Shown: in pieces, positions 1 through 49,461 of the stretch | Layout: each line of letters opens with the position of its first letter | Numbering within the stretch: position 1 is the first letter of the stretch | From: a virus | Taxonomy: Duplodnaviria; Caudoviricetes | Strand: one strand, 5' to 3' | DNA length: 49,461 nucleotides | Virus record (IMG/VR): IMGVR_UViG_3300037760_000064 | Span: 1-49,461 of that record | Position numbers and translations under genes: made by a program | Notes under the pieces: model-generated | Databases searched by the model: none | Seen by the model: only the letters and a program-made list of their open reading frames with translations | What the model was told of the DNA's origin: nothing

Positions 1-109
1 GTCAGGACCAGCTAGTCGAATACCCGTCACAGGGGCACCCCCCCGTCCCGGATCCACCCTACAACGTCATCGAACAGCGAATAGGTACGACACCGCCGAG
101 CTCGGTCGT

Positions 110-433
110 TCACATTCGGTCGCGTTTCCTGCTGTTGCATGGTCGACATAGCACTGCGAGTGGACCATCCTCAGCACCACCAGCACCGACAGCCACGACA
201 TGGTCAGCGGTCAGGTCGGTGGCTGCGTGTGGTGGGTGCTGCCATCCAGGGCACCAGTCTCCGTGCTCCTGCCGGTGCGTCCTGACTGCCTCTGCCCGAC
301 GCTGGGTCTCCCGATGCGACACGGGTCTCTCTGCCCGCTTCTCACGAGCACATTGAGCACAGCGTGCACCTTTGCGGGGCACGCTGTGCCTGTCAGTGAG
401 TACCCCACACCCCAAACAAGGCCGCACCGGCAT
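110..433 (-). CDS. HNH endonuclease (terminase-associated, HK97 gp74-like)
   Basis: CxxC...CxxC plus TADHVVAVGAGG...LCRPCNSRK HNH motif. Start moved to ATG 433 (MPVRPCLGCG). Precedes terS across the window junction. Confidence 0.85.
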   Translation of the reverse strand: MPVRPCLGCGVLTDRHSVPRKGARCAQCAREKRAERPVSHRETQRRAEAVRTHRQEHGDWCPGWQHPPHAATDLTADHVVAVGAGGAEDGPLAVLCRPCNSRKRDRM

Positions 434-503
434 CGCCAACCCCCACCAATCTGCAAACTCGCAGCCTCTGGTCAGGTAGCACAGTTGGGTGCATGCTGTG
501 CCG

Positions 504-683
504 ATGGATACCACCGGGTCGGATGCGATGGCTCTCGTAGTTGCTGCCCTAATCGGGCTTGTAGCCCTCTATGTAGTGATCAGGCTGGCGGTAGGTGATG
601 CGCTCAAGTCCGCTGATGAGCGCCGCGCCAGGCAATGGCGCCAACAGCAGCAACGCCAGCAAGCTCCGAAACCCCCAGCATAA
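504..683 (+). CDS. Small single-pass membrane protein (moron-like, opposite strand to neighbours)
   Basis: Hydrophobic segment MALVVAALIGLVALYVVIRLAV followed by a basic/Gln-rich tail. Confidence 0.55.
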   Translation: MDTTGSDAMALVVAALIGLVALYVVIRLAVGDALKSADERRARQWRQQQQRQQAPKPPA

Positions 684-765
684 CAAAACCCCACCAGGCC
701 CGGAGGACGGCGGGGGACTAGGCCGGCATGCATATCGGCAGTCCGCGGACTATATGCTTCGCCAT

Positions 766-800
766 GCCCCGGGCCTGTTAGCGCAGGCGCCGGGGTCTTT
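766..800 (+). terminator. Probable intrinsic terminator between convergent genes
   Basis: GCCCCGG-GCCTG/CAGGC-G-CCGGGGT stem followed by CTTT. Confidence 0.45.
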
Positions 801-847
801 CGTAGTCGGGGGGTGTCAGTGGGAACAATTCACCACCTGAGCACAGG

Positions 848-1030
848 TTATCGGACATCTCCGAGGCGCGCATCCGACACGCCCAGCACGTCGTCGATGC
901 TGATCCTGATGTTCCGGCCGTCTCCATGGTCCGGAAGGACGCCAGAGGCCACCCACCTGCGGATCGTCCGCGCGGTGACCCCAAGTGCCCGAGCGGCCAC
1001 CTCGGTGTCGATCAACGTCATCTGCGCCAC
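848..1030 (-). CDS. Helix-turn-helix DNA-binding protein (MerR/excisionase-like)
   Basis: TEVAARALGVTARTIRRWVASGVL HTH motif. Confidence 0.8.
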   Translation of the reverse strand: MAQMTLIDTEVAARALGVTARTIRRWVASGVLPDHGDGRNIRISIDDVLGVSDARLGDVR

Positions 1031-1076
1031 CCGTCACGCGAGGCGAGCCTCCGAACGTAGCCGACCCGCCACCCCA

Positions 1077-1757
1077 TCAGCTGGCCGATCTCTGAGGCAG
1101 AGAACCACTCCACGCCAGCATCCTACGTCCCCGCTCATCCAGAATCCGCTTACCTGCCCGTAGCCACTGGTGCGTCTCCCACGTGGCCCCGCACTCGGCG
1201 CACACCATGACTGCCCGCTCCTCGACCCGGGTCGGGATGTACGCCCACACCTCGCCCATGCACGCCGCCGCCCCGCCCAGCTCAGGGCACGGCCCCACGA
1301 CGAATCGTGTCCTGGTGGCTGCTCGGTCGACGGCACGCCACCCGGCCCGCACAGCGTCGGTGATCTCGGCGTGGATGTCATCGGCGGCCGAATAGGTGGC
1401 CAACAGCTCCAGCCTTGCCAACAGCCACCTCGACATGGCCCGCAGCGTGTCCGGCGGATACTCCTGCCCATGCGTCTCGGCGACGTCACGCACCCACCCC
1501 ACGAGGTACACCCGTAGATCGTCGAGCTTGCCCGATGCTCGGACGTCGTATGGCAGCGGTTGCTCGCTCGCCTTGGTCGGCTTACCGCCCCGCTGGCCAG
1601 CGCCAAGCTTGTCCTGCCTCGTGAGGGTGACTTTCAGCTCGTCCAGCAGCGCCGGCACCTCAGCCAGCGCCTGCTCCAGCTCCCAGACGTGCTGCTCACA
1701 CAGCAGTCGCACATCTCGCGTGGGGCGCCCACATCCGGTAGTGCAGGTCTGCTGCAT
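1077..1757 (-). CDS. Conserved actinophage protein with Cys-rich (Zn-binding) ends
   Basis: Start at ATG 1757 after an AAGGGGA RBS. CxxxC..LC N-terminus; GPCP...C...CAECG C-terminus. Confidence 0.65.
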   Translation of the reverse strand: MQQTCTTGCGRPTRDVRLLCEQHVWELEQALAEVPALLDELKVTLTRQDKLGAGQRGGKPTKASEQPLPYDVRASGKLDDLRVYLVGWVRDVAETHGQEYPPDTLRAMSRWLLARLELLATYSAADDIHAEITDAVRAGWRAVDRAATRTRFVVGPCPELGGAAACMGEVWAYIPTRVEERAVMVCAECGATWETHQWLRAGKRILDERGRRMLAWSGSLPQRSAS

Positions 1758-1848
1758 GTCGTCCCCTTGTGACCGTTGGTGCCGGTGTAGCCTGGCGGTG
1801 ACAAAGGTGGTCACTGGGGCGGCGGTCTGTAGCGGGCCGCCGTTTCGG

Positions 1849-2109
1849 CTATCCGGGGACCTGCGGGCTCTGTGGAGTGGCCGATAGACCTGGAGCGTCG
1901 GCTTCGAGCACACGCAGCAATGGCTCCCGCGGGATCAGCACGCGCCGGCCAAGCTTCATGCTCGGAAGCTGACCTTCGTCGATGGCACGTGTGACCGTAC
2001 GTGGATCCACACCTAGCAGCTGTGCGACCTGGCCACGTGTTAGTGCCGCCAGATCAGATTGGCGAAGTTCGTCAATGGTGATCGGTCCTTCAATCCTTCT
2101 ATCGCTCAT
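1849..2109 (-). CDS. Excisionase-family HTH DNA-binding protein
   Basis: LTRGQVAQLLGVDPRTVTRAIDEGQLPSMKLGRRVLIPR; AAAGGGA RBS before ATG 2109. Confidence 0.8.
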   Translation of the reverse strand: MSDRRIEGPITIDELRQSDLAALTRGQVAQLLGVDPRTVTRAIDEGQLPSMKLGRRVLIPREPLLRVLEADAPGLSATPQSPQVPG

Positions 2110-2374
2110 GGTGTCCCTTTCGTTGGCTCTGGGTGATGGCGTCTCGAGCTTCTGAGACTTCGTCATGGCCGCCCCGCCATCTGGCTACCGTTAGGCCGTC
2201 AGACGGCGATTGTGGGCTTCTGACGGCTATGTCTGGGTCCGGCTTACGTGGCTGTGATTCACACACCAGCTCCGCCGCCGCCAAGAGCTCGGCGTCCGGG
2301 TCCCGCTGGGCGAGTGCGGCGGTGATGATCCGCCGGGCGCGTTTGAGGACCTGGCGGGGCTGCGGGTCACGCAT
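2099..2374 (-). CDS. Hypothetical protein
   Basis: ORF overlaps both neighbours in the operon. Confidence 0.45.
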   Translation of the reverse strand: MRDPQPRQVLKRARRIITAALAQRDPDAELLAAAELVCESQPRKPDPDIAVRSPQSPSDGLTVARWRGGHDEVSEARDAITQSQRKGHHER

Positions 2375-2669
2375 CGGGGGTCACCTCGTAGACGTGCCGC
2401 ACGAGCGGCCCGTCGAGGCAGGACGCCAGCCATACGGCGCCGTCGGGGATGGGCTGGCCGGTGCCGAAGGCCTGGACGAGCCGCATCGCTGGGCTACTGG
2501 CGGGCCAGTCGACTGGGAGTGCCGCGTCGACCCACACCTCGACGCGTCCGGCTGGTGACCGCTGCGCCTGGCGATGCGGTTGGGCCATCAGGACTCGACC
2601 GGCGGCGATGGGCTGCGGTTGGTCGTTGACTGCGATTTCGTAGCGCAGTACACGGCGTTGCTCGCTCAC
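2367..2669 (-). CDS. Hypothetical phage protein
   Basis: GTG start coupled to the upstream stop (GTGA); beta-rich RVLRYEI...VEVW...FGTGQPIP...LVRHVYE pattern. Confidence 0.6.
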   Translation of the reverse strand: MSEQRRVLRYEIAVNDQPQPIAAGRVLMAQPHRQAQRSPAGRVEVWVDAALPVDWPASSPAMRLVQAFGTGQPIPDGAVWLASCLDGPLVRHVYEVTPDA

Positions 2670-3067
2670 GTCGTCCCCCCGGTCTCGGTAGTTCCGGTGT
2701 CGACTGGGTCGCTCTTGCAACGCCCGACATGGCCGTCGGGCAGCACGCACCAGCACAGGGATCGGTCCGGCAGGGCTGCGTGGTACTGCGCCCAGGTGAT
2801 CGGGCACTCACCCTCAGGGGCATCGTCGGGCTGGTGGATGATCTCGATGTCCGGCATGCCCCTGTCGCGAGACCAGGGCGAGTTGGGCTTCTCGAAGACG
2901 GCGACGACGGTCGACGTGCCGTGCCAGTACGCCTTCACGTACCGCTGGGCTCGGTTGTGGATTCGTGTGCCCGGCTTGATGCCCCTGTGTTCTGGCACCT
3001 CGACATAGCCTCGCTCCTCCAACGCCGCCGTGAGCTCGGCGTAGGTCTTCGACCAGTCCGTGCTCAC
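2666..3067 (-). CDS. Hypothetical protein
   Basis: GTG start with GAGG RBS; C-terminal CxC..GH motif; GC3-biased codons. Confidence 0.55.
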   Translation of the reverse strand: MSTDWSKTYAELTAALEERGYVEVPEHRGIKPGTRIHNRAQRYVKAYWHGTSTVVAVFEKPNSPWSRDRGMPDIEIIHQPDDAPEGECPITWAQYHAALPDRSLCWCVLPDGHVGRCKSDPVDTGTTETGGTT

Positions 3068-3131
3068 GGCGTGTCCTCTCGGTCGGTGCCGGCGGCGAGC
3101 TGTGCGCGGGCACAGCGGTAGTGGTCGGTGG

Positions 3132-4460
3132 TCATGCAGCTCCTTCCAGTGCGCGCGTGGGTGTCCAGGCTTTGGCGACTGCCCGCTGTAGGTGGCCTTG
3201 GAACTCGAGCGTGATTCCGCCGACGGTGCCGTGGCGGTTCTTGGCGATGCCGACATGCAGGTCGAAGCGTTTGGCGTCGTCGTTGAGGTCGCGGTGGAGC
3301 AGGATCACCACGTCGCTGTCCTGCTCGACCGCGCCGGATTCGCGGAGGTCAGCCAGGCCGGGCATTTTGTCGGTGCGCTGCTCGGATGCCCGGTTGAGTT
3401 GGGACATGGCCAGCACTGGGACGCCGAGCTCGCGGGCGAGGAGCTTGAGCCCGCGGGAGAAGTCGGCGACAACCTCGTGGCGGGGTTGCCGGCCAGGTGG
3501 CGAGCTCATCAGCTGCAGGTAGTCAACGACGATCATGCCGAGCTTGCCGCGGCGGGACACCGAGCGGGCGTAGCGGCGGATGTCGGAGATTCGAACGCTG
3601 CTGCGGTCGAGGATGGACAGCGGCATTGTGGCGAGCTTCCCGCGGACGCCGGCGATCTTCGACCAGTCGGTTTCGTCGAGCTGGTGCCGTTCGAGGTGGG
3701 TGTAGTCGACCTTGGCGAGTTGGGACAGCAGGCGCATGTGGATCTCTTGGCGGGACATCTCCAGGCTCGCGAGCACCACGTGCGTTTCGTGTCGGGTGGC
3801 GTGGTGGGCTGCGGTCTGGACGCCGAAGACGGTTTTGCCGACGCCGGGTCTGGCGCCGATGACGTAGAGCCGTCCGGGGGCGAATCCGCCGATGATGTGG
3901 TCGAGGTCGACCCATGGGGAGCTGCGTAGCTCAGGTTCGGTTTCGAGCATGCTGAGGGTGTCGTCGATTTCGTCGCCAACCCATGTGATGGCTTCGCCGC
4001 CGATGGCGGTCCCTGTGGCCTTGTCGACCTCGGAGCGGGCCACCTCCTGCGTGTCGGTGAGGTCGCGGCCGTCGCTGCCGTAGCCGATCTGGGTGATGCG
4101 GATGCCGGCTTGGATGATGCGGCGGTGTCCGGCATGTCGGGCGACGATGCCGGCGTAGTGGGCGGCGTTTGTGGCGGTGAGGGTGCCTTGGACGATCTCG
4201 AACAGGTATCCGGCGCCACCTACGTGTTCCAGCTGACCGGCTTTGGCTAGCTGGTCTTTGACGAGCGTCGCATCGACGGGCTCACCGGCGACGTGTTGGG
4301 CGAGGATGGCCCGCCAGATCGTTTCGTGGGCAGGTCGGTAGAAGTCACCAGGATCGACAACGTCGGTGATGTCGTCGATGACGCGAGGGTTGTGTAGCGC
4401 GGCTCCGAGGAGCTGGCGCTCGGCGCCAACGTCCGAGGGTGGGGTCATCTCATCGCTCAT
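3132..4460 (-). CDS. dnaB: DnaB-like replicative helicase
   Basis: N-terminal AERQLLGAAL...DFYRPAHETIW; Walker A GARPGVGKT; SLEM, VVDYLQL, SQLNR, DLRESGAVEQDSD and KNRHG motifs. Confidence 0.97.
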   Translation of the reverse strand: MSDEMTPPSDVGAERQLLGAALHNPRVIDDITDVVDPGDFYRPAHETIWRAILAQHVAGEPVDATLVKDQLAKAGQLEHVGGAGYLFEIVQGTLTATNAAHYAGIVARHAGHRRIIQAGIRITQIGYGSDGRDLTDTQEVARSEVDKATGTAIGGEAITWVGDEIDDTLSMLETEPELRSSPWVDLDHIIGGFAPGRLYVIGARPGVGKTVFGVQTAAHHATRHETHVVLASLEMSRQEIHMRLLSQLAKVDYTHLERHQLDETDWSKIAGVRGKLATMPLSILDRSSVRISDIRRYARSVSRRGKLGMIVVDYLQLMSSPPGRQPRHEVVADFSRGLKLLARELGVPVLAMSQLNRASEQRTDKMPGLADLRESGAVEQDSDVVILLHRDLNDDAKRFDLHVGIAKNRHGTVGGITLEFQGHLQRAVAKAWTPTRALEGAA

Positions 4461-5317
4461 CGCTGGATGCCCCTCCAGAACGCCGGCAGCTCGTCGTTGG
4501 CTGGGGGCGGCGTCGGGGACTGGACATCGTCTTCCCAGCGGCCTTGGTTCAGCCACGTCGATGGATGCGGGGTGTAGCGGGGGTCTTTGCCTTGCACTGA
4601 ATCGGCGAACACCTTGGCGGCGGTGTTGATCGCCTCGGCGTCGGCATCTTTGAGCGCTGAGCGGTACGCCTTGAGGGCGGCTTTCTTCCCGGTGTGTTTG
4701 GGGTAGTGCGACCAGAAGGTGTCGAAGTGTTCGTCCTCGGTTCCCCCTTGGGGGTTAGGGGGTGTCTTTAACACAGACACAGACACAACAGCAGGTGGAA
4801 TCCTCTCGGAATCCTCGCGGATTCCATCTGGATTCCGTTCGGATTCCGTTCGGACGACTTCCGTGACGACCTGCTGGTTCTCCGCCGTTCGGCTCCGGCT
4901 GGCCTTCTTCCGGCACACATTCGAGCAGTATTTAGAATCGGACCTAGCTGTGACATAAGTGTGACCACAAGTGTGACATTCGACCTCGTAAGTGTGACGC
5001 TCTGCCTTCTTTCGCTCACGGTCCCGCTGTCGGTACGTCTCGACCCGGTCGCGAGTGAGGTTGCCGCGCTCTTCCCACTCGTGGAACCGGTAGCCGCCCT
5101 TGACTCTTTTCCACAGCCTGCGTCGTACCAACTCTTGCGCTGCGTCCTCTGGCGTCTGTGAGAGCCGTGCGAGCATCGCATCGGGGACGAAGCCGTCAAG
5201 CAGCTTCGCCGCGGAGTACGAGCCAGCACGAGTCCACAGCGCCACAGCTGCATCGCTCGCGTCGGTCGACTTGGGGTGGTCATAGAAGTCGGAGTCGACT
5301 TGGAACCTCACGGGCAT
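4457..5317 (-). CDS. Phage replication initiator (RepA/lambda O-like)
   Basis: N-terminal FQVDSDFYDHPK...ALW; C-terminal FDTFWSHYPK..GKKAALKAY...HPSTWLNQGRWED; directly upstream of dnaB; internal iteron-like repeats. Confidence 0.85.
   Translation of the reverse strand: MPVRFQVDSDFYDHPKSTDASDAAVALWTRAGSYSAAKLLDGFVPDAMLARLSQTPEDAAQELVRRRLWKRVKGGYRFHEWEERGNLTRDRVETYRQRDRERKKAERHTYEVECHTCGHTYVTARSDSKYCSNVCRKKASRSRTAENQQVVTEVVRTESERNPDGIREDSERIPPAVVSVSVLKTPPNPQGGTEDEHFDTFWSHYPKHTGKKAALKAYRSALKDADAEAINTAAKVFADSVQGKDPRYTPHPSTWLNQGRWEDDVQSPTPPPANDELPAFWRGIQR
4797..4998. repeat. Putative replication origin: iteron arrays inside the initiator gene
   Basis: Five tandem 11-mers GGA(A/T)TCCNNNN at 4797-4851; AAGTGTGAC x3 at 4957, 4969 and 4990 in a locally AT-rich patch. 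Confidence 0.7.
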
Positions 5318-5472
5318 TAGCCGGCCTCCCGAATCAACACCTCGTACGGCACTCCTTCGAGTGCCGCTATCGCGGTCTGGATGGTGTTCTTGCAGTCGTC
5401 GCAATGCGTTCTGTGGCTCAGCACCGATAGCGCGAGGTTGATGCGAGCGCGCAATTCGTCAGCGTCTTCCAT
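5317..5472 (-). CDS. Small hypothetical protein (51 aa, HCDDC motif)
   Basis: GGGGGAG RBS; TAATG coupling to the initiator gene. Not in the ORF track. Confidence 0.5.
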   Translation of the reverse strand: MEDADELRARINLALSVLSHRTHCDDCKNTIQTAIAALEGVPYEVLIREAG

Positions 5473-5753
5473 GGCTCCCCCGAGGCGGTTCTTGAAGTGG
5501 CGTTCTGGTGGTGCGCCCTATGTCGGAAGTGGCCAAGCCGGTCGTGCGCAGATCTGTGAATGGCCTGTGTGTGGACGGCATGGAACCGCCTGCTTAACAC
5601 AAAGTTGATCATCCACAGCTGTGGGCGGAACTGGGGAGAGTACTCACCTTTGACGACGTCATCACAGATCGATAAACGTCTGAGCTGTGCGTATTCGCGT
5701 CCACGTTCTGCGGGAACATATTCACAGGGCGCAATCCCACTATTCGAGATCAT
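5418..5753 (-). CDS. Hypothetical protein (AT-richer than its surroundings)
   Basis: ATGA coupling to the whiB stop, but atypical codon usage. Confidence 0.3.
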   Translation of the reverse strand: MISNSGIAPCEYVPAERGREYAQLRRLSICDDVVKGEYSPQFRPQLWMINFVLSRRFHAVHTQAIHRSAHDRLGHFRHRAHHQNATSRTASGEPWKTLTNCALASTSRYRC

Positions 5754-6031
5754 TCCCGTCTCGCTTTCTTTCGCCGTTTCAGTTCACGCCGCCTGTGCGT
5801 GTCGCGTTCGGTCTCGGTGAGTCCGCCCCATACGCCGTGTTTCATCCGCTGCACGATCGCCCATTGGAGGCATTCGGTGCGCACCACACAGCCGGCGCAG
5901 ACCGCTTTAGCGTCGGCGATTCCGGCGTGGGCGCTGGCGTGTGGGAACCACCGCTCCGGGTCCTCACCACGGCAGGCCGCAGCCTCCCGCCAGTCCCCGG
6001 AGCTGGTGGCGTGGGCACTGGAGCGGGTCAC
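5750..6031 (-). CDS. whiB: WhiB-family transcription factor
   Basis: W..AAC...DPERWFP...AKAVCAGCVVRTECL..A....GVWGGLTETER. Confidence 0.95.
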   Translation of the reverse strand: MTRSSAHATSSGDWREAAACRGEDPERWFPHASAHAGIADAKAVCAGCVVRTECLQWAIVQRMKHGVWGGLTETERDTHRRRELKRRKKARRE

Positions 6032-6252
6032 GCCACGGCCCCCTTTCCGGCGCGTAGCGCTAGTCGTTGCCGTGGAGCCAACCCGCCCCACACGCCGTAC
6101 GAGATCTGGTGCTCGACGGCGTAGTCCAAGCAGGACTGCTTGACGGGGCAGCGGCCGCAGATCCGTTTGGCTGGGCGGGAAGATTCGCCTTTCTCTGGGT
6201 GCCAGTAGTCGCCGCCGACTTGGGCGCACAGCGCCCCTTCCCAGGTGGTCAC
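6028..6252 (-). CDS. whiB: WhiB-family transcription factor (second, tandem copy)
   Basis: WEGALCAQ...AKRICGRCPVKQSCLDYA....GVWGGL. Confidence 0.95.
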   Translation of the reverse strand: MTTWEGALCAQVGGDYWHPEKGESSRPAKRICGRCPVKQSCLDYAVEHQISYGVWGGLAPRQRLALRAGKGAVA

Positions 6253-6620
6253 GACTCCTCCGGTCTGACACCAGTGAGAAGGGCTATAAGGTCACGCAAG
6301 GTCATCAGGACCAGCTGGTCACCTGGCTGGCGGTGGCCGCGCCGTTTGGCTACGACGAGCCCGGCGATAGCGTCGTCATTGCCCCGGGCGGCTTCGGCTT
6401 CATTGAGCCATGGACTGATTTGGACGCGACCTCCATAATCCTTCACCTCGATGACGACGCGTTCGCCCATGTGTCGGAGACCGCTAACGTCACCGCGGTC
6501 ATGAGCTCCGCTCAGTCGACGACGTTCGATTCGGTCGTCCACACGCGCCGCCAAGTAAGTGGCGATCAGGGACTCCATCCGTGTTCCTGCGGTTTTGGCC
6601 GATTTCCTGTTCCGTGTCAC
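6249..6620 (-). CDS. Holliday junction resolvase (PD-(D/E)xK type)
   Basis: KTAGTRME...GAHDRGDV...VIEVK...EAEAARGN...VVAKRRG, typical of actinophage resolvases. Confidence 0.8.
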   Translation of the reverse strand: MTRNRKSAKTAGTRMESLIATYLAARVDDRIERRRLSGAHDRGDVSGLRHMGERVVIEVKDYGGRVQISPWLNEAEAARGNDDAIAGLVVAKRRGHRQPGDQLVLMTLRDLIALLTGVRPEES

Positions 6621-7120
6621 GGCCTGTCGCCTCTATCTGCTGAGTAGTCGCGGCGCTGCTGCCGGTCCAACCGCCGCGCCTCCCGCACTTCGGCGACGAA
6701 GTAGCGGCCCTGGGTTCCAGGTTGGCCACTGGACTGCCTGGCCAGGCACCACTCGAGGGCGTTGCTCGCCGACACCTGGCTGTCCAGTAGTGACGAGACG
6801 ACGGCGTGCTGTAGGTCCGTCTCGTGCATGACCAGGAACCCTCGACGGCGACCAGCCGTGTCGAGCTCGGCCCGCGCGACGTCGCGCTCCCGCATGGCCT
6901 CGTCGCGTTGGCGCATCAGCGACATCTCGCGGACCTCTCTGATCTTTTGCAGCTCGGCGATCAGGTCGGCCTGTCGCTGCGCGTCGTGCTGCGCCCGCTC
7001 GACCAGGGCCAGTACGTCGAGCCAGTCACGTTCCCGGTCCAGGTGACCTTGCTGCGACTCCCACAACGCTTCCTCCTGTGTGAATCGTTCGAGCTGTGCC
7101 AGCGGGTCAACGGTCGTCAT
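6617..7120 (-). CDS. Hypothetical coiled-coil protein
   Basis: GAGGAG RBS; helical charged sequence. Confidence 0.55.
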   Translation of the reverse strand: MTTVDPLAQLERFTQEEALWESQQGHLDRERDWLDVLALVERAQHDAQRQADLIAELQKIREVREMSLMRQRDEAMRERDVARAELDTAGRRRGFLVMHETDLQHAVVSSLLDSQVSASNALEWCLARQSSGQPGTQGRYFVAEVREARRLDRQQRRDYSADRGDRP

Positions 7121-7343
7121 CGACTCTCTCCTCTCGTTGCCAGCGCGCGAAGTTGCAGACATACACAGCCCCATAGGCGACAGCGCTGGCGTAGAACCCC
7201 CACTGCCGCGTGGCGGTCGCGTAGGCAATCCAGAGCCCTTGTGCTCCAATGCCGACCGCCCACCCGGCCTTCGACTTACGGCCGGCCAGCCACAGGCCGA
7301 AGACCCCGACCGCAGTCAGGAGATACGACCACCACCAGGTCAT
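7107..7343 (-). CDS. Small PnuC-like multi-pass membrane protein
   Basis: WSYLLTAVGVFGLWLAGRK..GW.VG...Q.LW..YA....QWGF; three TM segments. Confidence 0.7.
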   Translation of the reverse strand: MTWWWSYLLTAVGVFGLWLAGRKSKAGWAVGIGAQGLWIAYATATRQWGFYASAVAYGAVYVCNFARWQREERVDDDR

Positions 7344-7681
7344 TCGGCGGGCCGTTCGGTGTCAGCGGTCATGGCGTCTTCCCCCTTCCGGCGCTCGCCG
7401 CGGAGGGCGTACCGCACATCGATCACGGCCCGCTTCCATCCGCACGTGATGACGTCGCGGTCTGGGCGTTCGGGGCACGGGTTGGGGTGCCGGCCGACCG
7501 CCTCTCGTACTCGCGACAGTTGTGTGCTCTCGCCCTCCAGCTCGGCGACTTGGGCCTGTGCCTGCTCGACCAGGGCCAGGACCTGCCAGGTCGGCAGAGT
7601 GCGGATCTTGTGGATGTCGGACTCCTCGGCCAACGCCGCGAGCTGTGCCAGCGGGTCTGGCCGGCCGGTGTCAGCGGTCAC
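7340..7681 (-). CDS. Hypothetical protein
   Basis: GGAGG RBS; N-terminal DPLAQL shared with the 6617-7120 protein. Confidence 0.55.
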   Translation of the reverse strand: MTADTGRPDPLAQLAALAEESDIHKIRTLPTWQVLALVEQAQAQVAELEGESTQLSRVREAVGRHPNPCPERPDRDVITCGWKRAVIDVRYALRGERRKGEDAMTADTERPAE

Positions 7682-7962
7682 GGTCCACCTCCGATGGGTC
7701 AGGCTGGCCCGGCTCGGTCTCCCACTGCCGGTTCTGGATGTCGGAGCCGAGCATGTGATCGGCGGTGTCGACGTCGGCCCACCCGCCGCTCATCGCAGCT
7801 CACCGTCCTCAGTGATCACTACGACGTGCCCGTTCAGACGGTTGACGTACGCCCGACCGGCAGGTGCCTCGCCGTCGTACTTGAGCAGTAGCGGACGGAG
7901 CGGACGGAGCACAGCGAAGCGCTCCAGCCAGAACCCGAACTGGTCTCGCAGCGTGCCCGGCA

Positions 7963-8232
7963 TCACGCGCCCCCATCCGGATAAGGCTCGGCGTCGGAGG
8001 GGTCGGCTCCCCTTCGGTGTGGGTTGGTGCGCGGCGTGTTGCAGCAGTCGTCCCAGATGCGGGCGTCGTGCTCACGCAGCCAGTCGGACACCAGTAGTTC
8101 GTCGGTGATCCGGTCCCCCTCGGCCACCCCGAGCCCCCGGACTAGGTACGTCGCCAGGCTGCGGTACTCCGTGGCGCTGGCCACCCGGTATGGGGTCAGC
8201 TCATCCCCATCGACCCCTCCATCGGCGGTCAT
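7963..8232 (-). CDS. Hypothetical protein
   Basis: ATGA coupling; WLREHDARIWD...NPHR motif. Confidence 0.55.
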   Translation of the reverse strand: MTADGGVDGDELTPYRVASATEYRSLATYLVRGLGVAEGDRITDELLVSDWLREHDARIWDDCCNTPRTNPHRRGADPSDAEPYPDGGA

Positions 8233-8510
8233 CTGATTCCCAATCTGCGCATGGCGGTGCGTCGGCGTGCGTGTGGCGGTGTCCACCGGGCGCCGGTGTT
8301 GGGTAGCCACTCGGGCCACTCGGTGCGGACACGTCGGGCGCGGTGCACGTAGACGAGCGCGCGGCGCAGCGACGCCACAGCCAGGTCAGCGCGGGACTGC
8401 TCACGGTCGGCGTCGGCGACTGCCTCGTCGTGGCCGACACGGCCGACCGCGAAACCGGCAGCGGCGGCCAGCGCCACAATCAGCAGCACCCAGAAGACGG
8501 TGTTGGTCAT
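8229..8510 (-). CDS. Small membrane-anchored protein
   Basis: N-terminal TM VFWVLLIVALAAAAGFAVG; ATGA coupling. Confidence 0.55.
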   Translation of the reverse strand: MTNTVFWVLLIVALAAAAGFAVGRVGHDEAVADADREQSRADLAVASLRRALVYVHRARRVRTEWPEWLPNTGARWTPPHARRRTAMRRLGIR

Positions 8511-9136
8511 GACTGCATCACCGGCTTGACCTCGTTCGCCGCCCGATATCGCTTGATGCCCTGCTGGATGGCGTGGCAGCACCAGAGGTACCGAGTGGTG
8601 TAGGTGCGGAAGTCCCACTCCCACACGTCCGCGAACCTGTAGCCGCTCGGATGAGTGAAGCGGTCGAGCCCCGCTCGAACTTCGCTCTCGTCGCAAATCA
8701 CGTAGTCGTCGAAGATCTGTTCCTCGATCTCGGCCCAGACGCCTGCCGGATCGGTGCCCGATAGGTAGTAGTCGGCGTGGTCGTCGAAGTGTTCGCGGAC
8801 GAGTTTGCGCACCAGGTCTTGGTCATACGCCTTGACCCCGGACCGGTCCTGGGCGACCAGCTTCTCTTCCCAGTACCCGACGTTGATGTACGAGCCGTCG
8901 AAGAACTCGAACATGTCCTCGATGCGGGAGAAGACGAACGTGCCCATGTCACCGCGGATCGTGAGCTGGCCCGGCGTGGTGATCAGCTCGAACCAGTAGA
9001 AGCTGGAGCCCGTCTCCTTGAACAGGAGGTGTCGGTAGAGCCCGTCGTTGTGGAGCACGGTCATCTGGTGCTTCTCGGTGTCCTTGCGGTACCGCTCCAG
9101 AACGTCCGGGTAGTAATACCAGGGGACTTCGGTCAC
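8507..9136 (-). CDS. Conserved phage protein of unknown function
   Basis: HQMTVLHNDGLYRHL...YWFELITTPGQLTIRGDMG.FVF.R...YWEEKL...YLWCCHAI; strong GC3 bias. Confidence 0.8.
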   Translation of the reverse strand: MTEVPWYYYPDVLERYRKDTEKHQMTVLHNDGLYRHLLFKETGSSFYWFELITTPGQLTIRGDMGTFVFSRIEDMFEFFDGSYINVGYWEEKLVAQDRSGVKAYDQDLVRKLVREHFDDHADYYLSGTDPAGVWAEIEEQIFDDYVICDESEVRAGLDRFTHPSGYRFADVWEWDFRTYTTRYLWCCHAIQQGIKRYRAANEVKPVMQS

Positions 9137-9321
9137 GGTGACCTCCGGTACAGCTGCTCTAGCTGGGCGACCTCGGCGACCTGCTCGCACATCTCGTCCC
9201 ACTGCTCCGGCGTGGCCACGAGCACGTGATGCTCGACCCGCGGGTAGCGGACGAACAGCCACCCATTGAGCCCGGTGAGCGTCAGGTAGATGGCGAGGAC
9301 GAGCCACTCGACGGCGGTCAC
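9133..9321 (-). CDS. Small membrane protein
   Basis: TM segment WLVLAIYLTLTGLNGWLFV; GTGA couplings. Confidence 0.5.
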   Translation of the reverse strand: MTAVEWLVLAIYLTLTGLNGWLFVRYPRVEHHVLVATPEQWDEMCEQVAEVAQLEQLYRRSP

Positions 9322-9530
9322 CTCGACCACCGCCAGGTGAGCTCGTCCAGCCGCACCCACTGGTGCTGGCGGGTGCGCAGCCACCGGAACCGGCGCTTAG
9401 GGCGGGCGTAGCGGCCGGTCATGAGGTGGCCTTGACGGTTGCGCGGCGAGCCTGGTTCATCTCGTCCATGTTCTGCTACCTTTCGTTGCGAGTGGTGTGG
9501 TTCGGCCCCGTCCCCTGTGTGGCCGGCGGT

Positions 9531-9755
9531 CTATGGGGTGTCGGGAATGCAGTCGGCGCACAGGTAGTCGCCGTCTGTCGTCCTAGCGATCGGGTCGTCG
9601 GCGGCGAATCGCCTCTCGCACCACCCGCATACGCCCGGGTAGCGAGCGGCGAACCGGTACGCGACCTCGAAATCTGGCGACACTGGTTCGCCCGTCCGGC
9701 CGGTGCAGTGAGCGCACGACTCCTCGGCCAGGTCAGAGAACTCGCAGCGAGCCAT
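9531..9755 (-). CDS. Small Cys-rich (Zn-finger) protein
   Basis: C..CAHC and FAARYPGVCGWC...YLCADC; coupled to the recT stop. Confidence 0.65.
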   Translation of the reverse strand: MARCEFSDLAEESCAHCTGRTGEPVSPDFEVAYRFAARYPGVCGWCERRFAADDPIARTTDGDYLCADCIPDTP

Positions 9756-10630
9756 CACTTGCTCCCTTCGGGCCGAGCGGCCCGGTGGGCGTTCGGGTCG
9801 TCGGGGGCGTCCATGAGCTCGCCCTCCAGCACCTCGCCCGTGTCGCCATCGACGCCGGGGGGCGGAAGCTCGTGATGGCCATGCGCCTGGGCCACTTCGG
9901 CAGCCAAGGCAGTCCGCTCCTGCTGGCCGGCGACCGGCTCGCTGGACTTGGACACATACGGCTCCAGCCGGCGCAGTGCGGTCTTCTTGTACATGGCGTC
10001 CGGGTGCTTCACCCATGGCGAGTACTGGCTGTTGGCTCCGTCGCTGGACTCCTTGGCCGCCGTGATCTCTCGCTGGCCGACGACGGCCACCTTCGATACC
10101 GCCCCGCCGGTCAAGACGGCGTAGGCGTATGCGCCCTTGAGCTCGCCGCGGTCGCCGAACCAGTCGGCCTCGTGGAGCGGCTGCGTCTGCGGCCCATCCC
10201 AACGTGGTGGGCTCTGGGTGTCGACGGCTCCTGGACGCCACACGAACACGTCGTTGCTGTACACGGCCTCGGCGACGACGGACAGGACGTTGGCGGCGTT
10301 GAGCATCCGCTTGGCGATGCCCTTGTAGCCCTCGACGCCGAGGACCTCAGGCTGACCCTTCCGCTTCTTCGGGATGAGGTAGTACTCGTCGGTGCCGGGC
10401 TCGTGGCCTAGTCGGGCGGCGTCGAGCAGGGCGTGGAGCAGGCTGCCGGGGTTGTTCTCGGCGGCGGCGCGCAGGTCCTTGTCGCGGCGCAGCGCACCCT
10501 GGGCGAGACGGACGAATGTCTGCGGCTTGAACGCGGGCGGCAGTACGAGAGCGAAGTCGCTCTGGTATTGGCCGATGACATTGGACGGGCTGTTGTCTGC
10601 CTTGGCGAGGGCGTTCCCGGTGGCGGTCAT
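9755..10630 (-). CDS. recT: RecT-like single-strand annealing recombinase
   Basis: SLLHALLDAARLG.EP...YYLIP...GYKG...EAVYSND.F...GAYAYA...SPW..HPDAMYKKTALRRL. Confidence 0.92.
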   Translation of the reverse strand: MTATGNALAKADNSPSNVIGQYQSDFALVLPPAFKPQTFVRLAQGALRRDKDLRAAAENNPGSLLHALLDAARLGHEPGTDEYYLIPKKRKGQPEVLGVEGYKGIAKRMLNAANVLSVVAEAVYSNDVFVWRPGAVDTQSPPRWDGPQTQPLHEADWFGDRGELKGAYAYAVLTGGAVSKVAVVGQREITAAKESSDGANSQYSPWVKHPDAMYKKTALRRLEPYVSKSSEPVAGQQERTALAAEVAQAHGHHELPPPGVDGDTGEVLEGELMDAPDDPNAHRAARPEGSK

Positions 10631-11508
10631 GCTGCCTCCTTCGGGTGGATGGGGTACAGGGACACGGACTCGCCTCGGCCCGGTTGGCGGCGGGCGATGG
10701 GGTCGCCGGCTACGAGGGCTCGGCGGGCGGTGCCCATGTGGTCGAGCAGGGTGGTTTTCGCGATCTGGGCTCGCTTCTTCGAGTCCTTGAGGTCGAGGTC
10801 GGACGCCAGGTACTCGTCGCCGACGGGTGCAGGGATCTCGACGTCCTCACCGTCGATGTCCGGGTGCAGGGCGCGGACCGTTTCGTACGTCGACATGGAG
10901 TCGTCCAGCGACGGGCGCTGCCCATTCACTACGGTCAGCCAGAACGCCTCCGCCTTCGACCTGATGAGTTCAGCCTCGGCCGCGTCCCACGGCACGTCGT
11001 ACTCGCGATAGTCGTTGCCGCCGATGAGCACCGACAAGGTGAGTCGGTGCACGTTGAGGACGTCCATGTACCAGAGGCACTGCACCCGGTAGTACGGAGG
11101 AATCGCGGCGGGGTCGACGGAGCCGTCCTCGGCCCAGTCGTAGGAGTCGTTCTTGTCGGCGGTCTTGCCCTCCCACAGTCGGCCGACGCGGGCATCAGGG
11201 TCGAGGATCTCGCCGTCCGGGCTCGCGATGCGCCAGTCGTCGACGACGTGCTGTCGGCCGAAGATGTGCACCATCTGTCCGCCGCGACGATCATGTTCGC
11301 CGCGAAGCACCGGCTCTAGGAGCTTGCCCCAGTACATCGGCTGGGACTCCTCGCCTGGGCCGACCCCGCCGCGCTTGCGGTGCCACAGCGTGAATGGCGA
11401 GCACCACGGCGAGAGGCCGATCGCGGCCGCAACCTCTGAGCCGCCCAGACCAACCCGGCGAGCCTCGTGCCACTCAGGGGTGCCGACTGCGGCGGTGATG
11501 ACCTTCAC
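10627..11508 (-). CDS. YqaJ/RecE-like (lambda Exo family) exonuclease
   Basis: EWHEARRVGLGGSEVAAAIGLSPW...WGKLLEP...ASPDG...EGKT...YYRVQCLWYM; adjacent to recT. Confidence 0.93.
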   Translation of the reverse strand: MKVITAAVGTPEWHEARRVGLGGSEVAAAIGLSPWCSPFTLWHRKRGGVGPGEESQPMYWGKLLEPVLRGEHDRRGGQMVHIFGRQHVVDDWRIASPDGEILDPDARVGRLWEGKTADKNDSYDWAEDGSVDPAAIPPYYRVQCLWYMDVLNVHRLTLSVLIGGNDYREYDVPWDAAEAELIRSKAEAFWLTVVNGQRPSLDDSMSTYETVRALHPDIDGEDVEIPAPVGDEYLASDLDLKDSKKRAQIAKTTLLDHMGTARRALVAGDPIARRQPGRGESVSLYPIHPKEAA

Positions 11509-11666
11509 GACAGCGCCTCCTTCACCGCGCGGATGTGCGCGCACGCGGCGTCGCCGGCCCAGCCGCACGTGCAGAACCGCTGGCCCGACTGGTCGAGTGC
11601 AACGCCGTCCTTGATGGCGCGCTCGTGTGGGATTCGACCGCCGGAGGGGTCGATGATCGTCAACAT
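11505..11666 (-). CDS. Small SWIM-like Zn-finger protein
   Basis: FCTC.....CAHI motif; TGATG coupling. Confidence 0.55.
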   Translation of the reverse strand: MLTIIDPSGGRIPHERAIKDGVALDQSGQRFCTCGWAGDAACAHIRAVKEALS

Positions 11667-12427
11667 CAGGCACCGACGGTGGTGCTGAGGGCCTGCATCT
11701 CGGAGTCGGTCACGTCTCGGGCGACGTGTCCGGTTAGTCGCGCGTGGTAGTCGAGGAGGTCGGAGAGGAATCCGACGAGCGCCAACGAGTCGGCGGTGTC
11801 GGCGTTGGCGGCGGCGTAGGCGTAGGCGGCGTAGGCGGCGGCGTTGGCGGCGGCGTAGGCGTAGGCGGCGTTGGCGGCGGCGTAGGCGTAGGCGTAGGCG
11901 GCGTCGGCGTAGGCGGCGTTGGCGGCGGCGTAGGCGTAGGCGGCGTAGGCGGCGGCGTAGGCGTAGGCGTAGGCGGCGTCGGCGTAGGCGGCGTTGGCGG
12001 CGGCGTAGGCGTAGGCGGCGTTGGCGGCGGCGTTGGCGTTCTTTTTGGTGGGCTCGTTCGCCCACATTTCGGCCGCATCAGTCGCAGCCACACAGGCCGC
12101 TCGGTCACCGGCGCGCAACAGATGCTCCACCCGACGGGCCGACCAAACCGCCAACCGCACACACAGAATCCGCCGGTCCAGCTGCGGTCGCATGTCGGCC
12201 GTGCCGAACAAGCGACCAATCAGCGGCACCAGCAGGTGCCGGTCCGCATCCGGCAAGGCGTCGTTGACCGTCCGCGCAGCACGAGCCAGCACCGGGTGTG
12301 TGCACGACGGGCTGTCGCCGAACTCCTCCCCGGCGAGCAGGGACACGTACTCCATCAGGCAGGCACCTTCGGACGGGTCCTCATGCGCGCCAGCGGACAG
12401 GATGGGGAGGAAATCGGGGACAGTCAT
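11666..12427 (-). CDS. Ala/Tyr low-complexity repeat protein with conserved N-terminal domain
   Basis: GAH....GACLMEYVSLLAGE.F.DSPSCTHPVL...VND domain, then a ~80-codon A/Y/N/D repeat tract; GAGAGGA RBS. Confidence 0.8.
   Translation of the reverse strand: MTVPDFLPILSAGAHEDPSEGACLMEYVSLLAGEEFGDSPSCTHPVLARAARTVNDALPDADRHLLVPLIGRLFGTADMRPQLDRRILCVRLAVWSARRVEHLLRAGDRAACVAATDAAEMWANEPTKKNANAAANAAYAYAAANAAYADAAYAYAYAAAYAAYAYAAANAAYADAAYAYAYAAANAAYAYAAANAAAYAAYAYAAANADTADSLALVGFLSDLLDYHARLTGHVARDVTDSEMQALSTTVGA
11801..12040. repeat. Low-complexity coding repeat built from GCC/TAC/AAC/GAC codons
   Basis: Tandem GGCGTA/GGCGTT/GGCGGC units with longer internal duplications. Confidence 0.95.
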
Positions 12428-12507
12428 TGGCGGGGTTCCTCTCGGGTAGGGGGCGGCCGGGGGGTTGACGTCCTTGACGGCGCGACCGCCGGAAGGGTCG
12501 GGGACCG

Positions 12508-12711
12508 TCAGCACGTCGCACCCCCGACCAGCCGGTAGTGCCGCCGCGTCCAGTCCCACGCCGAGGGCCAGTCCGGCTCCGTGTGGGAGGTGTGCCAATG
12601 CCCGCGGGTCGGGTCGAAGTCGTCGATCTCGATGCGCACAGCGCCGTGATCGGCAAAAATGTGGTAATGCGGGAGTGACGCGTGCTGGCTGTAATGGTCG
12701 GTCTGGATCAT
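12508..12711 (-). CDS. Hypothetical protein
   Basis: TAATG coupling to the Tas-like gene. Confidence 0.45.
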   Translation of the reverse strand: MIQTDHYSQHASLPHYHIFADHGAVRIEIDDFDPTRGHWHTSHTEPDWPSAWDWTRRHYRLVGGATC

Positions 12712-13913
12712 TACGACGGCTCCTCGTCATGTTCGGCGGCAGCAGCCCCGGCGCCACGTATGTGGGCGTCGGAAGGGCGTTGGCCGGGGCCGCTGCCTGT
12801 CCGGTGGACGCGCCGGGTCTCACGCCACAGCGCTTTCAGGACTTCCTTTGAGGTGATGCGCAGCGCGTCGGCGTGGCGGTGCCCGTCAGACCACGGCGTG
12901 CCGGGCTGGGCTGGCTTCCCGGATGGGCCGCAGCGCACGCACTCCACGTCGTGCATCCGGCCTTCGGTGGCTGCCTTGCGCTTGTCGTAGATTTCGCGGT
13001 TGCCGGCCTTGAGCATCGACTCGGCGATGTTGTAGGCGCGCATCTTCGCGGCGGTGGACCAGTTGGCCTGCTCGCCTCGTCGGCGCCTCTGTCCCGGCTT
13101 CAGCCCGCAATATCCCCACAGCTCTGACGGGGTTCGGGGTCGGTCGTGCAGGGTGTTCCAGTACGGGTCGCCGATCGCGGCCAGCAGCCGGGCTGCCTGC
13201 TTCTCCCCGACCCCGCGCTGCTCCTTCACCCACGCGCCGAGCGGGTGCTTCCGCATCGCCCGGTTCAGGTTCAGCGTCGCCTGGTGTTCCAGCTTCGCGA
13301 TCCCGTCGACGACACCGGCCAGGCGCGCCACGTCGGGGTGCGACTCGTCCAGCCCGAAGCCGCGCTGCCCGCCGTCCTTGTCCACCCCCGTGCGGGTCAG
13401 CTGACGCAGCCGGTTCTCGTTCGCGATGCGGGTACGTTCCAGGTCGTCGAGGACGTCGGCGAGCAGCGCGAGAGTGGGGTCCGCCAGCGGCTCGGTTATG
13501 GGCACCGTCCAGTCAGTGGCTGGCGGACCCCACGAGGGTGCGACAACGGCGAGATGGGAATGGGCATCGTGTGGTTTTTGGCCGTTGTCGCTGCTTGAGC
13601 CCCCGCCGACGCGGCGAAGATGGGCGTCGAACTCGGGATGGTCGGCGGGGATGTTTGGCGGCACCTGCGTAGCGACCATGGGTTGCGGCCGTGTCGTGGC
13701 GGGTGCCGTGTCTTGCCCCGCACCGACGACTGCTGAATGGGCGTCGTTCGTCATCTGGCCGGTGCGGGAGTTTGGACCTGCCGACGACGGCAGTTGTTCG
13801 GGCGACGCAGCATCGTTGGTCGCCGGCAGGTGGTCCGTACCCGCAGCGACGTAGGCCAGCTGGGTGTCGTGGTCAGCATGGTCGCTGCGGGTAGTCAGTG
13901 TTGGGCGGCTCAT
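12711..13913 (-). CDS. tasA: TasA-like protein: IS110-related coiled-coil + Nop RNA-binding domain, no nuclease domain. The ORF also spans the guide array.
   Basis: LADVLDDLERTRIANENRLRQL coiled coil; HPL..W....GVGEKQAARLLAAIGDP...SELWGYCGL...WS...K...Y.IAE...Y..RK...GHRH..A.R...K..L..LW. No DEDD RuvC, no HNH, no IS110 catalytic SG. TIGR-like units at both ends. The true start is uncertain (13913 or ~13505). Confidence 0.8.
   Translation of the reverse strand: MSRPTLTTRSDHADHDTQLAYVAAGTDHLPATNDAASPEQLPSSAGPNSRTGQMTNDAHSAVVGAGQDTAPATTRPQPMVATQVPPNIPADHPEFDAHLRRVGGGSSSDNGQKPHDAHSHLAVVAPSWGPPATDWTVPITEPLADPTLALLADVLDDLERTRIANENRLRQLTRTGVDKDGGQRGFGLDESHPDVARLAGVVDGIAKLEHQATLNLNRAMRKHPLGAWVKEQRGVGEKQAARLLAAIGDPYWNTLHDRPRTPSELWGYCGLKPGQRRRRGEQANWSTAAKMRAYNIAESMLKAGNREIYDKRKAATEGRMHDVECVRCGPSGKPAQPGTPWSDGHRHADALRITSKEVLKALWRETRRVHRTGSGPGQRPSDAHIRGAGAAAAEHDEEPS
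12738..12797 (-). ncRNA. Single downstream TIGR-like stem-loop guide unit (unit 8)
   Basis: ggcagcggccccgg CCA acgcccttc CG acgc CCA catacgtgg CG ccggggctgctgcc. Confidence 0.85.
13474..13893 (-). ncRNA. Stem-loop TIGR-like array, 7 dual-spacer guide units (period 58-62 nt)
   Basis: Every unit is a unique 10-15 bp stem closing CCA-N9-CG-NNNC-CCA-N9-CG (unit 2 has CCG at the second box). Units at 13838-13893, 13776-13831, 13717-13768, 13659-13708, 13601-13650, 13540-13591, 13474-13533. Confidence 0.88.
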
Positions 13914-14383
13914 GCGGCACGCCCCAAAGCGTCAGCCAGAACATCCTCAGGCAGCGACGCGCACGTCGCCGTGCCCACCAGATGCCCGGCAAGCTTCTCG
14001 AACCGCTCCGCCGTAGCGAGATTCTCGTCCGCGATACGGCGCCGCTCCGCTGCGATGTACAGCAGATCGTCACGGGTGCAGTCACGCAGCAGCTTCCACC
14101 CAGCCGGCGTGAACAGCCGATCCTGAAGATGGCGCCGCCACCCCTCACGGATCGCCGCCACCTTCCACGACGCCGGCGCCTTCGGATGCACCGCCACCGG
14201 CATGTGCGAGCGGCGCGACATCATCACCAGCCGGGCGAACTGCCGCAACACCTGCTGCAACGCGGCCGCGTAGTCATCGACAGTGAGCCGGCGGTACGCC
14301 TCCTCCGCCACCTCAGCCGGGTCGGCGAGGTCGGTCGAGTCCAGCACGTCGGCGATGACCGACCGGAGATTGAACTCGGTCAC
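13910..14383 (-). CDS. Hypothetical protein, candidate Tas partner
   Basis: GAAGGAG RBS, GTG start; its stop overlaps the ATG of the Tas/array ORF (ATGA). WKLLRDCTRDDL...AERRR.ADEN motif. Confidence 0.75.
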   Translation of the reverse strand: MTEFNLRSVIADVLDSTDLADPAEVAEEAYRRLTVDDYAAALQQVLRQFARLVMMSRRSHMPVAVHPKAPASWKVAAIREGWRRHLQDRLFTPAGWKLLRDCTRDDLLYIAAERRRIADENLATAERFEKLAGHLVGTATCASLPEDVLADALGRAA

Positions 14384-14516
14384 GATAGGATCTCCTTCGG
14401 TTGGTGGCCCCGTGTGGCTTGAGAGGTCGAGCGCGGGGCTACTGCTTGTCGGGGGCTTGGAGCCGGGCGAGCCTGCGGGACTTGTGGGGGCGTCGACCGC
14501 AGGCCCACCCGGCCGC

Positions 14517-14657
14517 TCACGGGTAGGTCTCGGGTTGTCGCTCAAGTCGGTCGGCGTGGCGCTCGAACACCTCGGCCATCGCCTCGCGACCATCAGCGCG
14601 GTACGTGTCAGCCAGTGCCTGCATCGCCCGCGCCATGTGCAAATCCGCCTCGCTCAC
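14517..14657 (-). CDS. Small hypothetical protein (46 aa)
   Basis: GTGA coupling; helical MSEADLHMARAMQALAD. Confidence 0.45.
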   Translation of the reverse strand: MSEADLHMARAMQALADTYRADGREAMAEVFERHADRLERQPETYP

Positions 14658-14842
14658 GACCCACCCCCGATCAGCTGCGCCACATACCACGCCACCTGCG
14701 AACACACCAACACCACCGGCGCCACAAACAGCAGACCCAGCGCTAGGAACATCAGCGAGCAGCCACCACTCACCGGGAGGTTCTTCGGCCGCTGGTGGTA
14801 GTAGGGATTTCCTCCGGGGCTGCTGTAACGGGTGCGGGTCAT
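14654..14842 (-). CDS. Small membrane protein
   Basis: ATGA coupling; TM LMFLALGLLFVAPVVLV. Confidence 0.5.
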   Translation of the reverse strand: MTRTRYSSPGGNPYYHQRPKNLPVSGGCSLMFLALGLLFVAPVVLVCSQVAWYVAQLIGGGS

Positions 14843-15042
14843 GATCGAACTCCCCGCGGTGGCGTGTACGCAGGCAACGACCTCCACCAATCCATGAGGT
14901 CGTCATGGTCGATGCGGATATGCCGAGACCCGATCTTCCGCGCGAGCAGCCGCTCGTCCTTGATGGCCCGGTCAATGGTCTTCTCGCTGACCGAGACCTG
15001 TTCGGCGGCTTCGGTCTTGGTGTAGGCAATTTTGGCCATCAC
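14839..15042 (-). CDS. Excisionase (Xis)-family DNA-binding protein
   Basis: AYTKTEAAEQVSVSEKTIDRAIKDERLLARKIG...RI..DDL..W; third gene of the early operon. Confidence 0.85.
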   Translation of the reverse strand: MMAKIAYTKTEAAEQVSVSEKTIDRAIKDERLLARKIGSRHIRIDHDDLMDWWRSLPAYTPPRGVRS

Positions 15043-15284
15043 TCCCCCACCGCCTCGTAGTGCTCGGCGAACGTGATTGGGTCGACGGGGTACATCTCGC
15101 CGGTGCGCCGACGGACGATGAAATCTCCGATTGGCACGTCGGATGGGCCGCGAAGGGTTTGGATGACAAGGTCATCGCCGTTCTGCCAGATTGCCCCGGT
15201 TCTGCGCCACGATGCGGGGATTTCGTGGACCACCCCTTGCCATTCGACTGCGTCTATCTCGATAGGGCGGGATGCGTACCTCAT
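15039..15284 (-). CDS. Conserved small phage protein
   Basis: MRY.SRPIEIDAVEW...I.TLRG.....GDFIVR...GE.YPV.P..F...YE.V family pattern. Confidence 0.75.
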   Translation of the reverse strand: MRYASRPIEIDAVEWQGVVHEIPASWRRTGAIWQNGDDLVIQTLRGPSDVPIGDFIVRRRTGEMYPVDPITFAEHYEAVGE

Positions 15285-15532
15285 GACGCGTCCCGCTCGG
15301 TGTCGCGCTCGGATTCACCAAGCAGTTGCGGGAGTGGCACGCCGAGGCCCATGGCGATAAGCCCGAGCGTGGAACCACGGACAGCTCGGTGGCCATGTTC
15401 AACTCGGCGAAGGGTGAACAAGCTCACGGATGCGCGCTCGGCAAGGTCTTTCATCTTCATGCCCCGTGCCTCGCGGAGCCCGCGCACGATGCGCCCAATC
15501 TCTTCGGGTGCGGGGAGGGGAGATGTCTCCAT
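15281..15532 (-). CDS. cro: Cro-like XRE HTH protein
   Basis: IGRIVRGLREARGMKMKDLAERASVSLFTLRRVEHG; first gene of the leftward lytic operon, divergent from the repressor. Confidence 0.85.
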   Translation of the reverse strand: METSPLPAPEEIGRIVRGLREARGMKMKDLAERASVSLFTLRRVEHGHRAVRGSTLGLIAMGLGVPLPQLLGESERDTERDAS

Positions 15533-15535
15533 GCC

Positions 15536-15586
15536 GGAGACTCTAGGGCACTTTTAGAGTGTTATCAAGAGAGTTTAGGAGACTCT
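15536..15586 (-). promoter_or_regulatory. Leftward lytic promoter and operator repeats of the immunity switch
   Basis: Minus strand TTGATA (15563-68), 17 bp, TAGAGT (15540-45). GGAGACTCT repeated at 15536 and 15578, with inverted AGAGT half-sites. Confidence 0.7.
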
Positions 15587-15681
15587 TATTCGGCGTGTCG
15601 CCTGGACTGGAACCCCCAGGTCAGAGCGATTTATGCTCGCTCGGTCTTGTGTTTTCTCTCCTTTTCACTCATCCTTGGCCT

Positions 15682-16101
15682 GTGGCTGGCCGGAGCAAGT
15701 TGTCCGATAGGCAGCGCAAGCGGCTCGGCGAAATCATCGCCGAGCGCCGTAAGGAGCTTGGGCTGTGGCGGCAGCGCGACCTAGCTGACAGCGCAGGCGT
15801 GGGTATCGAGGTAGTGAATAATCTTGAGAACGGCCGGCGGTTCGCGAGCGATCGGAACATCTACCGGATCGAAGTGGCCCTCGACTGGAGCATCGGTGCC
15901 ATGGAGCGGATTGGCCGTGGCGGTGACCCCACCGACGAGGACATCCGTCCGAGCACCGACCAGCCAGTCCTCTACGACGAGATCGAGCGCAAGTTGTGGG
16001 TGCTCCCGCTGCCCGTGGCCGAGCGGCGGGGGATGATCGTGTTCTATCGCATGCAGCGTGAGCTAAACGAGGGCGGCGGCGACACCCAGGTGGTCAGCTG
16101 A
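15682..16101 (+). CDS. Immunity repressor (XRE HTH)
   Basis: RLGEIIAERRKELGL.RQRDLADSAGVG...VNNLENGR......IE.ALDW..G; divergent from cro. Start uncertain (GTG 15682 or TTG 15700). Confidence 0.85.
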   Translation: MAGRSKLSDRQRKRLGEIIAERRKELGLWRQRDLADSAGVGIEVVNNLENGRRFASDRNIYRIEVALDWSIGAMERIGRGGDPTDEDIRPSTDQPVLYDEIERKLWVLPLPVAERRGMIVFYRMQRELNEGGGDTQVVS

Positions 16102-16285
16102 CCGTGGCCAAGCGGGAGCGCCTCGTCCTGATTCCAGTGTCGTCGAGAATCCGCCAGGCATCAGAATGTGCGTCGACCGTGTGCCGGATTTTGTCATCCT
16201 GAGCGCACTTACGTCGCTCGTGAATCGCCAGAGATACCCAGAAAATGCCTAACCCAATACCGCTCCCGATGACGCTCAGCTTCAT
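16094..16285 (-). CDS. Possible small membrane protein
   Basis: N-terminal hydrophobic stretch; GGGGTGG RBS-like sequence; atypical codon usage. Confidence 0.35.
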   Translation of the reverse strand: MKLSVIGSGIGLGIFWVSLAIHERRKCAQDDKIRHTVDAHSDAWRILDDTGIRTRRSRLATVS

Positions 16286-16689
16286 CGCTAAACCACCCCT
16301 AGATCGGCTCCCACTTGTCAGCTGTAATCCCCCACGTCTGACATGTCCGGCACGCTATGACTGATCCATATCGCTGGATAGATGGCCAGAAAGGTCCGTG
16401 GCCGAATCGTTATAAGCGTGGGTGCTATTGTCTGGTATGCCCAGCTTCTAGCTACAGCTCTGCACAGCTAATGAGACGAGCATACTCAGGTACTGACCTG
16501 ACGGCCGGGAAATCTCCAAATCGCCGGAGTCGCCGCCACGAGCGCCTGCTCAGCCTCACCAGCGGACACACGAACACGACCAGGCGGCGGATACCCGGTG
16601 GTCTCATCGAATACGACAGGCACCACGCCTCCCGTTGCCCCCACCCATGGCCGGGCACCATACCGCAGAGATCGATCACCGTCGATACC

Positions 16690-16839
16690 TGCTGAGCTGA
16701 GCGAGCCGAACACCCCCAATATCCCGGATTTCTGGCGCTGAACGGGGCCCGCGATGCTGAGCGGATTCGCTCAGCATGCAGGTCAACGCCACAATCCGGT
16801 GCTGAGCGGCCACTTAGCACTCAGCTGGCCCGCTCAGCA
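16690..16839. repeat. Cluster of GCTGAGC(G) direct and inverted repeats downstream of traB
   Basis: Copies at ~16691, 16696, 16756 and 16801 (direct) and 16768 and 16831 (inverted), plus degenerate ones. Confidence 0.65.
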
Positions 16840-18896
16840 GAAACCATCGCCTCGAACTCGGTGTCGCGGGCATCCTCGTCACCATCTGCGTCAGTTGCGG
16901 ACACGTGCAACTGGCGCCGGGTCACCCCTTGTCCTGATGCCACCTCTCGTGGCTTGGCCGGATCCCAGACGACTCGCGGCTCGATGCCGATCTCGCGCAG
17001 CATCGCCCCCACCGACCGGGCGTTCAGCGCGCCGTAGGTTTGCTGACGCAGCGCGGCAAGTCCGTCAGCGAGGTCGGCTAGGTGGATAGCGTCGGCGTTG
17101 CCGATGACCTGACGACAGTCGGCCAGGAAGTCGACCTGTTGCAGCGTGTCGGTGATGTCCTCCCCGGCTGCGTAGCCCGTCAGCCGACCCTGCGCCTCAC
17201 GCACGGCGCGGGCACGTAGCGCGATCTTCTCCGACCGCACGCCATCGAGGCCGTAGACGGAACGCACAATTTGGGCCTCGGCGCCCTCCGCGCGTAGGTA
17301 GCCGAGCCCCTTGTCCTCATAGGCGAAGACGGTGGCGTCTATCCCCGAGTTGTACGCTCCGGTACCAAGGATGGAATCATTGGCCCCCCATCCCATGACC
17401 TTGAGGCAGAAACGGACCACGGCGTTCGCGGAGATAGCCGTCGGGATGCTGTTGGCGTCGGGCTTCTGGGTGCCGAAATAGGAGTGAATACCGACCGCCG
17501 GGCCACGTTTTACCAGGTCAGTGCAGATGTAGATGAACTCGTCACGGATCGTCTTACTGGAATGCTCCATCCAAACTTGCACCTCATCTGTCAATAGCAA
17601 TATGGGTCCAAGATTCAGTTGTCGCATATTCGCGATCTGATCATTGACCTTATTCTCCGGACATAGCGCACGATTCTCCTCAGCTATTTTCCGGATTACT
17701 TTGATACGGCGCCGCATCTCTTTGTGTAGGTCACGCATCTGGGCGAGCTGAGTTTCGATGTCCTCCGGCTCGTCACCGACGCCGTAGCCGTGCGCCACCA
17801 GCGACAGCGGCCCGAAGTCGCCGGTTCCCTTGAGGTCGTAAGCGTAGATGATCGTGCGCGGGTCCAGGGCGAATACCAGCCCGAGCTGCCGCATCACGAA
17901 TGTCTTGCCAGTCCTCGGAAGACCTCCGATCACCCCGGACGTATAGGCCAGAGTGAGCGCTACCCAGTGGCCGCGCTGGTCGGTGAACATCGGCACCGCG
18001 TCGAACACGTTGACCTGTCCCTTGCTCATGAGCGGCCAGGGCCGCTGCCGAGCGGTCGATACCGGCTCGTCAGCGACATACAGCTCCAAGTGCGCCTCAT
18101 GGCGCTTACCACGGGTGGGCCACACGGTGCCGAGCTCGCGGCGCAGCGCCGCGGACAACTGCGGCCGCTTCTCAATGACCTTGCCAGCTGTGACACCGGC
18201 CGGCAGTTCTAGTCCGACTTGGTACCCGCCAGTGGTGCGGGCGACGTCGTGCAGCAGACCGATCGACTCAGCATCTTTCATCCCGGCGATACCGAGAGTG
18301 CACAGCGCCTCGCGCACCATGGGCGCCGATACCGGCGGCGGCGCCCCATCGACCAGCGGTACCGCGTTCAGCAGCCGCTTGTCACGCGGCCGGCCGGCCC
18401 AGCCGAGTACCAGCAGTACCAGCACCGACACCGCCCAGAACAGCGCCGGCGATACCAAGAGCCAAACGATTGCGATACCGATACCGATCATGGCAATGAT
18501 GGCCCCAAAGGCGATCTGCCGGTTGCGGATCCGGTCCTTGCGGGCCTGTTCCAGTCGCAGCCACACCTCGGTCTCGCGCTGCCCGGCGTGGTGGCGTTGC
18601 AGCCCGCGGGTCTCCTCGTCGAGCATGGCCCGCCACAGCCACGCCACCGACCTGCCCACCCCACGTGGGCTCCACTTTAGTAAACGGGCCACATACACGG
18701 GCAGCCACAGCAGATGACGGACCAGAGTGTGCCGCCAGCGGCGGCTGGTCCTGCGGACGGTGGTGCCGAGCTCGCCGCCGCGCATCCAATCAGCCACCAG
18801 CGGTGGGTGGCTGGTATCGCTGGTATCGGTAGCGGGCATCGCGGCGGTATCGGTGGTGGTGTGGTTCTGGGCGTGGTCGGTGGTGCTGTTGGTCAC
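16821..18896 (-). CDS. traB: TraB-like FtsK/SpoIIIE conjugative DNA translocase
   Basis: Two N-terminal TM helices; Walker A GGLPRTGKT; YDLKGTGD; Walker B LLLTDEVQ; RGPAVGI...TQKP; C-terminal winged-helix-like region. GTG start coupled to the upstream stop. Confidence 0.88.
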   Translation of the reverse strand: MTNSTTDHAQNHTTTDTAAMPATDTSDTSHPPLVADWMRGGELGTTVRRTSRRWRHTLVRHLLWLPVYVARLLKWSPRGVGRSVAWLWRAMLDEETRGLQRHHAGQRETEVWLRLEQARKDRIRNRQIAFGAIIAMIGIGIAIVWLLVSPALFWAVSVLVLLVLGWAGRPRDKRLLNAVPLVDGAPPPVSAPMVREALCTLGIAGMKDAESIGLLHDVARTTGGYQVGLELPAGVTAGKVIEKRPQLSAALRRELGTVWPTRGKRHEAHLELYVADEPVSTARQRPWPLMSKGQVNVFDAVPMFTDQRGHWVALTLAYTSGVIGGLPRTGKTFVMRQLGLVFALDPRTIIYAYDLKGTGDFGPLSLVAHGYGVGDEPEDIETQLAQMRDLHKEMRRRIKVIRKIAEENRALCPENKVNDQIANMRQLNLGPILLLTDEVQVWMEHSSKTIRDEFIYICTDLVKRGPAVGIHSYFGTQKPDANSIPTAISANAVVRFCLKVMGWGANDSILGTGAYNSGIDATVFAYEDKGLGYLRAEGAEAQIVRSVYGLDGVRSEKIALRARAVREAQGRLTGYAAGEDITDTLQQVDFLADCRQVIGNADAIHLADLADGLAALRQQTYGALNARSVGAMLREIGIEPRVVWDPAKPREVASGQGVTRRQLHVSATDADGDEDARDTEFEAMVSAERAS

Positions 18897-19645
18897 GCCG
18901 CCGACTCCTGGGCCGATCGCGAGCCGTTGGCGGACGGCTGGTAGTGCCCGTTGAGTACCAACCTCCGCAGCTGTATCGCCGTGCTCTTCGAGACGCTCAA
19001 GGCGGATACCAGTCGAGTCGACGACATGTCTTGCAGACCGCGCTCGTAGACGGTCCCCAGCAGGGCGAGGACGTGGGGGCTCGGGGGCCGGCTCGCCGAT
19101 GCGGCAGCGGTCGCAACGCCTACCGGTACCGGCGGTGGTGGCGGGGCGGAGATGGCCGGCGAGTCCGCAGAGGAGCATGGCTGGGAACCTGCCGCGTGGC
19201 GGTCGCTGGTACTGCTCCATGGCGCATCCCTGGTGATGATGTGGACGACGAGGCCGACTGTGATCGCCGGTACCGACCCGACCGCGGTCACCACGACCCA
19301 GCCCGGCACCAACAGCCCGGTACTGATCAGGTGCGATACCGCGTTCCCCGCCACCGACGCGGCGATGGCACCCACCGATACCGACGCGGCGGTGCGGGAC
19401 CGTGACCTGCGGTACTCAGTGAGAGCAGCGGCGGCCAGGGCGTCGATGGACAGGGGTAGCAGCGGCGACGTCCACACCGGCCAACCAGCATGTATCGCCA
19501 GGTCGCGGAGGAAGACGAAGCTGGCGAGTACCGCCGCTGTGGCCGATACCGCGATGAGGACTCGACGCCACCAGATGATCACAAGACGGTACTGTACCAG
19601 CAATACCAGTGATACTAGTATCGAAAGGGTTGAGATGAAGAGCAA
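18893..19645 (-). CDS. DUF2637/SpdA-like multi-pass membrane protein with C-terminal HTH (plasmid/AICE spread protein)
   Basis: AAVLASF..LRDLA...GW.....LLPLSID...SVAGN..H...V..VP; Pro-rich linker; STRLVSALSVSKSTA HTH-like end. Confidence 0.75.
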   Translation of the reverse strand: MLFISTLSILVSLVLLVQYRLVIIWWRRVLIAVSATAAVLASFVFLRDLAIHAGWPVWTSPLLPLSIDALAAAALTEYRRSRSRTAASVSVGAIAASVAGNAVSHLISTGLLVPGWVVVTAVGSVPAITVGLVVHIITRDAPWSSTSDRHAAGSQPCSSADSPAISAPPPPPVPVGVATAAASASRPPSPHVLALLGTVYERGLQDMSSTRLVSALSVSKSTAIQLRRLVLNGHYQPSANGSRSAQESAA

Positions 19646-19649
19646 GTAG

Positions 19650-19880
19650 CTAGGAAACTCGGAATGTGCCCCTCACCGGGAACGTCTCGACACGGTGCTC
19701 CTCGCGCAACAACTGGAGCGCCGCGCGAACGGTGTTTCGACCGACGTCATACCCGGCTTCAAGTTCGCCTTCGGATGGCAACTTCTCACCGATCGCGATC
19801 TCGTTCGCATCGAACTTCGCGCGCAGTACCGCAGCGAGCTGCCGATAGAACGGCTCACGGCTCCACTTGTCGATACTCAC
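19650..19880 (-). CDS. GntR-family winged-helix regulator (Kor-like)
   Basis: PFYRQLAAVLR......GEKLPSEGEL...YDVGRNTVRAALQLL..E..V.T...RGTF. Confidence 0.9.
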   Translation of the reverse strand: MSIDKWSREPFYRQLAAVLRAKFDANEIAIGEKLPSEGELEAGYDVGRNTVRAALQLLREEHRVETFPVRGTFRVS

Positions 19881-20151
19881 GCCGATATCATACGGGACCA
19901 CCCGTACCACTAGTACCGATACCGATCTCGACAACATCGGTCAGGCGCTATGTTCCGACATGGGCAGTCTCAGCAACGATGAGCGCCGAGCCGTGGTGGT
20001 TGTCCTTGGAGAGTCGGCGCCGGACGAGTTGCACGCGTTCACGATGGCGCTGGCTATTACGGCTCGACATTGCCCAGAGCACTTCCACCTCTGGGATGAC
20101 GAGGTAGAAGAAATCATGGGCGGAGAGCTTCCCTGGGAACGGGAATCGTAG
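19867..20151 (+). CDS. Hypothetical protein (start probably internal, e.g. ATG 19960)
   Basis: ORF divergent from gntR; C..H motif, acidic C-terminus. Confidence 0.35.
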   Translation: MSILTPISYGTTRTTSTDTDLDNIGQALCSDMGSLSNDERRAVVVVLGESAPDELHAFTMALAITARHCPEHFHLWDDEVEEIMGGELPWERES

Positions 20152-20192
20152 CTAATCCTTAATGACCTCCTCGTCGTCGGCGGTACCAGGCG

Positions 20193-21566
20193 TCACTGCT
20201 CGATGGCGATCAGGTCGACCATCCGCTGTAGCCCGTCACGCATCAGGCGGTCATCGACGTGCTGGTAGCCGCGGGTGGTCGTCACTGACGAGTGGCCGAG
20301 GATCTGTTGCACGGTGTGGCCGTCGACGCCGGCCTCGTGGAGCAGGGATGCGGCCGTGTTGCGGGCCTCGTGGACGGTGACGTCCCGAGCACCGACGAGC
20401 TTGAGCAGGCCGTCCCAGGTGGCGGTGTCATCACTCGGGTCGATCGGCCGGCCGTCGGGTCGCGTCCACACCAGTCCGTGCGGGTTGGGCTCATCCTCGA
20501 TGAGCTCGAGTCTCAGGCGCAGCGCGGCCTTCAGCGGCGGAATGATCGGGACAACACGCCACCCGGCCCGGCTCTTCGGCCGGATGAGGCAGAGCCCACC
20601 ATCGAGCCGCCGAAACTCGAAATCTGCACGGACGTCGAGCTGACACTGAGGACACGACCCCGCGCGCTTCCGTCCGCACGACCACGCCCCGTCAGGGGTG
20701 CGATCCCCGCAGCCATGCCGGTACTTGATGCGCTGCAGCTCCCAGGCGACCTCTAGTCGAGGTGCCGGCGCTCCGGTGGCAGGGTCTACGTAGTCCAGGT
20801 GCAGGCAGTCGAGAGTGAGCCCTAGGGTCTCGCCCTGCCGTGTGCCGGCGAGCAGCGCCGCGGCCCACCGGGAGCCGATCCGGTCGACGAGGACGCCACT
20901 CCCGTCAGCCAGGGCGGCGCGACGGAGGACCGCCCTCGCCTCCGCTGTCGTGAGCCCCTCCCGCCTGCTTGGCGCTTTCCGGGGCGCGTCAAGCAATGTG
21001 GCGACGTTGCGGGCGACAAGCGGCGGTTGCTCGCGCATAGCGTCATTTAGCGCCCTGCGCAGGATGGCGTGGGCCTGTAGGACCGTGGTCGACGACCTGG
21101 TAGCACCTAGCCGCTTGTATGCGGTTCTGAGGTGGTGCGACTGGAGCGTGTCAAGCTGGTGCTTGCCCAGTTGCGGAATGAGCATGGTCTGGATCTTCGA
21201 GCGGTAGCCGTCGCGGGTGGACGGCTTGAGCCGCTTGTAGGCGATCTCGTCGATCCAGTAGCGCAGCCACTTCTCGACGGTCATGCCCTTCTGTGGCACG
21301 TCGCCGTGCTCGGACACTCGCTGCTTCAAGTCGTCGAGCTTCTTCTTGGCGACCTTGTAGTCCTTGGCGGTGATGACGCGGCGCTGCCGTTTGCCGTCGT
21401 ACCAGCCGAGGTCGACGGCGCCGACCCACAGGCCGCGGCATCGATGCTTGGGGCGGATGCGCCTGGGGCCGTCCTCCGTCTGTATCTCCTCGGCCGGTGG
21501 ACACCCGTAGACCGACTCGCAGCGCTGATAGAGGCCACCTTCACCCTTGTTTCGACGCTTCGGCAT
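20193..21566 (-). CDS. int: Tyrosine integrase
   Basis: KRRNKGEGGLYQR arm-binding start; catalytic R (GTRQGE), K (PKS), HEARN, LGHS, Y (GYQH). Confidence 0.97.
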   Translation of the reverse strand: MPKRRNKGEGGLYQRCESVYGCPPAEEIQTEDGPRRIRPKHRCRGLWVGAVDLGWYDGKRQRRVITAKDYKVAKKKLDDLKQRVSEHGDVPQKGMTVEKWLRYWIDEIAYKRLKPSTRDGYRSKIQTMLIPQLGKHQLDTLQSHHLRTAYKRLGATRSSTTVLQAHAILRRALNDAMREQPPLVARNVATLLDAPRKAPSRREGLTTAEARAVLRRAALADGSGVLVDRIGSRWAAALLAGTRQGETLGLTLDCLHLDYVDPATGAPAPRLEVAWELQRIKYRHGCGDRTPDGAWSCGRKRAGSCPQCQLDVRADFEFRRLDGGLCLIRPKSRAGWRVVPIIPPLKAALRLRLELIEDEPNPHGLVWTRPDGRPIDPSDDTATWDGLLKLVGARDVTVHEARNTAASLLHEAGVDGHTVQQILGHSSVTTTRGYQHVDDRLMRDGLQRMVDLIAIEQ

Positions 21567-21577
21567 TGACCGCCTCC

Positions 21578-21813
21578 ACTGTAGTCTGTACTGTAGCCAA
21601 TATGAGTCTGGACGTGTCCGGACGAGTCTACAGTGAGAAGCCTCTGACCAGCAATGGAACGGGTAACAGCTAAGGTCGAGCCTACCGTACCAGGGGACTC
21701 ATAATCCCTTGGCCGTGGGTTCGAGTCCCACCCACCCCACCATAGCTGACCAGGACCGGAACCTTTCAGGAGGTCTCGGCGAAGCCTCTCTCTGTAGCCA
21801 GGACTGTAGCCAA
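21578..21813. other. attP: tRNA-derived core with flanking arm-type sites
   Basis: Core ~21691-21742 is the 3' half of a tRNA (anticodon loop CTCATAA, GGTTCGAGTCC, ACCA end). (A)CTGTAGCCA-type repeats at 21578, 21590, 21792 and 21803; inverted copy at 21628. Confidence 0.9.
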
Positions 21814-21832
21814 TGGCCTCACGGAGAGACAG

Positions 21833-22399
21833 ATGACCAACCTCGACACCCCCGTTCCACCACCCCCGCCCACCCAGAAGCGATCCCGTTGGCTCTTTCC
21901 AGCTGTCGCCATACTCGCCGTGCTCGTTCTACTCGTCGGCGTCGGTATCGGCGCGTCCGGCAGCGAGCCGGAGGTTGTCATCGAGACGAAGACCGTCGAG
22001 GTTGAGCCGAAGGATCTCACCGAGCAGCGTGAGGCTGCCGACCAGCGTGCGGTCGAGCTTGATGCTCTCCAGGGTGAGCTAGACGCGCGAGCGGCCGCAC
22101 TCGACGAGCAGGCCGCGGCGGTCAAGGTCCGCGAGGACGCCGTCACCAAGACCGAGCAGGCGATTGCCGCGAACACCGTGACCGATGGCATCTGGACGGT
22201 AGGTGTGGACATTGAGCCCGGCACGTACCGAGCGACCAGCGTCGCCGCCGACTGCTACTGGGCTGTCCTCGTCACCGGGTCGAACGGCTCGGACATCGTC
22301 GATAACGGCATCCCCGGCGGGGGGAGCCCGACCGTCACCGTCAAAGAGGGCCAGGACTTCGAGACAACCCGCTGCGGCGAGTGGACGAGGCAGCCATGA
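21833..22399 (+). CDS. Membrane-anchored coiled-coil protein (superinfection-exclusion candidate)
   Basis: TM WLFPAVAILAVLVLLVGVGIG, coiled coil, then DGIWTVGVDIEPGTY...CYW...DIVDN domain. Confidence 0.8.
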   Translation: MTNLDTPVPPPPPTQKRSRWLFPAVAILAVLVLLVGVGIGASGSEPEVVIETKTVEVEPKDLTEQREAADQRAVELDALQGELDARAAALDEQAAAVKVREDAVTKTEQAIAANTVTDGIWTVGVDIEPGTYRATSVAADCYWAVLVTGSNGSDIVDNGIPGGGSPTVTVKEGQDFETTRCGEWTRQP

Positions 22400-22536
22400 T
22401 CGAGACCCCTACCCGCGGCCGTCACCGTGTGGCGCGTCGACTCACACCCGGACAGGGTGTGCTGCTGGCGCTCGGCGTGTCGGTCGTGCTCTTTTGGGGG
22501 CCTTTAGCGCTCGGCCTGTGGCTGTGGTCGAGATGA
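22396..22536 (+). CDS. Small membrane protein (46 aa)
   Basis: ATGA couplings at both ends; GVLLALGVSVVLFWGPLALGLWLW. Confidence 0.5.
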   Translation: MIETPTRGRHRVARRLTPGQGVLLALGVSVVLFWGPLALGLWLWSR

Positions 22537-22744
22537 TCACGAGGGAGCAGCAGTGCGAGCTGGACCGGCTGGCGTACGAGTTGGCTGCGGGGGAGGATGG
22601 CTGACATGGCCACGGATGTTTTTGCGAGCGTAGTGCTGGGTGCGGCGCTGGCCGATGGGCTGGAGCGGGTGGCCGACTCGCTCGCATGTTTCCAGATAGA
22701 GATCCACGAGTTGGCCGCCGAGCACGGCTTCGAGGTAGGTGAGG

Positions 22745-23125
22745 ATGGCTGACATGGATGAGCTAGTGGAGTTCCTGCGCGCCCGGCTGGACGAGGAGGC
22801 AGCGGCGGCGCGGGAGGCTTCCGGCAGGTGGCGACGAGCCGGCATCAACAGTGTGGAGGATTCCGACGGGCGACTGGTCATCTACGGCGACGGATCTGCG
22901 CCAACAAGCGCTGAAGCCGAGCACATCGCCAGCCACGACCCCGCTCGCGTGCTCGCCGACGTGGAGGCCAAGCGGCGCATCGTGGCAGAGCTAGAACACG
23001 CCGACCCCTACGACATGGACTACTGGGGCGGTCGAGGCGGCTACGACCGGGCGCAGACCACCCTCCGCCTACTCGCGCTGCCGTATGTCGACCATCCCGA
23101 CTACCGACAGGAGTGGCGGCCGTGA
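22745..23125 (+). CDS. DUF6221-like protein
   Basis: LVEFLRARLDEE...HIASHDPARVLADVEAKRRIV...LRLLALPY.DHPDYRQEWRP. Confidence 0.85.
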   Translation: MADMDELVEFLRARLDEEAAAAREASGRWRRAGINSVEDSDGRLVIYGDGSAPTSAEAEHIASHDPARVLADVEAKRRIVAELEHADPYDMDYWGGRGGYDRAQTTLRLLALPYVDHPDYRQEWRP

Positions 23126-23376
23126 ACATCGTCGAGTTCATCACCGCCCGCGAACGTGAGGACTGTCTCGCCAGCCCGGACCCTGAAATCCTGCAGGAAG
23201 AGTGGGAGCCGGTGTGGCGGAAGTCCTTCTCGTGGGCCGTGCAGGATTTGAGTGTCGCCCTGCGGTCGGTGTTTTTCGCGCTGGGCGACACTGTTCCGTT
23301 CACGAGGCCGGCCGTTCGGCAGCACGCCGAACAGTGGGCCAACCATCCTGACTATCGAGAGGAGTGGCGTCCCTAG
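23122..23376 (+). CDS. DUF6221-like paralogue (shorter)
   Basis: IVEFITARERED...WANHPDYREEWRP; GTGA coupling. Confidence 0.75.
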   Translation: MNIVEFITAREREDCLASPDPEILQEEWEPVWRKSFSWAVQDLSVALRSVFFALGDTVPFTRPAVRQHAEQWANHPDYREEWRP

Positions 23377-23453
23377 ACATGGCGCCCCCACCAGGTGCGT
23401 TAACACCTGATGAGGGCTTGATCCATCCACTGCCTACACAGGAGGACAGATCC

Positions 23454-23945
23454 GTGAGTACCGTACCTACCGCGCTCGACCTGGTCGAGCATGTCTATGA
23501 CGCTGTGGACGAGATGCGTGAGCAGGCGGGCGCGATCAGCGCCACGATCTCGTCGAGTGGTGATGTGGCGGCCGTCGCTGGTGACGCGGCGGCGGCGATC
23601 CGCGCTCAGTACGTGGCGGCGCGGGGTGCGCTGACCCAGCTGCGGGGGATGCTAGACCCGACGACAGCAGATCGGGCGGCGCCCGGCGAGTGCCCGACCG
23701 TGGGGTGGTGTGAGCTGGGCGGGGAGCACCGCACGCACCGCCGCAGCGTGCACACGGTGCGGATCGGCACCGAGCAGTACATCGAGATCGGTGTGGCCGC
23801 GGTGGATGGTGAGGCGCCGTGGGTGCAGCTGGGCCACGTGATCACGGTGGGGACGGTGCTGCCGGCCGGGATGGTGCGCCTGTCGATGGGGCAGGCGCGG
23901 GAGCTCGGTGGCGGGCTGGTGGACGTGGTGAGACGGTTCGGGTGA
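23454..23945 (+). CDS. Hypothetical protein
   Basis: AGGAGGA RBS, GTG start; CP...WC.....H..H motif and LS..QARELG..L end. Confidence 0.65.
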   Translation: MSTVPTALDLVEHVYDAVDEMREQAGAISATISSSGDVAAVAGDAAAAIRAQYVAARGALTQLRGMLDPTTADRAAPGECPTVGWCELGGEHRTHRRSVHTVRIGTEQYIEIGVAAVDGEAPWVQLGHVITVGTVLPAGMVRLSMGQARELGGGLVDVVRRFG

Positions 23946-24047
23946 GTTGTCGACGGTGATCGACATGTCCGGTATGTCCGGTATGGTCCCGTCGATCAGA
24001 CCACAGGTCACGTCACGGTCACATCACGAAACGGCACAGGGAGACTG

Positions 24048-24275
24048 ATGGGCCGATACTGGAAGAAGGCGCGCAAGGATGTCGAAGATGTGCTGGTCAA
24101 GTTCGATGAGGCCGGGTGGCGGATCAAGGACCCGCCGACTTACTACCAGGTGTTATGCCCGTGCGGGATGCACAAGCGGTGGATTCATCTCACGCCCAGC
24201 GATCCCAAGTACTTGCGCAACGCCATACAGTGGTTGAAGCGACAGCCGTGCTACCAGGAGGGAGGTCGGCCATGA
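24048..24275 (+). CDS. HicA-like toxin
   Basis: Small basic protein: KDVEDVL.....GWRI......VLCPCG.H...IHLTPS; ATGA-coupled to an acidic partner. Confidence 0.65.
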   Translation: MGRYWKKARKDVEDVLVKFDEAGWRIKDPPTYYQVLCPCGMHKRWIHLTPSDPKYLRNAIQWLKRQPCYQEGGRP

Positions 24276-24601
24276 TTCGAGTAGGAATCCATGGCGTGTT
24301 CCACGTGAGCGGTGGCACTAATGAAGGACTCTCGGAAGCCTGCGACCAAGTGATGGAGACCCTCGTTCAGCTGGAGAAGGCCGGCGGCAATGTACGTGAC
24401 GCGGCGGTCGCGGTCGATCTCCGAACTCGCCTTGTCGAGGTGGAGCTGGTCGGTGAGGGCGACAGCTTCGACGCCGCACGCAGCGCAGCGGAATCCGCTG
24501 TCCGCTCAGCCATTCATAAAACTGGCGGCCACACTGGGAATCTAGTCAAAGACAACAGGTTCCGTGTCCAGGCCATGAACGCCGAGCTCGTCGACGCCTG
24601 A
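24272..24601 (+). CDS. HicB-like antitoxin candidate
   Basis: GGAGG RBS; GDSFDAARSAAESAVRSAI resembles the HicB G.T.EEA helix. Confidence 0.55.
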   Translation: MIRVGIHGVFHVSGGTNEGLSEACDQVMETLVQLEKAGGNVRDAAVAVDLRTRLVEVELVGEGDSFDAARSAAESAVRSAIHKTGGHTGNLVKDNRFRVQAMNAELVDA

Positions 24602-24611
24602 CCAGATCCAC

Positions 24612-24653
24612 CAAACCGCTCCGTCCCACGTTGCCGCAGGGCGGGGCGGTTTG
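24612..24653. terminator. Bidirectional terminator-like hairpin
   Basis: CAAACCGCTCCGTCC / GGGCGGGGCGGTTTG between convergent genes. Confidence 0.7.
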
Positions 24654-24663
24654 TATGTGCGGA

Positions 24664-24990
24664 TCATCCGCCTGGGTTATAGGCGTCCGGGGTCACACTG
24701 GATCGAACGTCGGCTTCGGCTCGGGCGACCACCTGCCAGGCCGCCGAAGGGTCCTGTTCGACCATGAGTAGGTACGGCACGTCATCGACGTTCACGTCAC
24801 CCACATGGACGGTCGTTGTGGCGTGCACAGCTGTCACGGTGATCTTGACGTCATCGTCGCCGCAGACTCGTCGGATCACGTTGCACCAGGTGTCGACAGC
24901 CAGCTGCGCGAAGTCGTCAAGCCCTGGGTGCACGCCGCGCCCAAGCGGGGCTACCCAGTAGCGCGGGTCGACCATAGGACGCCCTCCCAT
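24664..24990 (-). CDS. Hypothetical protein
   Basis: ORF divergent from the 25033 promoter; GGGAGG before ATG 24975. Confidence 0.5.
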   Translation of the reverse strand: MGGRPMVDPRYWVAPLGRGVHPGLDDFAQLAVDTWCNVIRRVCGDDDVKITVTAVHATTTVHVGDVNVDDVPYLLMVEQDPSAAWQVVARAEADVRSSVTPDAYNPGG

Positions 24991-25032
24991 GCGCTTATGC
25001 GTGCACGGTCCGACAAATAACGCTACCGGGTA

Positions 25033-25098
25033 TTGACATGACCAACCCCGTCCGATAGATTAGCGGTATCGGGAAACACCGCAGGATCTATCGGACGG
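25033..25098 (+). promoter_or_regulatory. Consensus sigma70-type promoter with a 13-bp inverted-repeat operator
   Basis: TTGACA (25033-38), 17 bp, TAGATT (25056-61); CCGTCCGATAGAT (25048-60) / ATCTATCGGACGG (25086-98). Confidence 0.85.
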
Positions 25099-25106
25099 AG
25101 CAGTCG

Positions 25107-25415
25107 ATGACCACCCTAACAGCCCCAACGGCCCACCCGACCAAACTCCGCAACGGCAGCTGGGGCGCGACCGTCAAAACCGCCACCCACCTCGACGCTG
25201 GCGACAGCATCACCATCACCACGAAAACCGGCAAGACCTGGACTGCTGAGATCGCCAAGGTCGTGTGGCGGGGCAGCCAAGAAGGTCTACACGTCTTGAT
25301 CGTGGCCACACGATCCACACCGCGGTCGACCAACCCGGACCGCTGCCGCACCTGCCACGGCCGCGGCCGCTACGACGGCTGCGACCGCTGCGGCGCCGAG
25401 AGCCAGACCATCTGA
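25107..25415 (+). CDS. Small protein with C-terminal CxxC..CxxC Zn ribbon
   Basis: GGAG RBS; TKLRNGSWG.......GD.ITITTK.GK.W beta domain; first gene after the strong promoter. Confidence 0.7.
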   Translation: MTTLTAPTAHPTKLRNGSWGATVKTATHLDAGDSITITTKTGKTWTAEIAKVVWRGSQEGLHVLIVATRSTPRSTNPDRCRTCHGRGRYDGCDRCGAESQTI

Positions 25416-25429
25416 GAGGAGAGCGCACC

Positions 25430-25795
25430 ATGTACGACTACGGAGAAACCAGGACAGCACTGATCCAGGCTGGGATCGCGGAGGAGGCCATCCGGCCCGG
25501 AAACCATGAATGGGCGGCCATAGTCGAGGGTCACGGCGGCATTAGCCGGCTCTCCGACGACGAGTGGATAGCGACCAACCCCGGCATGAGCGACACACCA
25601 CTCACGGGGCGAGACCCGCTGCGACTGATCGGATACCGCGGCCGCCGCGGACGGCCAGCTATCGGCCCGATGGTGAACGTCAGGATCGACCAGCAGACGA
25701 TCGACCTGCTGGACGACGTCGCCGAGACGACCCATGCCACTCGCGCCGAAGTGATCCGACGCGCCGTCACTCACTACCTGCGCACCCAGGTGTAG
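25430..25795 (+). CDS. Protein with C-terminal ribbon-helix-helix (CopG-like) DNA-binding domain
   Basis: GAGGAG RBS, ATG 25430; RGRPAIGPMVNVRIDQQTIDLLDDVAE.....RAEVIRRAV. Confidence 0.85.
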   Translation: MYDYGETRTALIQAGIAEEAIRPGNHEWAAIVEGHGGISRLSDDEWIATNPGMSDTPLTGRDPLRLIGYRGRRGRPAIGPMVNVRIDQQTIDLLDDVAETTHATRAEVIRRAVTHYLRTQV

Positions 25796-25815
25796 CCAGG
25801 AGCAGGCGAGTGGTT

Positions 25816-25874
25816 CTCCACGGTCACCAGCCACTCCCGCGACCTCGTCGTGGGAGTGGCTGGTGACCGTGGAG
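25816..25874. repeat. 28-bp near-perfect inverted repeat (long hairpin) upstream of cas12m
   Basis: CTCCACGGTCACCAGCCACTCCCGCGAC-ctc-GTCGTGGGAGTGGCTGGTGACCGTGGAG; one G-U pair. Confidence 0.95.
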
Positions 25875-25976
25875 CACCGGCAGTGATGGATGTAGTGGCA
25901 GCACAAGCAGACCGCGAGCGGTCGCATTAGGTGTCACCACCACCACCACGCGCAGCGACTCACACGGAGATACCTG

Positions 25977-27695
25977 ATGACGATGACTGTGTACCGGTAC
26001 GGGCTGCCCTCCTGGGTGGTCCTGCCGCAGGTCGTAGACGAGCAGCTGTGGCTGGCGCACCAGCTGCGTAACCAGCTGGTGCAGCTGGAACACGAGCATG
26101 AGGAGCAGCTGGCCGCACTCATGTCGTCGTACCCTCAGGTCGCGGAGGCGGAGCAAGCCCGGGAAGCGATAGCTGCCCGGACCGCCGAACTGGAAACCAA
26201 GGTGGCCCAGGAGCGGGCGCGGCAACGGACCCGCTCACCGAAACATCCCGCTGTGCGTGAGCTCGCAGAGACTCGAGCACAGCTGAAAGCGGCCCGCGTC
26301 GATGTGCGCGACCGCAAGGCGGCAGTCCGGGACGCCTCCGCCGGGGCCAAGAAGGATCTGCGTGACCAGCTGAAACAGCGCCAGAAAGAGCTGTACGGCG
26401 AATACTGCCAGACACGTGGACTGTACTGGGCCGTCTACAACGATGTCGCAGATCACCATCGCGTCGCGGCGAGACGTGTGGTGGCGAAACGCTCAGCTGG
26501 GCAGCCCGCCCAGCTGCGATATCACCGGTGGGACGGGTCGGGATCGCTAGCCGTACAGCTGCAGCGGGCCCAGACGGACCCGCAGCGCACCCCCGACCGT
26601 ATCGCCGACGGCGAGCACGGCAAGTGGCGCAACGTCCTATCGATCTCGCAGGGCACCCGCCACGGACAGCTGCGTATGCGGGTCGGTGCCGAACATGTCA
26701 CACTGCCGATAATCGTCGACCACGACATGGACGACGACGCGGACATCACAGGCGCACGCCTCACAGTCAGACGAGTCGCCGGGCAGCGGCGCGTACACCT
26801 GACAGTCGCCGCCAAGCTCCCCGACCCGGCACCAGTCACCAGCGGCGCCACCTTGGCTGTGCACTGTGGCTGGAGGCGTGAGGACGACGACTCTATCCGC
26901 GTCGCCACCTGGAGAGCAGGACAACCAGTCACAGTGCCGGTCGACCTCAAAGACATCGTCACCCAGGACACATCCACCAGCGGGATCGTCACGATGCCGG
27001 TGGCGTGGCGGGACCGCATCGCCCACTACACCACCGTGCAAGCCAGCCGTGACACCCGGCTAGAGCAGATACGAGATCGCGTCGTCCAGTGGCTCACGAC
27101 ACACCCACAGGACGACATCGACCCTGCCAGCGTGGCTAAATGGCGCAGCCCAACGCGGCTGGCGAAACTGGCATGGCAGTGGCACCACGACACTCCCGCA
27201 GGTGGGGACCAGATCACACGAGAGCTGATGTCATGGCGCCGCTGGGACCGGGTCAGGTGGGAGCAGGCAGCGCACGGCACCCAGAGGGCGACCGGCCGGC
27301 GTGACGACGCGTGGCGCCGGTTCGCCGCCTGGGTAGCGTCCACAGCAGTCGTGGTGGTGGTGGACGACACAGACCTGGCCGCACTGACCAGACAGATCAC
27401 CCAGGAGCCGACCACGATCCCCACCCAGGTCACACAGATCGCCGCGCGGCAACGCGTCGACGCTGCTCCTGGTGGTCTACGCCAGGCGGTGCGATCTGCC
27501 GCCACCCGTGACGGAGTCACGGTCGTAACGGTCCCGTCGAAAGGCCTATCGGGCGACTGCTATCGCTGCGGGCACAGCGGCAACGACGTCACCGGCCACG
27601 TGATCTACTGCGACAGCTGCGACAAGCCCTACGACCGTGACGCATCCGCGACACTACACATGATCCGACGTGCGAGCGGTCACTTGACCACTTGA
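25977..27695 (+). CDS. cas12m: Cas12m (type V-M, formerly V-U1) CRISPR effector with non-canonical RuvC
   Basis: 572 aa. QLWLAHQLR, LYGEYC...LYWA.YN.V..HH, RWDGSGSLAVQLQR and DADITGA motifs as recalled for Cas12m. RuvC-I LAVHCGWR (H for D), RuvC-II VVDDTD (D for E), AAPGGLR, Zn finger CYRC/CDSC, RuvC-III YDRD. Adjacent CRISPR array. Confidence 0.92.
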   Translation: MTMTVYRYGLPSWVVLPQVVDEQLWLAHQLRNQLVQLEHEHEEQLAALMSSYPQVAEAEQAREAIAARTAELETKVAQERARQRTRSPKHPAVRELAETRAQLKAARVDVRDRKAAVRDASAGAKKDLRDQLKQRQKELYGEYCQTRGLYWAVYNDVADHHRVAARRVVAKRSAGQPAQLRYHRWDGSGSLAVQLQRAQTDPQRTPDRIADGEHGKWRNVLSISQGTRHGQLRMRVGAEHVTLPIIVDHDMDDDADITGARLTVRRVAGQRRVHLTVAAKLPDPAPVTSGATLAVHCGWRREDDDSIRVATWRAGQPVTVPVDLKDIVTQDTSTSGIVTMPVAWRDRIAHYTTVQASRDTRLEQIRDRVVQWLTTHPQDDIDPASVAKWRSPTRLAKLAWQWHHDTPAGGDQITRELMSWRRWDRVRWEQAAHGTQRATGRRDDAWRRFAAWVASTAVVVVVDDTDLAALTRQITQEPTTIPTQVTQIAARQRVDAAPGGLRQAVRSAATRDGVTVVTVPSKGLSGDCYRCGHSGNDVTGHVIYCDSCDKPYDRDASATLHMIRRASGHLTT

Positions 27696-27720
27696 CACCT
27701 AGCGAGCGCTCGCACACACT
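27692..27720 (+). promoter_or_regulatory. Possible CRISPR leader promoter
   Basis: TTGACA (27692-97), 17 bp, CACACT; palindrome GCGAGCGCTCGC in the spacer region. Confidence 0.4.
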
Positions 27721-27849
27721 GCAACCCAGGCCATAGGGCCCACGCACCTTGACATCACCCATCCAGTCTGTCCCGGAACGGACAGACACAACCACCACTC
27801 GCGACAGACCAAAACGTCGCAGGTCAGCACCACCCACAACGACACAGCG

Positions 27850-28253
27850 GTGTCCATGCCAGCGTTGGGGCTTCGTACCAGCGAGACCTCGCCACCGCCT
27901 CGTACAGGCGGTGGAAGATGTGTGTCCATGCCAGCGTTGGGGCTTCGTACCAGCGAGCGTCAAGACTCATGATCTTGTTCCTTTCGTTTAGACCTTGTGT
28001 CCATGCCAGCGTTGGGGCTTCGTACCAGCGAGACATGGACATCGAGAACAGCACCCAGATGAATTGGGTGTCCATGCCAGCGTTGGGGCTTCGTACCAGC
28101 GAGACAGATCGCTTCGACCGCGAGGTCGACCCCGAGTTCAAGGTGTCCATGCCAGCGTTGGGGCTTCGTACCAGCGAGTAGCGTCGTCGGTGCCGTCCCG
28201 CCGCCATGCCTCGGCCGGTGTCCATGCCAGCGTTGGGGCTTCGTACCAGCGAG
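27850..28253 (+). CRISPR. CRISPR mini-array: 6 identical 36-bp repeats, 5 spacers (36, 39, 35, 39, 39 bp)
   Basis: Repeat GTGTCCATGCCAGCGTTGGGGCTTCGTACCAGCGAG at 27850, 27922, 27997, 28068, 28143 and 28218; internal stem CGTTGG/CCAGCG. Confidence 0.99.
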
Positions 28254-28264
28254 GTAGAAATTCG

Positions 28265-28287
28265 CCCCCACCCGTGACGGGTGGGGG
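28265..28287. terminator. Hairpin between the array and the convergent tail operon
   Basis: CCCCCACCCG-tga-CGGGTGGGGG, perfect 10-bp stem. Confidence 0.75.
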
Positions 28288-28309
28288 TGTCGGCTGTGAT
28301 GCGCTGGGG

Positions 28310-28585
28310 CTATTGGTGGCGGGTGATGAAGGTGTCGGTGCGGTCGTCGATCCGGCCGACAGTTGTGGTGATGCGGCAGGTCACTTTGGTCACGGATCCG
28401 ACTTCTCCACCGGACACCCAATAGGTGACCGTGGTGGCGTCGTGAGAGTCGTTGGTGACGACCAGCCCATCAGGAGGAGCCACAATGAGCTGGTGCGCGG
28501 TGATGATGTCGCCCTCGACCAGCCAGCTAGACCAGTCAACCTGGTAATCCTTGGCGCTGTCGGGGTCACGTTCATAGCTGGCCAT
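28310..28585 (-). CDS. Phage fiber-tail adaptor-like protein
   Basis: RDPDSAKDYQVDWSSWL..GD.I...WVSGG..G....VTCRITT..GR.DDRT. Confidence 0.75.
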   Translation of the reverse strand: MASYERDPDSAKDYQVDWSSWLVEGDIITAHQLIVAPPDGLVVTNDSHDATTVTYWVSGGEVGSVTKVTCRITTTVGRIDDRTDTFITRHQ

Positions 28586-28741
28586 CTACCTGACCTCCGT
28601 GCGGCGTGGCTCGGCGCTGATCGACGTGGCGCGTGGATCGGCTCGGATGCCGGTGGTTCGTGGCTGGGTAGGGATGGTGGTGGTGCGCTTGGGCGGTGTG
28701 GCCGGCTCGACATGGCTGGTGAGAAGTGCACGTAGCGGCAT
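28586..28741 (-). CDS. 51-aa protein MPLRALLTSHVEPATPPKRT...AEPRRTEVR
   Basis: AAGGGGG RBS; stop abuts the next ATG; short I.AEPR-type repeats. Not in the ORF track. Confidence 0.55.
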   Translation of the reverse strand: MPLRALLTSHVEPATPPKRTTTIPTQPRTTGIRADPRATSISAEPRRTEVR

Positions 28742-28752
28742 CGGACCCCCTT

Positions 28753-30258
28753 CTAGGCCAAGGTGGCGACGTGCCAGTCGGTGGGGCGTTCAATGCCGGA
28801 GATAAGCACGGTAGTGTCGACGGGCTCCTCGACGCTGTCGGTGAGGACGTACACGTTGACCGCTTGCGAGTCGGTAGCTTCGGCCAGTTCGTAGATTACA
28901 ACCTGGGAGATGGTGACTGATGCGGAGCCGGGGTCGTCGACGTCGTCGTTATGCGACATAGTGATCGCGGCCTGGGTGCCCAGACGCATGTGGTCCTCGA
29001 CCTGGTACTGCCAGGCGTCGGGTTCGGGGTCACCGTCGTACCACACCCGGCCGCGCACCGTCTGGCCGATGGCTTCGAGCCGCACCCAGGTGGTGGGTTG
29101 TCCTTCGGTGCTGACCTCGCCGGTCAATCTCTCGATAAGCATGGTGTAGCCGTCGAACTCGCGGCCGCCAGTCTGAGTTTCGGCCTGGGCGATGGGTGAG
29201 CGGCGCAGCAGCCGGATGATCTGCCCAGCGATGGCGTTTACCCGGGCCGGTAGCTCGAAGATCATGCTGGTCCCAGGTCCGTACTTGTCGTCAGGCGTGA
29301 CAGCACCGGCGATGTCAGTGACGCTGTCGACACGGATCGACGGGACCCAGAAGACATTGCCATAGCCGGTGCTGGCCACCCGATATTTCAACAAGATGCC
29401 ATGGTCGGCCGCGAGGGTGTCAGGGCCGAGCAGCCACGCCCTCGAGCCTTGCTGGTCACGGTCGGTGGACAGGGTGGCGCCGCCGGTGCTGGTGTTGACC
29501 GCCCCACCATTCGCCACGTCCGGGGTGAGCCAGGCTGGGAGGGTGCCGGCGGCGAAGTCGGTGGACTGCACAACGGTGCGGGCCACCGCTGGTGGCGGTG
29601 TGGTGGCGTCGTCGCCGCGACCGGTCATATCCACCACAGCGGAGATGCGTTGCACCCGCCCGCTGGTGCCGGACGGGGTGGCAGTCGCGTGGATCGCGAA
29701 CCGGTCGGCTGGCACCTCGGACACCCAGGACGCGATGGTGTACCAGGTGCGGCCATCCATGCTGGCCCGATACGTGTAGGTGGTGGACGGCTGGTCGTAG
29801 GACAGGCGGAACCAGCCAGGCCCTCCATACAGCTCGCCGCCGAGTGTGTCCGTATGTGACACGGTAGCCCGGGTGCCCGCTGTGTTCGTCAACCCCCAGC
29901 GGTGGAACACGAAGAACCCGCGGTCGTCGCGGAACGTAGACGGGGTGCCAGCGCGGAAGCAGGCGGCCCGGACACCCTGGATCGTGGCGCTGTGGAGGGC
30001 CATCAAGTCGAGGCCCTGGTCGGGCAGATCGATGCATTCCTCGGCCAGAGTGGCGGCATAGTCCCACGACCCGGTCACGGCGGTCCAGATGTAGGGTCCC
30101 TGCGGGACAGTACCCGAATTAAACAGCGAGTTCTTGGTTTGACCAGGATCAACACTGAGCTCGGCGTAGCCGCCGGCCACCACTACCGACGTGTCGGCTG
30201 GGGTGACCGCGGTCCACCCCGCCGGTAGGGTCACGCCGTCGAAGCGGGTGACGGTCAC
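28753..30258 (-). CDS. Minor tail / receptor-binding protein (ConA/LamG-like beta domains)
   Basis: WFRL......YTYRASMDG.TW and WVRLEA.G.TVRGRVW.DG.PEP.AW motifs; GTGA coupling. Confidence 0.7.
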   Translation of the reverse strand: MTVTRFDGVTLPAGWTAVTPADTSVVVAGGYAELSVDPGQTKNSLFNSGTVPQGPYIWTAVTGSWDYAATLAEECIDLPDQGLDLMALHSATIQGVRAACFRAGTPSTFRDDRGFFVFHRWGLTNTAGTRATVSHTDTLGGELYGGPGWFRLSYDQPSTTYTYRASMDGRTWYTIASWVSEVPADRFAIHATATPSGTSGRVQRISAVVDMTGRGDDATTPPPAVARTVVQSTDFAAGTLPAWLTPDVANGGAVNTSTGGATLSTDRDQQGSRAWLLGPDTLAADHGILLKYRVASTGYGNVFWVPSIRVDSVTDIAGAVTPDDKYGPGTSMIFELPARVNAIAGQIIRLLRRSPIAQAETQTGGREFDGYTMLIERLTGEVSTEGQPTTWVRLEAIGQTVRGRVWYDGDPEPDAWQYQVEDHMRLGTQAAITMSHNDDVDDPGSASVTISQVVIYELAEATDSQAVNVYVLTDSVEEPVDTTVLISGIERPTDWHVATLA

Positions 30259-31085
30259 GGCGCGAGCCTGCGGACGACGATGTCCCCGTCGACCGCCCCG
30301 GGCGGGGTGGGGTCGTCGTGGTCGATGACGGGCCACACCTTGGCGACATCTGCGGCGGTGACCTTTCCGTCGAGAGCGGTTTGGAGGCCAGAGACTCCGG
30401 TGATCTCGTGTGTGTGATTACCCGCAGCGACTTGCGATGACGAACTACCCACGGGTAGGCGGGCCACGTCCACCGTGCCTGATGTGATCGCCGACCCGGC
30501 ATGTGAATGGTTGGTGGGCGCGGCGCCGACCTCGGTGGGGCCGAGCACCACCTCGCCAGTCAGCCCGTTCACCGACGACACGGGTGACACGACGGATGCT
30601 GGGTCGTCGGGCACGTACTCACCCAGGCCGGCGTCCCAAATGAGGATCTGCCCGTCCGTCGCCGGAGTGTCGGACACATCAGCTAGGCCGGTGGTCTCCA
30701 ACACCTCCACAGCGGCCAGCCGGGTGAAGATCTCGTCGGTGGCCGGGGACAGCCGGTACCAGTTTCCAGCGCCGTTGGTAAGCCACACGTCGCCCTCATG
30801 ACCATCTGGGCCATGGAACTCGAGCAGCTCAGCCACGGTTGTGAAATCGCTGGAGGGTGTGACCTGGCTGATGGGCAGCTGATCGACGTCCAACAGGTCG
30901 GTCAGCTGAGTACCCTCGCGCGCATCATAGACATCGAACGACCCTGGAACAGTGGGCAGCAAGAGCGCCCAGCCCAACTGCTGCGGCGCCAGCGGATCAC
31001 CGTTCTCGTCCACGATGTCAGCGAGCGCACCCGGCGCGACAGCTAGATCAGCCGGTGTGGCGGCATACCGCAAACGAGCCATCAC
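30255..31085 (-). CDS. Minor tail / tail fibre protein
   Basis: LADVSD...DGQILIWD, VSSVNGLTGEVVL, HSH....ITSGT...ARLP and GNHTH..TGV.GLQTALDGK fibre motifs. Confidence 0.75.
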   Translation of the reverse strand: MMARLRYAATPADLAVAPGALADIVDENGDPLAPQQLGWALLLPTVPGSFDVYDAREGTQLTDLLDVDQLPISQVTPSSDFTTVAELLEFHGPDGHEGDVWLTNGAGNWYRLSPATDEIFTRLAAVEVLETTGLADVSDTPATDGQILIWDAGLGEYVPDDPASVVSPVSSVNGLTGEVVLGPTEVGAAPTNHSHAGSAITSGTVDVARLPVGSSSSQVAAGNHTHEITGVSGLQTALDGKVTAADVAKVWPVIDHDDPTPPGAVDGDIVVRRLAP

Positions 31086-31122
31086 AGCCCTCCCCTATGT
31101 AGTTGTTGTTCCGGCCGGATGG

Positions 31123-31323
31123 TTAGGCGTCGTCGCTAGGGACCTCGGGCAGGCCGGTCACGACGGAGTTCAGGGCCGACAGGAGTGTGGCCATACCAGT
31201 CATCGAGCCGATCAGCGCCCAATCGACCTCGGTGATCAGCACCGTCGCGCCGATGGCGGCGATGGCGGTCTGGGCGGCGGTACGGGCAGCTCGGATCGCC
31301 GCGGCGCGGATAAACACAGTCAT
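31123..31323 (-). CDS. Holin (r1t-like); in-frame upstream ATG at 31386
   Basis: RAARTAAQTAIAAIG......VDW.........LLS.L.S...GLPEV; AAGGAG RBS. Confidence 0.88.
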   Translation of the reverse strand: MTVFIRAAAIRAARTAAQTAIAAIGATVLITEVDWALIGSMTGMATLLSALNSVVTGLPEVPSDDA

Positions 31324-31390
31324 GGTGGGCTCCTTCGAGCAGGGTTGGGTGGTGGGGTCGCCGGCTAAGAGGGCTCGGAGGGGCATCAGG

Positions 31391-32164
31391 TCACCCACCT
31401 GGGGTGGGTGTTGGTGTTGGTGGGTCGGGAGGCGGCACGGTTTCTACACGGCACGGACCGTCGACGATTACCTCTGTGGGTGGCTGGTCGAACGTGACGA
31501 CCCAGTCGTTGTCGTCGTTGCAGATGATCGAAACGATGCCGCGGCCCGCCGCCCCGGCAGCGCCGTCCTGCCCCGCGACGCCGCGGCACTCGCCGCGGGC
31601 GTCACAGTACGTAGCTACAGCCGTGGCGATCTGCTCATCGGTCGGCCCAGGACCGCGGTCACCGGCCGTGCCGCGGCATGCGCCGTCGGAGCAGAACGCC
31701 GCCACCGCTACTCCGATTTCCCCGTCCGTGGGCGGCCGGCCAGGCTGACCGGGCGGTGGCGGGTTGGCCTGCAAATAGGCCACGACGGCTGTGGCTATGT
31801 TCGGCTCGGCCAGCTCGGGGTCGCTGGCCAGGACTGTGGCGACCGCGGCGCTGATCTGAGCCGCCGTGGGCGCCGGCCCACGAGGCCCCACCGGGCCCGG
31901 CATCACAGCCGCATCACTGTCGCTGTCAGGGAGGTCCTCGACTCGCTCGTCTGGGTCAGGTGCGGCGGGCTCCTGACCTGAACTCTCGACCTGCTGGCGC
32001 AGGGTCCGCACATCCGTGGACAGGGCGTCGACGGCGGCCTGCCGGCGCGACGACCCTTCCGCCTGCCCGAACGCCACGACCACGAACACCGCGACGAGAC
32101 CCAGGAGCGCAACGCCAACGATGTACGGCAGCGCCCGCTGCGCCCGATCATTAATCTGGGTCAT
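31391..32164 (-). CDS. Membrane protein with collagen-like (Gly-X-Y) repeats, lysis cassette
   Basis: N-terminal TM, coiled coil, GPVGPRGP / G..G..G repeats, repeated I..AVA.YC motif. Confidence 0.75.
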   Translation of the reverse strand: MTQINDRAQRALPYIVGVALLGLVAVFVVVAFGQAEGSSRRQAAVDALSTDVRTLRQQVESSGQEPAAPDPDERVEDLPDSDSDAAVMPGPVGPRGPAPTAAQISAAVATVLASDPELAEPNIATAVVAYLQANPPPPGQPGRPPTDGEIGVAVAAFCSDGACRGTAGDRGPGPTDEQIATAVATYCDARGECRGVAGQDGAAGAAGRGIVSIICNDDNDWVVTFDQPPTEVIVDGPCRVETVPPPDPPTPTPTPGG

Positions 32165-32505
32165 ACCGGCGGCCCCACCTGGGTGAGCGATAGGACGATC
32201 CCCAACAACGCCACGAACACCGCCAGTCCGATCCCCGACCACACCTGGCGGCGGAACTTAAGGTCCGCGTCCAGGCGTGTCTTGATCTCCGAGATCGCCG
32301 AGACCCGGGCTTCCTGTTCGGCTGTCACATCCTCAGCCACATCTCGGATCCGCTCATCCACCCGCCGCTGCTCCGCGCTGTACAGGTCGGCAGACACCAG
32401 CTTGTCGAGACGCTGGTTGATGGCGGCGAAGCCGTTGCGTTGGTCGTCACGGATCGACGAGATCAGCCGGGACAGCTCACCAGGCGACGGGACGTCATCG
32501 GACAC
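32161..32505 (-). CDS. Coiled-coil protein with C-terminal TM (lysis accessory)
   Basis: PSPGELSR...C-terminal VWSGIGLAVFVALLGIVLSL; directly after the endolysin. Confidence 0.7.
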   Translation of the reverse strand: MSDDVPSPGELSRLISSIRDDQRNGFAAINQRLDKLVSADLYSAEQRRVDERIRDVAEDVTAEQEARVSAISEIKTRLDADLKFRRQVWSGIGLAVFVALLGIVLSLTQVGPPV

Positions 32506-33421
32506 CTACTGGACACCTTCACGCGGCTCGTCCTCATCCTCGATAACCAGCTCAACCCGAGCCTCGTCCACGATGTCATCGACAGCCTGCCGCGCCCCCG
32601 CCTCAGCAGCCGCCGTGATCTGCGCTGGGGTGAGCGCCTGCCCCCTCGCCAGCTCGGCCACTGTCGCTTTGAGCGACCCCAGCTCCGCCAGCTGAGCCAC
32701 GACGAGTGTGGACAGGCTCTTACCCGGCAGGATCGCCGTCTCCAGCACCGCCCGACGCGGCTGGGTGATGGACTTGTCATGCGACCACACCGCCTCGGCG
32801 ATGGCCTTGATCTCTGCTGGTGTCACGGGATCCTCCGGAGGTGTCGATGTGACGCCCGCGGCGATCTGTTTCGCACGGGCGATGATCTGCGGGATTTGCG
32901 CTATCCGTCGATCGCCGGGACAAACCTTCCCGCGGGCGCTGCTCCACACCTCGCCACCAGTAACCCGGCCCCCGTACCGGTAGCCCGCCCAGTTCCCGTC
33001 GATGCCTTGCCGGTGGTAGGCGACCCCGCGTGAGCCTGGTCGCGAGTTCGGTGCCATCACCAAAGGGATGCCGTGGGTCTTGTGCGCCCAGGCGAGGATC
33101 TTCGCGATCGCTTCGACTTGGGCCGGAGTGAAGCTCGGCACAGCGTGGCCGTCGTTCACGTTCCACGGCCGGAACTCCGGGCCGTGGTCGGCGTTCTCAA
33201 TCGCGATGATCCGGTGATTCCCGTTCAGATTCGCCGCCGAACGGTAGCGGGTGTCCCGTGACTGGTAGATCTTCCCCCCGCCGGACGTGGAGAAATGTGC
33301 AGCGTGGGCTGGTGCGAGCCCGACGATCGTGTGCTCAATGCACACACACCACGTCGTAGCGCTGTATCGGCGTCTTTGGTGAGTGTTCACCGAGCCAAAT
33401 CGCTTGTGGCATGCGGGCCAT
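32506..33421 (-). CDS. Endolysin, N-acetylmuramoyl-L-alanine amidase; frame interrupted by 7 nt at 33331-33337 (candidate translational bypass)
   Basis: GGAGGTG RBS + ATG 33421 gives MARMPQAIWLGEHSPKTPIQRYDVVCVH, then TGA G CAC, then TIVG..AHF....G.IYQ....AIEN...YHR...KVCPG amidase motifs. Confidence 0.85.
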
Positions 33422-33438
33422 ATCCATCACCTCCCGTT

Positions 33439-33567
33439 ATGCGGTACGGTACAAAGCGAGTCGCTAATGGCGAGACGAGAGCGGCGCTAGCCAAGGAGTT
33501 TGGAACTAGCTCCAGCAATGTCGAACACATCATCGCCCGTCGCCGCTGGAAGCACGTCGCTGACTAA
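33439..33567 (+). pseudogene. Remnant C-terminal HTH of an HNH homing-endonuclease-like gene
   Basis: GETRAALAKEFGTSSSNVEHIIARRRWKHV; AT-richer, antisense to the late operon, no nuclease domain. Confidence 0.65.
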
Positions 33568-33647
33568 GGGCACACGATGTCGTAGCGGGCCATCGCCTTG
33601 CGGGGGCTCTTCTCCCCTACCCAGAGGGCACCTGGCATTCTGGCCAT
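33564..33647 (-). pseudogene. Truncated first copy of the endolysin 5' end (27 aa)
   Basis: MARMPGALWVGEKSPRKAMARYDIVCP*, aligning with MARMPQAIWLGEHSPKTPIQRYDVVCVH. Confidence 0.8.
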
Positions 33648-33648
33648 G

Positions 33649-34488
33649 TCAGACGTTCCTCATCGCTTGCCAGCCGAGGGCGTCGACGGTGGCGGTGAAT
33701 GGTAGGCCGTTGGCGGGCTGTTTCAGGGTGATCCCGACGCTGTTGGCGGTCATGAAACGGATCGTCACGTCGATGACACCGGCGTCGGCGTCCGGGTCGT
33801 GGCGGGTGAATGTCATGGTGGTCGGGGTCCAGCCCAGGCCGTGTGTCAGGTTCGCCTGCCCCGACCCGGCCGGGGTGAATGGGCCGAACACGCCGCACCC
33901 GAATTCCTTGCCGCGGCCGTGCGCGATCTCGGTGTACACCCCGTTGATCGGCACCCGCAGCGACCGGTTGGTGCCGGCCGTGTAAAACACAAGCGCCCCG
34001 CGGGACGGGTCCGGGAACGCCGCGAGATCTGACGTGCGGAACACGTTCACCGCGGGCGGCGTGCGGGCGTTCTGCACATCGCCGCCGGCGAACGCCCCCT
34101 GACCTGGAGCCACAGTCAGCTGCGCCAGAGCGAGCTCCCACAACACACCGGCGGTTTTCGTCAGCGACGGCGGCGACGGGCTCGATGACGGCGTGCCCTG
34201 CTTCACCACCAGCTCGAGAGCGGACGACGACCAGGTGGCCCGCAGGATCACACTGTCGATCCGCGTGTTGCTGGCGCCGTTGGGGGCGGCCTGGAGTGTC
34301 ACCGCGTCGTCGTTCGTCGCCAGTACGCCGCCCACATTCGACGACCCCGCCGACACTGACACGGTGCGATCCCCGGCCACCGCCAATACCACCATGCCGG
34401 TGGTGCCCTCATAGCCCAACAGCGACAGGATCTGGGACCATTCAACGTCGTTGACCTGCCCAGGGAACCCGGCGGCGGTCACAGTCAT
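33649..34488 (-). CDS. Minor tail protein
   Basis: V.V.AG.....G......NTRIDSVILR.W......VKQGTP...P.PP.L.....WELALA. Confidence 0.8.
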   Translation of the reverse strand: MTVTAAGFPGQVNDVEWSQILSLLGYEGTTGMVVLAVAGDRTVSVSAGSSNVGGVLATNDDAVTLQAAPNGASNTRIDSVILRATWSSSALELVVKQGTPSSSPSPPSLTKTAGVLWELALAQLTVAPGQGAFAGGDVQNARTPPAVNVFRTSDLAAFPDPSRGALVFYTAGTNRSLRVPINGVYTEIAHGRGKEFGCGVFGPFTPAGSGQANLTHGLGWTPTTMTFTRHDPDADAGVIDVTIRFMTANSVGITLKQPANGLPFTATVDALGWQAMRNV

Positions 34489-35693
34489 CGGCGTGCCTCC
34501 AACTCAGCTATCCGCCGCGTCGCGGCTCGAAGGTTCTTGGCCAGGCGGGTGGTTGGGTCCAGGTCCTCGGTGTCACCGATCCGCACCTGGCAGCGCTCAC
34601 CCTCGGCGGACCAGGTGGTGGTCATCTCCTCGATCAGGTCATCCACCAGACCCACCGGCTGCCCGTCAGCGTCCTGGTCGATGTAGGCGCGCACCAGATC
34701 CCCCGGCGAGAAGTCCACATAGGCGCGCATCCCAGGCAGGTCGGTGGCGGTGAACGCGAACGCCGCTGTCGACGCCGCCTCAGTGAGGAACTCGTCCCCG
34801 GACGCGTCGGCGTCCGTCTGCCAGTCTGGCTCGTCCAGTGACAGGTCGCGGCGGTCCTGGAAGCGTTCGATTTTGCGCACGTTGCCCAGCGCAGACTCCT
34901 CGGCCGACCGGGTGCGTAGCCGGAACCCGCGCGCCTCACCCTCACCGCCGGCGCCCACCACCACACGAGTGGCCCCGGCCGGAGTGATCGTGTACGACCA
35001 GTCAGACAGGGACCCCAACGCTGGGGAGAACTGCACCACCAGTCGCTTATCCACCGGCAACCACTGGAACAGAAACAGCATCCGGTCGCCGTCGCGCTGC
35101 CTCACGATGAAGTTCAAATCCCGCCCGGCGATATCCTGCGCCAACGCCAACAACCCGGTGAACCGGGCCTGCGACGTGCCCGAGGGTCCCAACCCTGGCG
35201 GGGTCAATCCGGCGGCCACACCCGGGATCCCCAACCGATTCTGCACGTTCGAGACGAAGAAGTTGCGGATCCGGTCCGACGCCGGGCCGGACACAATGTT
35301 GTACGCATCCGTCTGTGACCCGATCGGCGACGCCGGCCGCGGCCAGCAGGTCGTGTCCGCCAACACCACCGTGTCGTCCCAGCCGCTGAACGTCCACGTG
35401 GTCACCCCGGCTCGGTGCTCCAACTGCGGCAGGCCCTCCACCCACCCGGACGTGAACGTGATCGGCGTGCCAACGCCATCGTCGCGGCGCAAGATCACAC
35501 CCCGCGGCGCCGTCACCGCCCCTGAAGCATCGACCGGCGGGGACAACAGCTGCGCATCCTGCGGCGATGACGTGACCAGCGTCCACCGGCCGACGTCATT
35601 ACGCCGCCCCACCACCGTCAGCTGAGACCACCCGGTGACCATGCCTATCGTCTGCCGATCCGCCTGCCGCACATACACCTCGGGAGCAGCCAC
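34485..35693 (-). CDS. Minor tail (baseplate hub, ReqiPepy6 gp37-like) protein
   Basis: RRNDVGRWTL...T.VVVGAGGEGEAR...ERFQDRRD...DF..GD.V; follows Dit. Confidence 0.82.
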   Translation of the reverse strand: MAAPEVYVRQADRQTIGMVTGWSQLTVVGRRNDVGRWTLVTSSPQDAQLLSPPVDASGAVTAPRGVILRRDDGVGTPITFTSGWVEGLPQLEHRAGVTTWTFSGWDDTVVLADTTCWPRPASPIGSQTDAYNIVSGPASDRIRNFFVSNVQNRLGIPGVAAGLTPPGLGPSGTSQARFTGLLALAQDIAGRDLNFIVRQRDGDRMLFLFQWLPVDKRLVVQFSPALGSLSDWSYTITPAGATRVVVGAGGEGEARGFRLRTRSAEESALGNVRKIERFQDRRDLSLDEPDWQTDADASGDEFLTEAASTAAFAFTATDLPGMRAYVDFSPGDLVRAYIDQDADGQPVGLVDDLIEEMTTTWSAEGERCQVRIGDTEDLDPTTRLAKNLRAATRRIAELEARR

Positions 35694-35743
35694 ACGCACC
35701 CCCGATGAACAGGTCACAGAACGACGAGCAGGGGCGACGTGTG

Positions 35744-36703
35744 TCAGACGCTCAGATACCGCGGCCGGTAGATCAGCGCAATCAGCGACGTGGACGCCGT
35801 GCCAGCAGCCGTCACCGTCACCCTGTTCAAGCCCGACCGCAGCGGCCACATCACCGGGAACTGGCCCGCTACCGGCTCCCACACATTCGCCCCGGTCTCA
35901 CGGGTGATCCGCTGTGTCGGCAGGGTCCGCGGGTCGGTGCGCACCGTCAGCGCCTGACCCGCCGCCAAGCTAGGTGTCAGTTGCAGGGTGCGGCCAGTGT
36001 CACGGTTACGCAGCGTCGCCGTAAACATCGGGCCATGCAGCGCCCACACCGGCCACACCTCGACCTCGACCTCGCCGTCGATCAGCACATCCGAATCGCC
36101 GGTCGTGGTCGACGAGGAGATGGTGAACGGCAACGGATGCAAGTCCCCACCCACCGGGGGCGTGAACTTGATGGTCTGTTCGTCGCCGTACCAGTAGGGG
36201 TCGTGTGCCCGGAGGATGATCTGGTATTCGGTGTGTCGTAGCGCGCCGCGGTGCCCGAGCACGGAGGATTCCAGCCCGCGCGAATAGAGAGCGGTGAGTG
36301 TTCGGCGGGTGCCGTCCAGGAGCGCCCAGAGCAGGGTTCCTGGTCCGCGGCGCCGGTCGAATGCGGCCAGGAGTTCGCGTCGCTGGTGTTCCGACTCGTC
36401 GAGTGAGGCCGCTCGCGTCAGCCGGACTGGGATCATCACCTCGCGCACTCCGGCGCGGGCGTGGTTCAGGATCGCCCCGTCGCCGACGGCGAGGCTGGTT
36501 TCATGCTGCTCTTCCGGTGGCATGTCCAGGCCGTGGATGCCGCGTTGGGCGACCACCGGCCCGGTCTGTTCGCCCAGAATCAGCTCGGGTCCCCCGGCGG
36601 GGGTCCATGACAGGTACGGCGACTCGACGATGCGCGGTGGCCGGGGAACGAAGCCGTCACCTGGGGCCGGTGCAGGTGGGGCTAGGAGCGCGCGAAGCGG
36701 CAT
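35744..36703 (-). CDS. Distal tail protein (Dit)
   Basis: GLDMPP.......GDGA......REVMIP...L.AHDPYWYG...WP.W...GP...L..G.N; immediately after the TMP. Confidence 0.85.
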   Translation of the reverse strand: MPLRALLAPPAPAPGDGFVPRPPRIVESPYLSWTPAGGPELILGEQTGPVVAQRGIHGLDMPPEEQHETSLAVGDGAILNHARAGVREVMIPVRLTRAASLDESEHQRRELLAAFDRRRGPGTLLWALLDGTRRTLTALYSRGLESSVLGHRGALRHTEYQIILRAHDPYWYGDEQTIKFTPPVGGDLHPLPFTISSSTTTGDSDVLIDGEVEVEVWPVWALHGPMFTATLRNRDTGRTLQLTPSLAAGQALTVRTDPRTLPTQRITRETGANVWEPVAGQFPVMWPLRSGLNRVTVTAAGTASTSLIALIYRPRYLSV

Positions 36704-39700
36704 CTACACCATCACCCTTCGCTGGGCGTCCGCTGCGTAGGTCAGCTCGCGACGGACAGTGGCGACCATCTCGTTCTGCGGAGCGACCACGGTGAGCGAA
36801 ATGTCAGCTGAGCCAAGCGCCCCGGCGGTCATGGTCGGGCCGACAGGGCCACCGGAGGCGAGTTGGTTGACCCGCGGGATTTGCATCTGGTTGATCGCGT
36901 GCATGAATTCGGTGCCGTAGTAGTCGTGGGCGGCCTTGCGCAGCATGAATTCGCCGTTGCTGGCCCAGATTGGGACGTGGTCGGAGGTTCCGGTTCCGGG
37001 GCCTTCGATGACACCGCCCCTGCCGAAGCGCATGTAGTTGCGCGGGTTCAGGACCCTGCCGCCTTGGCGGATCTCGAAGTGCAGATGCGGGCCGGTGGAG
37101 TTGCCGGTCGAGCCGACTGCGCCGATCCTGGCCCTGGCCGGGACGATTTGCCCGCTGCTCACATTGCGAGCGGACAGGTGGGCGTAGCGGGTTTGGAGAC
37201 CACCGGAATGGTCGATGTAGACGTGGTTGCCATAGGAGCCGCGCATGGTCATCGCACGACTCACCCGCCCAGCGCGGGCCGCGAAAACCGGGGTTCCGGT
37301 ACGGGCCGGCAGATCCTGGCCGGTGTGCCCGGGGTAGGACCCGACACCGCCGCCCCTGCGGTACGTGCCAGGGTTCAGCGGGGTCACCCAGCCACCGGAC
37401 GCCGCCCCACCACCAGAGCCACCACCGCCGCCGAAGAAGCTCGGCAAAAACGCCTGGAGCTTAGCTTTGATGGTGACTTCGATGTCGCGGACGTACTGCT
37501 TGAGCTTGAGGTTCGCCGCGGACGTGTCGACGGTGACCTTGGTGCCCTTGTGAGTGGGGACCTTCTCGTCTAATAGATGCCCGTAGTCGGTGAGGATCTG
37601 CTCCCACGTGACCTTGCCGGTGGCCAGTGCTGCGCTCAGCTTGTCAGCGGTTTCTTGCCCTTGGGTTCTGGCGATGGCCTGCCACAGCGGACCCGCCTCA
37701 GACAGCCTGAGGGCGAAGCCCTGTCCCGCTTCGGCGCCTCGGACGCCGAACGCTGCCTCCATGCGGGCGAGCTCAGCGTCGGTGCCGTTGGCTAGCTGCT
37801 CCACAAGATGAGCGCCCTCGGGGCCGAGCTCGGCCAGATGAGCCAACAGCCCAGCGCTGGCCCGACCGGCCAGGATGACCATGTTAATCTGCCAGTCCTG
37901 CTGCGCCTTGACCTGCTCCTCTAGAAGATCCAGGTACTCATCCAGCGTCAGTGTGACGTCGGTCGCGTAGTCCTCCCACGAGTCCGATGCGTCCTTAGTG
38001 GCATCGGCGGTGGCTTGGGCTGTGATTTGCTCCGCTTCTTCCTTGTCGGCAAGCCCCTGAGAGTAGGTCCCAAGAATGTCGACGAACTCGCCTGACGCCT
38101 CGGCCCACGAGTCGAGCATGTCCTGCGCGGCCTTCTCGGCATCATCGCCGGTCAGGCCGAAACGGACCGCAAGATCGGCCAGCGCATTGTCCAGCGGCTC
38201 GGCTGATTCGGCGGCGAGCTGGTTGTCGTTAGCAACCTGCTTGAGCGAGTCCTGGTAGCCGGGTAAACCCTTAATGAACGCGTCGGCCTCGTCGCCGGTG
38301 TGACCCAGCGCGTTGGCCATCACGATCGCCGATTCGGCAGCCTGGTCGATATGACCCGACTGGACCATGCTCGCTAGAGCGTTATCGAACGCCTCGATAG
38401 TCTCGTTGAACTCCTTCGCGTCCCTGCTCGCTTCAACGTTCGCGACACCAAACCCGGCGATACCAGCAACGGCATGGTCGAACCAGTTCCGATCACCGAG
38501 CTCCTGGATTTCGGTGGCCTGGCGGATGAGCTGGTCCAGAGCGACCCGCTTGGACGCGTCGTCAAAGTTGAGCAACGCCTGCGTCGCGTCGCCGACGCTT
38601 GGGGCAGCTTCCCTAGTCGCCTCCAGCAGGGCGTGCACGCCAGCGGCGACCGCGCCGAACATCGTCAGCTTGGCCGCCGCCGAGCCCAGGGTCATCAGCC
38701 CACCGGCGAGTACCGGAGAGGTGCGCGCCAAGCTGAGCATGAGGGTGTGCGCGGCCGCCAGCCGGGGGGCGAGCAGCAGGAACCCGCCGCCGAGCAGCGC
38801 CACGGTGCCGAGCAGTGTGCCGAGGACCGTAGCGGCGGTCTTGATCGGGCCTGGCAGGTCGGCGAAGAACCGCAGCAGGTCGGTGCCCGTCTCAACCACT
38901 GTGACCAGGGCGGGCAGCAGCACGCCACCGATGTCGATGGCCAGGTCGACGAGAGCGTTCTTGGCGAGTTGGATCTTCGCCTCGGATGTTTCGTAGCGCC
39001 GCTCGGCTTCCTCCACCAGGGCCGTGTTCTCGTCCCACGCCTGGTTGGCCATGCCGATCTGCTCACCGAGCAGGCTGCCTGCGGATGCCGTCGACAGCAG
39101 TGCACGCATAAGCCGTTGATCAGCCAGGCCAAGCTCATCGAAAACCGCACTCGTGGACTGTCCGGATTGCTGCATCCGACCCAGGCCCTCAACGAATGCG
39201 GCAATCGCATCCGCTCCATCCGTGCGAAACCTGGAGGAAAACTCGTCAACCGTGACGCCCGCTACCCGGGCAAAAACGTCAAGGTCATCGTTACCGTCCC
39301 GCACGGCATCACCGATCGCGGTGAACACCTTGGACAGGGCGGTTCCACCGGCCTCGGCCTCAACACCCACCGAGGTGAGGGTCGAAGCGAACGCAAACAC
39401 ATCCGCCTCGGACAGGCCCGCCATTTTTCCGGCCGCGGCGAGGCGGGTGGCCAGAGTGACGATCTCCGCCTCAGTGGTCGCCGAGTTGTTGCCCAGCTCG
39501 ACAATGGTTGAGCCCATCCGGTCCACGTCAGACGTAGCGGTGCCCATGATGTTCGCCATCCGGGCCAGCGCCGTGGCGGCCTCGGCGGCGGACAGGTTGG
39601 TCGTCTCGCCGAGGTCGATCATGACCTCGGTGAACGCCGCGACGTCGTTGACGCCGACGCCGAGCTGGCCGGCCGCTTCCGCCACACCAGCGATCTCGGC

Positions 39701-40090
39701 ATGCGTGGCCGGCAGCGTCGTGGCGAGATTCCGCAGCTCGGCTTCCAGCGCGGCCATCTCCGCGTCCGAACCCTCAACCGTCTTGCGTACACCGGCCCAG
39801 GCGGATTCCCAGTCGATCGCGGCCTTCGTCGCCAGGCCCAGACCGGCCAGGGTGGCGGCGCCGAACGCGACCAATCCGCGGCCGAGTTTTTCCATGTCGG
39901 CGGCGCGGTTCGCCGCCGCTTGGGCGGCTTCGTCGGCGAGCTGCTTATCCAGGCTCGCCGCGGCCAAGTCAGCCCGGCGGAGCTGGTCCTCCATCCGCAT
40001 CGTGGACCGACGGACGCGTTCGAGACCCGCTTCGAACTTCGCGGTCTCGGCGTCGATGGTGACTTTCAGATCACGGGTCGCCACCGTCAT
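36704..40090 (-). CDS. Tape measure protein (TP901-like) with C-terminal M23 peptidase domain
   Basis: 1128 aa, helical; WESAWAGVRKTV, LGNN.ATTE.EI, EAGGTA; HTGQD...YAHLS...GSTGNSTGPHLHFE. Confidence 0.95.
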   Translation of the reverse strand: MTVATRDLKVTIDAETAKFEAGLERVRRSTMRMEDQLRRADLAAASLDKQLADEAAQAAANRAADMEKLGRGLVAFGAATLAGLGLATKAAIDWESAWAGVRKTVEGSDAEMAALEAELRNLATTLPATHAEIAGVAEAAGQLGVGVNDVAAFTEVMIDLGETTNLSAAEAATALARMANIMGTATSDVDRMGSTIVELGNNSATTEAEIVTLATRLAAAGKMAGLSEADVFAFASTLTSVGVEAEAGGTALSKVFTAIGDAVRDGNDDLDVFARVAGVTVDEFSSRFRTDGADAIAAFVEGLGRMQQSGQSTSAVFDELGLADQRLMRALLSTASAGSLLGEQIGMANQAWDENTALVEEAERRYETSEAKIQLAKNALVDLAIDIGGVLLPALVTVVETGTDLLRFFADLPGPIKTAATVLGTLLGTVALLGGGFLLLAPRLAAAHTLMLSLARTSPVLAGGLMTLGSAAAKLTMFGAVAAGVHALLEATREAAPSVGDATQALLNFDDASKRVALDQLIRQATEIQELGDRNWFDHAVAGIAGFGVANVEASRDAKEFNETIEAFDNALASMVQSGHIDQAAESAIVMANALGHTGDEADAFIKGLPGYQDSLKQVANDNQLAAESAEPLDNALADLAVRFGLTGDDAEKAAQDMLDSWAEASGEFVDILGTYSQGLADKEEAEQITAQATADATKDASDSWEDYATDVTLTLDEYLDLLEEQVKAQQDWQINMVILAGRASAGLLAHLAELGPEGAHLVEQLANGTDAELARMEAAFGVRGAEAGQGFALRLSEAGPLWQAIARTQGQETADKLSAALATGKVTWEQILTDYGHLLDEKVPTHKGTKVTVDTSAANLKLKQYVRDIEVTIKAKLQAFLPSFFGGGGGSGGGAASGGWVTPLNPGTYRRGGGVGSYPGHTGQDLPARTGTPVFAARAGRVSRAMTMRGSYGNHVYIDHSGGLQTRYAHLSARNVSSGQIVPARARIGAVGSTGNSTGPHLHFEIRQGGRVLNPRNYMRFGRGGVIEGPGTGTSDHVPIWASNGEFMLRKAAHDYYGTEFMHAINQMQIPRVNQLASGGPVGPTMTAGALGSADISLTVVAPQNEMVATVRRELTYAADAQRRVMV

Positions 40091-40409
40091 CGCCGCCCCC
40101 GTTTCTGACCAGTCGGATATGAAGTCCGGGGGTTGATTTGGCGCCCTCGGCGTGGTCTTTGTGTGCTTGGCCGACCGCTAGGCAGCCCAGACACACGTAG
40201 GGTTCGGCCCGGTAGGCGTGCCGGTCTGCCACCCATTCCCAGTCGGCTGTGCCGCATTGCTGGCACGTCCCGTGCTGTTCGGCTTGCCAGCCGAGCGCTT
40301 TGACCTGGTCATCGATCGGCCACGCCAAGAATTCGCTGTGGGGGATGCCGCGGGGGGCGCAGTAGTCCAGCTGGGCACGCAGCAGAGGGTCGTGCCTTAG
40401 CCTTTTGGG
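40071..40409 (-). CDS. Tail assembly chaperone, -1 frameshift extension (gpGT)
   Basis: Slippery C CCA AAA at 40403-40409; the -1 frame reads RLRHDPLLRAQLDYCAPRGIPHSEFLAW... to 40071. Confidence 0.8.
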   Translation of the reverse strand, partial: PKRLRHDPLLRAQLDYCAPRGIPHSEFLAWPIDDQVKALGWQAEQHGTCQQCGTADWEWVADRHAYRAEPYVCLGCLAVGQAHKDHAEGAKSTPGLHIRLVRNGGGDDGGDP

Positions 40410-40921
40410 ATACCGGGTGCTGGTGTCTCGTTGTAGGCGGCGCGAGCCGCCTCACGTATCTGGGTGACCTCACCATCAGACCAGCGTTTCGACTCGTACA
40501 ACTCCGCATCCCACTCGGCGGCCGTCAGGTCCGAGTCGACCACACACGCAGCAAGCAGAGCGCCCGTGTAGCCGCGCGAGTTGAACGGCTGGGCCTGCTC
40601 ACCCTCAGGCGGGTCGGGCACCGTGAACTCGTCGACCAGCGCGTCAACCTCGCCCGGCGCGAGCCCCCTGAACACCAACGTCATTGAGACCTTGGCGTAG
40701 ACAGCTTCGGCTTTCTTCAGCCGGTTCTGCGCCACCGTCAAACTGACCTTCTTACCGCCCGCCCCTTTTGACTGCTCCCGCGCGGCGTACAGGCGTTGCA
40801 GCTCCAAATCTCGGCGGGCCTGCTCGACCTCACGCTTAGCCGCCTCGCCGGTCTCGCCGGTCGGGAAAGTGATCGACGTGGTGTGCGGCTGCTTGGATTT
40901 AAGCTGGTCACGGATCGACAC
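40397..40921 (-). CDS. Tail assembly chaperone (gpG)
   Basis: Between the major tail gene and the TMP; GGAG RBS, GTG start; ends IPKG*. Confidence 0.82.
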   Translation of the reverse strand: MSIRDQLKSKQPHTTSITFPTGETGEAAKREVEQARRDLELQRLYAAREQSKGAGGKKVSLTVAQNRLKKAEAVYAKVSMTLVFRGLAPGEVDALVDEFTVPDPPEGEQAQPFNSRGYTGALLAACVVDSDLTAAEWDAELYESKRWSDGEVTQIREAARAAYNETPAPGIPKG

Positions 40922-40954
40922 GGCGTCTCCACGGATGGTTGCCGGATGGTTGAA

Positions 40955-40995
40955 GCTCCCGGCCGGCCGACCATCCGAGACAGCCGGCCGGGAGC
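40955..40995. terminator. Hairpin after the major tail gene
   Basis: GCTCCCGGCCGGC / GCCGGCCGGGAGC, perfect 13-bp stem. Confidence 0.6.
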
Positions 40996-41007
40996 GCCAA
41001 GGGAGAC

Positions 41008-41511
41008 TCAGGTCTCGGCCGGGAGGGCGATCGGTTTCATGTCCAGTACGCCGAACGCGACGGTGCCCATCGCGCCGCCCGATGTGGCGACCGTCGGCGT
41101 CACGGCGGACACCTCTGCCTTCCACACGTACGCACGCGCCGTCGCGATCAGGCCACGGGGGCAGTCCACGATGAAGCCGTCATCACCAGCCGTGAAGAAG
41201 TCCAGCGCGTCGTCGTCATCACTCGCCTGGTACAGCACCAGGGACGAGTCGTCGAGGCTGGAACCGTCCGGCACTTTGCCGTCGATCTGGCTGGGGATGT
41301 CCTGCAGCTCGGCGTAGCGCGGCGACACGGAGAACCCATTAATCGCCTGGATCGCCGGCGTGAGGTCACGGTTATCGACATCGTTGATTTCCAGTTCGGT
41401 GGGGGTGTAGTCCGTGGCGGCGATGGTGGCGAGCCACAGCATCGTCCGGTTGAATTTGTACCCGTAGCGGACGCTAGGTCCGCCGCCGAGCTCGGTCGGG
41501 GTAAATGCCAT
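41008..41511 (-). CDS. Major tail protein
   Basis: W..TIA....PT..EIN.....LT..I..I.GF......G....DDS.L..Y; AGGAGG RBS. Confidence 0.85.
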   Translation of the reverse strand: MAFTPTELGGGPSVRYGYKFNRTMLWLATIAATDYTPTELEINDVDNRDLTPAIQAINGFSVSPRYAELQDIPSQIDGKVPDGSSLDDSSLVLYQASDDDDALDFFTAGDDGFIVDCPRGLIATARAYVWKAEVSAVTPTVATSGGAMGTVAFGVLDMKPIALPAET

Positions 41512-41514
41512 CGG

Positions 41515-41727
41515 TCAGCCCTCCTGGCTGTCGTTGTCCGGCTCGACAGCCGGCTGAGTTGGGGTGTCGCCCGCCTGCTTGGCGGGACGCTTCTTCGGCA
41601 ACTGCTCGCGCACCTCGGTCCAGCCGAGCGTGAGTAACTGCCGCAGTTGGCCGGGCCGAACGCTCTTCTCGGCGCCGTGCCGATTCCGGACCCGGACGCG
41701 GGCAGGGTTATCCGACGGACCAGGCAT
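41515..41727 (-). CDS. Hypothetical virion-operon protein
   Basis: GGAGG RBS; fills the gap between neck and tail genes. Confidence 0.6.
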   Translation of the reverse strand: MPGPSDNPARVRVRNRHGAEKSVRPGQLRQLLTLGWTEVREQLPKKRPAKQAGDTPTQPAVEPDNDSQEG

Positions 41728-41757
41728 GGATGCCCTCCGTTGAGTTGGTGGGGTGGG

Positions 41758-42165
41758 TTAAAGGCTCTTAATGGCCTCGTCGATGGCGTCGCTGATCTTC
41801 CCAACAACCGCCTGCTCTTTTGCCTTGACCGTCGTGAAAAAGAACGGCCGGCCAGGTGTTTCCACCCAGTTGTCACGGTTGCCGAACACTGGGTGGCGGA
41901 CCATGGTGCCGCGGTTGGGGAACTCCAAGACGCGGGCGTGCGGAGCCTTGGCCCGGTTCACCCGGATACGGACACCGAAACCGACCTGCATCTCAACCGC
42001 GCCAGGAATCCGTGACGACCACGACGCGGCACCACGGACCGCTCTAGTCAGCTCTGCCCCGGCTTCACGGATCTTCCCGCGCAACTCTCGCCGGGCCGTG
42101 GGCGCGACATCCTTGAGCCGGTCGGCGAAAAGACGAACCTCGGTATGCTGAACTCGGACGGTCAC
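41758..42165 (-). CDS. HK97 gp10-like neck/tail completion protein
   Basis: APHARVLEF....RHPVFGNRDNWV...GRPFF. Confidence 0.75.
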   Translation of the reverse strand: MTVRVQHTEVRLFADRLKDVAPTARRELRGKIREAGAELTRAVRGAASWSSRIPGAVEMQVGFGVRIRVNRAKAPHARVLEFPNRGTMVRHPVFGNRDNWVETPGRPFFFTTVKAKEQAVVGKISDAIDEAIKSL

Positions 42166-42614
42166 GCGAAAACCCGAGCCGTGATGGTGAAATCGACCTC
42201 AACGGAGTTGCCCTCGGTGTCAGCGACCTGGAACCAGGCCATCTCTGGCGACATGAACGCCTCCATCGCCAGCCCGTCCAGGCGTACGTTCGCCTCGACC
42301 GCAGCGTTCAGCGCCGCGATGGTCGACTGCGCCGCGGCGCGCTTGCTGGCGAATTCCTCCTCGCCATCCCACACCGCGACCGTCCCTCGAACGGCCACGT
42401 CGAACAGAGACGCATCGATGCCTCCGTCCGTGACCGAACGTAACACCTCCACCACCGGTGTGCTCGGGTTGCCGGCGTGGCCGACCAGCACAGCATGCTT
42501 CTCGACCTCGGCGGAGTAGTCCCGGCCATCCAGCACCTGCACATCGCCGGACAGCGCCGCCGTCGCCACCTCGACTAGTTTCAGCACCAGTGCGTTGACG
42601 TCGACGACGCTCAT
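42162..42614 (-). CDS. Tail terminator-like protein
   Basis: Position; VQVLDG...VLVG...L..AV.AN..L.G.....V.F.I pattern; ATGA coupling. Confidence 0.65.
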   Translation of the reverse strand: MSVVDVNALVLKLVEVATAALSGDVQVLDGRDYSAEVEKHAVLVGHAGNPSTPVVEVLRSVTDGGIDASLFDVAVRGTVAVWDGEEEFASKRAAAQSTIAALNAAVEANVRLDGLAMEAFMSPEMAWFQVADTEGNSVEVDFTITARVFA

Positions 42615-43162
42615 CCGACCGGCACCGACACGAACGGCTGCATCAGATGCGCGGCGCGGTTCGGGATCAGATACCCCGCACCGGCCCACTGTGCACGCGA
42701 CTCGTCGTCCCCACCGCGCAGCTTCGACTTCGGACCCCGCTGCGACTCCCACAGATGCTTACCGATGATGAGAGTGGCCTCCAACAGCGACACCGGCACC
42801 GGGTCACGGCCCGCGTCATACACGGCCATGTACTTGCCCGGCTGAAATCGCGACGACAGGCCCTCAACGATGCCACTCGCCTCGTCCACGTCCAGAGCAG
42901 CAGTCAGATACTCCAGACCGTCCGTGACCCGCGTCAGCGACGTCACCGACCGCACCGGCGTCTTTGTGAGCACGGCGTGACCACATTCCACCTGGACCCG
43001 CTCGTTGAACTGGCGCGCCACCAGCGGACCGATGCCGTGCCAGCCCTCGACCGCCTCGGTCGCGGCCTCCAGCATCCAAACGAGCTCACCGTTGTCGACA
43101 TCGCCAGTCTTGTTCAGATGCGCCTTAAACTCGTCCAGGGTTACCGGGGTCGGTGTAGTCAT
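42611..43162 (-). CDS. Head-tail connector/adaptor
   Basis: VTLDEFKAHLN....D..EL...LEAATEAVE...Y.AG...VP..L..A.L.I..HLWESQRG. Confidence 0.85.
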   Translation of the reverse strand: MTTPTPVTLDEFKAHLNKTGDVDNGELVWMLEAATEAVEGWHGIGPLVARQFNERVQVECGHAVLTKTPVRSVTSLTRVTDGLEYLTAALDVDEASGIVEGLSSRFQPGKYMAVYDAGRDPVPVSLLEATLIIGKHLWESQRGPKSKLRGGDDESRAQWAGAGYLIPNRAAHLMQPFVSVPVG

Positions 43163-43183
43163 CGAGCACCTCCCACGGACTGG

Positions 43184-43468
43184 CTACTCGGCGGCCTTGT
43201 CGTCGGCGGCCTCGGTGGTGGGCTCCAGCGCGGCTTCGGGCTCGGGATCGACCCTCTTTCGCCGACCCACAGACCGCTTCTCGCCCGGTGCCGCAGTGGC
43301 CTGCTCGACGTGGCCGAACTGCTGCGGATGCAGTGGCCTAAATAGCTTCTCCCGGCCGCGCACGATCGGGTCGTCGGCGCTGACGATCGTCTGGCCCTTG
43401 GTGATCTTGCGACGGCGTCCGTCGTGCCACATTACGGCGGTGTGTGCTGCGATAAGTAGATCGCTCAT
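43184..43468 (-). CDS. Small capsid-operon protein
   Basis: G..V.ADDPIV.GRE.LF...VEQATAAPGEKR motif; AGGAGG RBS. Confidence 0.7.
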   Translation of the reverse strand: MSDLLIAAHTAVMWHDGRRRKITKGQTIVSADDPIVRGREKLFRPLHPQQFGHVEQATAAPGEKRSVGRRKRVDPEPEAALEPTTEAADDKAAE

Positions 43469-43488
43469 GTCGGCCCTCCTTGACCAAT

Positions 43489-43521
43489 GAGGCGGCTCGG
43501 CTCACTCGACCGAGCCGCCTC
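43489..43521. terminator. Hairpin after the major capsid gene
   Basis: GAGGCGGCTCGG / CCGAGCCGCCTC, perfect 12-bp stem. Confidence 0.7.
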
Positions 43522-43530
43522 GAGTTGGGA

Positions 43531-44976
43531 TCAGACGTTGGTCAGGACGCGGAACGCGTTATCCACGAGGACGAGCGAGCTGTTCCGCCACACCGCGACC
43601 ACGGCACGCTGACCAGTCCACCGGCCACCAGCACCGACGATGTGCGGGTTAACCTCGACGGTCATGCCAAGCTTGTCGACGATCAGGAACTGGGAGAAGT
43701 CCCCGAACAGCAGGAACCGGTTGAGGTCCAGCGCTGCACCCTGGCTGTCCATCGCGGACGCCTCGTGCGTCGGGTAGCCGAGCAACTCCGGCGGCTGGCT
43801 CCCCGACAGCCGGACCCACAGATCAGCTCCGTCGCTACCCTCGCCGAGCCCACGGGCCGACTGGTAGGTGGACTTGTTCGCCAGGAACCGGCCACGCGAC
43901 CGGAACCGTACTGGAAGCGCTGCTTCGAGGCTGAGCAAATCCTCCAGAGTGAGAGCCCCACCCGTGGCGACGTCGACCTCCGAGGCGGCATCCAGGGTCG
44001 CCACGACACCACCGGGGTCATTGCCTGTGCCGTCGCCGATGACGAACGCTACGTCCTCCTCGCGGTCTTTCGCGTCCATGAGCAGACGCGAGATCTCGCT
44101 ACGCAGCTGCGGCCAGCCCTGGTCGATCTCCACCGAGAACCGCACGTCGGCGATGACTCGGGTCGGGGTGACCTCGGGCTGCGCGATGGTGAAGCCGTTG
44201 TCGTCGGCCTCCGCTTCCTCAGCGGAGCGGGACACCGTGATGCCGGAGCTGGTGATGCCCTGCCATGTTTTCCCGGTGATGGTCTCCACGCGGGAGATCT
44301 GCCGCAGCGGCGAGATCGAGCCGTCGCTGGTGAGGATGACCGTCGGGTCGAGTTGGAACGGCACCGCGAAGCCGCCCTCGGTGGTGGTACCGACCTGCAT
44401 CGCGGCGCGGGACTCCTCGCTGGAAAGCAGGTGCTGGCCGCCCATGACGATCTTTCCAAAGGCGCGGTCATAGACCGGATTGCCGGTCGCCAGGATGCGC
44501 TTGGCGAGCGTGCCGTGCCGGTCGTCGACCCGCTCCAGCAGGCCCTCGACATGCTCCTGGACCTTTTCACGCCCGCCGGCGAACGCGGGGAAGTGGCCCC
44601 GCTCGATGGCGCGCTTGGCGTTGTCGTGCAGGCCGGCCCGGTAGTCGTCATCCGAGCGCGCTTCGGAGCGGATGCGATTCACGTCGTAGATGTCCACACC
44701 GGTCTTGCGCACGAACGCCGGGGTTTCGCCGGTCGCCCGCTCCGTCGCGGCCGGGTTGCTGGCCAGTGTGCGCAGCCGCTCCCGGCGCGAACGCATCTCC
44801 TTCACGGCGCGGCCATGCTCATCGCGCTCCGCGTTGAGTTGGTTCCACAGTTCGCGGGCCTCGTCACTCATGACGGTGCCCGCGAACTCGGCGTCGAGCT
44901 CACCCACACGGGCGTCGATCTCGCCGATTCGTTCCTCGCGGTCCTCAATGGACCGCGGCTCCATGGCGTCAGCCAT
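43531..44976 (-). CDS. Major capsid protein (HK97 fold, with N-terminal delta domain)
   Basis: AGGAGG RBS at ATG 44976; GGFAVP..LDP, E..AFV.GDG...P.G, LLGYP, LFGDFSQFLIVDKLG, AFRVL. Confidence 0.95.
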   Translation of the reverse strand: MADAMEPRSIEDREERIGEIDARVGELDAEFAGTVMSDEARELWNQLNAERDEHGRAVKEMRSRRERLRTLASNPAATERATGETPAFVRKTGVDIYDVNRIRSEARSDDDYRAGLHDNAKRAIERGHFPAFAGGREKVQEHVEGLLERVDDRHGTLAKRILATGNPVYDRAFGKIVMGGQHLLSSEESRAAMQVGTTTEGGFAVPFQLDPTVILTSDGSISPLRQISRVETITGKTWQGITSSGITVSRSAEEAEADDNGFTIAQPEVTPTRVIADVRFSVEIDQGWPQLRSEISRLLMDAKDREEDVAFVIGDGTGNDPGGVVATLDAASEVDVATGGALTLEDLLSLEAALPVRFRSRGRFLANKSTYQSARGLGEGSDGADLWVRLSGSQPPELLGYPTHEASAMDSQGAALDLNRFLLFGDFSQFLIVDKLGMTVEVNPHIVGAGGRWTGQRAVVAVWRNSSLVLVDNAFRVLTNV

Positions 44977-45049
44977 TTGATTGCCTCCTGGCATACGGAA
45001 GCCCCGGCCATCCCTGGTCCGGGGCTTCGGGTTTCGGTGAGTTGGCGCC

Positions 45050-45997
45050 TCAGGCGAGGAACCAGTCGGGGTTCTCGCCCCACTCAGGCACGTACCTGAC
45101 CGGTTCGGGCTTCGATGCTGGTTCCTCTGTCGTCGACGGGTGCTCACCGGCCGGAGTGTCTACCTCGGTGGTTCGCGGCTCGTCCTCCGTCGCCGACGCC
45201 TCGTGCTCCCCGGCCGGAGGCTCATCACCCTCGGTGGATTGCGGCTGTTCGTCGGCTTCCATCCGCTCGGCCGCTTCGGCGAGAAACACCGCGCGGGCGA
45301 GAGTCTTACGCTGCTCAGGGTCATCGATGTGACCCAGGTCGATGGTAATCGTCTTGGACCGGACGCCCACGGAGGTGTCCTCATAGGCCGGCCACACGAC
45401 CGGCCCAAGCTCCGGCACCTTCAACTCGCGGAGGTCGCGGAGCAGCAACTCGTCGTCGGGGACGCCCTCAAACCAGGTGCGCCTCAGCAGGTCGTGCAGG
45501 GTGTCCTCGTCGCGGATCTGCTTGCCATCTGCGTCGAACCACGCCTCACGGACTACGCCGAACCGGAACGACATGCCATCGATGGAACCCGACCGGATGG
45601 CATCGCGAACCGGTTCGACGAGCCAGTTGTCGTGCAGTCGGCCGACGACGTGGGCGCCACCCTCAGGTGCCAGAGTGGGGTCGGTGTCCTCAGTGATCGA
45701 ATTGACGCTGGCGATGGGGATCGACCCGACCAGCGGATGCCGGCCGTGGTCGAACTGGATCCGCGGGGGCCGCTCGCGGAACGACTTCTTCATCGACCCC
45801 GGCGAGATGCTCTCCCTGAACCGGCCCTCCCACGAGTCGATGATGGTCTCGCGGTTGAACACGGCCGCATAACCGTCCAGCGTCTTTCCGTCGCTCTCGA
45901 CGTCACCGTCGGCCCGCAGCGTGAACGGCGTCATGCGCAGCAGGTCGTTCCGCGGCGGCGCCGGCGCCCGCTCTATTCGTTCCGACATGGTGGTCAT
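45050..45997 (-). CDS. Prohead (capsid maturation) protease, HK97 family
   Basis: LDGYAAVFN...F.E.I.PG....FDHG...GMSFRF...E.GPVVWPAY..T. Confidence 0.93.
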   Translation of the reverse strand: MTTMSERIERAPAPPRNDLLRMTPFTLRADGDVESDGKTLDGYAAVFNRETIIDSWEGRFRESISPGSMKKSFRERPPRIQFDHGRHPLVGSIPIASVNSITEDTDPTLAPEGGAHVVGRLHDNWLVEPVRDAIRSGSIDGMSFRFGVVREAWFDADGKQIRDEDTLHDLLRRTWFEGVPDDELLLRDLRELKVPELGPVVWPAYEDTSVGVRSKTITIDLGHIDDPEQRKTLARAVFLAEAAERMEADEQPQSTEGDEPPAGEHEASATEDEPRTTEVDTPAGEHPSTTEEPASKPEPVRYVPEWGENPDWFLA

Positions 45998-47361
45998 GAG
46001 TTCCCTCCAGCGCCCTCAGTACCCGCGCTCCCGTTGTTGGTCGTGCCGGCCGGCTGCAGTTGGACCGACAACAGGTTCGTGTGCACCAGTCGCGACCAGT
46101 CATGATTGACGACCGATTCCTGCACTGAATCCGGCGTGTATCCCTCACGGATCAGCACCGCGATCGTGGACGCCTCCTGCGACTGGACAGCGGCCTCCTC
46201 GGTCTTGTCCATCCGTAGGAACGGGATACCGCGCGTTGCGAACCACAGGTGCGCACCGTCATCCGGCCGATCCACAATGGCCTCCAACGACGACGAAGCG
46301 TTCCCCCATAGATGCTGCATCGTGCCGTCACCGAACCGCCGGCGGGCGGACGTGAAGTTGCCGGCATTCAGAGCCGAGCCCTGCAGGCCCTCGGAGAATC
46401 CCACCCACGAGGGCGGGACACCAGCGGCGGCAGCCATCCTGGACTCGGCCTTGCCCTGCGTCACCGCGAAGTCGAGTTCCTTGAAATCCTTGCCCACCAC
46501 GACTGCGTCCGCCCCGCCACCGAGGAACAGCGTCTTGTATGCGTTCCACGAGCCCTTGTGCTCGGCCTCGAACAGCGCCTTGAACTTCTTCACACTGTCC
46601 AGGCCCACAGCCGGGTCGAACTTGATGACCATGTTCGGTGTCGCTGCGTTGCGCAGGAACGCCCGCTTGTGCTCAGTCTGCAGTTGGTCACCCATGACAT
46701 CGCGCATGGCTGGCGTCAACCAGCTCATCCCGACGTAGTTGTTGTCCGGGTCCGGGTACGGCGCGTAATGCCCAACCTCGTCCGGCCCCAGCAGAATCAT
46801 CCGGTCGCCGCGGTCACCGTTCGGCGCGTACGCATAGCCGAGCAGCTCCACATCCCCAGCCTCAGCCGGATGATCAACATCTTCCATCGAACCAAGGATG
46901 ATGATCACCCAGTCCGGTCGCAGCCGCACCAGGAAGTCACCAGCACCCCGACGGCGACGCACCCGCCGCGTGTACGAGTTCCCGGCGCCAGTGACGTCCA
47001 ATTCCATCCGCGCCAGCAGGTCGGCAGTCGTGCCGCCCAGCCACGGACGCTCCAGAATCCCCAACGCCGAATTTCCGAACAGGTCCGTCGGCTCGCCCCG
47101 CTCATACCGGGTCCACTGGAACCGCGCCTGAGAGAACACCTGCATCCGCGCCAAAGTCAACGCGAACACAGGGCTCGAATTCTTGACGACACCGTTCAGC
47201 GACCCGGAGACCTGCTCCTCGTCCAGGTTCGCCATCGTCGTCCGCAGCAGCCCAAACTCCTGGGCATGCAGGAACGCATCCACCCAATCCTGCGTCGTGC
47301 CACGCTCAACCGAGGAAGGTGGCACGTCACGCCCGACGAGGAGATTGCGCCAGAAGCCCAT
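45994..47361 (-). CDS. Portal protein (HK97 family)
   Basis: GNSY...LRPDWV...GMSWL...F..NAATP...H.G..NAYKTL.L.GG...AAAAGVPP..VG. Confidence 0.95.
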   Translation of the reverse strand: MGFWRNLLVGRDVPPSSVERGTTQDWVDAFLHAQEFGLLRTTMANLDEEQVSGSLNGVVKNSSPVFALTLARMQVFSQARFQWTRYERGEPTDLFGNSALGILERPWLGGTTADLLARMELDVTGAGNSYTRRVRRRRGAGDFLVRLRPDWVIIILGSMEDVDHPAEAGDVELLGYAYAPNGDRGDRMILLGPDEVGHYAPYPDPDNNYVGMSWLTPAMRDVMGDQLQTEHKRAFLRNAATPNMVIKFDPAVGLDSVKKFKALFEAEHKGSWNAYKTLFLGGGADAVVVGKDFKELDFAVTQGKAESRMAAAAGVPPSWVGFSEGLQGSALNAGNFTSARRRFGDGTMQHLWGNASSSLEAIVDRPDDGAHLWFATRGIPFLRMDKTEEAAVQSQEASTIAVLIREGYTPDSVQESVVNHDWSRLVHTNLLSVQLQPAGTTNNGSAGTEGAGGNS

Positions 47362-48969
47362 TCATCCCCCCATCAGTGCGAATGGCTCGAGATCCTGCGG
47401 GATCAGTCCGTGCTCGATGGCGTGGGCGCGTGCCTCATGGGCAAGAACGGCGGCAACGGCGGCGTCGATGAGCATCCCCTCGCCGCGCTTGGCCATCTTC
47501 AGGTAGTGCGTGGTCAGGGTCTCGTCCTCACCCGGCCGGGGCTTCTTCCGCGACCCCTTCACCAGCACGGCGTTCTTCGCGTGCCGCATCAGAACCTCGT
47601 TGCTGTCGTGCGTGATCTCGCCGCCACTGAATGCGGTTGTGAACCGCTCGATGGCCCGGTCCATCCGCTGCTCGACGTTGGTCGGGAACTCGACCACCCG
47701 CTCTTCATCGAGGTCGGCCGACCACCTGTCCAGATAGTCCTGCCACCGATACGGATCGGCGAACAAGACCGCCACCTGGTAGGCATCGAATGCGTCGCGG
47801 AGCACGCTGTCCACCTCGGATGTCGGGACCTTCCAGTCCGGCCCGTCCTCCGGTGACCGCTCCCACACTCTCACCACAAACAGGCGCCCATCCGAGATCC
47901 GCGACGCGATCAGTGCCGTCGCATCCCGATACTTCGATCCGTCGAAGCCGAGAGCAATCTGCTCGCCCTTCTGCAGCGAGTCATCCTGGCCCTGCAGATC
48001 CCACCGAATCGGGTCGACGAACACCGACTGGCCGACCACGATCTCGTTGAGGAAGAACCGGCGCCGATCCGCCTCTAGGTGCCGACTCGACCGGCACTCA
48101 GCCATGATCCGGCCCTTGATGTTCACCCAGCCGCCCCGTTCGCGGGCCGAGTCACCGTACTGGCGTAGCAACTCCCGATACAGGTCCTCGTCGTCGCTGA
48201 GGTCCTCGACACGTCGCGGCGCGATGGTGTCGATGTAGACGTCCTTGTCGCCAGAGTCGGCCGTGACCTGGGCCTCTGACCCCTCCGTCGGATCCCACGC
48301 GTTGGTGAGTTCAAGCCAGCGGCCATCCATACCGGCCACGTTCCGCTTCACCGCGCCCGCCACGCGCCGGAAACCGCCCTGCAGCGTGAACAGATGCGAC
48401 TCGGTCAACGTCACGAACGACATCGGCGCGCCCAGCCGGGCGCGAGCCGATGTAGTAGCCGGCTCAAGCTTGCCGCCACTGGCTAAGTCGACCTTGGTCT
48501 GGCCGACCTCGTGGACCGTTGGCATGTCCACGATCGGTCCGAGGCGAGCCATCGCCAGCAGCGGGCGCCACGTGTTGTCCGTCTGGTCCTCCGACGTGCC
48601 CAGACACACGATCAGCGGTGTCGGATACGGAGCACCGACCGGCTCCCCTGACGCATCCCATCCGTTGAACCGAGTCGGCCCCAGCGCCTCAGCCCAACAC
48701 ATCGCTGCGCCGAACGGGTCCTTGCCCCACTTCTGCGACCGCCGCAGTTGACCACCGGTGTATCGCAGACCAATCGGGCCGGGCCACGGCTTAGCCTCCG
48801 GGTCCAGCCGGTAGAAGTGGACCAGGAAGGTCCACATCTCGTCTGTCAACAGGAACGGGTGTCCCTGCCGGTAGCCATCCGGTATGACGCAGTGCTTCTC
48901 GATCCACTCGCCGACGTCGTACCCGAGAGTCGGGAACTCGCCCGGCTCCGACGGGCCGCGCCACAGCAT
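47362..48969 (-). CDS. terL: Terminase large subunit
   Basis: QKWGKDP Walker A, TESHL Walker B region, RRFFLN, LGFDGS..RDATAL, IDAAVA.VLA. Confidence 0.95.
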   Translation of the reverse strand: MLWRGPSEPGEFPTLGYDVGEWIEKHCVIPDGYRQGHPFLLTDEMWTFLVHFYRLDPEAKPWPGPIGLRYTGGQLRRSQKWGKDPFGAAMCWAEALGPTRFNGWDASGEPVGAPYPTPLIVCLGTSEDQTDNTWRPLLAMARLGPIVDMPTVHEVGQTKVDLASGGKLEPATTSARARLGAPMSFVTLTESHLFTLQGGFRRVAGAVKRNVAGMDGRWLELTNAWDPTEGSEAQVTADSGDKDVYIDTIAPRRVEDLSDDEDLYRELLRQYGDSARERGGWVNIKGRIMAECRSSRHLEADRRRFFLNEIVVGQSVFVDPIRWDLQGQDDSLQKGEQIALGFDGSKYRDATALIASRISDGRLFVVRVWERSPEDGPDWKVPTSEVDSVLRDAFDAYQVAVLFADPYRWQDYLDRWSADLDEERVVEFPTNVEQRMDRAIERFTTAFSGGEITHDSNEVLMRHAKNAVLVKGSRKKPRPGEDETLTTHYLKMAKRGEGMLIDAAVAAVLAHEARAHAIEHGLIPQDLEPFALMGG

Positions 48970-49424
48970 CAGCCGACCGCCTTGATACGCCTCCGGGCGC
49001 TCTTGGCTGACGACTCCTGCCGCTTCTCGGCGACCTCATCGGCGACGACCTCCCACAGCAAGGTCCGCATCGCCTTCGGGTTCAGGCCCAGCCGGTCCGA
49101 CCACATGCGAGCCTCCTTCGCCGCATCCAGGTCACCGAACTCCGCCTGCACCTTCCAGCGCACGTATTGCGCGACATCGCGCGTCCAACCCAGCCGCTCC
49201 CACGCCACGGCCTGCGGAATCGCCCAGATCTCCGCCCACATCTCGGCTTCGGCCTCGTGGACGGGCTCCAGGAGGCCAGTCGCTTCAAGAACGAGCCGGT
49301 GCTTACCTGCGAAGTCCCTCAACGGCCACGGAGGAGATGGGCCCTGACGCCCTTCGGCTGGCAGCTTGAGAGGGCCGACACGAGAGTTCCGGCGGACCGG
49401 ATCGACCTTGGGTGCGGGAGGCAC
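48969..49424 (-). CDS. terS: Terminase small subunit
   Basis: P.P.WPL...W..IW..PQA.AW...EAR...DRLGL.PKAM..L.W; TGATG coupling to terL. Confidence 0.9.
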   Translation of the reverse strand: MPPAPKVDPVRRNSRVGPLKLPAEGRQGPSPPWPLRDFAGKHRLVLEATGLLEPVHEAEAEMWAEIWAIPQAVAWERLGWTRDVAQYVRWKVQAEFGDLDAAKEARMWSDRLGLNPKAMRTLLWEVVADEVAEKRQESSAKSARRRIKAVG

Positions 49425-49461
49425 GGCGGCACCTCCCGTTCCGTACAGATTGCGAGAAGCC

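Follow-up and report, generated by a model that had tools for sequence, protein, structure and literature searches.

The stretch of DNA analysed here (the window, 49,461 nt) is the whole of one virus record, and an ORF scan returned one non-redundant siphovirus gene set, with genes for terminase, portal, capsid, tail, endolysin, tyrosine integrase, cI/cro-like HTH proteins, RecE/RecT, WhiB and DnaB. The nearest cultured relatives of the terminase, at ~35% identity, belong to phages of Streptomyces and Arthrobacter, so the host is likely to be an actinobacterium. A search for close relatives through the integrase gave a single match of 31%, and Rfam and tRNA scans of the window gave nothing. 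The features on which this study rests are collected in Table 1.

Table 1. Features of the two RNA-guided loci and their surroundings, with positions in the window
Feature	Position	Strand	Basis
Eighth tigRNA unit, in 3' end of tasA	12738..12797	-	unit scan
tasA: ~140-codon array-encoded N-terminus, coiled-coil + Nop core (aa 141-375), no RuvC/HNH	12711..13913	-	PDB, profile, model
Seven stem-loop tigRNA units in 5' part of tasA	13474..13894	-	unit scan
157-aa conserved tasA partner gene, phrog_4604	13910..14383	-	tblastn, profile
Hairpin like a degenerate tigRNA unit, upstream of partner gene	14459..14519	-	sequence + fold
Excisionase-like gene (xis)	14839..15042	-	domain/PHROG matches
cro-like HTH gene heading early operon (gene 15281-15532), with promoter-like site 15568-15540	15281..15568	-	
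cI-like repressor, HTH, true start uncertain	15559..16101	+	HTH_3 + PHROG repressor matches on 15559-15906
Tyrosine integrase	20193..21566	-	ORF scan matches
attP	21586..21815	.	tRNA-like core + two arm-type sites
Sigma-70-type promoter-like site, 10/12 matches	25033..25061	+	motif scan
Two small ORFs, second ending in RHH/CopG repressor domain	25107..25795	+	domain matches
32-bp inverted repeat, possible terminator, between RHH gene and cas12m	25812..25878	+	fold z -7.7
cas12m, RuvC H296/D463/D555	25977..27695	+	alignment to 8pm4, 8hio
CRISPR array: 6 repeats of 36 nt, 5 spacers of 35-39 nt	27850..28253	+	repeat scan
Spacer 4, 39 nt	28104..28142	+	matches motif of integrase-adjacent small gene

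A chimeric assembly, which the original prediction had named as fatal to it, is most likely ruled out. Suspicion falls on a join at the tRNA-like att core: the best-matching sequencing run, which may be the source sample, covers the region with two contigs (12004-21720 and 21704-30500) that end at 21704-21720, inside this core, no contig spans the join, and IMG/VR lists the record as linear and 70% complete. Against this, the depths of the two contigs are 20.6 and 22.7, the gene content is that of a single phage, and attP is intact. Its core (about 21693-21742) resembles a CAT-anticodon tRNA in its 3' half. An arm-type site of 12 nt is repeated exactly on either side of this core, at 21590 and 21803, and does not recur elsewhere in the window. 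Furthermore, fragments of both genes turned up almost unchanged in a second study, 664 nt of tasA with 0 differences and 747 nt of cas12m with 3. Since attP is intact and the depth is equal on both halves, we regard a chimera as very improbable. A third study yielded fragments of cas12m as well as of the genes that lie downstream of tasA in its run. Spacer 3 between its repeats was present in the second and third studies and is the only spacer seen in other runs; in the best-matching run the contig skips the CRISPR array, reflecting either assembly collapse or a real deletion.

tasA, its guide units and the upstream gene

The tasA gene encodes a genuine stem-loop TIGR-TasA. Its ORF matches TasR in the PDB (9mty, E 1.6e-9), and a profile of 24 sequences reached TasR at E 2e-29 and also matched TasH. 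The core (residues 141-375) was modelled with a pLDDT of 92.5, and a Foldseek search with this model returned TIGR-TasR/TasH structures as its ten best matches, IS110 recombinases ranking lower. Residues 1-140 had no Pfam match at E 0.05; this stretch is the guide array, with no N-terminal RuvC or HNH, and the protein is predicted to lack a canonical nuclease.

A strict scan of the window found exactly 8 tigRNA units, all within tasA, where shuffled sequences gave a mean of 0.2 and a maximum of 1 (n=30). Each unit has the architecture stem-CCA-9 nt-CG-4 nt-CCA-9 nt-CG-stem, which was also seen at 31 of 35 related viral loci, and 88 of the 113 upstream units at 27 of these 35 loci lie within the tasA open frame. 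Randomising the spacers left this frame open in 33.5% of cases, and the array-encoded N-terminus has a GC3 of 0.71, the core one of 0.89; these values are weakly consistent with translation of the N-terminus, which is plausible. The hairpin upstream of the partner gene retains the loop and spacer B, spacer A being missing, and is probably a degenerate unit. As originally predicted, the TIGR locus belongs to the cro-led early run, lying on the same strand after cro and xis and before recE/recT. Among GenBank phage records, 90 match tasA, of which 83 are mycobacteriophages. Intragenic stem-loop arrays and TasA-mediated repression, including silencing of a chromosomal gene in E. coli, are described in the available part of bioRxiv 10.64898/2026.09.09.750476, so the tasA of the window represents an already known type that many actinophages carry.

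The stop codon of the 157-aa gene immediately upstream overlaps the tasA ATG. By tblastn alone, this partner gene was found on the same strand upstream of tasA at 25 of 35 loci, and a profile built from these sequences raised the count to 32 of 35, seven being newly found (29 of 32 once three duplicate pairs are removed); one of the three loci without it is a contig that starts at tasA. When whole records were searched, the profile picked out 15 of the 18 viruses with a stem-loop tasA and none of the 32 other records, and phrog_4604 gave one borderline match (E 9.5e-4) among 44 other records. The partner precedes tasA in all five cultured phages inspected (Bethlehem, Rich, Peregrin, BENtherdunthat and prophiFSAT01-1), guide units being visible in four of them. 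In Rich, two tigRNA units lie inside the partner gene, and in the Gordonia phage BENtherdunthat the gene order is cro ... partner, tasA ... xis. A weak partner match was also noticed in a Microbacterium phage. Because the partner lies upstream at 32 of 35 tasA loci and is absent from the 32 other records, TIGR in this clade appears to be a system of two genes.

Mean identity within the partner family is 34%, and none of 24 members had a Pfam match below E 0.019, ParB included. The predicted model is mostly helical (pLDDT 90.2); its fold search gave a best Z of 4.9 with no clear match, which leaves room for a known family, and the Atlas gave no usable match. Prediction of a complex of two TasA and two partner chains scored 0.00, which is no answer either way. 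TIGR systems are described as generally single-protein in the available part of PMC12045711, where neighbour genes were clustered at 50% identity, a threshold above the mean identity of the partner family. The partner is unmentioned in that part of the paper and in four of its supplement files, the other supplements and TIGRSafari being places that may list it; it is equally unmentioned in the available text of bioRxiv 10.64898/2026.09.09.750476, whose supplements may list it, and a targeted literature search found no mention. The gene is thus apparently undescribed. It may serve in tigRNA maturation, in spacer acquisition or as an effector subunit, or may be merely a linked early gene.

Cas12m and the targets of the two guide sets

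The 572-aa Cas12m aligns over nearly its full length with 8pm4 (E 6e-119) and with Cas12m2 (8hio, E 1e-112). The alignment to 8hio, in which D463 falls on D485, yields an H-D-D triad, and the PAM-reading residues Y140, W151, N155, Q194 and Q196 are retained. We therefore take the protein to be, by its predicted active site, a genuine Cas12m of the non-cutting H-D-D type; H-D-D, N-D-D and D-E-D variants bind without cutting according to the available part of PMC11013384. Recognition of a TTN PAM is suggested by these residues, whose counterparts in Cas12m2 are named as TTN-reading in PMC10442227 (available part), and by one imperfect target match. All six repeats of the array are identical, and similar repeats adjoin viral cas12m relatives. 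Neither cas1 nor cas2 was found among the ORFs scanned, and no match to the Cas12m was found in 50,697 GenBank phage records. Type V-M is reported from some prophages and as plasmid-enriched in the available part of PMC11656645, and hence phage-borne Cas12m was already known.

The claim that one phage carries two unrelated non-cutting RNA-guided systems thus holds, both being identified by sequence and guide arrays, and TasA by its predicted fold as well. The view that they would silence rather than cleave is supported: as far as sequence can tell, a canonical nuclease is missing in both, and both families are published repressors. The genomic setting given for cas12m stood only in part. The gene and its array do lie on the opposite strand in the cargo region, but about 4.2 kb from attP rather than next to it; and the strong promoter-like site is present, but 916 bp upstream of cas12m. 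Because two ORFs and the 32-bp hairpin intervene, this promoter may not drive cas12m.

One target family could be assigned. Spacer 4 is identical at 28 of 30 nt to a gene of a siphovirus (G066) in which TTC occupies the PAM position; over the full 39 nt there are 10 mismatches, three of them PAM-proximal, so this gene is a relative of the target and not the target. It belongs to a family of small proteins of about 85 aa (629 matches). On the family profile the peptide read from spacer 4 scored 27.4 bits, lower than all 120 profile members, whereas the best other 13-mer of the window (98,840 scored) reached -3.0. The codon at the PAM position encodes Phe in 68 of 120 proteins, and TTC is the commonest triplet there (26 of 73 loci). 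On viral contigs an integrase lies within 4 kb at 65 of 80 family loci. Records shorter than 18 kb account for 33 of these 80 loci, 12 of them carrying integrase and primase and 12 integrase and head genes, which fits what the available part of PMC10654092 takes as a working definition of candidate PICI satellites; since the other 47 loci are on longer records, the label 'satellite' is not fixed. The satellites and prophages in which the family sits next to integrases are actinobacterial. The window has no clear copy of its own, the best domain match being E 0.004 over 18 residues. One or more of the crRNAs are likely directed against a satellite or prophage in its integrated state; non-cutting Cas12m has been suggested to suit the silencing of integrated prophages (PMC11013384, available part).

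Degenerate patterns for spacers 1, 3, 4 and 5 were run in five scans, and the match of spacer 4 was the only one: spacers 3 and 5 gave 0 matches in viral contigs, and spacers 4 and 1 gave 0 in metagenome contigs. Whole-array blastn against phages and plasmids returned only chance-level matches (E 0.1-5). A 30/34 match of spacer 5 in two sediment runs was rejected, as it had three further PAM-proximal mismatches and no TTN; it reads like what we take to be a housekeeping ATPase motif. For the tigRNAs, 194 units were compared with 2.59 Mb of mostly viral DNA including most of their own genomes, and there were 0 exact matches. With one mismatch allowed (gaps 0-2), 9 units matched, where shuffles gave a mean of 6.0 and a maximum of 10, i.e. 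no excess. Self-regulation is unlikely, and neither guide set of the window matches the phage itself. These scans assigned targets for 0 of 8 tigRNAs and 1 of 5 spacers, so that the proposal of co-resident prophages as targets is favoured by the one assignable spacer, which points to integrated elements, and finds no counterpart among the tigRNAs.

Co-occurrence and the roles of the two systems

A protein search found Cas12m in 0 of 35 tasA virus records (13 of them at least 90% complete), and the TnpB/Cas12 zinc-finger family was likewise found in 0 of 35, the window serving as positive control. In the reverse direction, 13 records with Cas12m-like genes, representing 12 distinct viruses and most of them 24-36% identical to the query, gave Tas-family matches in four. 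Two other viruses among the 12 bear a tas gene or a remnant. In one (G047) a full Tas-like gene is followed by a degenerate dual-repeat-like array, and there is also a D-E-D effector with a three-repeat array; in the other (records G040/G041) the CRISPR array runs directly into a remnant of tasA that lacks its 5' part, and after it come two stem-loop units, one clear and the other degenerate. A further match (G045), at E 5e-4, is weak and cannot be counted with confidence. Tas matches occurred in 1 of 39 control records >30 kb drawn from 80 loci, a set that is small and not taxon-matched, and against this unmatched control Fisher's test gave p 0.13 with two viruses and 0.036 with three. Weak phrog_4285 matches, which may be IS110, were noticed in 4 of 17 Cas12m-bearing bacterial genomes.

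It follows that the pair is seldom seen, although not confined to this phage, and may be enriched. The two systems do not move as a unit, and the 0 of 35 result makes it likely that they were gained independently. The combination had been thought undescribed: a literature search on both systems found no paper describing Cas12m and TIGR-Tas in one phage, type V-M appears only as an analogy in the Discussion of PMC12045711, the other paper listed for both terms is a preprint on circuit engineering, and the available part of bioRxiv 10.64898/2026.09.09.750476 does not mention Cas12m, but the two viruses above show that the window is not the only case.

On balance, we favour the explanation that a temperate actinobacterial phage carries a two-gene TIGR system and a Cas12m-CRISPR system, likely gained independently, with which it silences rival prophages or satellites without cutting. 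The partner and TasA would be made in early lytic growth from the cro-led run, the partner acting within the TIGR system, and Cas12m with its array, in the cargo region, would be aimed at integrated elements, as one spacer suggests. By analogy with the published behaviour of both families, RNA-guided binding would block transcription, so that both systems would bind and silence genes of rival elements in the same cell. Where the target is integrated, binding would be safer than cutting, which would break the host chromosome. The weakest step is the restriction of Cas12m mainly to the lysogen. Satellites exploit their helper during lytic growth, and Cas12m may therefore act in both phases; a guide against satellites would be as important at induction as it is in the lysogen.

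A strict form of the division of labour first proposed, in which TIGR would be confined to lytic growth and Cas12m to the lysogen, with selection for the pair, seems to us rather unlikely. The gene positions fit it, and four of the six viral cas12m-like loci examined (of 13) have an integrase next to them or stand opposite tail/lysis genes. Elsewhere, BENtherdunthat has tasA after cro and an antirepressor, and RecE or WhiB homologs lie within 5 kb on the same strand at 9 of 35 tasA loci and on the opposite strand at none. The 2-3 of 12 Cas12m-like viruses with Tas would also speak for a selected pairing, were the control not so small and unmatched. Against it stand the interrupted promoter link, the lack of Cas12m in all 35 tasA viruses, the other two cas12m-like genes, which lie in same-strand, lytic-type runs ahead of terminase, and the cassette abutting a 5'-truncated tasA, which looks like replacement and not cooperation. 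The sequencing runs listed as matching the phage included no RNA datasets, and the Cluster A lysogen RNA-seq in the available part of PMC6550527 covers other subclusters than the tasA-bearing A1 phages. We hold it equally unlikely that TasA silences host genes of defence or metabolism during infection and leaves rival elements to Cas12m; the early-operon position of tasA, the lack of a tigRNA match excess and the reported silencing of an E. coli chromosomal gene would all agree with this, but the 2.59 Mb searched covers very little of the viral DNA that could be targeted. That either system, or both, is carried along in an inactive state, for instance a Cas12m with stale spacers and no adaptation genes, is less probable still. 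The lack of cas1/cas2 among the ORFs scanned, the lack of a perfect protospacer and the degenerate unit upstream of the partner gene point that way, but the ORFs are intact, the six repeats identical, the PAM and RuvC residues conserved and the eight stems well paired, and near-identical pieces recur in other studies.

What is new here is the target family of spacer 4 and the partner gene, each system by itself being already known; the co-occurrence alone matters less than was originally held. TIGR spacer gain, stem-loop tigRNA maturation and tigRNA targets are stated open questions in the available parts of PMC12045711 and bioRxiv 10.64898/2026.09.09.750476, and the partner is a concrete candidate for them. 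As BENtherdunthat (genes 58 and 59; host Gordonia terrae 3612) and the mycobacteriophages Bethlehem and Rich, all of which grow on laboratory hosts, carry the partner, tasA and guide units, native testing is possible now. A Cas12m spacer against an integrase-adjacent satellite or prophage gene would give non-cutting CRISPR a natural role in conflict between phages and such elements. One may speculate, although we consider it doubtful, that the partner is the missing factor of tigRNA maturation or spacer acquisition and that TIGR-TasA and Cas12m can stand in for each other as weapons that act on satellites and prophages without cutting; one phage would then keep both, and in another a Cas12m-like cassette would have replaced the 5' part of tasA.

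Comparison with known systems

Published comparisons here refer to the available parts of the sources. The TIGR locus resembles stem-loop TIGR-TasA systems (PlTasA, BlTasA and MbTasA; PMC12045711; bioRxiv 10.64898/2026.09.09.750476 and 10.64898/2026.08.11.744272) in its solo Nop domain with a coiled coil, its disordered N-terminus, its box C/D-flanked 9+9 nt spacers in hairpins with a 9-nt loop, the placement of units inside coding sequence and its carriage by a phage. It differs from them in the conserved 157-aa upstream gene and the co-resident Cas12m; their CUU motif at the stem base was not evident by eye in the flanks of the eight units. TasParB-TasA operons (PMC12045711) likewise have a second conserved gene with tasA and guide units near or between the genes, but they carry dual-repeat arrays and a ParB domain, whereas the partner described here has no Pfam match below E 0.019 in 24 members.

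The PHROG label of phrog_4285 is 'transposase', and the same label on phage tasA genes in GenBank is likely a mis-annotation. IS110 transposases do have a Nop-like RNA-binding fold in common with tasA, IS621 and ISCro4 ranking below Tas. In contrast to them, the tasA of the window has no N-terminal RuvC-like DEDD domain and no transposase Pfam match, and its guide units have tandem spacers.

The Cas12m locus shares with type V-M (MmCas12m2, PDB 8hio; 8pm4; PMC10442227 and PMC11013384) the H-D-D RuvC, the coiled-coil REC insertion, the TTN-reading residues, the 36-nt repeat and the short array. Compared with Cas12m2, its Arg cluster is partly altered (R111 aligned with V110, R126 with K125). 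Unlike the described type V-M systems, it resides in a complete-looking phage that also encodes a second RNA-guided binder.

Cas12m-like and Tas-like loci in other viruses

In the locus L040 of virus record G040, and likewise in record G041, the CRISPR array that accompanies a Cas12m-like gene was observed to run, with that gene, straight into a tasA remnant truncated at its 5' end. Stem-loop tigRNA units come after the remnant, and the arrangement looks as though a CRISPR cassette had taken the place of most of a TIGR locus. The two records have the CRISPR repeat in common, but most of their spacers differ. The closest viral relative of the Cas12m, at locus L036, is flanked on both sides by degenerate repeats with very short spacers between them. 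In a further virus, G047 (loci L050 and L047), one Tas-like gene is followed by a degenerate dual-repeat-like array and by a TnpB-like gene; at a separate site this virus encodes a D-E-D effector of V-U1-like type, accompanied by a mini-array of three repeats.

The partner gene, tasA and tigRNA units are also present in cultured mycobacteriophages and Gordonia phages (L243, L244 and L250), Bethlehem among them, where GenBank labels tasA as 'transposase' or hypothetical.

Guide sequences and the family matched by spacer 4

By sequence, the reverse complement of spacer 2 looks like a ribosome-binding site followed by ATG, so that its crRNA would cover a gene start; blastn of the whole array against phages and plasmids found no target for this spacer. 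The family of about 85 aa matched by spacer 4 (L082-L161) is widespread and without annotation. In prophages and satellite-like elements of actinobacteria, its members lie shortly after the tyrosine integrase gene, on the downstream side. It is possibly a regulator or excision factor. In the first tigRNA unit, one base of spacer A differs in a contig of run X3 (depth 4); the difference could reflect either an error or variation in the spacer.

Other genes of the window

A length variant of the Ala/Tyr/Asn repeat was seen in another run. The small overlapping gene pair, which had no match in Pfam or PHROG, resembles a HicA/HicB-type toxin-antitoxin pair. The genes between cI and the integrase look like the module for transfer in integrative conjugative elements of actinomycetes, here within a tailed phage.

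Coordinates of the features discussed
Feature	Position	Setting
Long low-complexity repeat coding Ala/Tyr/Asn	window 11749-12099	within gene 11666-12427
Differing base, spacer A	window 13872	first tigRNA unit
FtsK/SpoIIIE-like, DUF2637 and GntR genes	window 16821-19937	between cI and integrase
Two small overlapping genes	window 24048-24601	cargo region
Spacer 2	window 27958-27996	CRISPR array
Degenerate repeats	L036 9499-9908 and 11858-12092	either side of Cas12m relative
Cas12m-like gene, CRISPR array, tasA remnant	L040 10001-12960	G040
Bethlehem gp72-gp71 (partner and tasA)	L243 3153-4657

Follow-up and report, generated by a model that had tools for sequence, protein, structure and literature searches.

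An actinobacterial phage with a nuclease-free TasA and a stem-loop TIGR array whose guides likely read 17-bp sites

A temperate actinobacterial phage, whose whole genome makes up the 49.5-kb window analysed here (49,461 nt, 66% GC), carries a TasA protein that lacks a nuclease and, with it, a TIGR array of the stem-loop type, a known kind of system. We consider it probable that the guides of this array read 17-bp sites and block the transcription of rival mobile elements inside the host cell. What is new is probably the corrected 17-bp rule together with a multi-guide match to a rival element, which comes from a relative rather than from this phage itself. An error in the assumed target length is enough to make exact searches fail, and the accessible text of two previous reports states that natural TIGR targets could not be determined (Faure 2025, PMC12045711; Xu 2026, 10.64898/2026.09.09.750476).

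Stem-loop units lie within the tasA gene

The array comprises eight units, all on the minus strand, seven of them in tandem with a period of 58–62 nt and the eighth apart from them in the 3′ end of tasA (Table 1). Each unit follows the same plan, that is, box C (CCA), 9 nt, a loop of CG, 4 nt and CCA, a further 9 nt and box D (CG), with a stem closing the unit, and boxes and stems are intact in all eight. Two short spacers, box C/D motifs, a stem and a position at tas are the features of stem-loop TIGR–TasA units, and the eight stem-closed units in the nuclease-free tasA frame bear out an earlier note on this DNA, which had recognized a TIGR array with eight spacer pairs. The alternating edge and loop repeats of dual-repeat TIGR arrays, with their 36-nt period, were not found in this locus, the period being longer and the stems variable. 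A looser genome-wide scan for the core gave 22 matches, among which stems of at least 10 bp occurred in the array units only; hairpin folding of the units scored z of −1.6 to −5.4, and a search of Rfam returned no match. Among 153 relatives, 754 of 979 units fall inside the tas stop-to-stop frame, and intragenic stem-loop units have already been described (Xu 2026). Single stem-loop units far from tas also occur in some of the larger phage records (L245–L248, L275–L277 and L287–L289; 23 units in 140 stretches).

Table 1 Features of the TIGR locus and of the CRISPR locus, with positions in the window
Feature	Position	Strand	Remarks
tasA open frame, 400 aa	12711..13913	-	NF052498 TIGR_Tas, 226 bits (cut-off 100)
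tigRNA unit 1 core	13850..13881	-	stem to about 13838-13893
tigRNA unit 2 core	13788..13819	-	A9/B9 complementary; second box C is CCG
tigRNA unit 3 core	13727..13758	-	A9/B9 complementary
tigRNA unit 4 core	13668..13699	-	bulged; weakest stem of the set
tigRNA unit 5 core	13610..13641	-	core motif and stem
tigRNA unit 6 core	13550..13581	-	A9/B9 complementary
tigRNA unit 7 core	13488..13519	-	at start of Nop-protein core
tigRNA unit 8 core	12752..12783	-	within tasA 3′ end; A9/B9 complementary
Cas12m-like protein, 572 aa	25977..27695	+	E 6e-119 to PDB 8pm4; 1e-112 to Cas12m2 8hhl/8hio
CRISPR array, 6 repeats of 36 nt, 5 spacers	27850..28253	+	context, outside the TIGR locus

The ATG of tasA at 13913 overlaps the upstream stop codon and the following ATG in turn overlaps its stop; translation may instead begin at 13505, giving a shorter protein. 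The protein has the coiled coil and Nop domain that define Tas membership (core at 12795–13475), preceded by a low-complexity N-terminal third that holds units 1–7. TasA matched the dual-repeat nuclease TaTasR (9mty) with an E value of 3.6e-10, and a structure model of the core (pLDDT 94.8) retrieved only TasR and TasH proteins among its top ten Foldseek hits (9mty, E 1e-7). A Pfam search of the 400-aa frame found no RuvC or HNH domain, weak PF02371 being the lone match, and the N-terminal third is occupied by the guide array itself. IS110 transposases share a Nop-like C-terminal domain with TasA (PF02371, E 0.039; IS621 structure, E 2e-3), but TasA has no detected DEDD domain and the guide array takes the place of the bridge RNA. 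Identity as an IS110 transposase was rejected, as NF033542 scored 15 bits against a cut-off of 140 and DEDD_Tnp_IS110 gave no match.

The closest published systems are the stem-loop TIGR–TasA proteins PlTasA (Faure 2025; Guan 2026, 10.64898/2026.08.11.744272), BlTasA and MbTasA (Xu 2026), which are described as Nop-only proteins with a disordered N terminus, and whose units are likewise hairpins inside coding sequence, the CCA and CG boxes flanking two 9-nt spacers; by eye, PlTasA shares its motifs and unit layout with the phage TasA. Dual-repeat TIGR–TasR/TasH systems (TaTasR 9mty, ParTasR, SpTasH) have the same fold (TMq 0.70–0.73) and tandem-spacer logic; they differ in that their edge and loop repeats are not stems and their proteins carry a RuvC or HNH domain.

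Among mycobacteriophages, the annotated ‘transposase’ of 83 records is a TasA homologue of about 55% identity (Bethlehem gp71 and upstream sequence; L023, 3766–4657). Bethlehem has three stem-loop units upstream of this homologue, and near-identical phages have 0–3 called units with differing spacers; such phages offer a cultured system for following spacer turnover.

Family spacers point to a 17-bp site

In the published structures, 9 + 9 bp form on designed 18-bp targets (Xu 2026; Guan 2026). The earlier note had likewise predicted 18-bp targets, each composed of spacer A and the reverse complement of spacer B (A + rcB), and all eight of its 18-mers were correctly derived in this way. To examine the register we collected relatives from databases of viruses, genomes and metagenomes and looked for units on the strand that encodes tas. 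Of 174 loci, 154 had units, 987 in all, which gave 762 distinct spacer pairs and, after near-identical ones were collapsed, 745 pairs; on the strand opposite tas, a gauge of false positives, 11 units were called.

Mutual information between the ninth bases of the two spacers (A9 and B9) reached 0.223 bits and was the sole outlier of the 9 × 9 table, the next value being 0.026 and the shuffled maximum about 0.024. The two bases were complementary in 357 of the 745 pairs (48%) and identical in 13%, with 214 ± 11 complementary pairs expected from within-locus shuffles (z 13.3); complementarity at spacer positions 1–8 was 22–35%. A codon-phase test, which used positions 1–8 only and asked which spacing places A and rcB in one frame, gave z 6.0 for 17 bp versus −1.2 for 18 bp with null same-strand controls, and z 4.8 and −1.1, respectively, with an independent training set. 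The 17-bp signal was present in both halves of the data (z 4.0 and 3.1), within loci (5.2) and, at z 1.9, in 32 pairs from genomes, and it amounted to about one third of that of a pure-coding control. The test correctly separates real 17-mers from 18-mers and fixes the spacing modulo 3 only; a junction test was not clearly better for 17 bp (z 3.1) than for an in-phase 20-mer control (2.5). Spacer GC peaks at A3, A6, B6 and B3, positions that we infer to share one frame only in a 17-bp site. In complementary units, A9 and B9 each continue their own spacer as natural DNA would (z 3.2 and 3.5), and A9 fits as the central base (z 4.7).

These results suggest that the guides likely read a 17-bp site consisting of A positions 1–8, one shared and loosely read centre, and B positions 1–8 on the other strand. 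The opposite-strand reading in the order A then rcB, as proposed before, is upheld by the family phase scores (z 4.8–6.0) and by the matches of a relative described below, and many guides read coding DNA, as had been suspected of some of the listed targets. Opposite-strand pairing is a family-level result and is weak for the eight units of this phage alone, in which A9 and B9 are complementary in four of eight and the summed phase score favours 17 bp (+1.3) over 18 bp (−1.9).

Guides of a Parafrankia prophage match integrative elements

In Parafrankia soli (genome G001), a prophage carries the array L031, with 10 guides. Three of its four complementary guides were searched in the 56 genomes of the host's family with reversed patterns as the control, resulting in 4 matches versus 1, 5 versus 13 (chance level) and 6 versus 1. 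The first guide matched exactly in G090 and with one mismatch (position 1) in the host G001, and in both genomes its site lies on the start codon, with the ribosome-binding site, of one shared gene (212 aa). All ten guides were then tested against the surrounding elements, mismatches being counted out of 16 in the 17-bp register. Three guides matched the G090 element (21 kb) at 0, 0 and 1 mismatch; the G095 copy (20.8 kb) was matched by three guides at 1 mismatch and by one at 2, and the copy in G001, the prophage host's own genome (24 kb), at 1 and 2 mismatches. Across the three copies, 6 of 10 guides thus matched at no more than 1 mismatch, four of these six not having been used in finding the elements, compared with 0 of 90 wrong pairings in each copy and 1 of 735 foreign guides (in G090). 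At the six matched sites the centre agreed with both ninth bases in three cases, with B9 only in two and with neither in one, so the centre seems to be read loosely.

The elements are related to each other, are bounded by att-like direct repeats, and encode an integrase, an excisionase and a replication initiator or DnaB, with FtsK in two of the three copies; one target site lies inside the integrase gene. Neither a comparison of 24 open reading frames with PHROGs nor tblastn with the structural proteins of our phage found a head or tail gene in them, although PHROGs gave one weak small-terminase match, to a 76-aa HTH protein. The elements resemble actinomycete integrative conjugative elements; alternatively, they may be satellites. 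On the strength of these sequence matches, the L031 guides appear to target rival integrative elements, in what would be the first multi-guide match to such an element. Among the papers listed by literature searches, no TIGR paper gave a 17-bp or overlap rule or native targets. This target class rests on one system, since guides of two other systems found nothing: a Streptomyces prophage guide had no exact match in 401 genomes, its own host's included, and a mycobacteriophage guide had no match in IMG/VR.

Covariation extends to dual-repeat arrays

A repeat-motif scan recovered 69 dual-repeat loci, 59 of them with a Tas-like protein, and 372 spacer pairs from 48 loci. Position 9 is nearly fixed as G in both spacers of 13 of these 48 loci (111 pairs), which have in effect 8-nt spacers; these loci (L336, L351, L360, L364, L367, L379, L385 and others) were set aside from the covariation count. 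In the remaining 35 loci, A9 and B9 were complementary in 115 of 261 pairs, where 24% was expected and the within-locus null was 73 (z 6.9); of comparison pairs taken across the edge repeat, 83 of 254 were complementary. Dual-repeat systems therefore show A9/B9 complementarity as well. The codon-phase test on these arrays was not significant (z 1.6). Among units of Table S1 in Faure 2025 inspected by eye, A9 and B9 are complementary in 8 of 8 ParTIGR, 3 of 6 TaTIGR and 2 of 4 legible PlTIGR units.

We regard it as very improbable that the published contiguous 18-bp rule holds and that targets went unfound because the source DNA is absent from databases. TaTasR, CsTasR and PlTasA are reported to form two 9-bp duplexes on 18-bp substrates, and Faure 2025 describes no obvious covariation between A and B, but the covariation and the negative 18-bp phase scores above are at odds with this rule, and in the three element copies the 18-bp register never did better than 3 mismatches, versus 0–1 in the 17-bp register. 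The predicted length of 18 bp is thus probably one base too long, and given the 17-bp register in the family and in the relative, the tenth base of each listed 18-mer should be dropped and the centre allowed to vary.

A 17-bp site might instead be read through 8 + 8 bases, with the ninth bases pairing with each other or with nothing and the central target pair ignored, a possibility that we take seriously and yet find doubtful. The mixed agreement of the centre at the six L031 sites and the nearly fixed G in 13 of 48 dual-repeat loci are in keeping with such a reading, as are the tolerance of TasR for gaps of 1–2 bp reported in Faure 2025 and a TasH structure titled ‘gap dsDNA’ (9vzx). Against it, the fit of the ninth bases to their own genomic context, and of A9 as the centre, indicates that they were at least copied from the target, and ninth-base combinations unable to pair in RNA (A/C and C/A) occur as often as expected.

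Searches for targets of the phage's own guides

The earlier note had spot-checked this genome and seen no full match. The search is now exhaustive: with both orders (A + rcB and rcB + A) at 0–1 mismatch, none of the eight 18-mers matched in the window, and none did in a set of 10.6 Mb, both strands counted, the best sites having 2–3 mismatches. The 17-bp forms of the eight guides are also absent from the window (best 2–3 mismatches of 16), and self-targeting by these guides was set aside. Collection-wide searches covered units 2, 3, 6 and 8, with units 1, 4, 5 and 7 and the 18-mers searched in the 10.6-Mb set. The phage's own targets were not found, the four widely searched guides giving matches at chance level or uncorroborated single ones. 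Unit 3 had 19 IMG/VR matches in assorted phages, none of which was matched by a second guide, and unit 8 had one, in a 52%-GC phage; when the matches of both units were followed into five whole records, no co-match was seen. Unit 2 had 4 matches in 56 genomes versus 19 control matches, the exact one being in a housekeeping gene; unit 6 had 3 in 401 genomes versus 3 for the control, and units 6 and 8 had none in 7 genomes of the family and order of the genome nearest in att sequence (see below).

Exact 8 + 1 + 8 matches of phage guides to other phages were in excess (7 versus 1.3 in 2.2 Mb of flanks, 5 versus 1.75 in a further 2.1 Mb), but with a control geometry of equal codon phase the figures were 8 versus 2.1; these matches were therefore not counted, and phage-against-phage targeting was rejected as their reading. 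With 9 + 9 halves no geometry stood out among phage-versus-phage comparisons, and at 1 mismatch of 16 there were 69 matches versus 55 ± 8. Two single matches were not separated from chance: the guide of one relative has exact matches in the T-arms of phage tRNAs (L145, 1338), and another guide has its match within tas at a locus other than its own (L138, 7401).

The absence of matches in this genome had been taken to point to host or competitor DNA. Competitor mobile elements are indeed what the Parafrankia relative's guides match; for this phage either may hold. That the guides silence host chromosomal genes, so that the phage reprograms its host, seems improbable to us. Silencing of a chromosomal gene by TasA has been achieved in E. 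coli (Xu 2026), the exact 8 + 1 + 8 match of unit 2 lies in an NADH dehydrogenase-like gene of genome G078 (named by eye from the translation), and tRNA T-arms are matched by one relative's guide. However, the unit-2 match is 1 among 4, against the 19 control matches, the guides of the family are almost all unique (745 non-redundant among 762 distinct) and GC-poorer than their loci (57% versus 65%), the Streptomyces prophage guide finds no exact match even in its host, and all six convincingly matched L031 guides fall in a mobile element. Still less probable, and close to the 18-bp rule in this respect, is that the guides regulate genes of the phage itself or of its close kin, or are decayed leftovers. 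Homologous guides do drift by point changes (L028 versus L030; a unit-1 variant in run X3), but no match within 1 of 16 occurs in this genome, family guides have no exact match to their own record in 2.1 Mb (46 virus records) or to their own flanks, and the intact stems and boxes of all eight units speak against decay.

Proposed function of the TasA system

By analogy with its close homologue PlTasA, the array would be processed to single-hairpin tigRNAs bound by a TasA dimer. Family statistics and the matches in one relative suggest that such a complex reads a 17-bp site, and this phage's guides may hit rival integrative elements like those matched in Parafrankia. Published TasA assays lead us to expect repression by a roadblock, without cutting: TasA is reported to repress transcription, with guide-directed DNA binding and repression shown for MbTasA (Xu 2026), and the blocking of mobile elements has been suggested for TasA (Faure 2025). 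Our reading departs from published stem-loop TasA systems in two respects. Their targets are designed 18-bp sites, whereas the family here points to 17 bp with a shared centre; and their natural targets are given as undetermined in the accessible text, whereas here those of one relative lie in an integrative element.

The one-base overlap may, speculatively, be the footprint of both spacers having been copied from one piece of DNA. Gaps between the A and B sites were tested in Faure 2025, and overlaps are not among the tests in its accessible text. A broader proposition, to which we give even chances, is that arrays of both types with 9-nt spacers read 17-bp targets with a shared pair, the overlap recording spacer acquisition, and that actinophage TasA, here beside Cas12m, serves as adaptive weaponry directed at the host's integrative conjugative elements or satellites. 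If this is true, the 18-bp rule by which guides for genome editing are designed differs by one base from the native geometry. The corrected register bears on guide design for TasR and TasA and on the mechanism of spacer acquisition; it led to the six matched guides, and as prophage and targeted element occur together in a cultured strain, Parafrankia soli NRRL B-16219, the function of TasA is directly testable.

Phage genome and its second RNA-guided locus

The phage encodes a capsid protein, a tyrosine integrase, DnaB and RecT/YqaJ, and its terminase is nearest to those of Streptomyces and Arthrobacter phages. It is present in sediment and soil sequencing runs from three studies, with no RNA run listed among those carrying it, and 12300–14300 is carried unchanged on one contig of a run that may be its source. 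An att-like copy of the 3′ half of tRNA-Met(CAT) lies at 21693–21742, and the nearest of 401 genomes differs from it at 1 of 45 bases; this core is matched at 1–3 mismatches by 18 of the 401 genomes and by nothing in IMG/VR. Downstream of tasA, a minus-strand gene contains tandem 9–27-nt repeats that form an Ala/Tyr/Asn-rich coding tract (11790–12040). Beside the integrase, on the minus strand (16821–19937), an FtsK/SpoIIIE gene, a membrane-protein-like gene and a small regulator form a transfer-like module, whose FtsK (16821–19220) is 34% identical to that of the elements targeted in Parafrankia. This module and the Cas12m CRISPR locus would fit a life among competing integrative elements.

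With the Cas12m-like protein and its array (25977–28253) and TasA, the phage carries two predicted RNA-guided DNA binders from families described as non-cutting. Type V-M (Cas12m) and type IV CRISPR systems resemble TasA in their proposed non-cutting, guide-directed DNA binding against mobile elements (PMC11013384 for Cas12m), but use an unrelated protein, one contiguous spacer and a PAM. The CRISPR spacers had no convincing match in phages or plasmids (best E 0.1–5). A possible protospacer of CRISPR spacer 5 is found on short contigs of runs X1 and X2, which differ from the spacer at 4 of 34 nt and have foreign flanks. One X1 contig skips all five CRISPR spacers, by deletion or assembly collapse.

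Follow-up and report, generated by a model that had tools for sequence, protein, structure and literature searches.

The window analysed here is the whole virus record IMGVR_UViG_3300037760_000064, a stretch of 49,461 bases of the linear class with an estimated completeness of 70% and a G+C content of 65.8%. Its gene content was read from 40 ORFs scanned out of the 340 listed. Among these 40 are structural genes (terminase, portal, protease, capsid, tape measure, tail, and endolysin) and genes for a tyrosine integrase, repressor-like and Cro-like HTH regulators, an excisionase, RecE/RecT, a replication initiator, and DnaB. The window is a temperate tailed phage. The G+C content, together with the solved Cas12m proteins that lie closest to its own, points to a probable actinobacterial host. 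Between the repressor and the integrase lies a gene for a 799-residue FtsK/SpoIIIE-like protein (phrog_1358) at 16821-19220. It adjoins a small HTH gene (19650-19937) which I take, by eye, to be GntR-like, and the two genes are possibly the cargo of an integrative element. Low-complexity tandem repeats were seen at 11800-12040 within the gene 11666-12823, whose neighbour (12711-13913) matches phrog_4285 (label: transposase).

The plus strand carries a cas12m gene at 25977-27695. Using phmmer, it was found that its 572-residue product is homologous over the full length to GoCas12m (8pm4, E 6e-119) and MmCas12m2 (8hio, E 1e-112). The protein has a C-terminal zinc-ribbon (TNB) domain (PF07282) and 42 relatives of 26-61% identity, and no close relative was found in viral contigs or phage records. 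As read from the alignment, the RuvC triad is H296-D463-D555 (H-D-D), with D463 aligned to D485 of MmCas12m2. The triad types reported among Cas12m proteins are D-E-D, H-D-D, and N-D-D (PMC11013384), and the H-D-D type is described as non-cutting (PMC10442227; PMC11013384). Judged by these sequence features, the effector is an H-D-D Cas12m of CRISPR-Cas type V-M. All five TTN-reading residues of MmCas12m2 (Y141, W152, N156, Q195, and Q197) are kept as Y140, W151, N155, Q194, and Q196. The Arg-rich pocket for the non-target strand (R111, R112, R126, and R173) is occupied here by V110, R111, K125, and R172, that is, by two Arg, one Lys, and one Val residue.

MmCas12m2 (PDB 8HIO) is reported to use a TTN PAM and a 17-bp duplex (PMC10442227). 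Guides of about 17 nt and the PAMs YTN, YTTS, and TTV are described for Cas12m proteins in another report, in which PmCas12m reads YTN and single mismatches within 12 nt abolish its activity in a human-cell reporter (10.64898/2026.03.26.714355). GoCas12m is reported to block transcription in promoter and coding regions and to protect against phage (PMC11013384). By analogy with these characterised proteins, the phage Cas12m would use a TTN (or YTN) PAM and a guide of about 17 nt, would bind DNA without cutting it, and would lose activity with PAM-proximal mismatches.

The CRISPR array starts 154 bases downstream of cas12m. A repeat search revealed six identical 36-nt repeats (starting at 27850, 27922, 27997, 28068, 28143, and 28218) and five spacers of 36, 39, 35, 39, and 39 nt at 27850-28253 on the plus strand. 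The interval between cas12m and the first repeat (27696-27849) is, by its position, the putative leader, in which no sigma-70 consensus promoter passed the scan. No cas1 or cas2 gene was found among the 40 ORFs scanned out of 340 listed, in a record that may be incomplete; V-M systems are reported to be usually devoid of both (PMC10691335). The repeat has a predicted stem at positions 14-19/29-34, placed like the pseudoknot stem of Cas12m2 (PMC10442227). This placement supports the plus strand as the crRNA strand and spacer 1 (27886-27921) as the leader-proximal spacer. Spacer 1 is thus likely to be the newest of the array, with a guide predicted to comprise its first 17 nt (27886-27902). Following the last repeat, folding of 28218-28300 gave a 12-bp GC-rich hairpin without a U tract at 28263-28289. 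Flanked by the array on one side and the convergent tail genes on the other, it was missed by the terminator scan; it is a possible two-way terminator.

No related array that could supply spacer variants was found. Three of the five spacers start with AC. Spacer 3 has a predicted 9-bp stem (27997-28044) between its opening 10 nt and the first 9 nt of its own repeat; such a stem could hinder processing or targeting. An 11.3-kb contig of run X1 (depth 22.7), aligned to window positions 27847-28216, joins the leader and the trailer via a single repeat and skips all five spacers. Either a variant without the array truly exists, or the assembly collapsed at the repeat. Spacer 3 and its repeats (27997-28106) are unchanged in contigs of runs X2 and X3 (2020 and 2025); spacers 1, 2, and 4 were unseen in these contigs, gaps that prove nothing. 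Low-depth contigs of runs X1 and X2 match spacer 5 (28182-28215) at 30/34 positions, with foreign flanks and the first three bases unmatched. These are either a distant target or chance matches.

Origin of spacer 1

Spacer 1 resembles the end of a resident gene of the phage (15039-15284, minus strand), which encodes 81 residues and has no assigned function. Upstream of it lies a Cro-like HTH regulator gene (15281-15532, minus strand), and its end is overlapped by an excisionase-like HTH_17 gene (14839-15042, minus strand), both recognised by domain scan. A repressor-like HTH gene (15559-16101, plus strand) is divergent from the Cro-like gene. The whole resident protein matches the profiles phrog_419 and phrog_1810 (E 6.5e-13 and 3.4e-12) and carries the family end motif G-E-x-Y-P...F...Y-E. 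It is a diverged member, with best relatives 42-49% identical; at E 0.001, 796 cluster representatives are related to it. The family is called PGDYG-like here, after labels in the records and a lead from the Atlas (0.88, 26% of members). No Pfam family was matched at E 0.01, thus no PF14083 (PGDYG), and no literature on 'PGDYG' was found. The protein is confidently modelled (pLDDT 95) as small and beta-rich, and Foldseek gave no match to this model in the PDB.

Two different queries against 50,697 phage records found the PGDYG-like family in 449 and 882 of them, in many host groups. Its gene contexts vary: beside replication genes, in right-arm gene strings, in a MazG-like fusion, and upstream of a capsid-like gene. 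Some members occur in genes annotated MazG-like or nicotinate ribosyltransferase. An alignment was made of 146 of the 149 listed relatives, leaving out three longer than 400 residues. The family end motif is D-I-F-x-x-T-Y-E-x-V, with D70 in 92 of the 146 members, I71 in 108, F72 in 139, T75 in 93, Y76 in 139, E77 in 105, and V79 in 77. The resident reads I-T-F where the family has D-I-F.

At the DNA level, spacer 1 aligns without gaps to 15041-15076 (plus strand) at 23/36 nt, including a run of 13 nt, and this is the best site of the window on both measures. The site overlaps the stop codon of the resident gene and the start of the excisionase gene, and its 5′ flank is ATC (15038-15040). On the reverse strand, spacer 1 reads IFHRLYEAVAR and the resident TFAEHYEAVGE-stop. 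The sequence-only reading had described the alignment with its 13-nt run, the ATC flank, the two reverse-strand readings, and a 9-bp hairpin in the spacer, and all of them were confirmed upon re-measurement. When 1000 dinucleotide shuffles of spacer 1 were compared with the window, 23/36 was reached by 26.3% and a 13-nt run by 10.7%. Both occurred at one site in 0.4% (4/1000), a joint criterion that was picked post hoc with five spacers in play. The best window matches of spacers 2-5 are 22/39, 22/35, 24/39, and 25/39, with runs of 9-12 nt. The DNA match of spacer 1 to the resident site is, by itself, weak.

Is spacer 1 related to the family rather than to this one gene? Its coding strand reads xAC (Asp possible) followed by I-F-H-R-L-Y-E-A-V-A-R, which is the C-terminal motif of the family in register. 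Against a family profile built without the resident, spacer 1 scores 21.0 bits, which lies at the 10th percentile of family members and is reached by none of 97,654 control 36-mers of the window. In columns 70-75, outside the 13-nt run, its score is reached by 17 of the 97,654 controls. The columns that differ between the spacer and the resident sum to only 1.3 bits (P 0.03), because the H-R-L triplet is atypical: it occurs in none of the 146 members, L75 occurs in one, and an equally rare triplet in five.

For comparison of nucleotides, 15 GC-rich family loci were picked by hand and fetched, namely 14 named phage records and the metagenome locus L006. The motif was located in 13 of these genes, which are mutually related. 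In 9 of the 13 (two of the nine tied), the best ungapped match of spacer 1 among about 2,200 positions each is the homologous register. The genes of Tortellini and Cabrinians agree with spacer 1 at 25/36 positions, above the 23/36 of the resident. TTN is found at the homologous register in none of the 13 genes, and CTC in one. The Tortellini gene (L003:1480-1773), from an unrelated mycobacteriophage, shares a 16-nt run with the spacer and has the CTC flank, thus matching better than the resident. The coding-strand bases 1-8 of spacer 1 are 92% identical to the 13 genes (8/8 in eight of them), bases 9-16 only 13%, bases 17-29 75%, and bases 30-36 29%. Family members share 40-71% among themselves in bases 9-16. 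The part encoding D-I-F is thus nearer to ordinary family members (92%) than to the resident (5/8).

When 23 reading frames of the spacer were scanned against PHROGs without regard to the family, the relevant frame of 23 residues had no match. A rough count of about 15,000 codons and 30 spacer frames, set against 2^-21, allows at most about 0.2 matches by chance, and the case therefore draws in part on the prior expectation that the targets of phage spacers are phages. With the profile score and the register taken into account, spacer 1 very likely derives from the 3′ end of a PGDYG-like family gene. This agrees with the sequence-only reading in that the source would be a homologue of the resident gene. 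That reading had further placed the source in the early operon of a related phage; since the family is common and its contexts are varied, these two points are guesses.

The protospacer itself was sought in several collections. The sequence-only reading had proposed a BLASTn-type check of spacer 1. When spacer 1 and the array were compared by blastn with 50,697 phage records, and the array with 72,556 plasmids, the best E values were 0.1-5 without a convincing protospacer, and so no PAM was seen. Exact 21-mers of spacer 1 had no matches in viral and metagenome contigs. Two matches in genome contigs (24/36 and 26/36) lie in proteobacterial and myxobacterial genes outside the family and were regarded as chance. 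An exact 18-mer in the guide part led to five viral loci (two variants of one region) at 23-25/36, which were discarded because they have a CCG flank and no family gene. A peptide pattern allowing resident or spacer residues gave 27 viral candidates, none of them a family member, and 19 metagenome candidates, of which one (L006) is a member with only 17/36. A word search of 5.8 billion proteins with a two-row alignment (lengths 6-142) returned the resident only. Spacer 1 had no counterpart in the contigs of four runs, searched at 85% and 80%, a result that does not prove its absence there. The FtsK-like gene is matched by spacer 4 (24/39) and by spacer 5 (15 of the first 17 nucleotides, with a GGA flank); both matches were set aside as chance, as was a likeness of spacer 1 to the 3′ half of the repeat (11/14 bases by eye), here by a rough estimate.

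The hairpin in spacer 1

A perfect 9-bp inverted repeat lies inside spacer 1 at 27892-27914 on the plus strand (arms 27892-27900 and 27906-27914). The predicted hairpin has -17.8 kcal/mol on the crRNA strand (z -3.4, 0/200 shuffles). The coding strand forms 14 pairs including G-U at -21.7 kcal/mol (z -4.9). The other four spacers fold with z between -1.5 and +0.5. It was found that a 9-bp repeat arises in 2/6000 back-translated family ends and in 97/4000 recodings of the spacer's own peptide. The family motif does not account for the hairpin. One of the hairpin arms is exactly the 8-nt block (27906-27913) which departs from the family (13%), corresponds to coding bases 9-16, and encodes H-R-L.

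An alternative origin has to be weighed here. Spacer 1 may have come from an unrelated hairpin of some element, such as a terminator, an operator, or a processing site, the PGDYG-like likeness being chance. The near-complete span of the hairpin over one strand of the spacer (14 pairs, z -4.9) would suit such a source, as would the rarity of such hairpins in back-translated family sequence (2/6000), the occurrence of H-R-L in 0/146 members, the PHROGs scan without a match for the frame, and the collections searched without a target. However, the spacer agrees with the family, correctly spaced, on either side of the odd block (92% and 75%), the profile score is unmatched in 97,654 controls, and the register test gave 9/13. 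I consider this origin unlikely.

If the family origin is right, how did the odd arm arise? The changes cluster in only one of the two arms of the perfect inverted repeat, which suggests a template switch in which one arm served as the template for the other; this is a possibility of nearly even odds. Template switching in inverted repeats is reported to cluster changes in one arm (PMC8604942). The present case resembles the homogenisation described there in that the clustered changes spare the other arm of a perfect inverted repeat and replace neighbouring amino acids. It differs from that yeast coding DNA, for which ancestral states are known: no ancestor is available here, and the event may have taken place in the target or in the array. 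Slightly less plausible is that the hairpin was selected in the target mRNA over the ribosome-binding site of the next gene, a reading favoured by the extra G-U pairs on the coding strand. The coding-strand 3′ end of spacer 1 is purine-rich and ribosome-binding-like. An arm made by chance is doubtful. Among the papers listed by a literature search, no title or abstract opening deals with template switching in CRISPR spacers. If spacers or targets are rewritten by template switching, the targets would be hidden from exact-match searches.

Does the hairpin silence the guide? The odd arm occupies guide positions 21-28. The hairpin needs a guide of at least 24 nt; guides of up to 23 nt gave no fold. 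Thus, the suggestion of the sequence-only reading that the hairpin may impair the guide is weakened, as mature Cas12m guides are about 17 nt in length. The hairpin lies mostly in the trimmed tail, so the guide probably works, and the hairpin would matter only if it blocks crRNA trimming. Spacer 1 may still be of the family and guide 1 dead or weak, if the hairpin blocks 3′ trimming and pairs guide positions 7-15, giving no protection. The energy of -17.8 kcal/mol is beyond the range of -5 to -11 advised for Cas12a spacers in a report in which the strongest folds brought no benefit (PMC7102956), and the efficiency of PmCas12m is reported to drop with spacers longer than 20 nt (10.64898/2026.03.26.714355). 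On the other side stand the lack of a fold at 23 nt or less, the total length of mature Cas12m crRNAs, reported as about 50-60 nt (PMC11013384; 10.64898/2026.03.26.714355), and the report that moderate back-folding of tails is harmless to Cas12a (PMC7102956). A dead or weak guide is improbable.

More improbable still is that a template switch in the array itself rewrote the tail of spacer 1 into a back-folding arm, left the 17-nt guide intact, and was kept for discrimination between self and rival. The hairpin would then raise the bar for DNA invasion by a guide which nearly matches the phage's own early operon. Hairpin-extended guides can raise the specificity of Cas9. Such guides have also been described for Cas13a (PMC7967054).

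Guide 1 and the resident site

At the resident site, 14/17 and 16/20 of the first nucleotides of spacer 1 are matched, with mismatches at guide positions 3, 4, and 6. Two other sites of the window match the guide at 14/17 as well, and spacer 5 matches elsewhere at 15/17. No TTN-flanked self site better than 12/17 was found for any spacer. The resident site is probably spared from the phage's own guide because of the ATC flank and the mismatches at guide positions 3, 4, and 6. The claim of the sequence-only reading that self is spared thus gains probable support: the effector has the TTN-reading residues, while the site has no TTN and three PAM-proximal mismatches. The resident site may serve as a small example of self-avoidance by PAM and seed.

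It is very unlikely that guide 1 is instead a self-regulator, through which Cas12m would bind the resident site at the excisionase junction, damp the early lytic operon, and stabilise lysogeny. The agreement of 14/17 and 16/20 and the location between the Cro-like and the excisionase-like genes would be in keeping with this, partly complementary regulatory guides are known (10.1101/2023.03.03.530964), and self-binding would be non-lethal with a Cas12m that does not cut. Yet regulatory guides are expected to have a valid PAM and matched PAM-proximal bases, whereas the resident site shows ATC, which is neither TTN nor YTN, and mismatches 3, 4, and 6, positions at which PmCas12m is reported to tolerate none (10.64898/2026.03.26.714355). 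In addition, matches of 14/17 at two other sites of the window and of 15/17 for spacer 5 elsewhere speak against regulation, and the PAM-distal end of spacer 1 fits foreign family members better than the resident. That spacer 1 stems from an earlier version of the phage's own gene, which later escaped by mutation, is hardly credible. In its favour, the spacer is closer to the family consensus, as an ancestor might be, and four third codon positions are identical within the 13-nt run. But 13/36 bases differ, most of them outside the guide where escape would be needless, and a leader-proximal spacer is expected to be recent. Moreover, common descent is not required to explain the run, as a run of 16 nt is shared with the unrelated mycobacteriophage gene.

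Predicted action of the phage system and its relatives

The reading which I regard as likely is that this phage uses Cas12m and a spacer from the last codons of another phage's PGDYG-like gene, so that the rival is bound and its transcription blocked while the phage's own diverged copy is spared. The phage would transcribe the array, and Cas12m would process the transcript and load guide 1. The complex would bind the TTN-flanked gene end in an incoming phage and block RNA polymerase, as GoCas12m does. Should the target gene have the same end as the resident gene, the middle T of the PAM would come from the target's stop codon. Genes lying behind the target may be silenced by a roadblock at its end, and with such a polar block the small gene itself could be dispensable. 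The source of the spacer may co-infect the same host, and the spacer may have been supplied by Cas1-Cas2 of the host.

The system resembles those of MmCas12m2 (PDB 8HIO, PMC10442227) and GoCas12m (PDB 8PM4, PMC11013384) in the H-D-D triad, the TTN-reading residues, the 36-nt repeat with a matching stem, and the array directly downstream of the effector without cas1/cas2. It differs from them in that it is carried by a temperate phage and has one Val and one Lys in the Arg pocket. The genome of the myxophage MV-1 (bioRxiv 10.64898/2026.09.14.751636) is likewise reported to carry a Cas12m and a short array and to lack adaptation genes. In contrast to the present phage, with its H-D-D triad and one spacer assignable to a phage gene family, MV-1 has a D-E-D triad, and no spacer target is identified in that report. 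Thus, a phage Cas12m spacer is here tied to a common phage gene family, whereas the published phage-borne Cas12m of MV-1 comes without identified targets.

Mini-arrays of phages are reported to target mostly related viruses, while V-M systems are enriched in plasmids, occur in some prophages, and are discussed mainly as inter-plasmid weapons (PMC11656645). As with the virus-borne mini-arrays of that report, a spacer appears to point at another virus that shares genes with its carrier. Those mini-arrays have one or two spacers and use a host effector; the phage studied here brings an effector of its own along with five spacers, and the kinship of its target is a guess. The overall kind of conflict, phage against phage via CRISPR, is already known. 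The case of spacer 1 suggests that orphan spacers may be assigned by translation against protein-family profiles when the databases hold no protospacer.

What the first reader, a model, noticed from the sequence alone, without database searches (positions are those of the whole stretch)
33325..33430. Candidate programmed translational bypass (7 nt) at the endolysin's active-site His
Seen: a strong RBS (GGAGGTG) and ATG 33421 give ...RYDVVCV-CAT(His) TGA G CAC(His) ACG ATC GTC GGG. Hopping from CAU over the stop to CAC, 7 nt downstream, yields YDVVCVHTIVG and a 302-aa amidase. The take-off and stop codons sit in a hairpin, GUGUGC-AUUGA-GCACAC. Known: T4 gene 60 bypassing uses matched take-off and landing codons, an adjacent stop and a stem-loop. 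Inference: recoding that could throttle lysin output. Alternatives are an inactivating 7-bp scar, or rescue from GTG 33390 (weak RBS, aberrant N-terminus).
Basis: partly seen in the sequence, partly recalled or inferred. Interest (0 to 1): 0.85.

Follow-up and report, generated by a model that had tools for sequence, protein, structure and literature searches.

The report
Nuclease cassette with lysin ribosome hop
Seven extra bases, including a stop codon, break this phage's only recognisable cell-wall-lysing gene beside the remains of a nuclease gene, and five other phage sequences have the same layout, so ribosomes likely hop over the gap, a rare decoding trick so far tested at the bench mainly in phage T4 and a Streptomyces phage.

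Summary
The 7-nt insert (CAT TGA G CAC, minus strand 33340-33331) is real: contigs from two independent studies bridge it with no differences. The cassette is a cut-off original lysin start (33647-33564), an antisense HNH endonuclease gene (mostly deleted here, intact in four relatives), a strong RBS, a 28-codon replacement N-terminus and the gap. I found six copies, in host lysins that are not one clade (AU p=0.0004, 4 hosts tested). Five read CAT-stop-N-CAC, using TGA, TAA and TAG. The sixth, in another lysin subfamily, reads ACC TAG TG ACC: 8 nt, one codon later, another frame. The replacement N-terminus is under purifying selection in the frame that ends at the stop. The best reading is a matched-codon stop-hop that restores the native amidase, like T4 mobA/gene 60 (0.6). 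The main rival is a split gene with reinitiation (0.2). The hairpin is weak evidence, GTG 33390 is not conserved, and nothing supports a throttling role. There are no expression data. Verdict: new variant of a known kind.

The parts
33570..33647 (-). Host's original lysin N-terminus (26 codons, cut after the Cys two residues before the conserved His; read-through adds one Pro, stop at 33566-33564)
   Evidence: the same kind of stub in L001, L032, L033, L093; L032's stub resembles the N-terminus of L024, which groups with its host lysin
33439..33567 (+). Remnant of the antisense HNH endonuclease gene: C-terminal HTH only, 42-codon ORF; start and nuclease domain deleted (469 alignment columns, junction near 33456)
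   Evidence: 83% identical over 35 aa to the L033 HNH C-terminus; HTH_28 E=9e-4, below the curated cut-off; alignment A1; full gene in L001 is PF13392 HNH_3 E=3e-17
33427..33435 (-). Strong Shine-Dalgarno sequence carried by the cassette
   Evidence: duplex with a recalled anti-SD of -16.8 to -19.6 kcal/mol in the five His-type copies and -16.3 in L093
33338..33421 (-). Replacement N-terminus, 28 codons, ending in the take-off codon CAT (33340-33338)
   Evidence: frame-0 pS 0.33-0.63 against pN 0.03-0.13 in 9 of 10 pairs (0.11 against 0 in the tenth); variable columns by codon position 3/4/16
33334..33337 (-). Stop codon TGA (33337-33335) plus one spacer base; with one His codon this makes the 7-nt gap
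   Evidence: TGA G in the window and L001, TAA G in L026, TAG G in L032, TAG C in L033
33331..33333 (-). Landing codon CAC; this His is invariant in the family and is inferred to be the first zinc ligand
   Evidence: His28 invariant in 101 of 101 aligned intact homologues; lies on strand 24-29 of the model
32506..33333 (-). Rest of the Amidase_2 endolysin (275 codons) with intact IAIEN, YHRQG and KVCP motifs
   Evidence: PF01510 30.5 bits, cut-off 26; phrog_1493 endolysin; motifs; an intact homologue folds like LysCS, AmiA, AmpD and PlyL
33343..33345 (-). GTG in the downstream frame, 8 nt before the stop: the possible reinitiation start of the rival model, and the start chosen by the database gene caller
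   Evidence: P0001 starts V-C-I-E; present in 5 of 5 His-type copies; SD duplex only -4.0 kcal/mol
33388..33390 (-).
   Evidence: GTG in 2 of 5 alleles, GGG or GAG in 3; SD -2.2 kcal/mol; in-frame stops downstream in L026 and L032
31123..31398 (-). Holin of the same lysis module (context)
   Evidence: PF16945 E=5e-14; phrog_443

Best explanation
The 7-nt gap is the right end of a mobile cassette (antisense HNH gene, strong RBS, replacement lysin N-terminus, gap) that sits at the conserved His codon of six actinophage-type amidase genes, and ribosomes likely cross it by a matched-codon stop-hop: peptidyl-tRNA-His would leave CAU at the stop, re-pair at CAC 7 nt on and make the native 302-aa lysin. 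Shown by sequence: the cassette's anatomy, its presence in unrelated host lysins, the variable left junctions, selection on the replacement N-terminus, and the rule 'codon X, stop, spacer, codon X' in 6 of 6 copies. Inferred: the HNH nicks near this site; the gap protects the invaded allele from its own nuclease, as reported for MobA; the hop happens; and a modest hop rate gives enough lysin. In the window the nuclease has since been mostly deleted and the gap has stayed.
For: (1) 5 of 5 His-type copies keep CAT, a stop and CAC, while the stop switches among TGA, TAA and TAG and the spacer between G and C. A neutral simulation scaled to synonymous divergence gives p=0.003-0.09 for keeping a stop and 0.007-0.10 for keeping a His codon. 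(2) L093, whose HNH is 58% identical and whose host is an HTMVG-type lysin, has ACC TAG TG ACC: another codon, length and frame, but the same rule. A hop is the only single mechanism that gives the native sequence in both types. (3) The +1-frame residue before the His would be E, K, R or S, whereas 115 of 118 intact homologues have I, V or L there. (4) The replacement N-terminus has pS far above pN in frame 0 and the reverse in frame +1; residues 1-30 are a confident part of the fold (pLDDT 94-96). (5) It is the only Amidase_2 in the record, and no other endolysin family was hit among the ORFs scanned. (6) The nuclease decays while the lysin stays open: deleted in the window, absent in L026. 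(7) The HNH lies beside 4 of 6 gap alleles in full and 1 as a remnant, and beside 0 of 61 intact loci. (8) The four host lysins tested are not one clade, AU p=0.0004. (9) Precedent: in the MobA family take-off shifts by one codon, pairs wobble and the stop varies (bioRxiv 2022.08.31.505936, sections 10 and 16); a 10-nt phiHau3 gap is bypassed in E. coli when a stop follows take-off (PMC10732093, sections 20-21).
Against: No expression data of any kind. The L093 gap also reads as a one-base stop/start overlap (TAG with GTG), which a two-base spacer gives by chance about 1 time in 16, and a native ATG lies 5 nt after the stop. All five His-type copies keep a GTG in the downstream frame 8 nt before the stop. 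One intact homologue of 118 (P0025) has Glu before the His, so a charged residue there may be tolerated. Matched codons could partly be target-site duplications (GCA..GCA in the window, ACC..ACC in L093). The known helper signals of gene 60 are weak or absent: fold z-scores -1.9 to +0.3, no take-off hairpin in L093, no mini-SD triplet before landing. A second CAC lies 2 nt after the landing codon in the wrong frame. L093 rests on one contig. The His-type alleles share ancestry, so they are not five independent events. The record is about 70% complete, so another lysin is not excluded.
Confidence: 0.6

Rival explanations
1. Split gene. Ribosomes stop after the 28-31-codon N-terminal piece and reinitiate nearby: at GTG 33345 in the His type, or at the GTG that overlaps the TAG, or the native ATG, in L093. 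The short peptide would complement the large piece in trans, as in the split nrdA/mobE case.
For: GTG in the right frame in 5 of 5 His-type copies; TAG/GTG overlap and a double stop in L093; this model also needs a stop and a selected N-terminal peptide; endonuclease-split enzymes that reassemble are described (bioRxiv 2022.08.31.505936 section 12).
Against: SD duplexes of only -4.0, -3.0 and -1.3 kcal/mol. The L093 large piece would lack the His invariant in 101 of 101 homologues. The His-type piece puts E/K/R/S where 115 of 118 have I/V/L. One His codon would be redundant, yet both are kept in 5 of 5. No conserved tails for reassembly were seen. The two types would need different start rules.
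Confidence: 0.2
2. Frameshifting instead of hopping: a -2 slip on UGU GUG, or a +1 shift at CAU-stop, joins the frames and adds 2-3 residues.
For: In the window, L001 and L033 a tandem -2 slip re-pairs perfectly on the GU repeat; the TGT GTG codon pair is in 5 of 5 gap alleles but 2 of 27 intact loci.
Against: GTA breaks the tandem re-pairing in L026 and L032. A -2 slip does not need the stop, which is kept. tRNA-His cannot re-pair at AUU (established pairing rules). L093 needs the other frame and shows no slippery run. The products put a charged or polar residue in a hydrophobic column.
Confidence: 0.09
3. Dead gene: the 7 nt are a repair scar of nuclease invasion, and the phage lyses with another enzyme or persists as a prophage.
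For: The insert is bounded by a 3-bp direct repeat; the phage has a tyrosine integrase; the record is about 70% complete.
Against: Purifying selection on the cassette-borne N-terminus; open downstream frames with intact catalytic motifs in the window, L001, L026 and L093; six copies in unrelated hosts; the nuclease is lost before the lysin; the same window allele is found in runs of 2020 and 2025.
Confidence: 0.06
4. DNA- or transcript-level repair: slippage at the 3-bp repeat or the (GT)n run restores the frame in a fraction of genomes or transcripts.
For: 3-bp direct repeat inside a palindrome and a short GT run.
Against: No indel variant is listed in the contigs of three runs (contigs drop rare variants, so this is weak). 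The repeat is only 2 bp in L033. A precisely excised allele would be cut again while the nuclease is active. L093 has no GT run at the gap.
Confidence: 0.05

Closest known systems
Phage T4 MobA element: gene 39 / mobA / gene 60 with the 50-nt translational bypass (Manning and Atkins, bioRxiv 10.1101/2022.08.31.505936; Bonocora et al. 2011, known to me only through that preprint and PMC5009743)
   Same: HNH gene inserted in a conserved essential gene; element-borne N-terminal replacement homologous to the host region; gap at the element's 3' end; take-off and landing codons read by one tRNA; adjacent stop of varying type; take-off shifting by one codon between lineages; variable 5' junction; loss of the nuclease with the gap kept.
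   Different: Target is an amidase endolysin of GC-rich, probably actinobacterial siphophages, not Topo2L of T4-like phages. The HNH is 189-191 aa (MobA 269-279) and antisense. The whole N-terminus is replaced, so the upstream stub is dispensable and has no conserved C-terminal extension. The gap is 7-8 nt (20-50 nt in the MobA family), with His or Thr instead of Gly or Asp, and no conserved UUCG hairpin, mini-SD or AU-rich tract.
UUA-linked bypass in the terminase of Streptomyces phage phiHau3 and the StrepC.1 and S. catenulae prophages (PMC10732093)
   Same: Short gaps (7-10 nt) in an essential actinophage gene at a highly conserved junction; the phiHau3 gap was bypassed in E. coli when UUA was replaced by a stop.
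   Different: Here the slow codon is a natural stop, not the bldA-dependent UUA; the gene is a lysin; the gap travels with an HNH gene; no developmental control is implied.
Synthetic 'stop hops' in E. coli (matched codons flanking a stop; passages of PMC5009743)
   Same: Same geometry: codon, stop, matching codon a few bases on.
   Different: Those were in-frame 9-nt constructs, and the review says no natural in-frame case was known; the gaps here are natural, out of frame and conserved.
Group I introns and HNH genes in staphylococcal endolysin genes (search listings only; details recalled)
   Same: Selfish nucleases invading lysin genes.
   Different: No room for a ribozyme in the cassette and no Rfam match at E<=0.1 in six loci; the frame is not restored by splicing.
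mobE insertion splitting nrdA in phage Aeh1 (as summarised in bioRxiv 2022.08.31.505936 section 12)
   Same: Intron-less HNH insertion in a conserved gene; model for the split-gene rival.
   Different: There the nuclease lies between two needed halves with conserved tails; here it lies upstream of a complete replacement N-terminus that abuts the rest of the gene.

Membership tests
MobA / gene 60 element | HNH endonuclease gene next to the gap | tested here: met
   full in L001, L032, L033, L093; remnant in the window; absent in L026
MobA / gene 60 element | Inserted in the topoisomerase II large-subunit gene | tested here: not met
   target is an Amidase_2 endolysin
MobA / gene 60 element | Element-borne N-terminal extension homologous to the host region | tested here: met
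   28-codon replacement N-terminus under purifying selection; 31 codons in L093
MobA / gene 60 element | Conserved C-terminal extension on the upstream fragment | tested here: not met
   stubs end in unrelated tails of 0 to about 18 residues
MobA / gene 60 element | Take-off and landing codons read by one tRNA | tested here: met
   CAU/CAC in 5 of 5, ACC/ACC in 1 of 1
MobA / gene 60 element | Stop or hungry codon 3' of take-off | tested here: met
   6 of 6: TGA twice, TAA once, TAG three times
MobA / gene 60 element | Conserved take-off stem-loop | tested here: inconclusive
   a stem encloses the gap in the five His-type folds, but z is -1.9 to +0.3; none predicted in L093
MobA / gene 60 element | Mini-SD 5-7 nt before landing and AU-rich gap of 20-50 nt | tested here: not met
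   gap 7-8 nt; no GAG/GGA/AGG/GGG at that spacing
MobA / gene 60 element | Sequence homology to the MobA protein | not tested
   no MobA sequence was fetched; the best GenBank phage matches are 36-40% identical HNHs of Gordonia, Mycobacterium and Brevibacterium phages (25 of 453 records listed)
MobA / gene 60 element | Bypass shown at protein level, and gap blocks self-nicking | not testable with these tools
   needs a reporter, mass spectrometry and a nicking assay
UUA-linked terminase bypass (phiHau3 type) | Rare UUA codon after take-off | tested here: not met
   stop codons in 6 of 6
UUA-linked terminase bypass (phiHau3 type) | Short 7-10-nt out-of-frame gap at a conserved junction | tested here: met
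   7 and 8 nt at the invariant His-Thr
Group I intron with homing endonuclease | Ribozyme core and intron boundaries | tested here: not met
   0 Rfam matches at E<=0.1 in 6 loci; the cassette is filled by the HNH, the RBS and the replacement N-terminus
Amidase_2 (PF01510) zinc amidase endolysin | Pfam score over cut-off and amidase fold | tested here: met
   30.5 bits against 26; Foldseek E about 1e-5, probability 1.0 to LysCS, AmiA, AmpD for an intact homologue
Amidase_2 (PF01510) zinc amidase endolysin | The His at the gap binds zinc | tested here: inconclusive
   invariant in 101 of 101 and on the first core strand; the ligand role is recalled from T7 lysozyme/AmpD-type amidases and was not shown by a residue-level alignment

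The most novel reading that the evidence does not exclude
An unreported family of intron-less homing endonucleases invades phage lysin genes and protects its own allele with a minimal 7-8-nt 'codon-stop-spacer-codon' gap. Ribosomes cross it with no dedicated RNA structure, and the element has rebuilt the gap on two different tRNAs (His and Thr). This would be the smallest natural nuclease-linked bypass and the first in a lysis gene, and would mean that stop-hopping is a cheap, re-inventable way for selfish nucleases to enter genes needed in small amounts.
Probability: 0.45. Interest if true: 0.82.

Novelty: new variant of a known kind. Interest (0 to 1): 0.7.

Why it matters
Programmed bypassing has few accepted natural cases (T4 gene 60 and kin, yeast mitochondrial byps, the phiHau3 terminase), and a 2022 preprint still called the gene 60 cassette unique. 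Six natural alleles with three stops, two take-off codons and two gap lengths give a very small test set for what a ribosome minimally needs in order to hop. Each fits in a short reporter insert. The case also shows a way for a homing endonuclease to enter an essential gene without an intron, an intein or a split protein, by bringing a whole new N-terminus. In practice, gene callers mis-start such lysins (the database protein for this window begins at V-C-I-E), which matters for lysin mining. Unchecked notes from this scan describe like cassettes in helicase, terminase, polymerase and tail genes. If those hold, the lysin case is one member of a wider unpublished class, which raises the value of the class and lowers the uniqueness of this case.

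Tried and rejected
Assembly error: rejected. GTG 33390 rescue: rejected. Invertible segment between the 9-bp inverted repeats at 33327-33335 and 33570-33578: rejected, because they are the two halves of the palindromic I-V-C-V-H-T-I coding and no strand-change joint was listed. Group I intron: rejected. Phage-encoded suppressor tRNA: 0 tRNA genes in the window. Searches for more copies that found none: viral pattern scan, (1 hit, L001's own contig; 4 hits: L001's contig and 3 chance matches; 5 hits: the L001 and L093 contigs and 3 others, of which the two read are not the element and one was cut from the output; 11 hits: the L093 contig and 10 near-identical AT-rich non-lysin matches); single-HNH viral scan, (4 loci; L017 read and has no lysin; L018 and L019 not read). 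Among 80 HNH loci only the L001 contig and L093 had a lysin. HNH profile in 401 + 401 genomes: 0; gap pattern in 401 genomes: 0; these three searches had no positive control. Lysin profile in 401 genomes: 12 with a match, no gap allele. Protein searches for +1-frame products found only the window's own (120 of 822 hits seen). GenBank phages hold only distant, annotated lysins (20 records, under 60% identity; not read at the junction). Sequence search of the PDB with the family profile: 0. No RNA holder listed. One X3 contig joins across the cassette, but at depth 2, with 26 letters on the short side and 8 differences it is probably another organism's empty allele and is not used. Promoter scan: none found. 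No complex prediction was run, because halves of a split gene tend to pass whatever the biology. Literature: six searches showed no report of a bypass or of such a cassette in a lysin gene; most subscription journals are not held.

Full report
Observation. On the minus strand an SD (33435-33427) and ATG 33421 open 27 codons, followed by CAT (33340), TGA, G, CAC (33333) and a 275-codon frame; a hop gives 302 aa. Contigs of runs X2 and X3, from studies other than the possible source X1, bridge the site with no difference. The downstream frame is an Amidase_2 endolysin two genes upstream of a holin, in a 66% GC temperate siphophage-type record with terminase, portal, capsid, tape measure, integrase and WhiB genes. 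Of the nine closest lysins found in bacterial genomes (62-69% identity), five are in Nocardioides, one in Aeromicrobium, two in unclassified actinobacterial MAGs and one in a Dehalococcoidia MAG, so an actinobacterial host is inferred. It is the only PF01510 match in the record, which is about 70% complete; no other endolysin family appeared among 44 ORFs scanned with Pfam and 58 with PHROGs, apart from an M23 domain on the tape measure protein.

A second, cut-off copy of the lysin start lies upstream (33647-33564), and between the two starts the plus strand encodes a 42-aa HTH fragment. Locus L001 shows the complete form: original start ending at the His codon, a 191-aa antisense HNH_3 endonuclease, RBS, replacement N-terminus and the same 7-nt gap. 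The L001 allele is also present in contigs of X1, so it is not independent of that run. In the window 469 alignment columns of the nuclease gene, with its start and catalytic domain, are missing. One metagenome pattern scan gave two more complete cassettes, L032 and L033. One of 11 genome loci, L026, has the RBS, replacement N-terminus and gap but no nuclease and no stub. An HNH profile scan found L093, whose nuclease is 58% identical to L033's and sits in a lysin of the HTMVG subfamily with the same layout. Among 64 distinct lysin loci from protein searches (79 loci before removing duplicates), 2 have the gap, 61 are intact and 1 is cut off; the HNH matched only L001. The protein database holds 7 HNH clusters at 73-99% identity and three more full-length ones at 52-54%, for most of which no DNA context could be fetched.

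The cassette is mobile. Left junctions differ: after Phe (L032), after Cys (window), inside or at the His codon (L033, L001), and about two codons before it (L093). The stubs differ from each other while the replacement N-termini are alike; L032's stub resembles the start of L024, which groups with its host in the tree. On a quick tree of 25 catalytic domains the four gap hosts tested (window, L001, L026, L032) need four changes, and holding them together is rejected (AU p=0.0004). L033 was too short and L093 too distant to include; the 21 intact rows were picked after I had seen the 72-row tree, partly as near neighbours.

The gap allele looks alive. The replacement N-terminus has pS 0.33-0.63 against pN 0.03-0.13 in frame 0 for 9 of 10 pairs (0.11 against 0 for L026/L032), the reverse in frame +1, and variable columns 3/4/16 by codon position. 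Its SD is strong in all six copies. In a model of an intact homologue, residues 1-30 have pLDDT 94-96 and the His lies on strand 24-29; the model matches LysCS, AmiA, AmpD and PlyL. That His is invariant in 101 of 101 homologues; its role as zinc ligand is recalled from this enzyme family. Downstream catalytic motifs are intact in the window, L001, L026 and L093. A caveat is that replacement segments can be re-copied from host genes, as reported for MobA, so part of the selection signal may predate the gap.

How the gap is crossed. The five His-type gaps read CAT TGA G CAC (window, L001), CAT TAA G CAC (L026), CAT TAG G CAC (L032) and CAT TAG C CAC (L033); L093 reads ACC TAG TG ACC. The stop changes identity but stays a stop; under neutral evolution scaled to the synonymous divergence this has p=0.003-0.09, and keeping the take-off His codon p=0.007-0.10, over eight parameter sets on a hand-set tree. 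The +1-frame residue before the His varies E/K/R/S, while 115 of 118 intact homologues have I/V/L (one each E, P, A; one further protein did not match the motif search). A hop from one codon to its match restores the native sequence in both gap types, which lie in different frames; no single frameshift does. GTG 33390 is absent from 3 of 5 alleles. A tandem -2 slip on the GU repeat is perfect in three alleles but broken in L026 and L032. The serious rival is reinitiation. A GTG lies 8 nt before the stop in all His-type copies, and in L093 the TAG overlaps a GTG by one base, which a random spacer would give about 1 time in 16. These starts lack SD sequences (-4.0, -3.0, -1.3 kcal/mol), and the L093 product would lack the invariant His and need a 31-aa peptide in trans. 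I put the hop at 0.6 and the split gene at 0.2.

The hairpin. It is predicted in the His-type folds, and the codon pair TGT GTG is in 5 of 5 gap alleles against 2 of 27 intact loci (shared ancestry inflates this). But z-scores are -1.9 to +0.3, L033 breaks the innermost pair, and L093 shows no take-off hairpin. I do not count it as a demonstrated signal. Nothing here supports regulation of lysin output. The simpler reading is that the gap shields the allele from the nuclease, as reported for MobA, and that a lysin tolerates incomplete decoding (inference).

Comparison with known systems. It works like the T4 MobA/gene 60 element but is not a member: other target, no conserved C-terminal extension, antisense 189-191-aa nuclease, 7-8-nt gap, no mini-SD. 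Of bioRxiv 10.1101/2022.08.31.505936 I read the abstract, the introduction, part 1 of 2 of the results and sections 10, 12 and 16. It reports take-off moving by one codon, wobble-matched pairs, UAG or UGA stops, variable 5' junctions and nuclease loss, all seen here. Of PMC10732093 I read the abstract and sections 19-21: 7-10-nt UUA gaps in Streptomyces phage terminases, with a junction peptide found in E. coli after UUA was changed to a stop. Of PMC5009743 I read 12 passages. Bonocora et al. 2011 was not available and is cited through these. Six searches (listings only for papers not named above) showed no report of a bypass in a lysin gene; the library lacks most subscription journals, and I opened no supplements (those of the preprint might list further cases). 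Three look-ups of this scan's earlier notes found nothing by sequence or for lysins, but 50 notes on HNH-linked bypass candidates, of which 8 were shown; they are unchecked and are not used as support.

Verdict. Observation confirmed; interpretation partly supported and extended. The mobile HNH cassette is shown with high confidence (about 0.9). The hop is likely but untested (0.6). New variant of a known kind; interest 0.7.

Noticed in passing
window 12711-13913 (-): ORF matches NCBIfam NF052498 TIGR-Tas RNA-guided endonuclease (224.7 bits, cut-off 100) over residues 148-366. The roughly 400 nt before the matched part show recurring CCCAT/GACCA motifs and may be a TIGR array; the repeat finder gave no clear family.
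   Followed up: partly
window 25977-27695 (+): 572-aa TnpB/Cas12-like protein: Cas12f1-like TNB domain over the Pfam cut-off, weak guided_TnpB match far below its cut-off. Long for a TnpB; no guide RNA was sought.
   Followed up: no
window 16821-21566 (-): Block with an FtsK/SpoIIIE-like gene, DUF2637 and a tyrosine integrase, like an actinomycete integrative element inside the phage genome.
   Followed up: no
window about 40409-40400 (-): The tail assembly chaperone ORF ends in CCC AAA AG, followed by a conserved small ORF (40074-40328): a probable ordinary -1 frameshift of the G/GT type.
   Followed up: no
L032 660-681, L033 about 1005-1026, L001 about 2858-2881; right arm only at window about 33449-33456: The HNH start codon lies in the loop of an inverted repeat (GTACAAAC..GTTTGTAC; imperfect in L001), which may repress its translation; the window's deletion ends at this repeat.
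   Followed up: no
window 33439-33567 (+): The HNH deletion leaves an in-frame ATG, so the HTH remnant is a 42-codon open ORF; no SD was seen, expression unknown.
   Followed up: partly
P0016, P0044: Intact lysins whose N-termini closely resemble the cassette's replacement N-terminus: either donors of it or alleles that lost the gap precisely. No DNA context was available.
   Followed up: no
P0025: Intact lysin with Glu directly before the conserved His, the only one of 118.
   Followed up: no
run X1; window and L001: Two different phages carrying diverged copies of the cassette occur in the same sequencing run and share a 45-nt contig across the gap.
   Followed up: partly
window 36704-40090 (-): Tape measure protein carries a Peptidase_M23 domain at residues 921-1016, a virion-associated wall hydrolase.
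   Followed up: no
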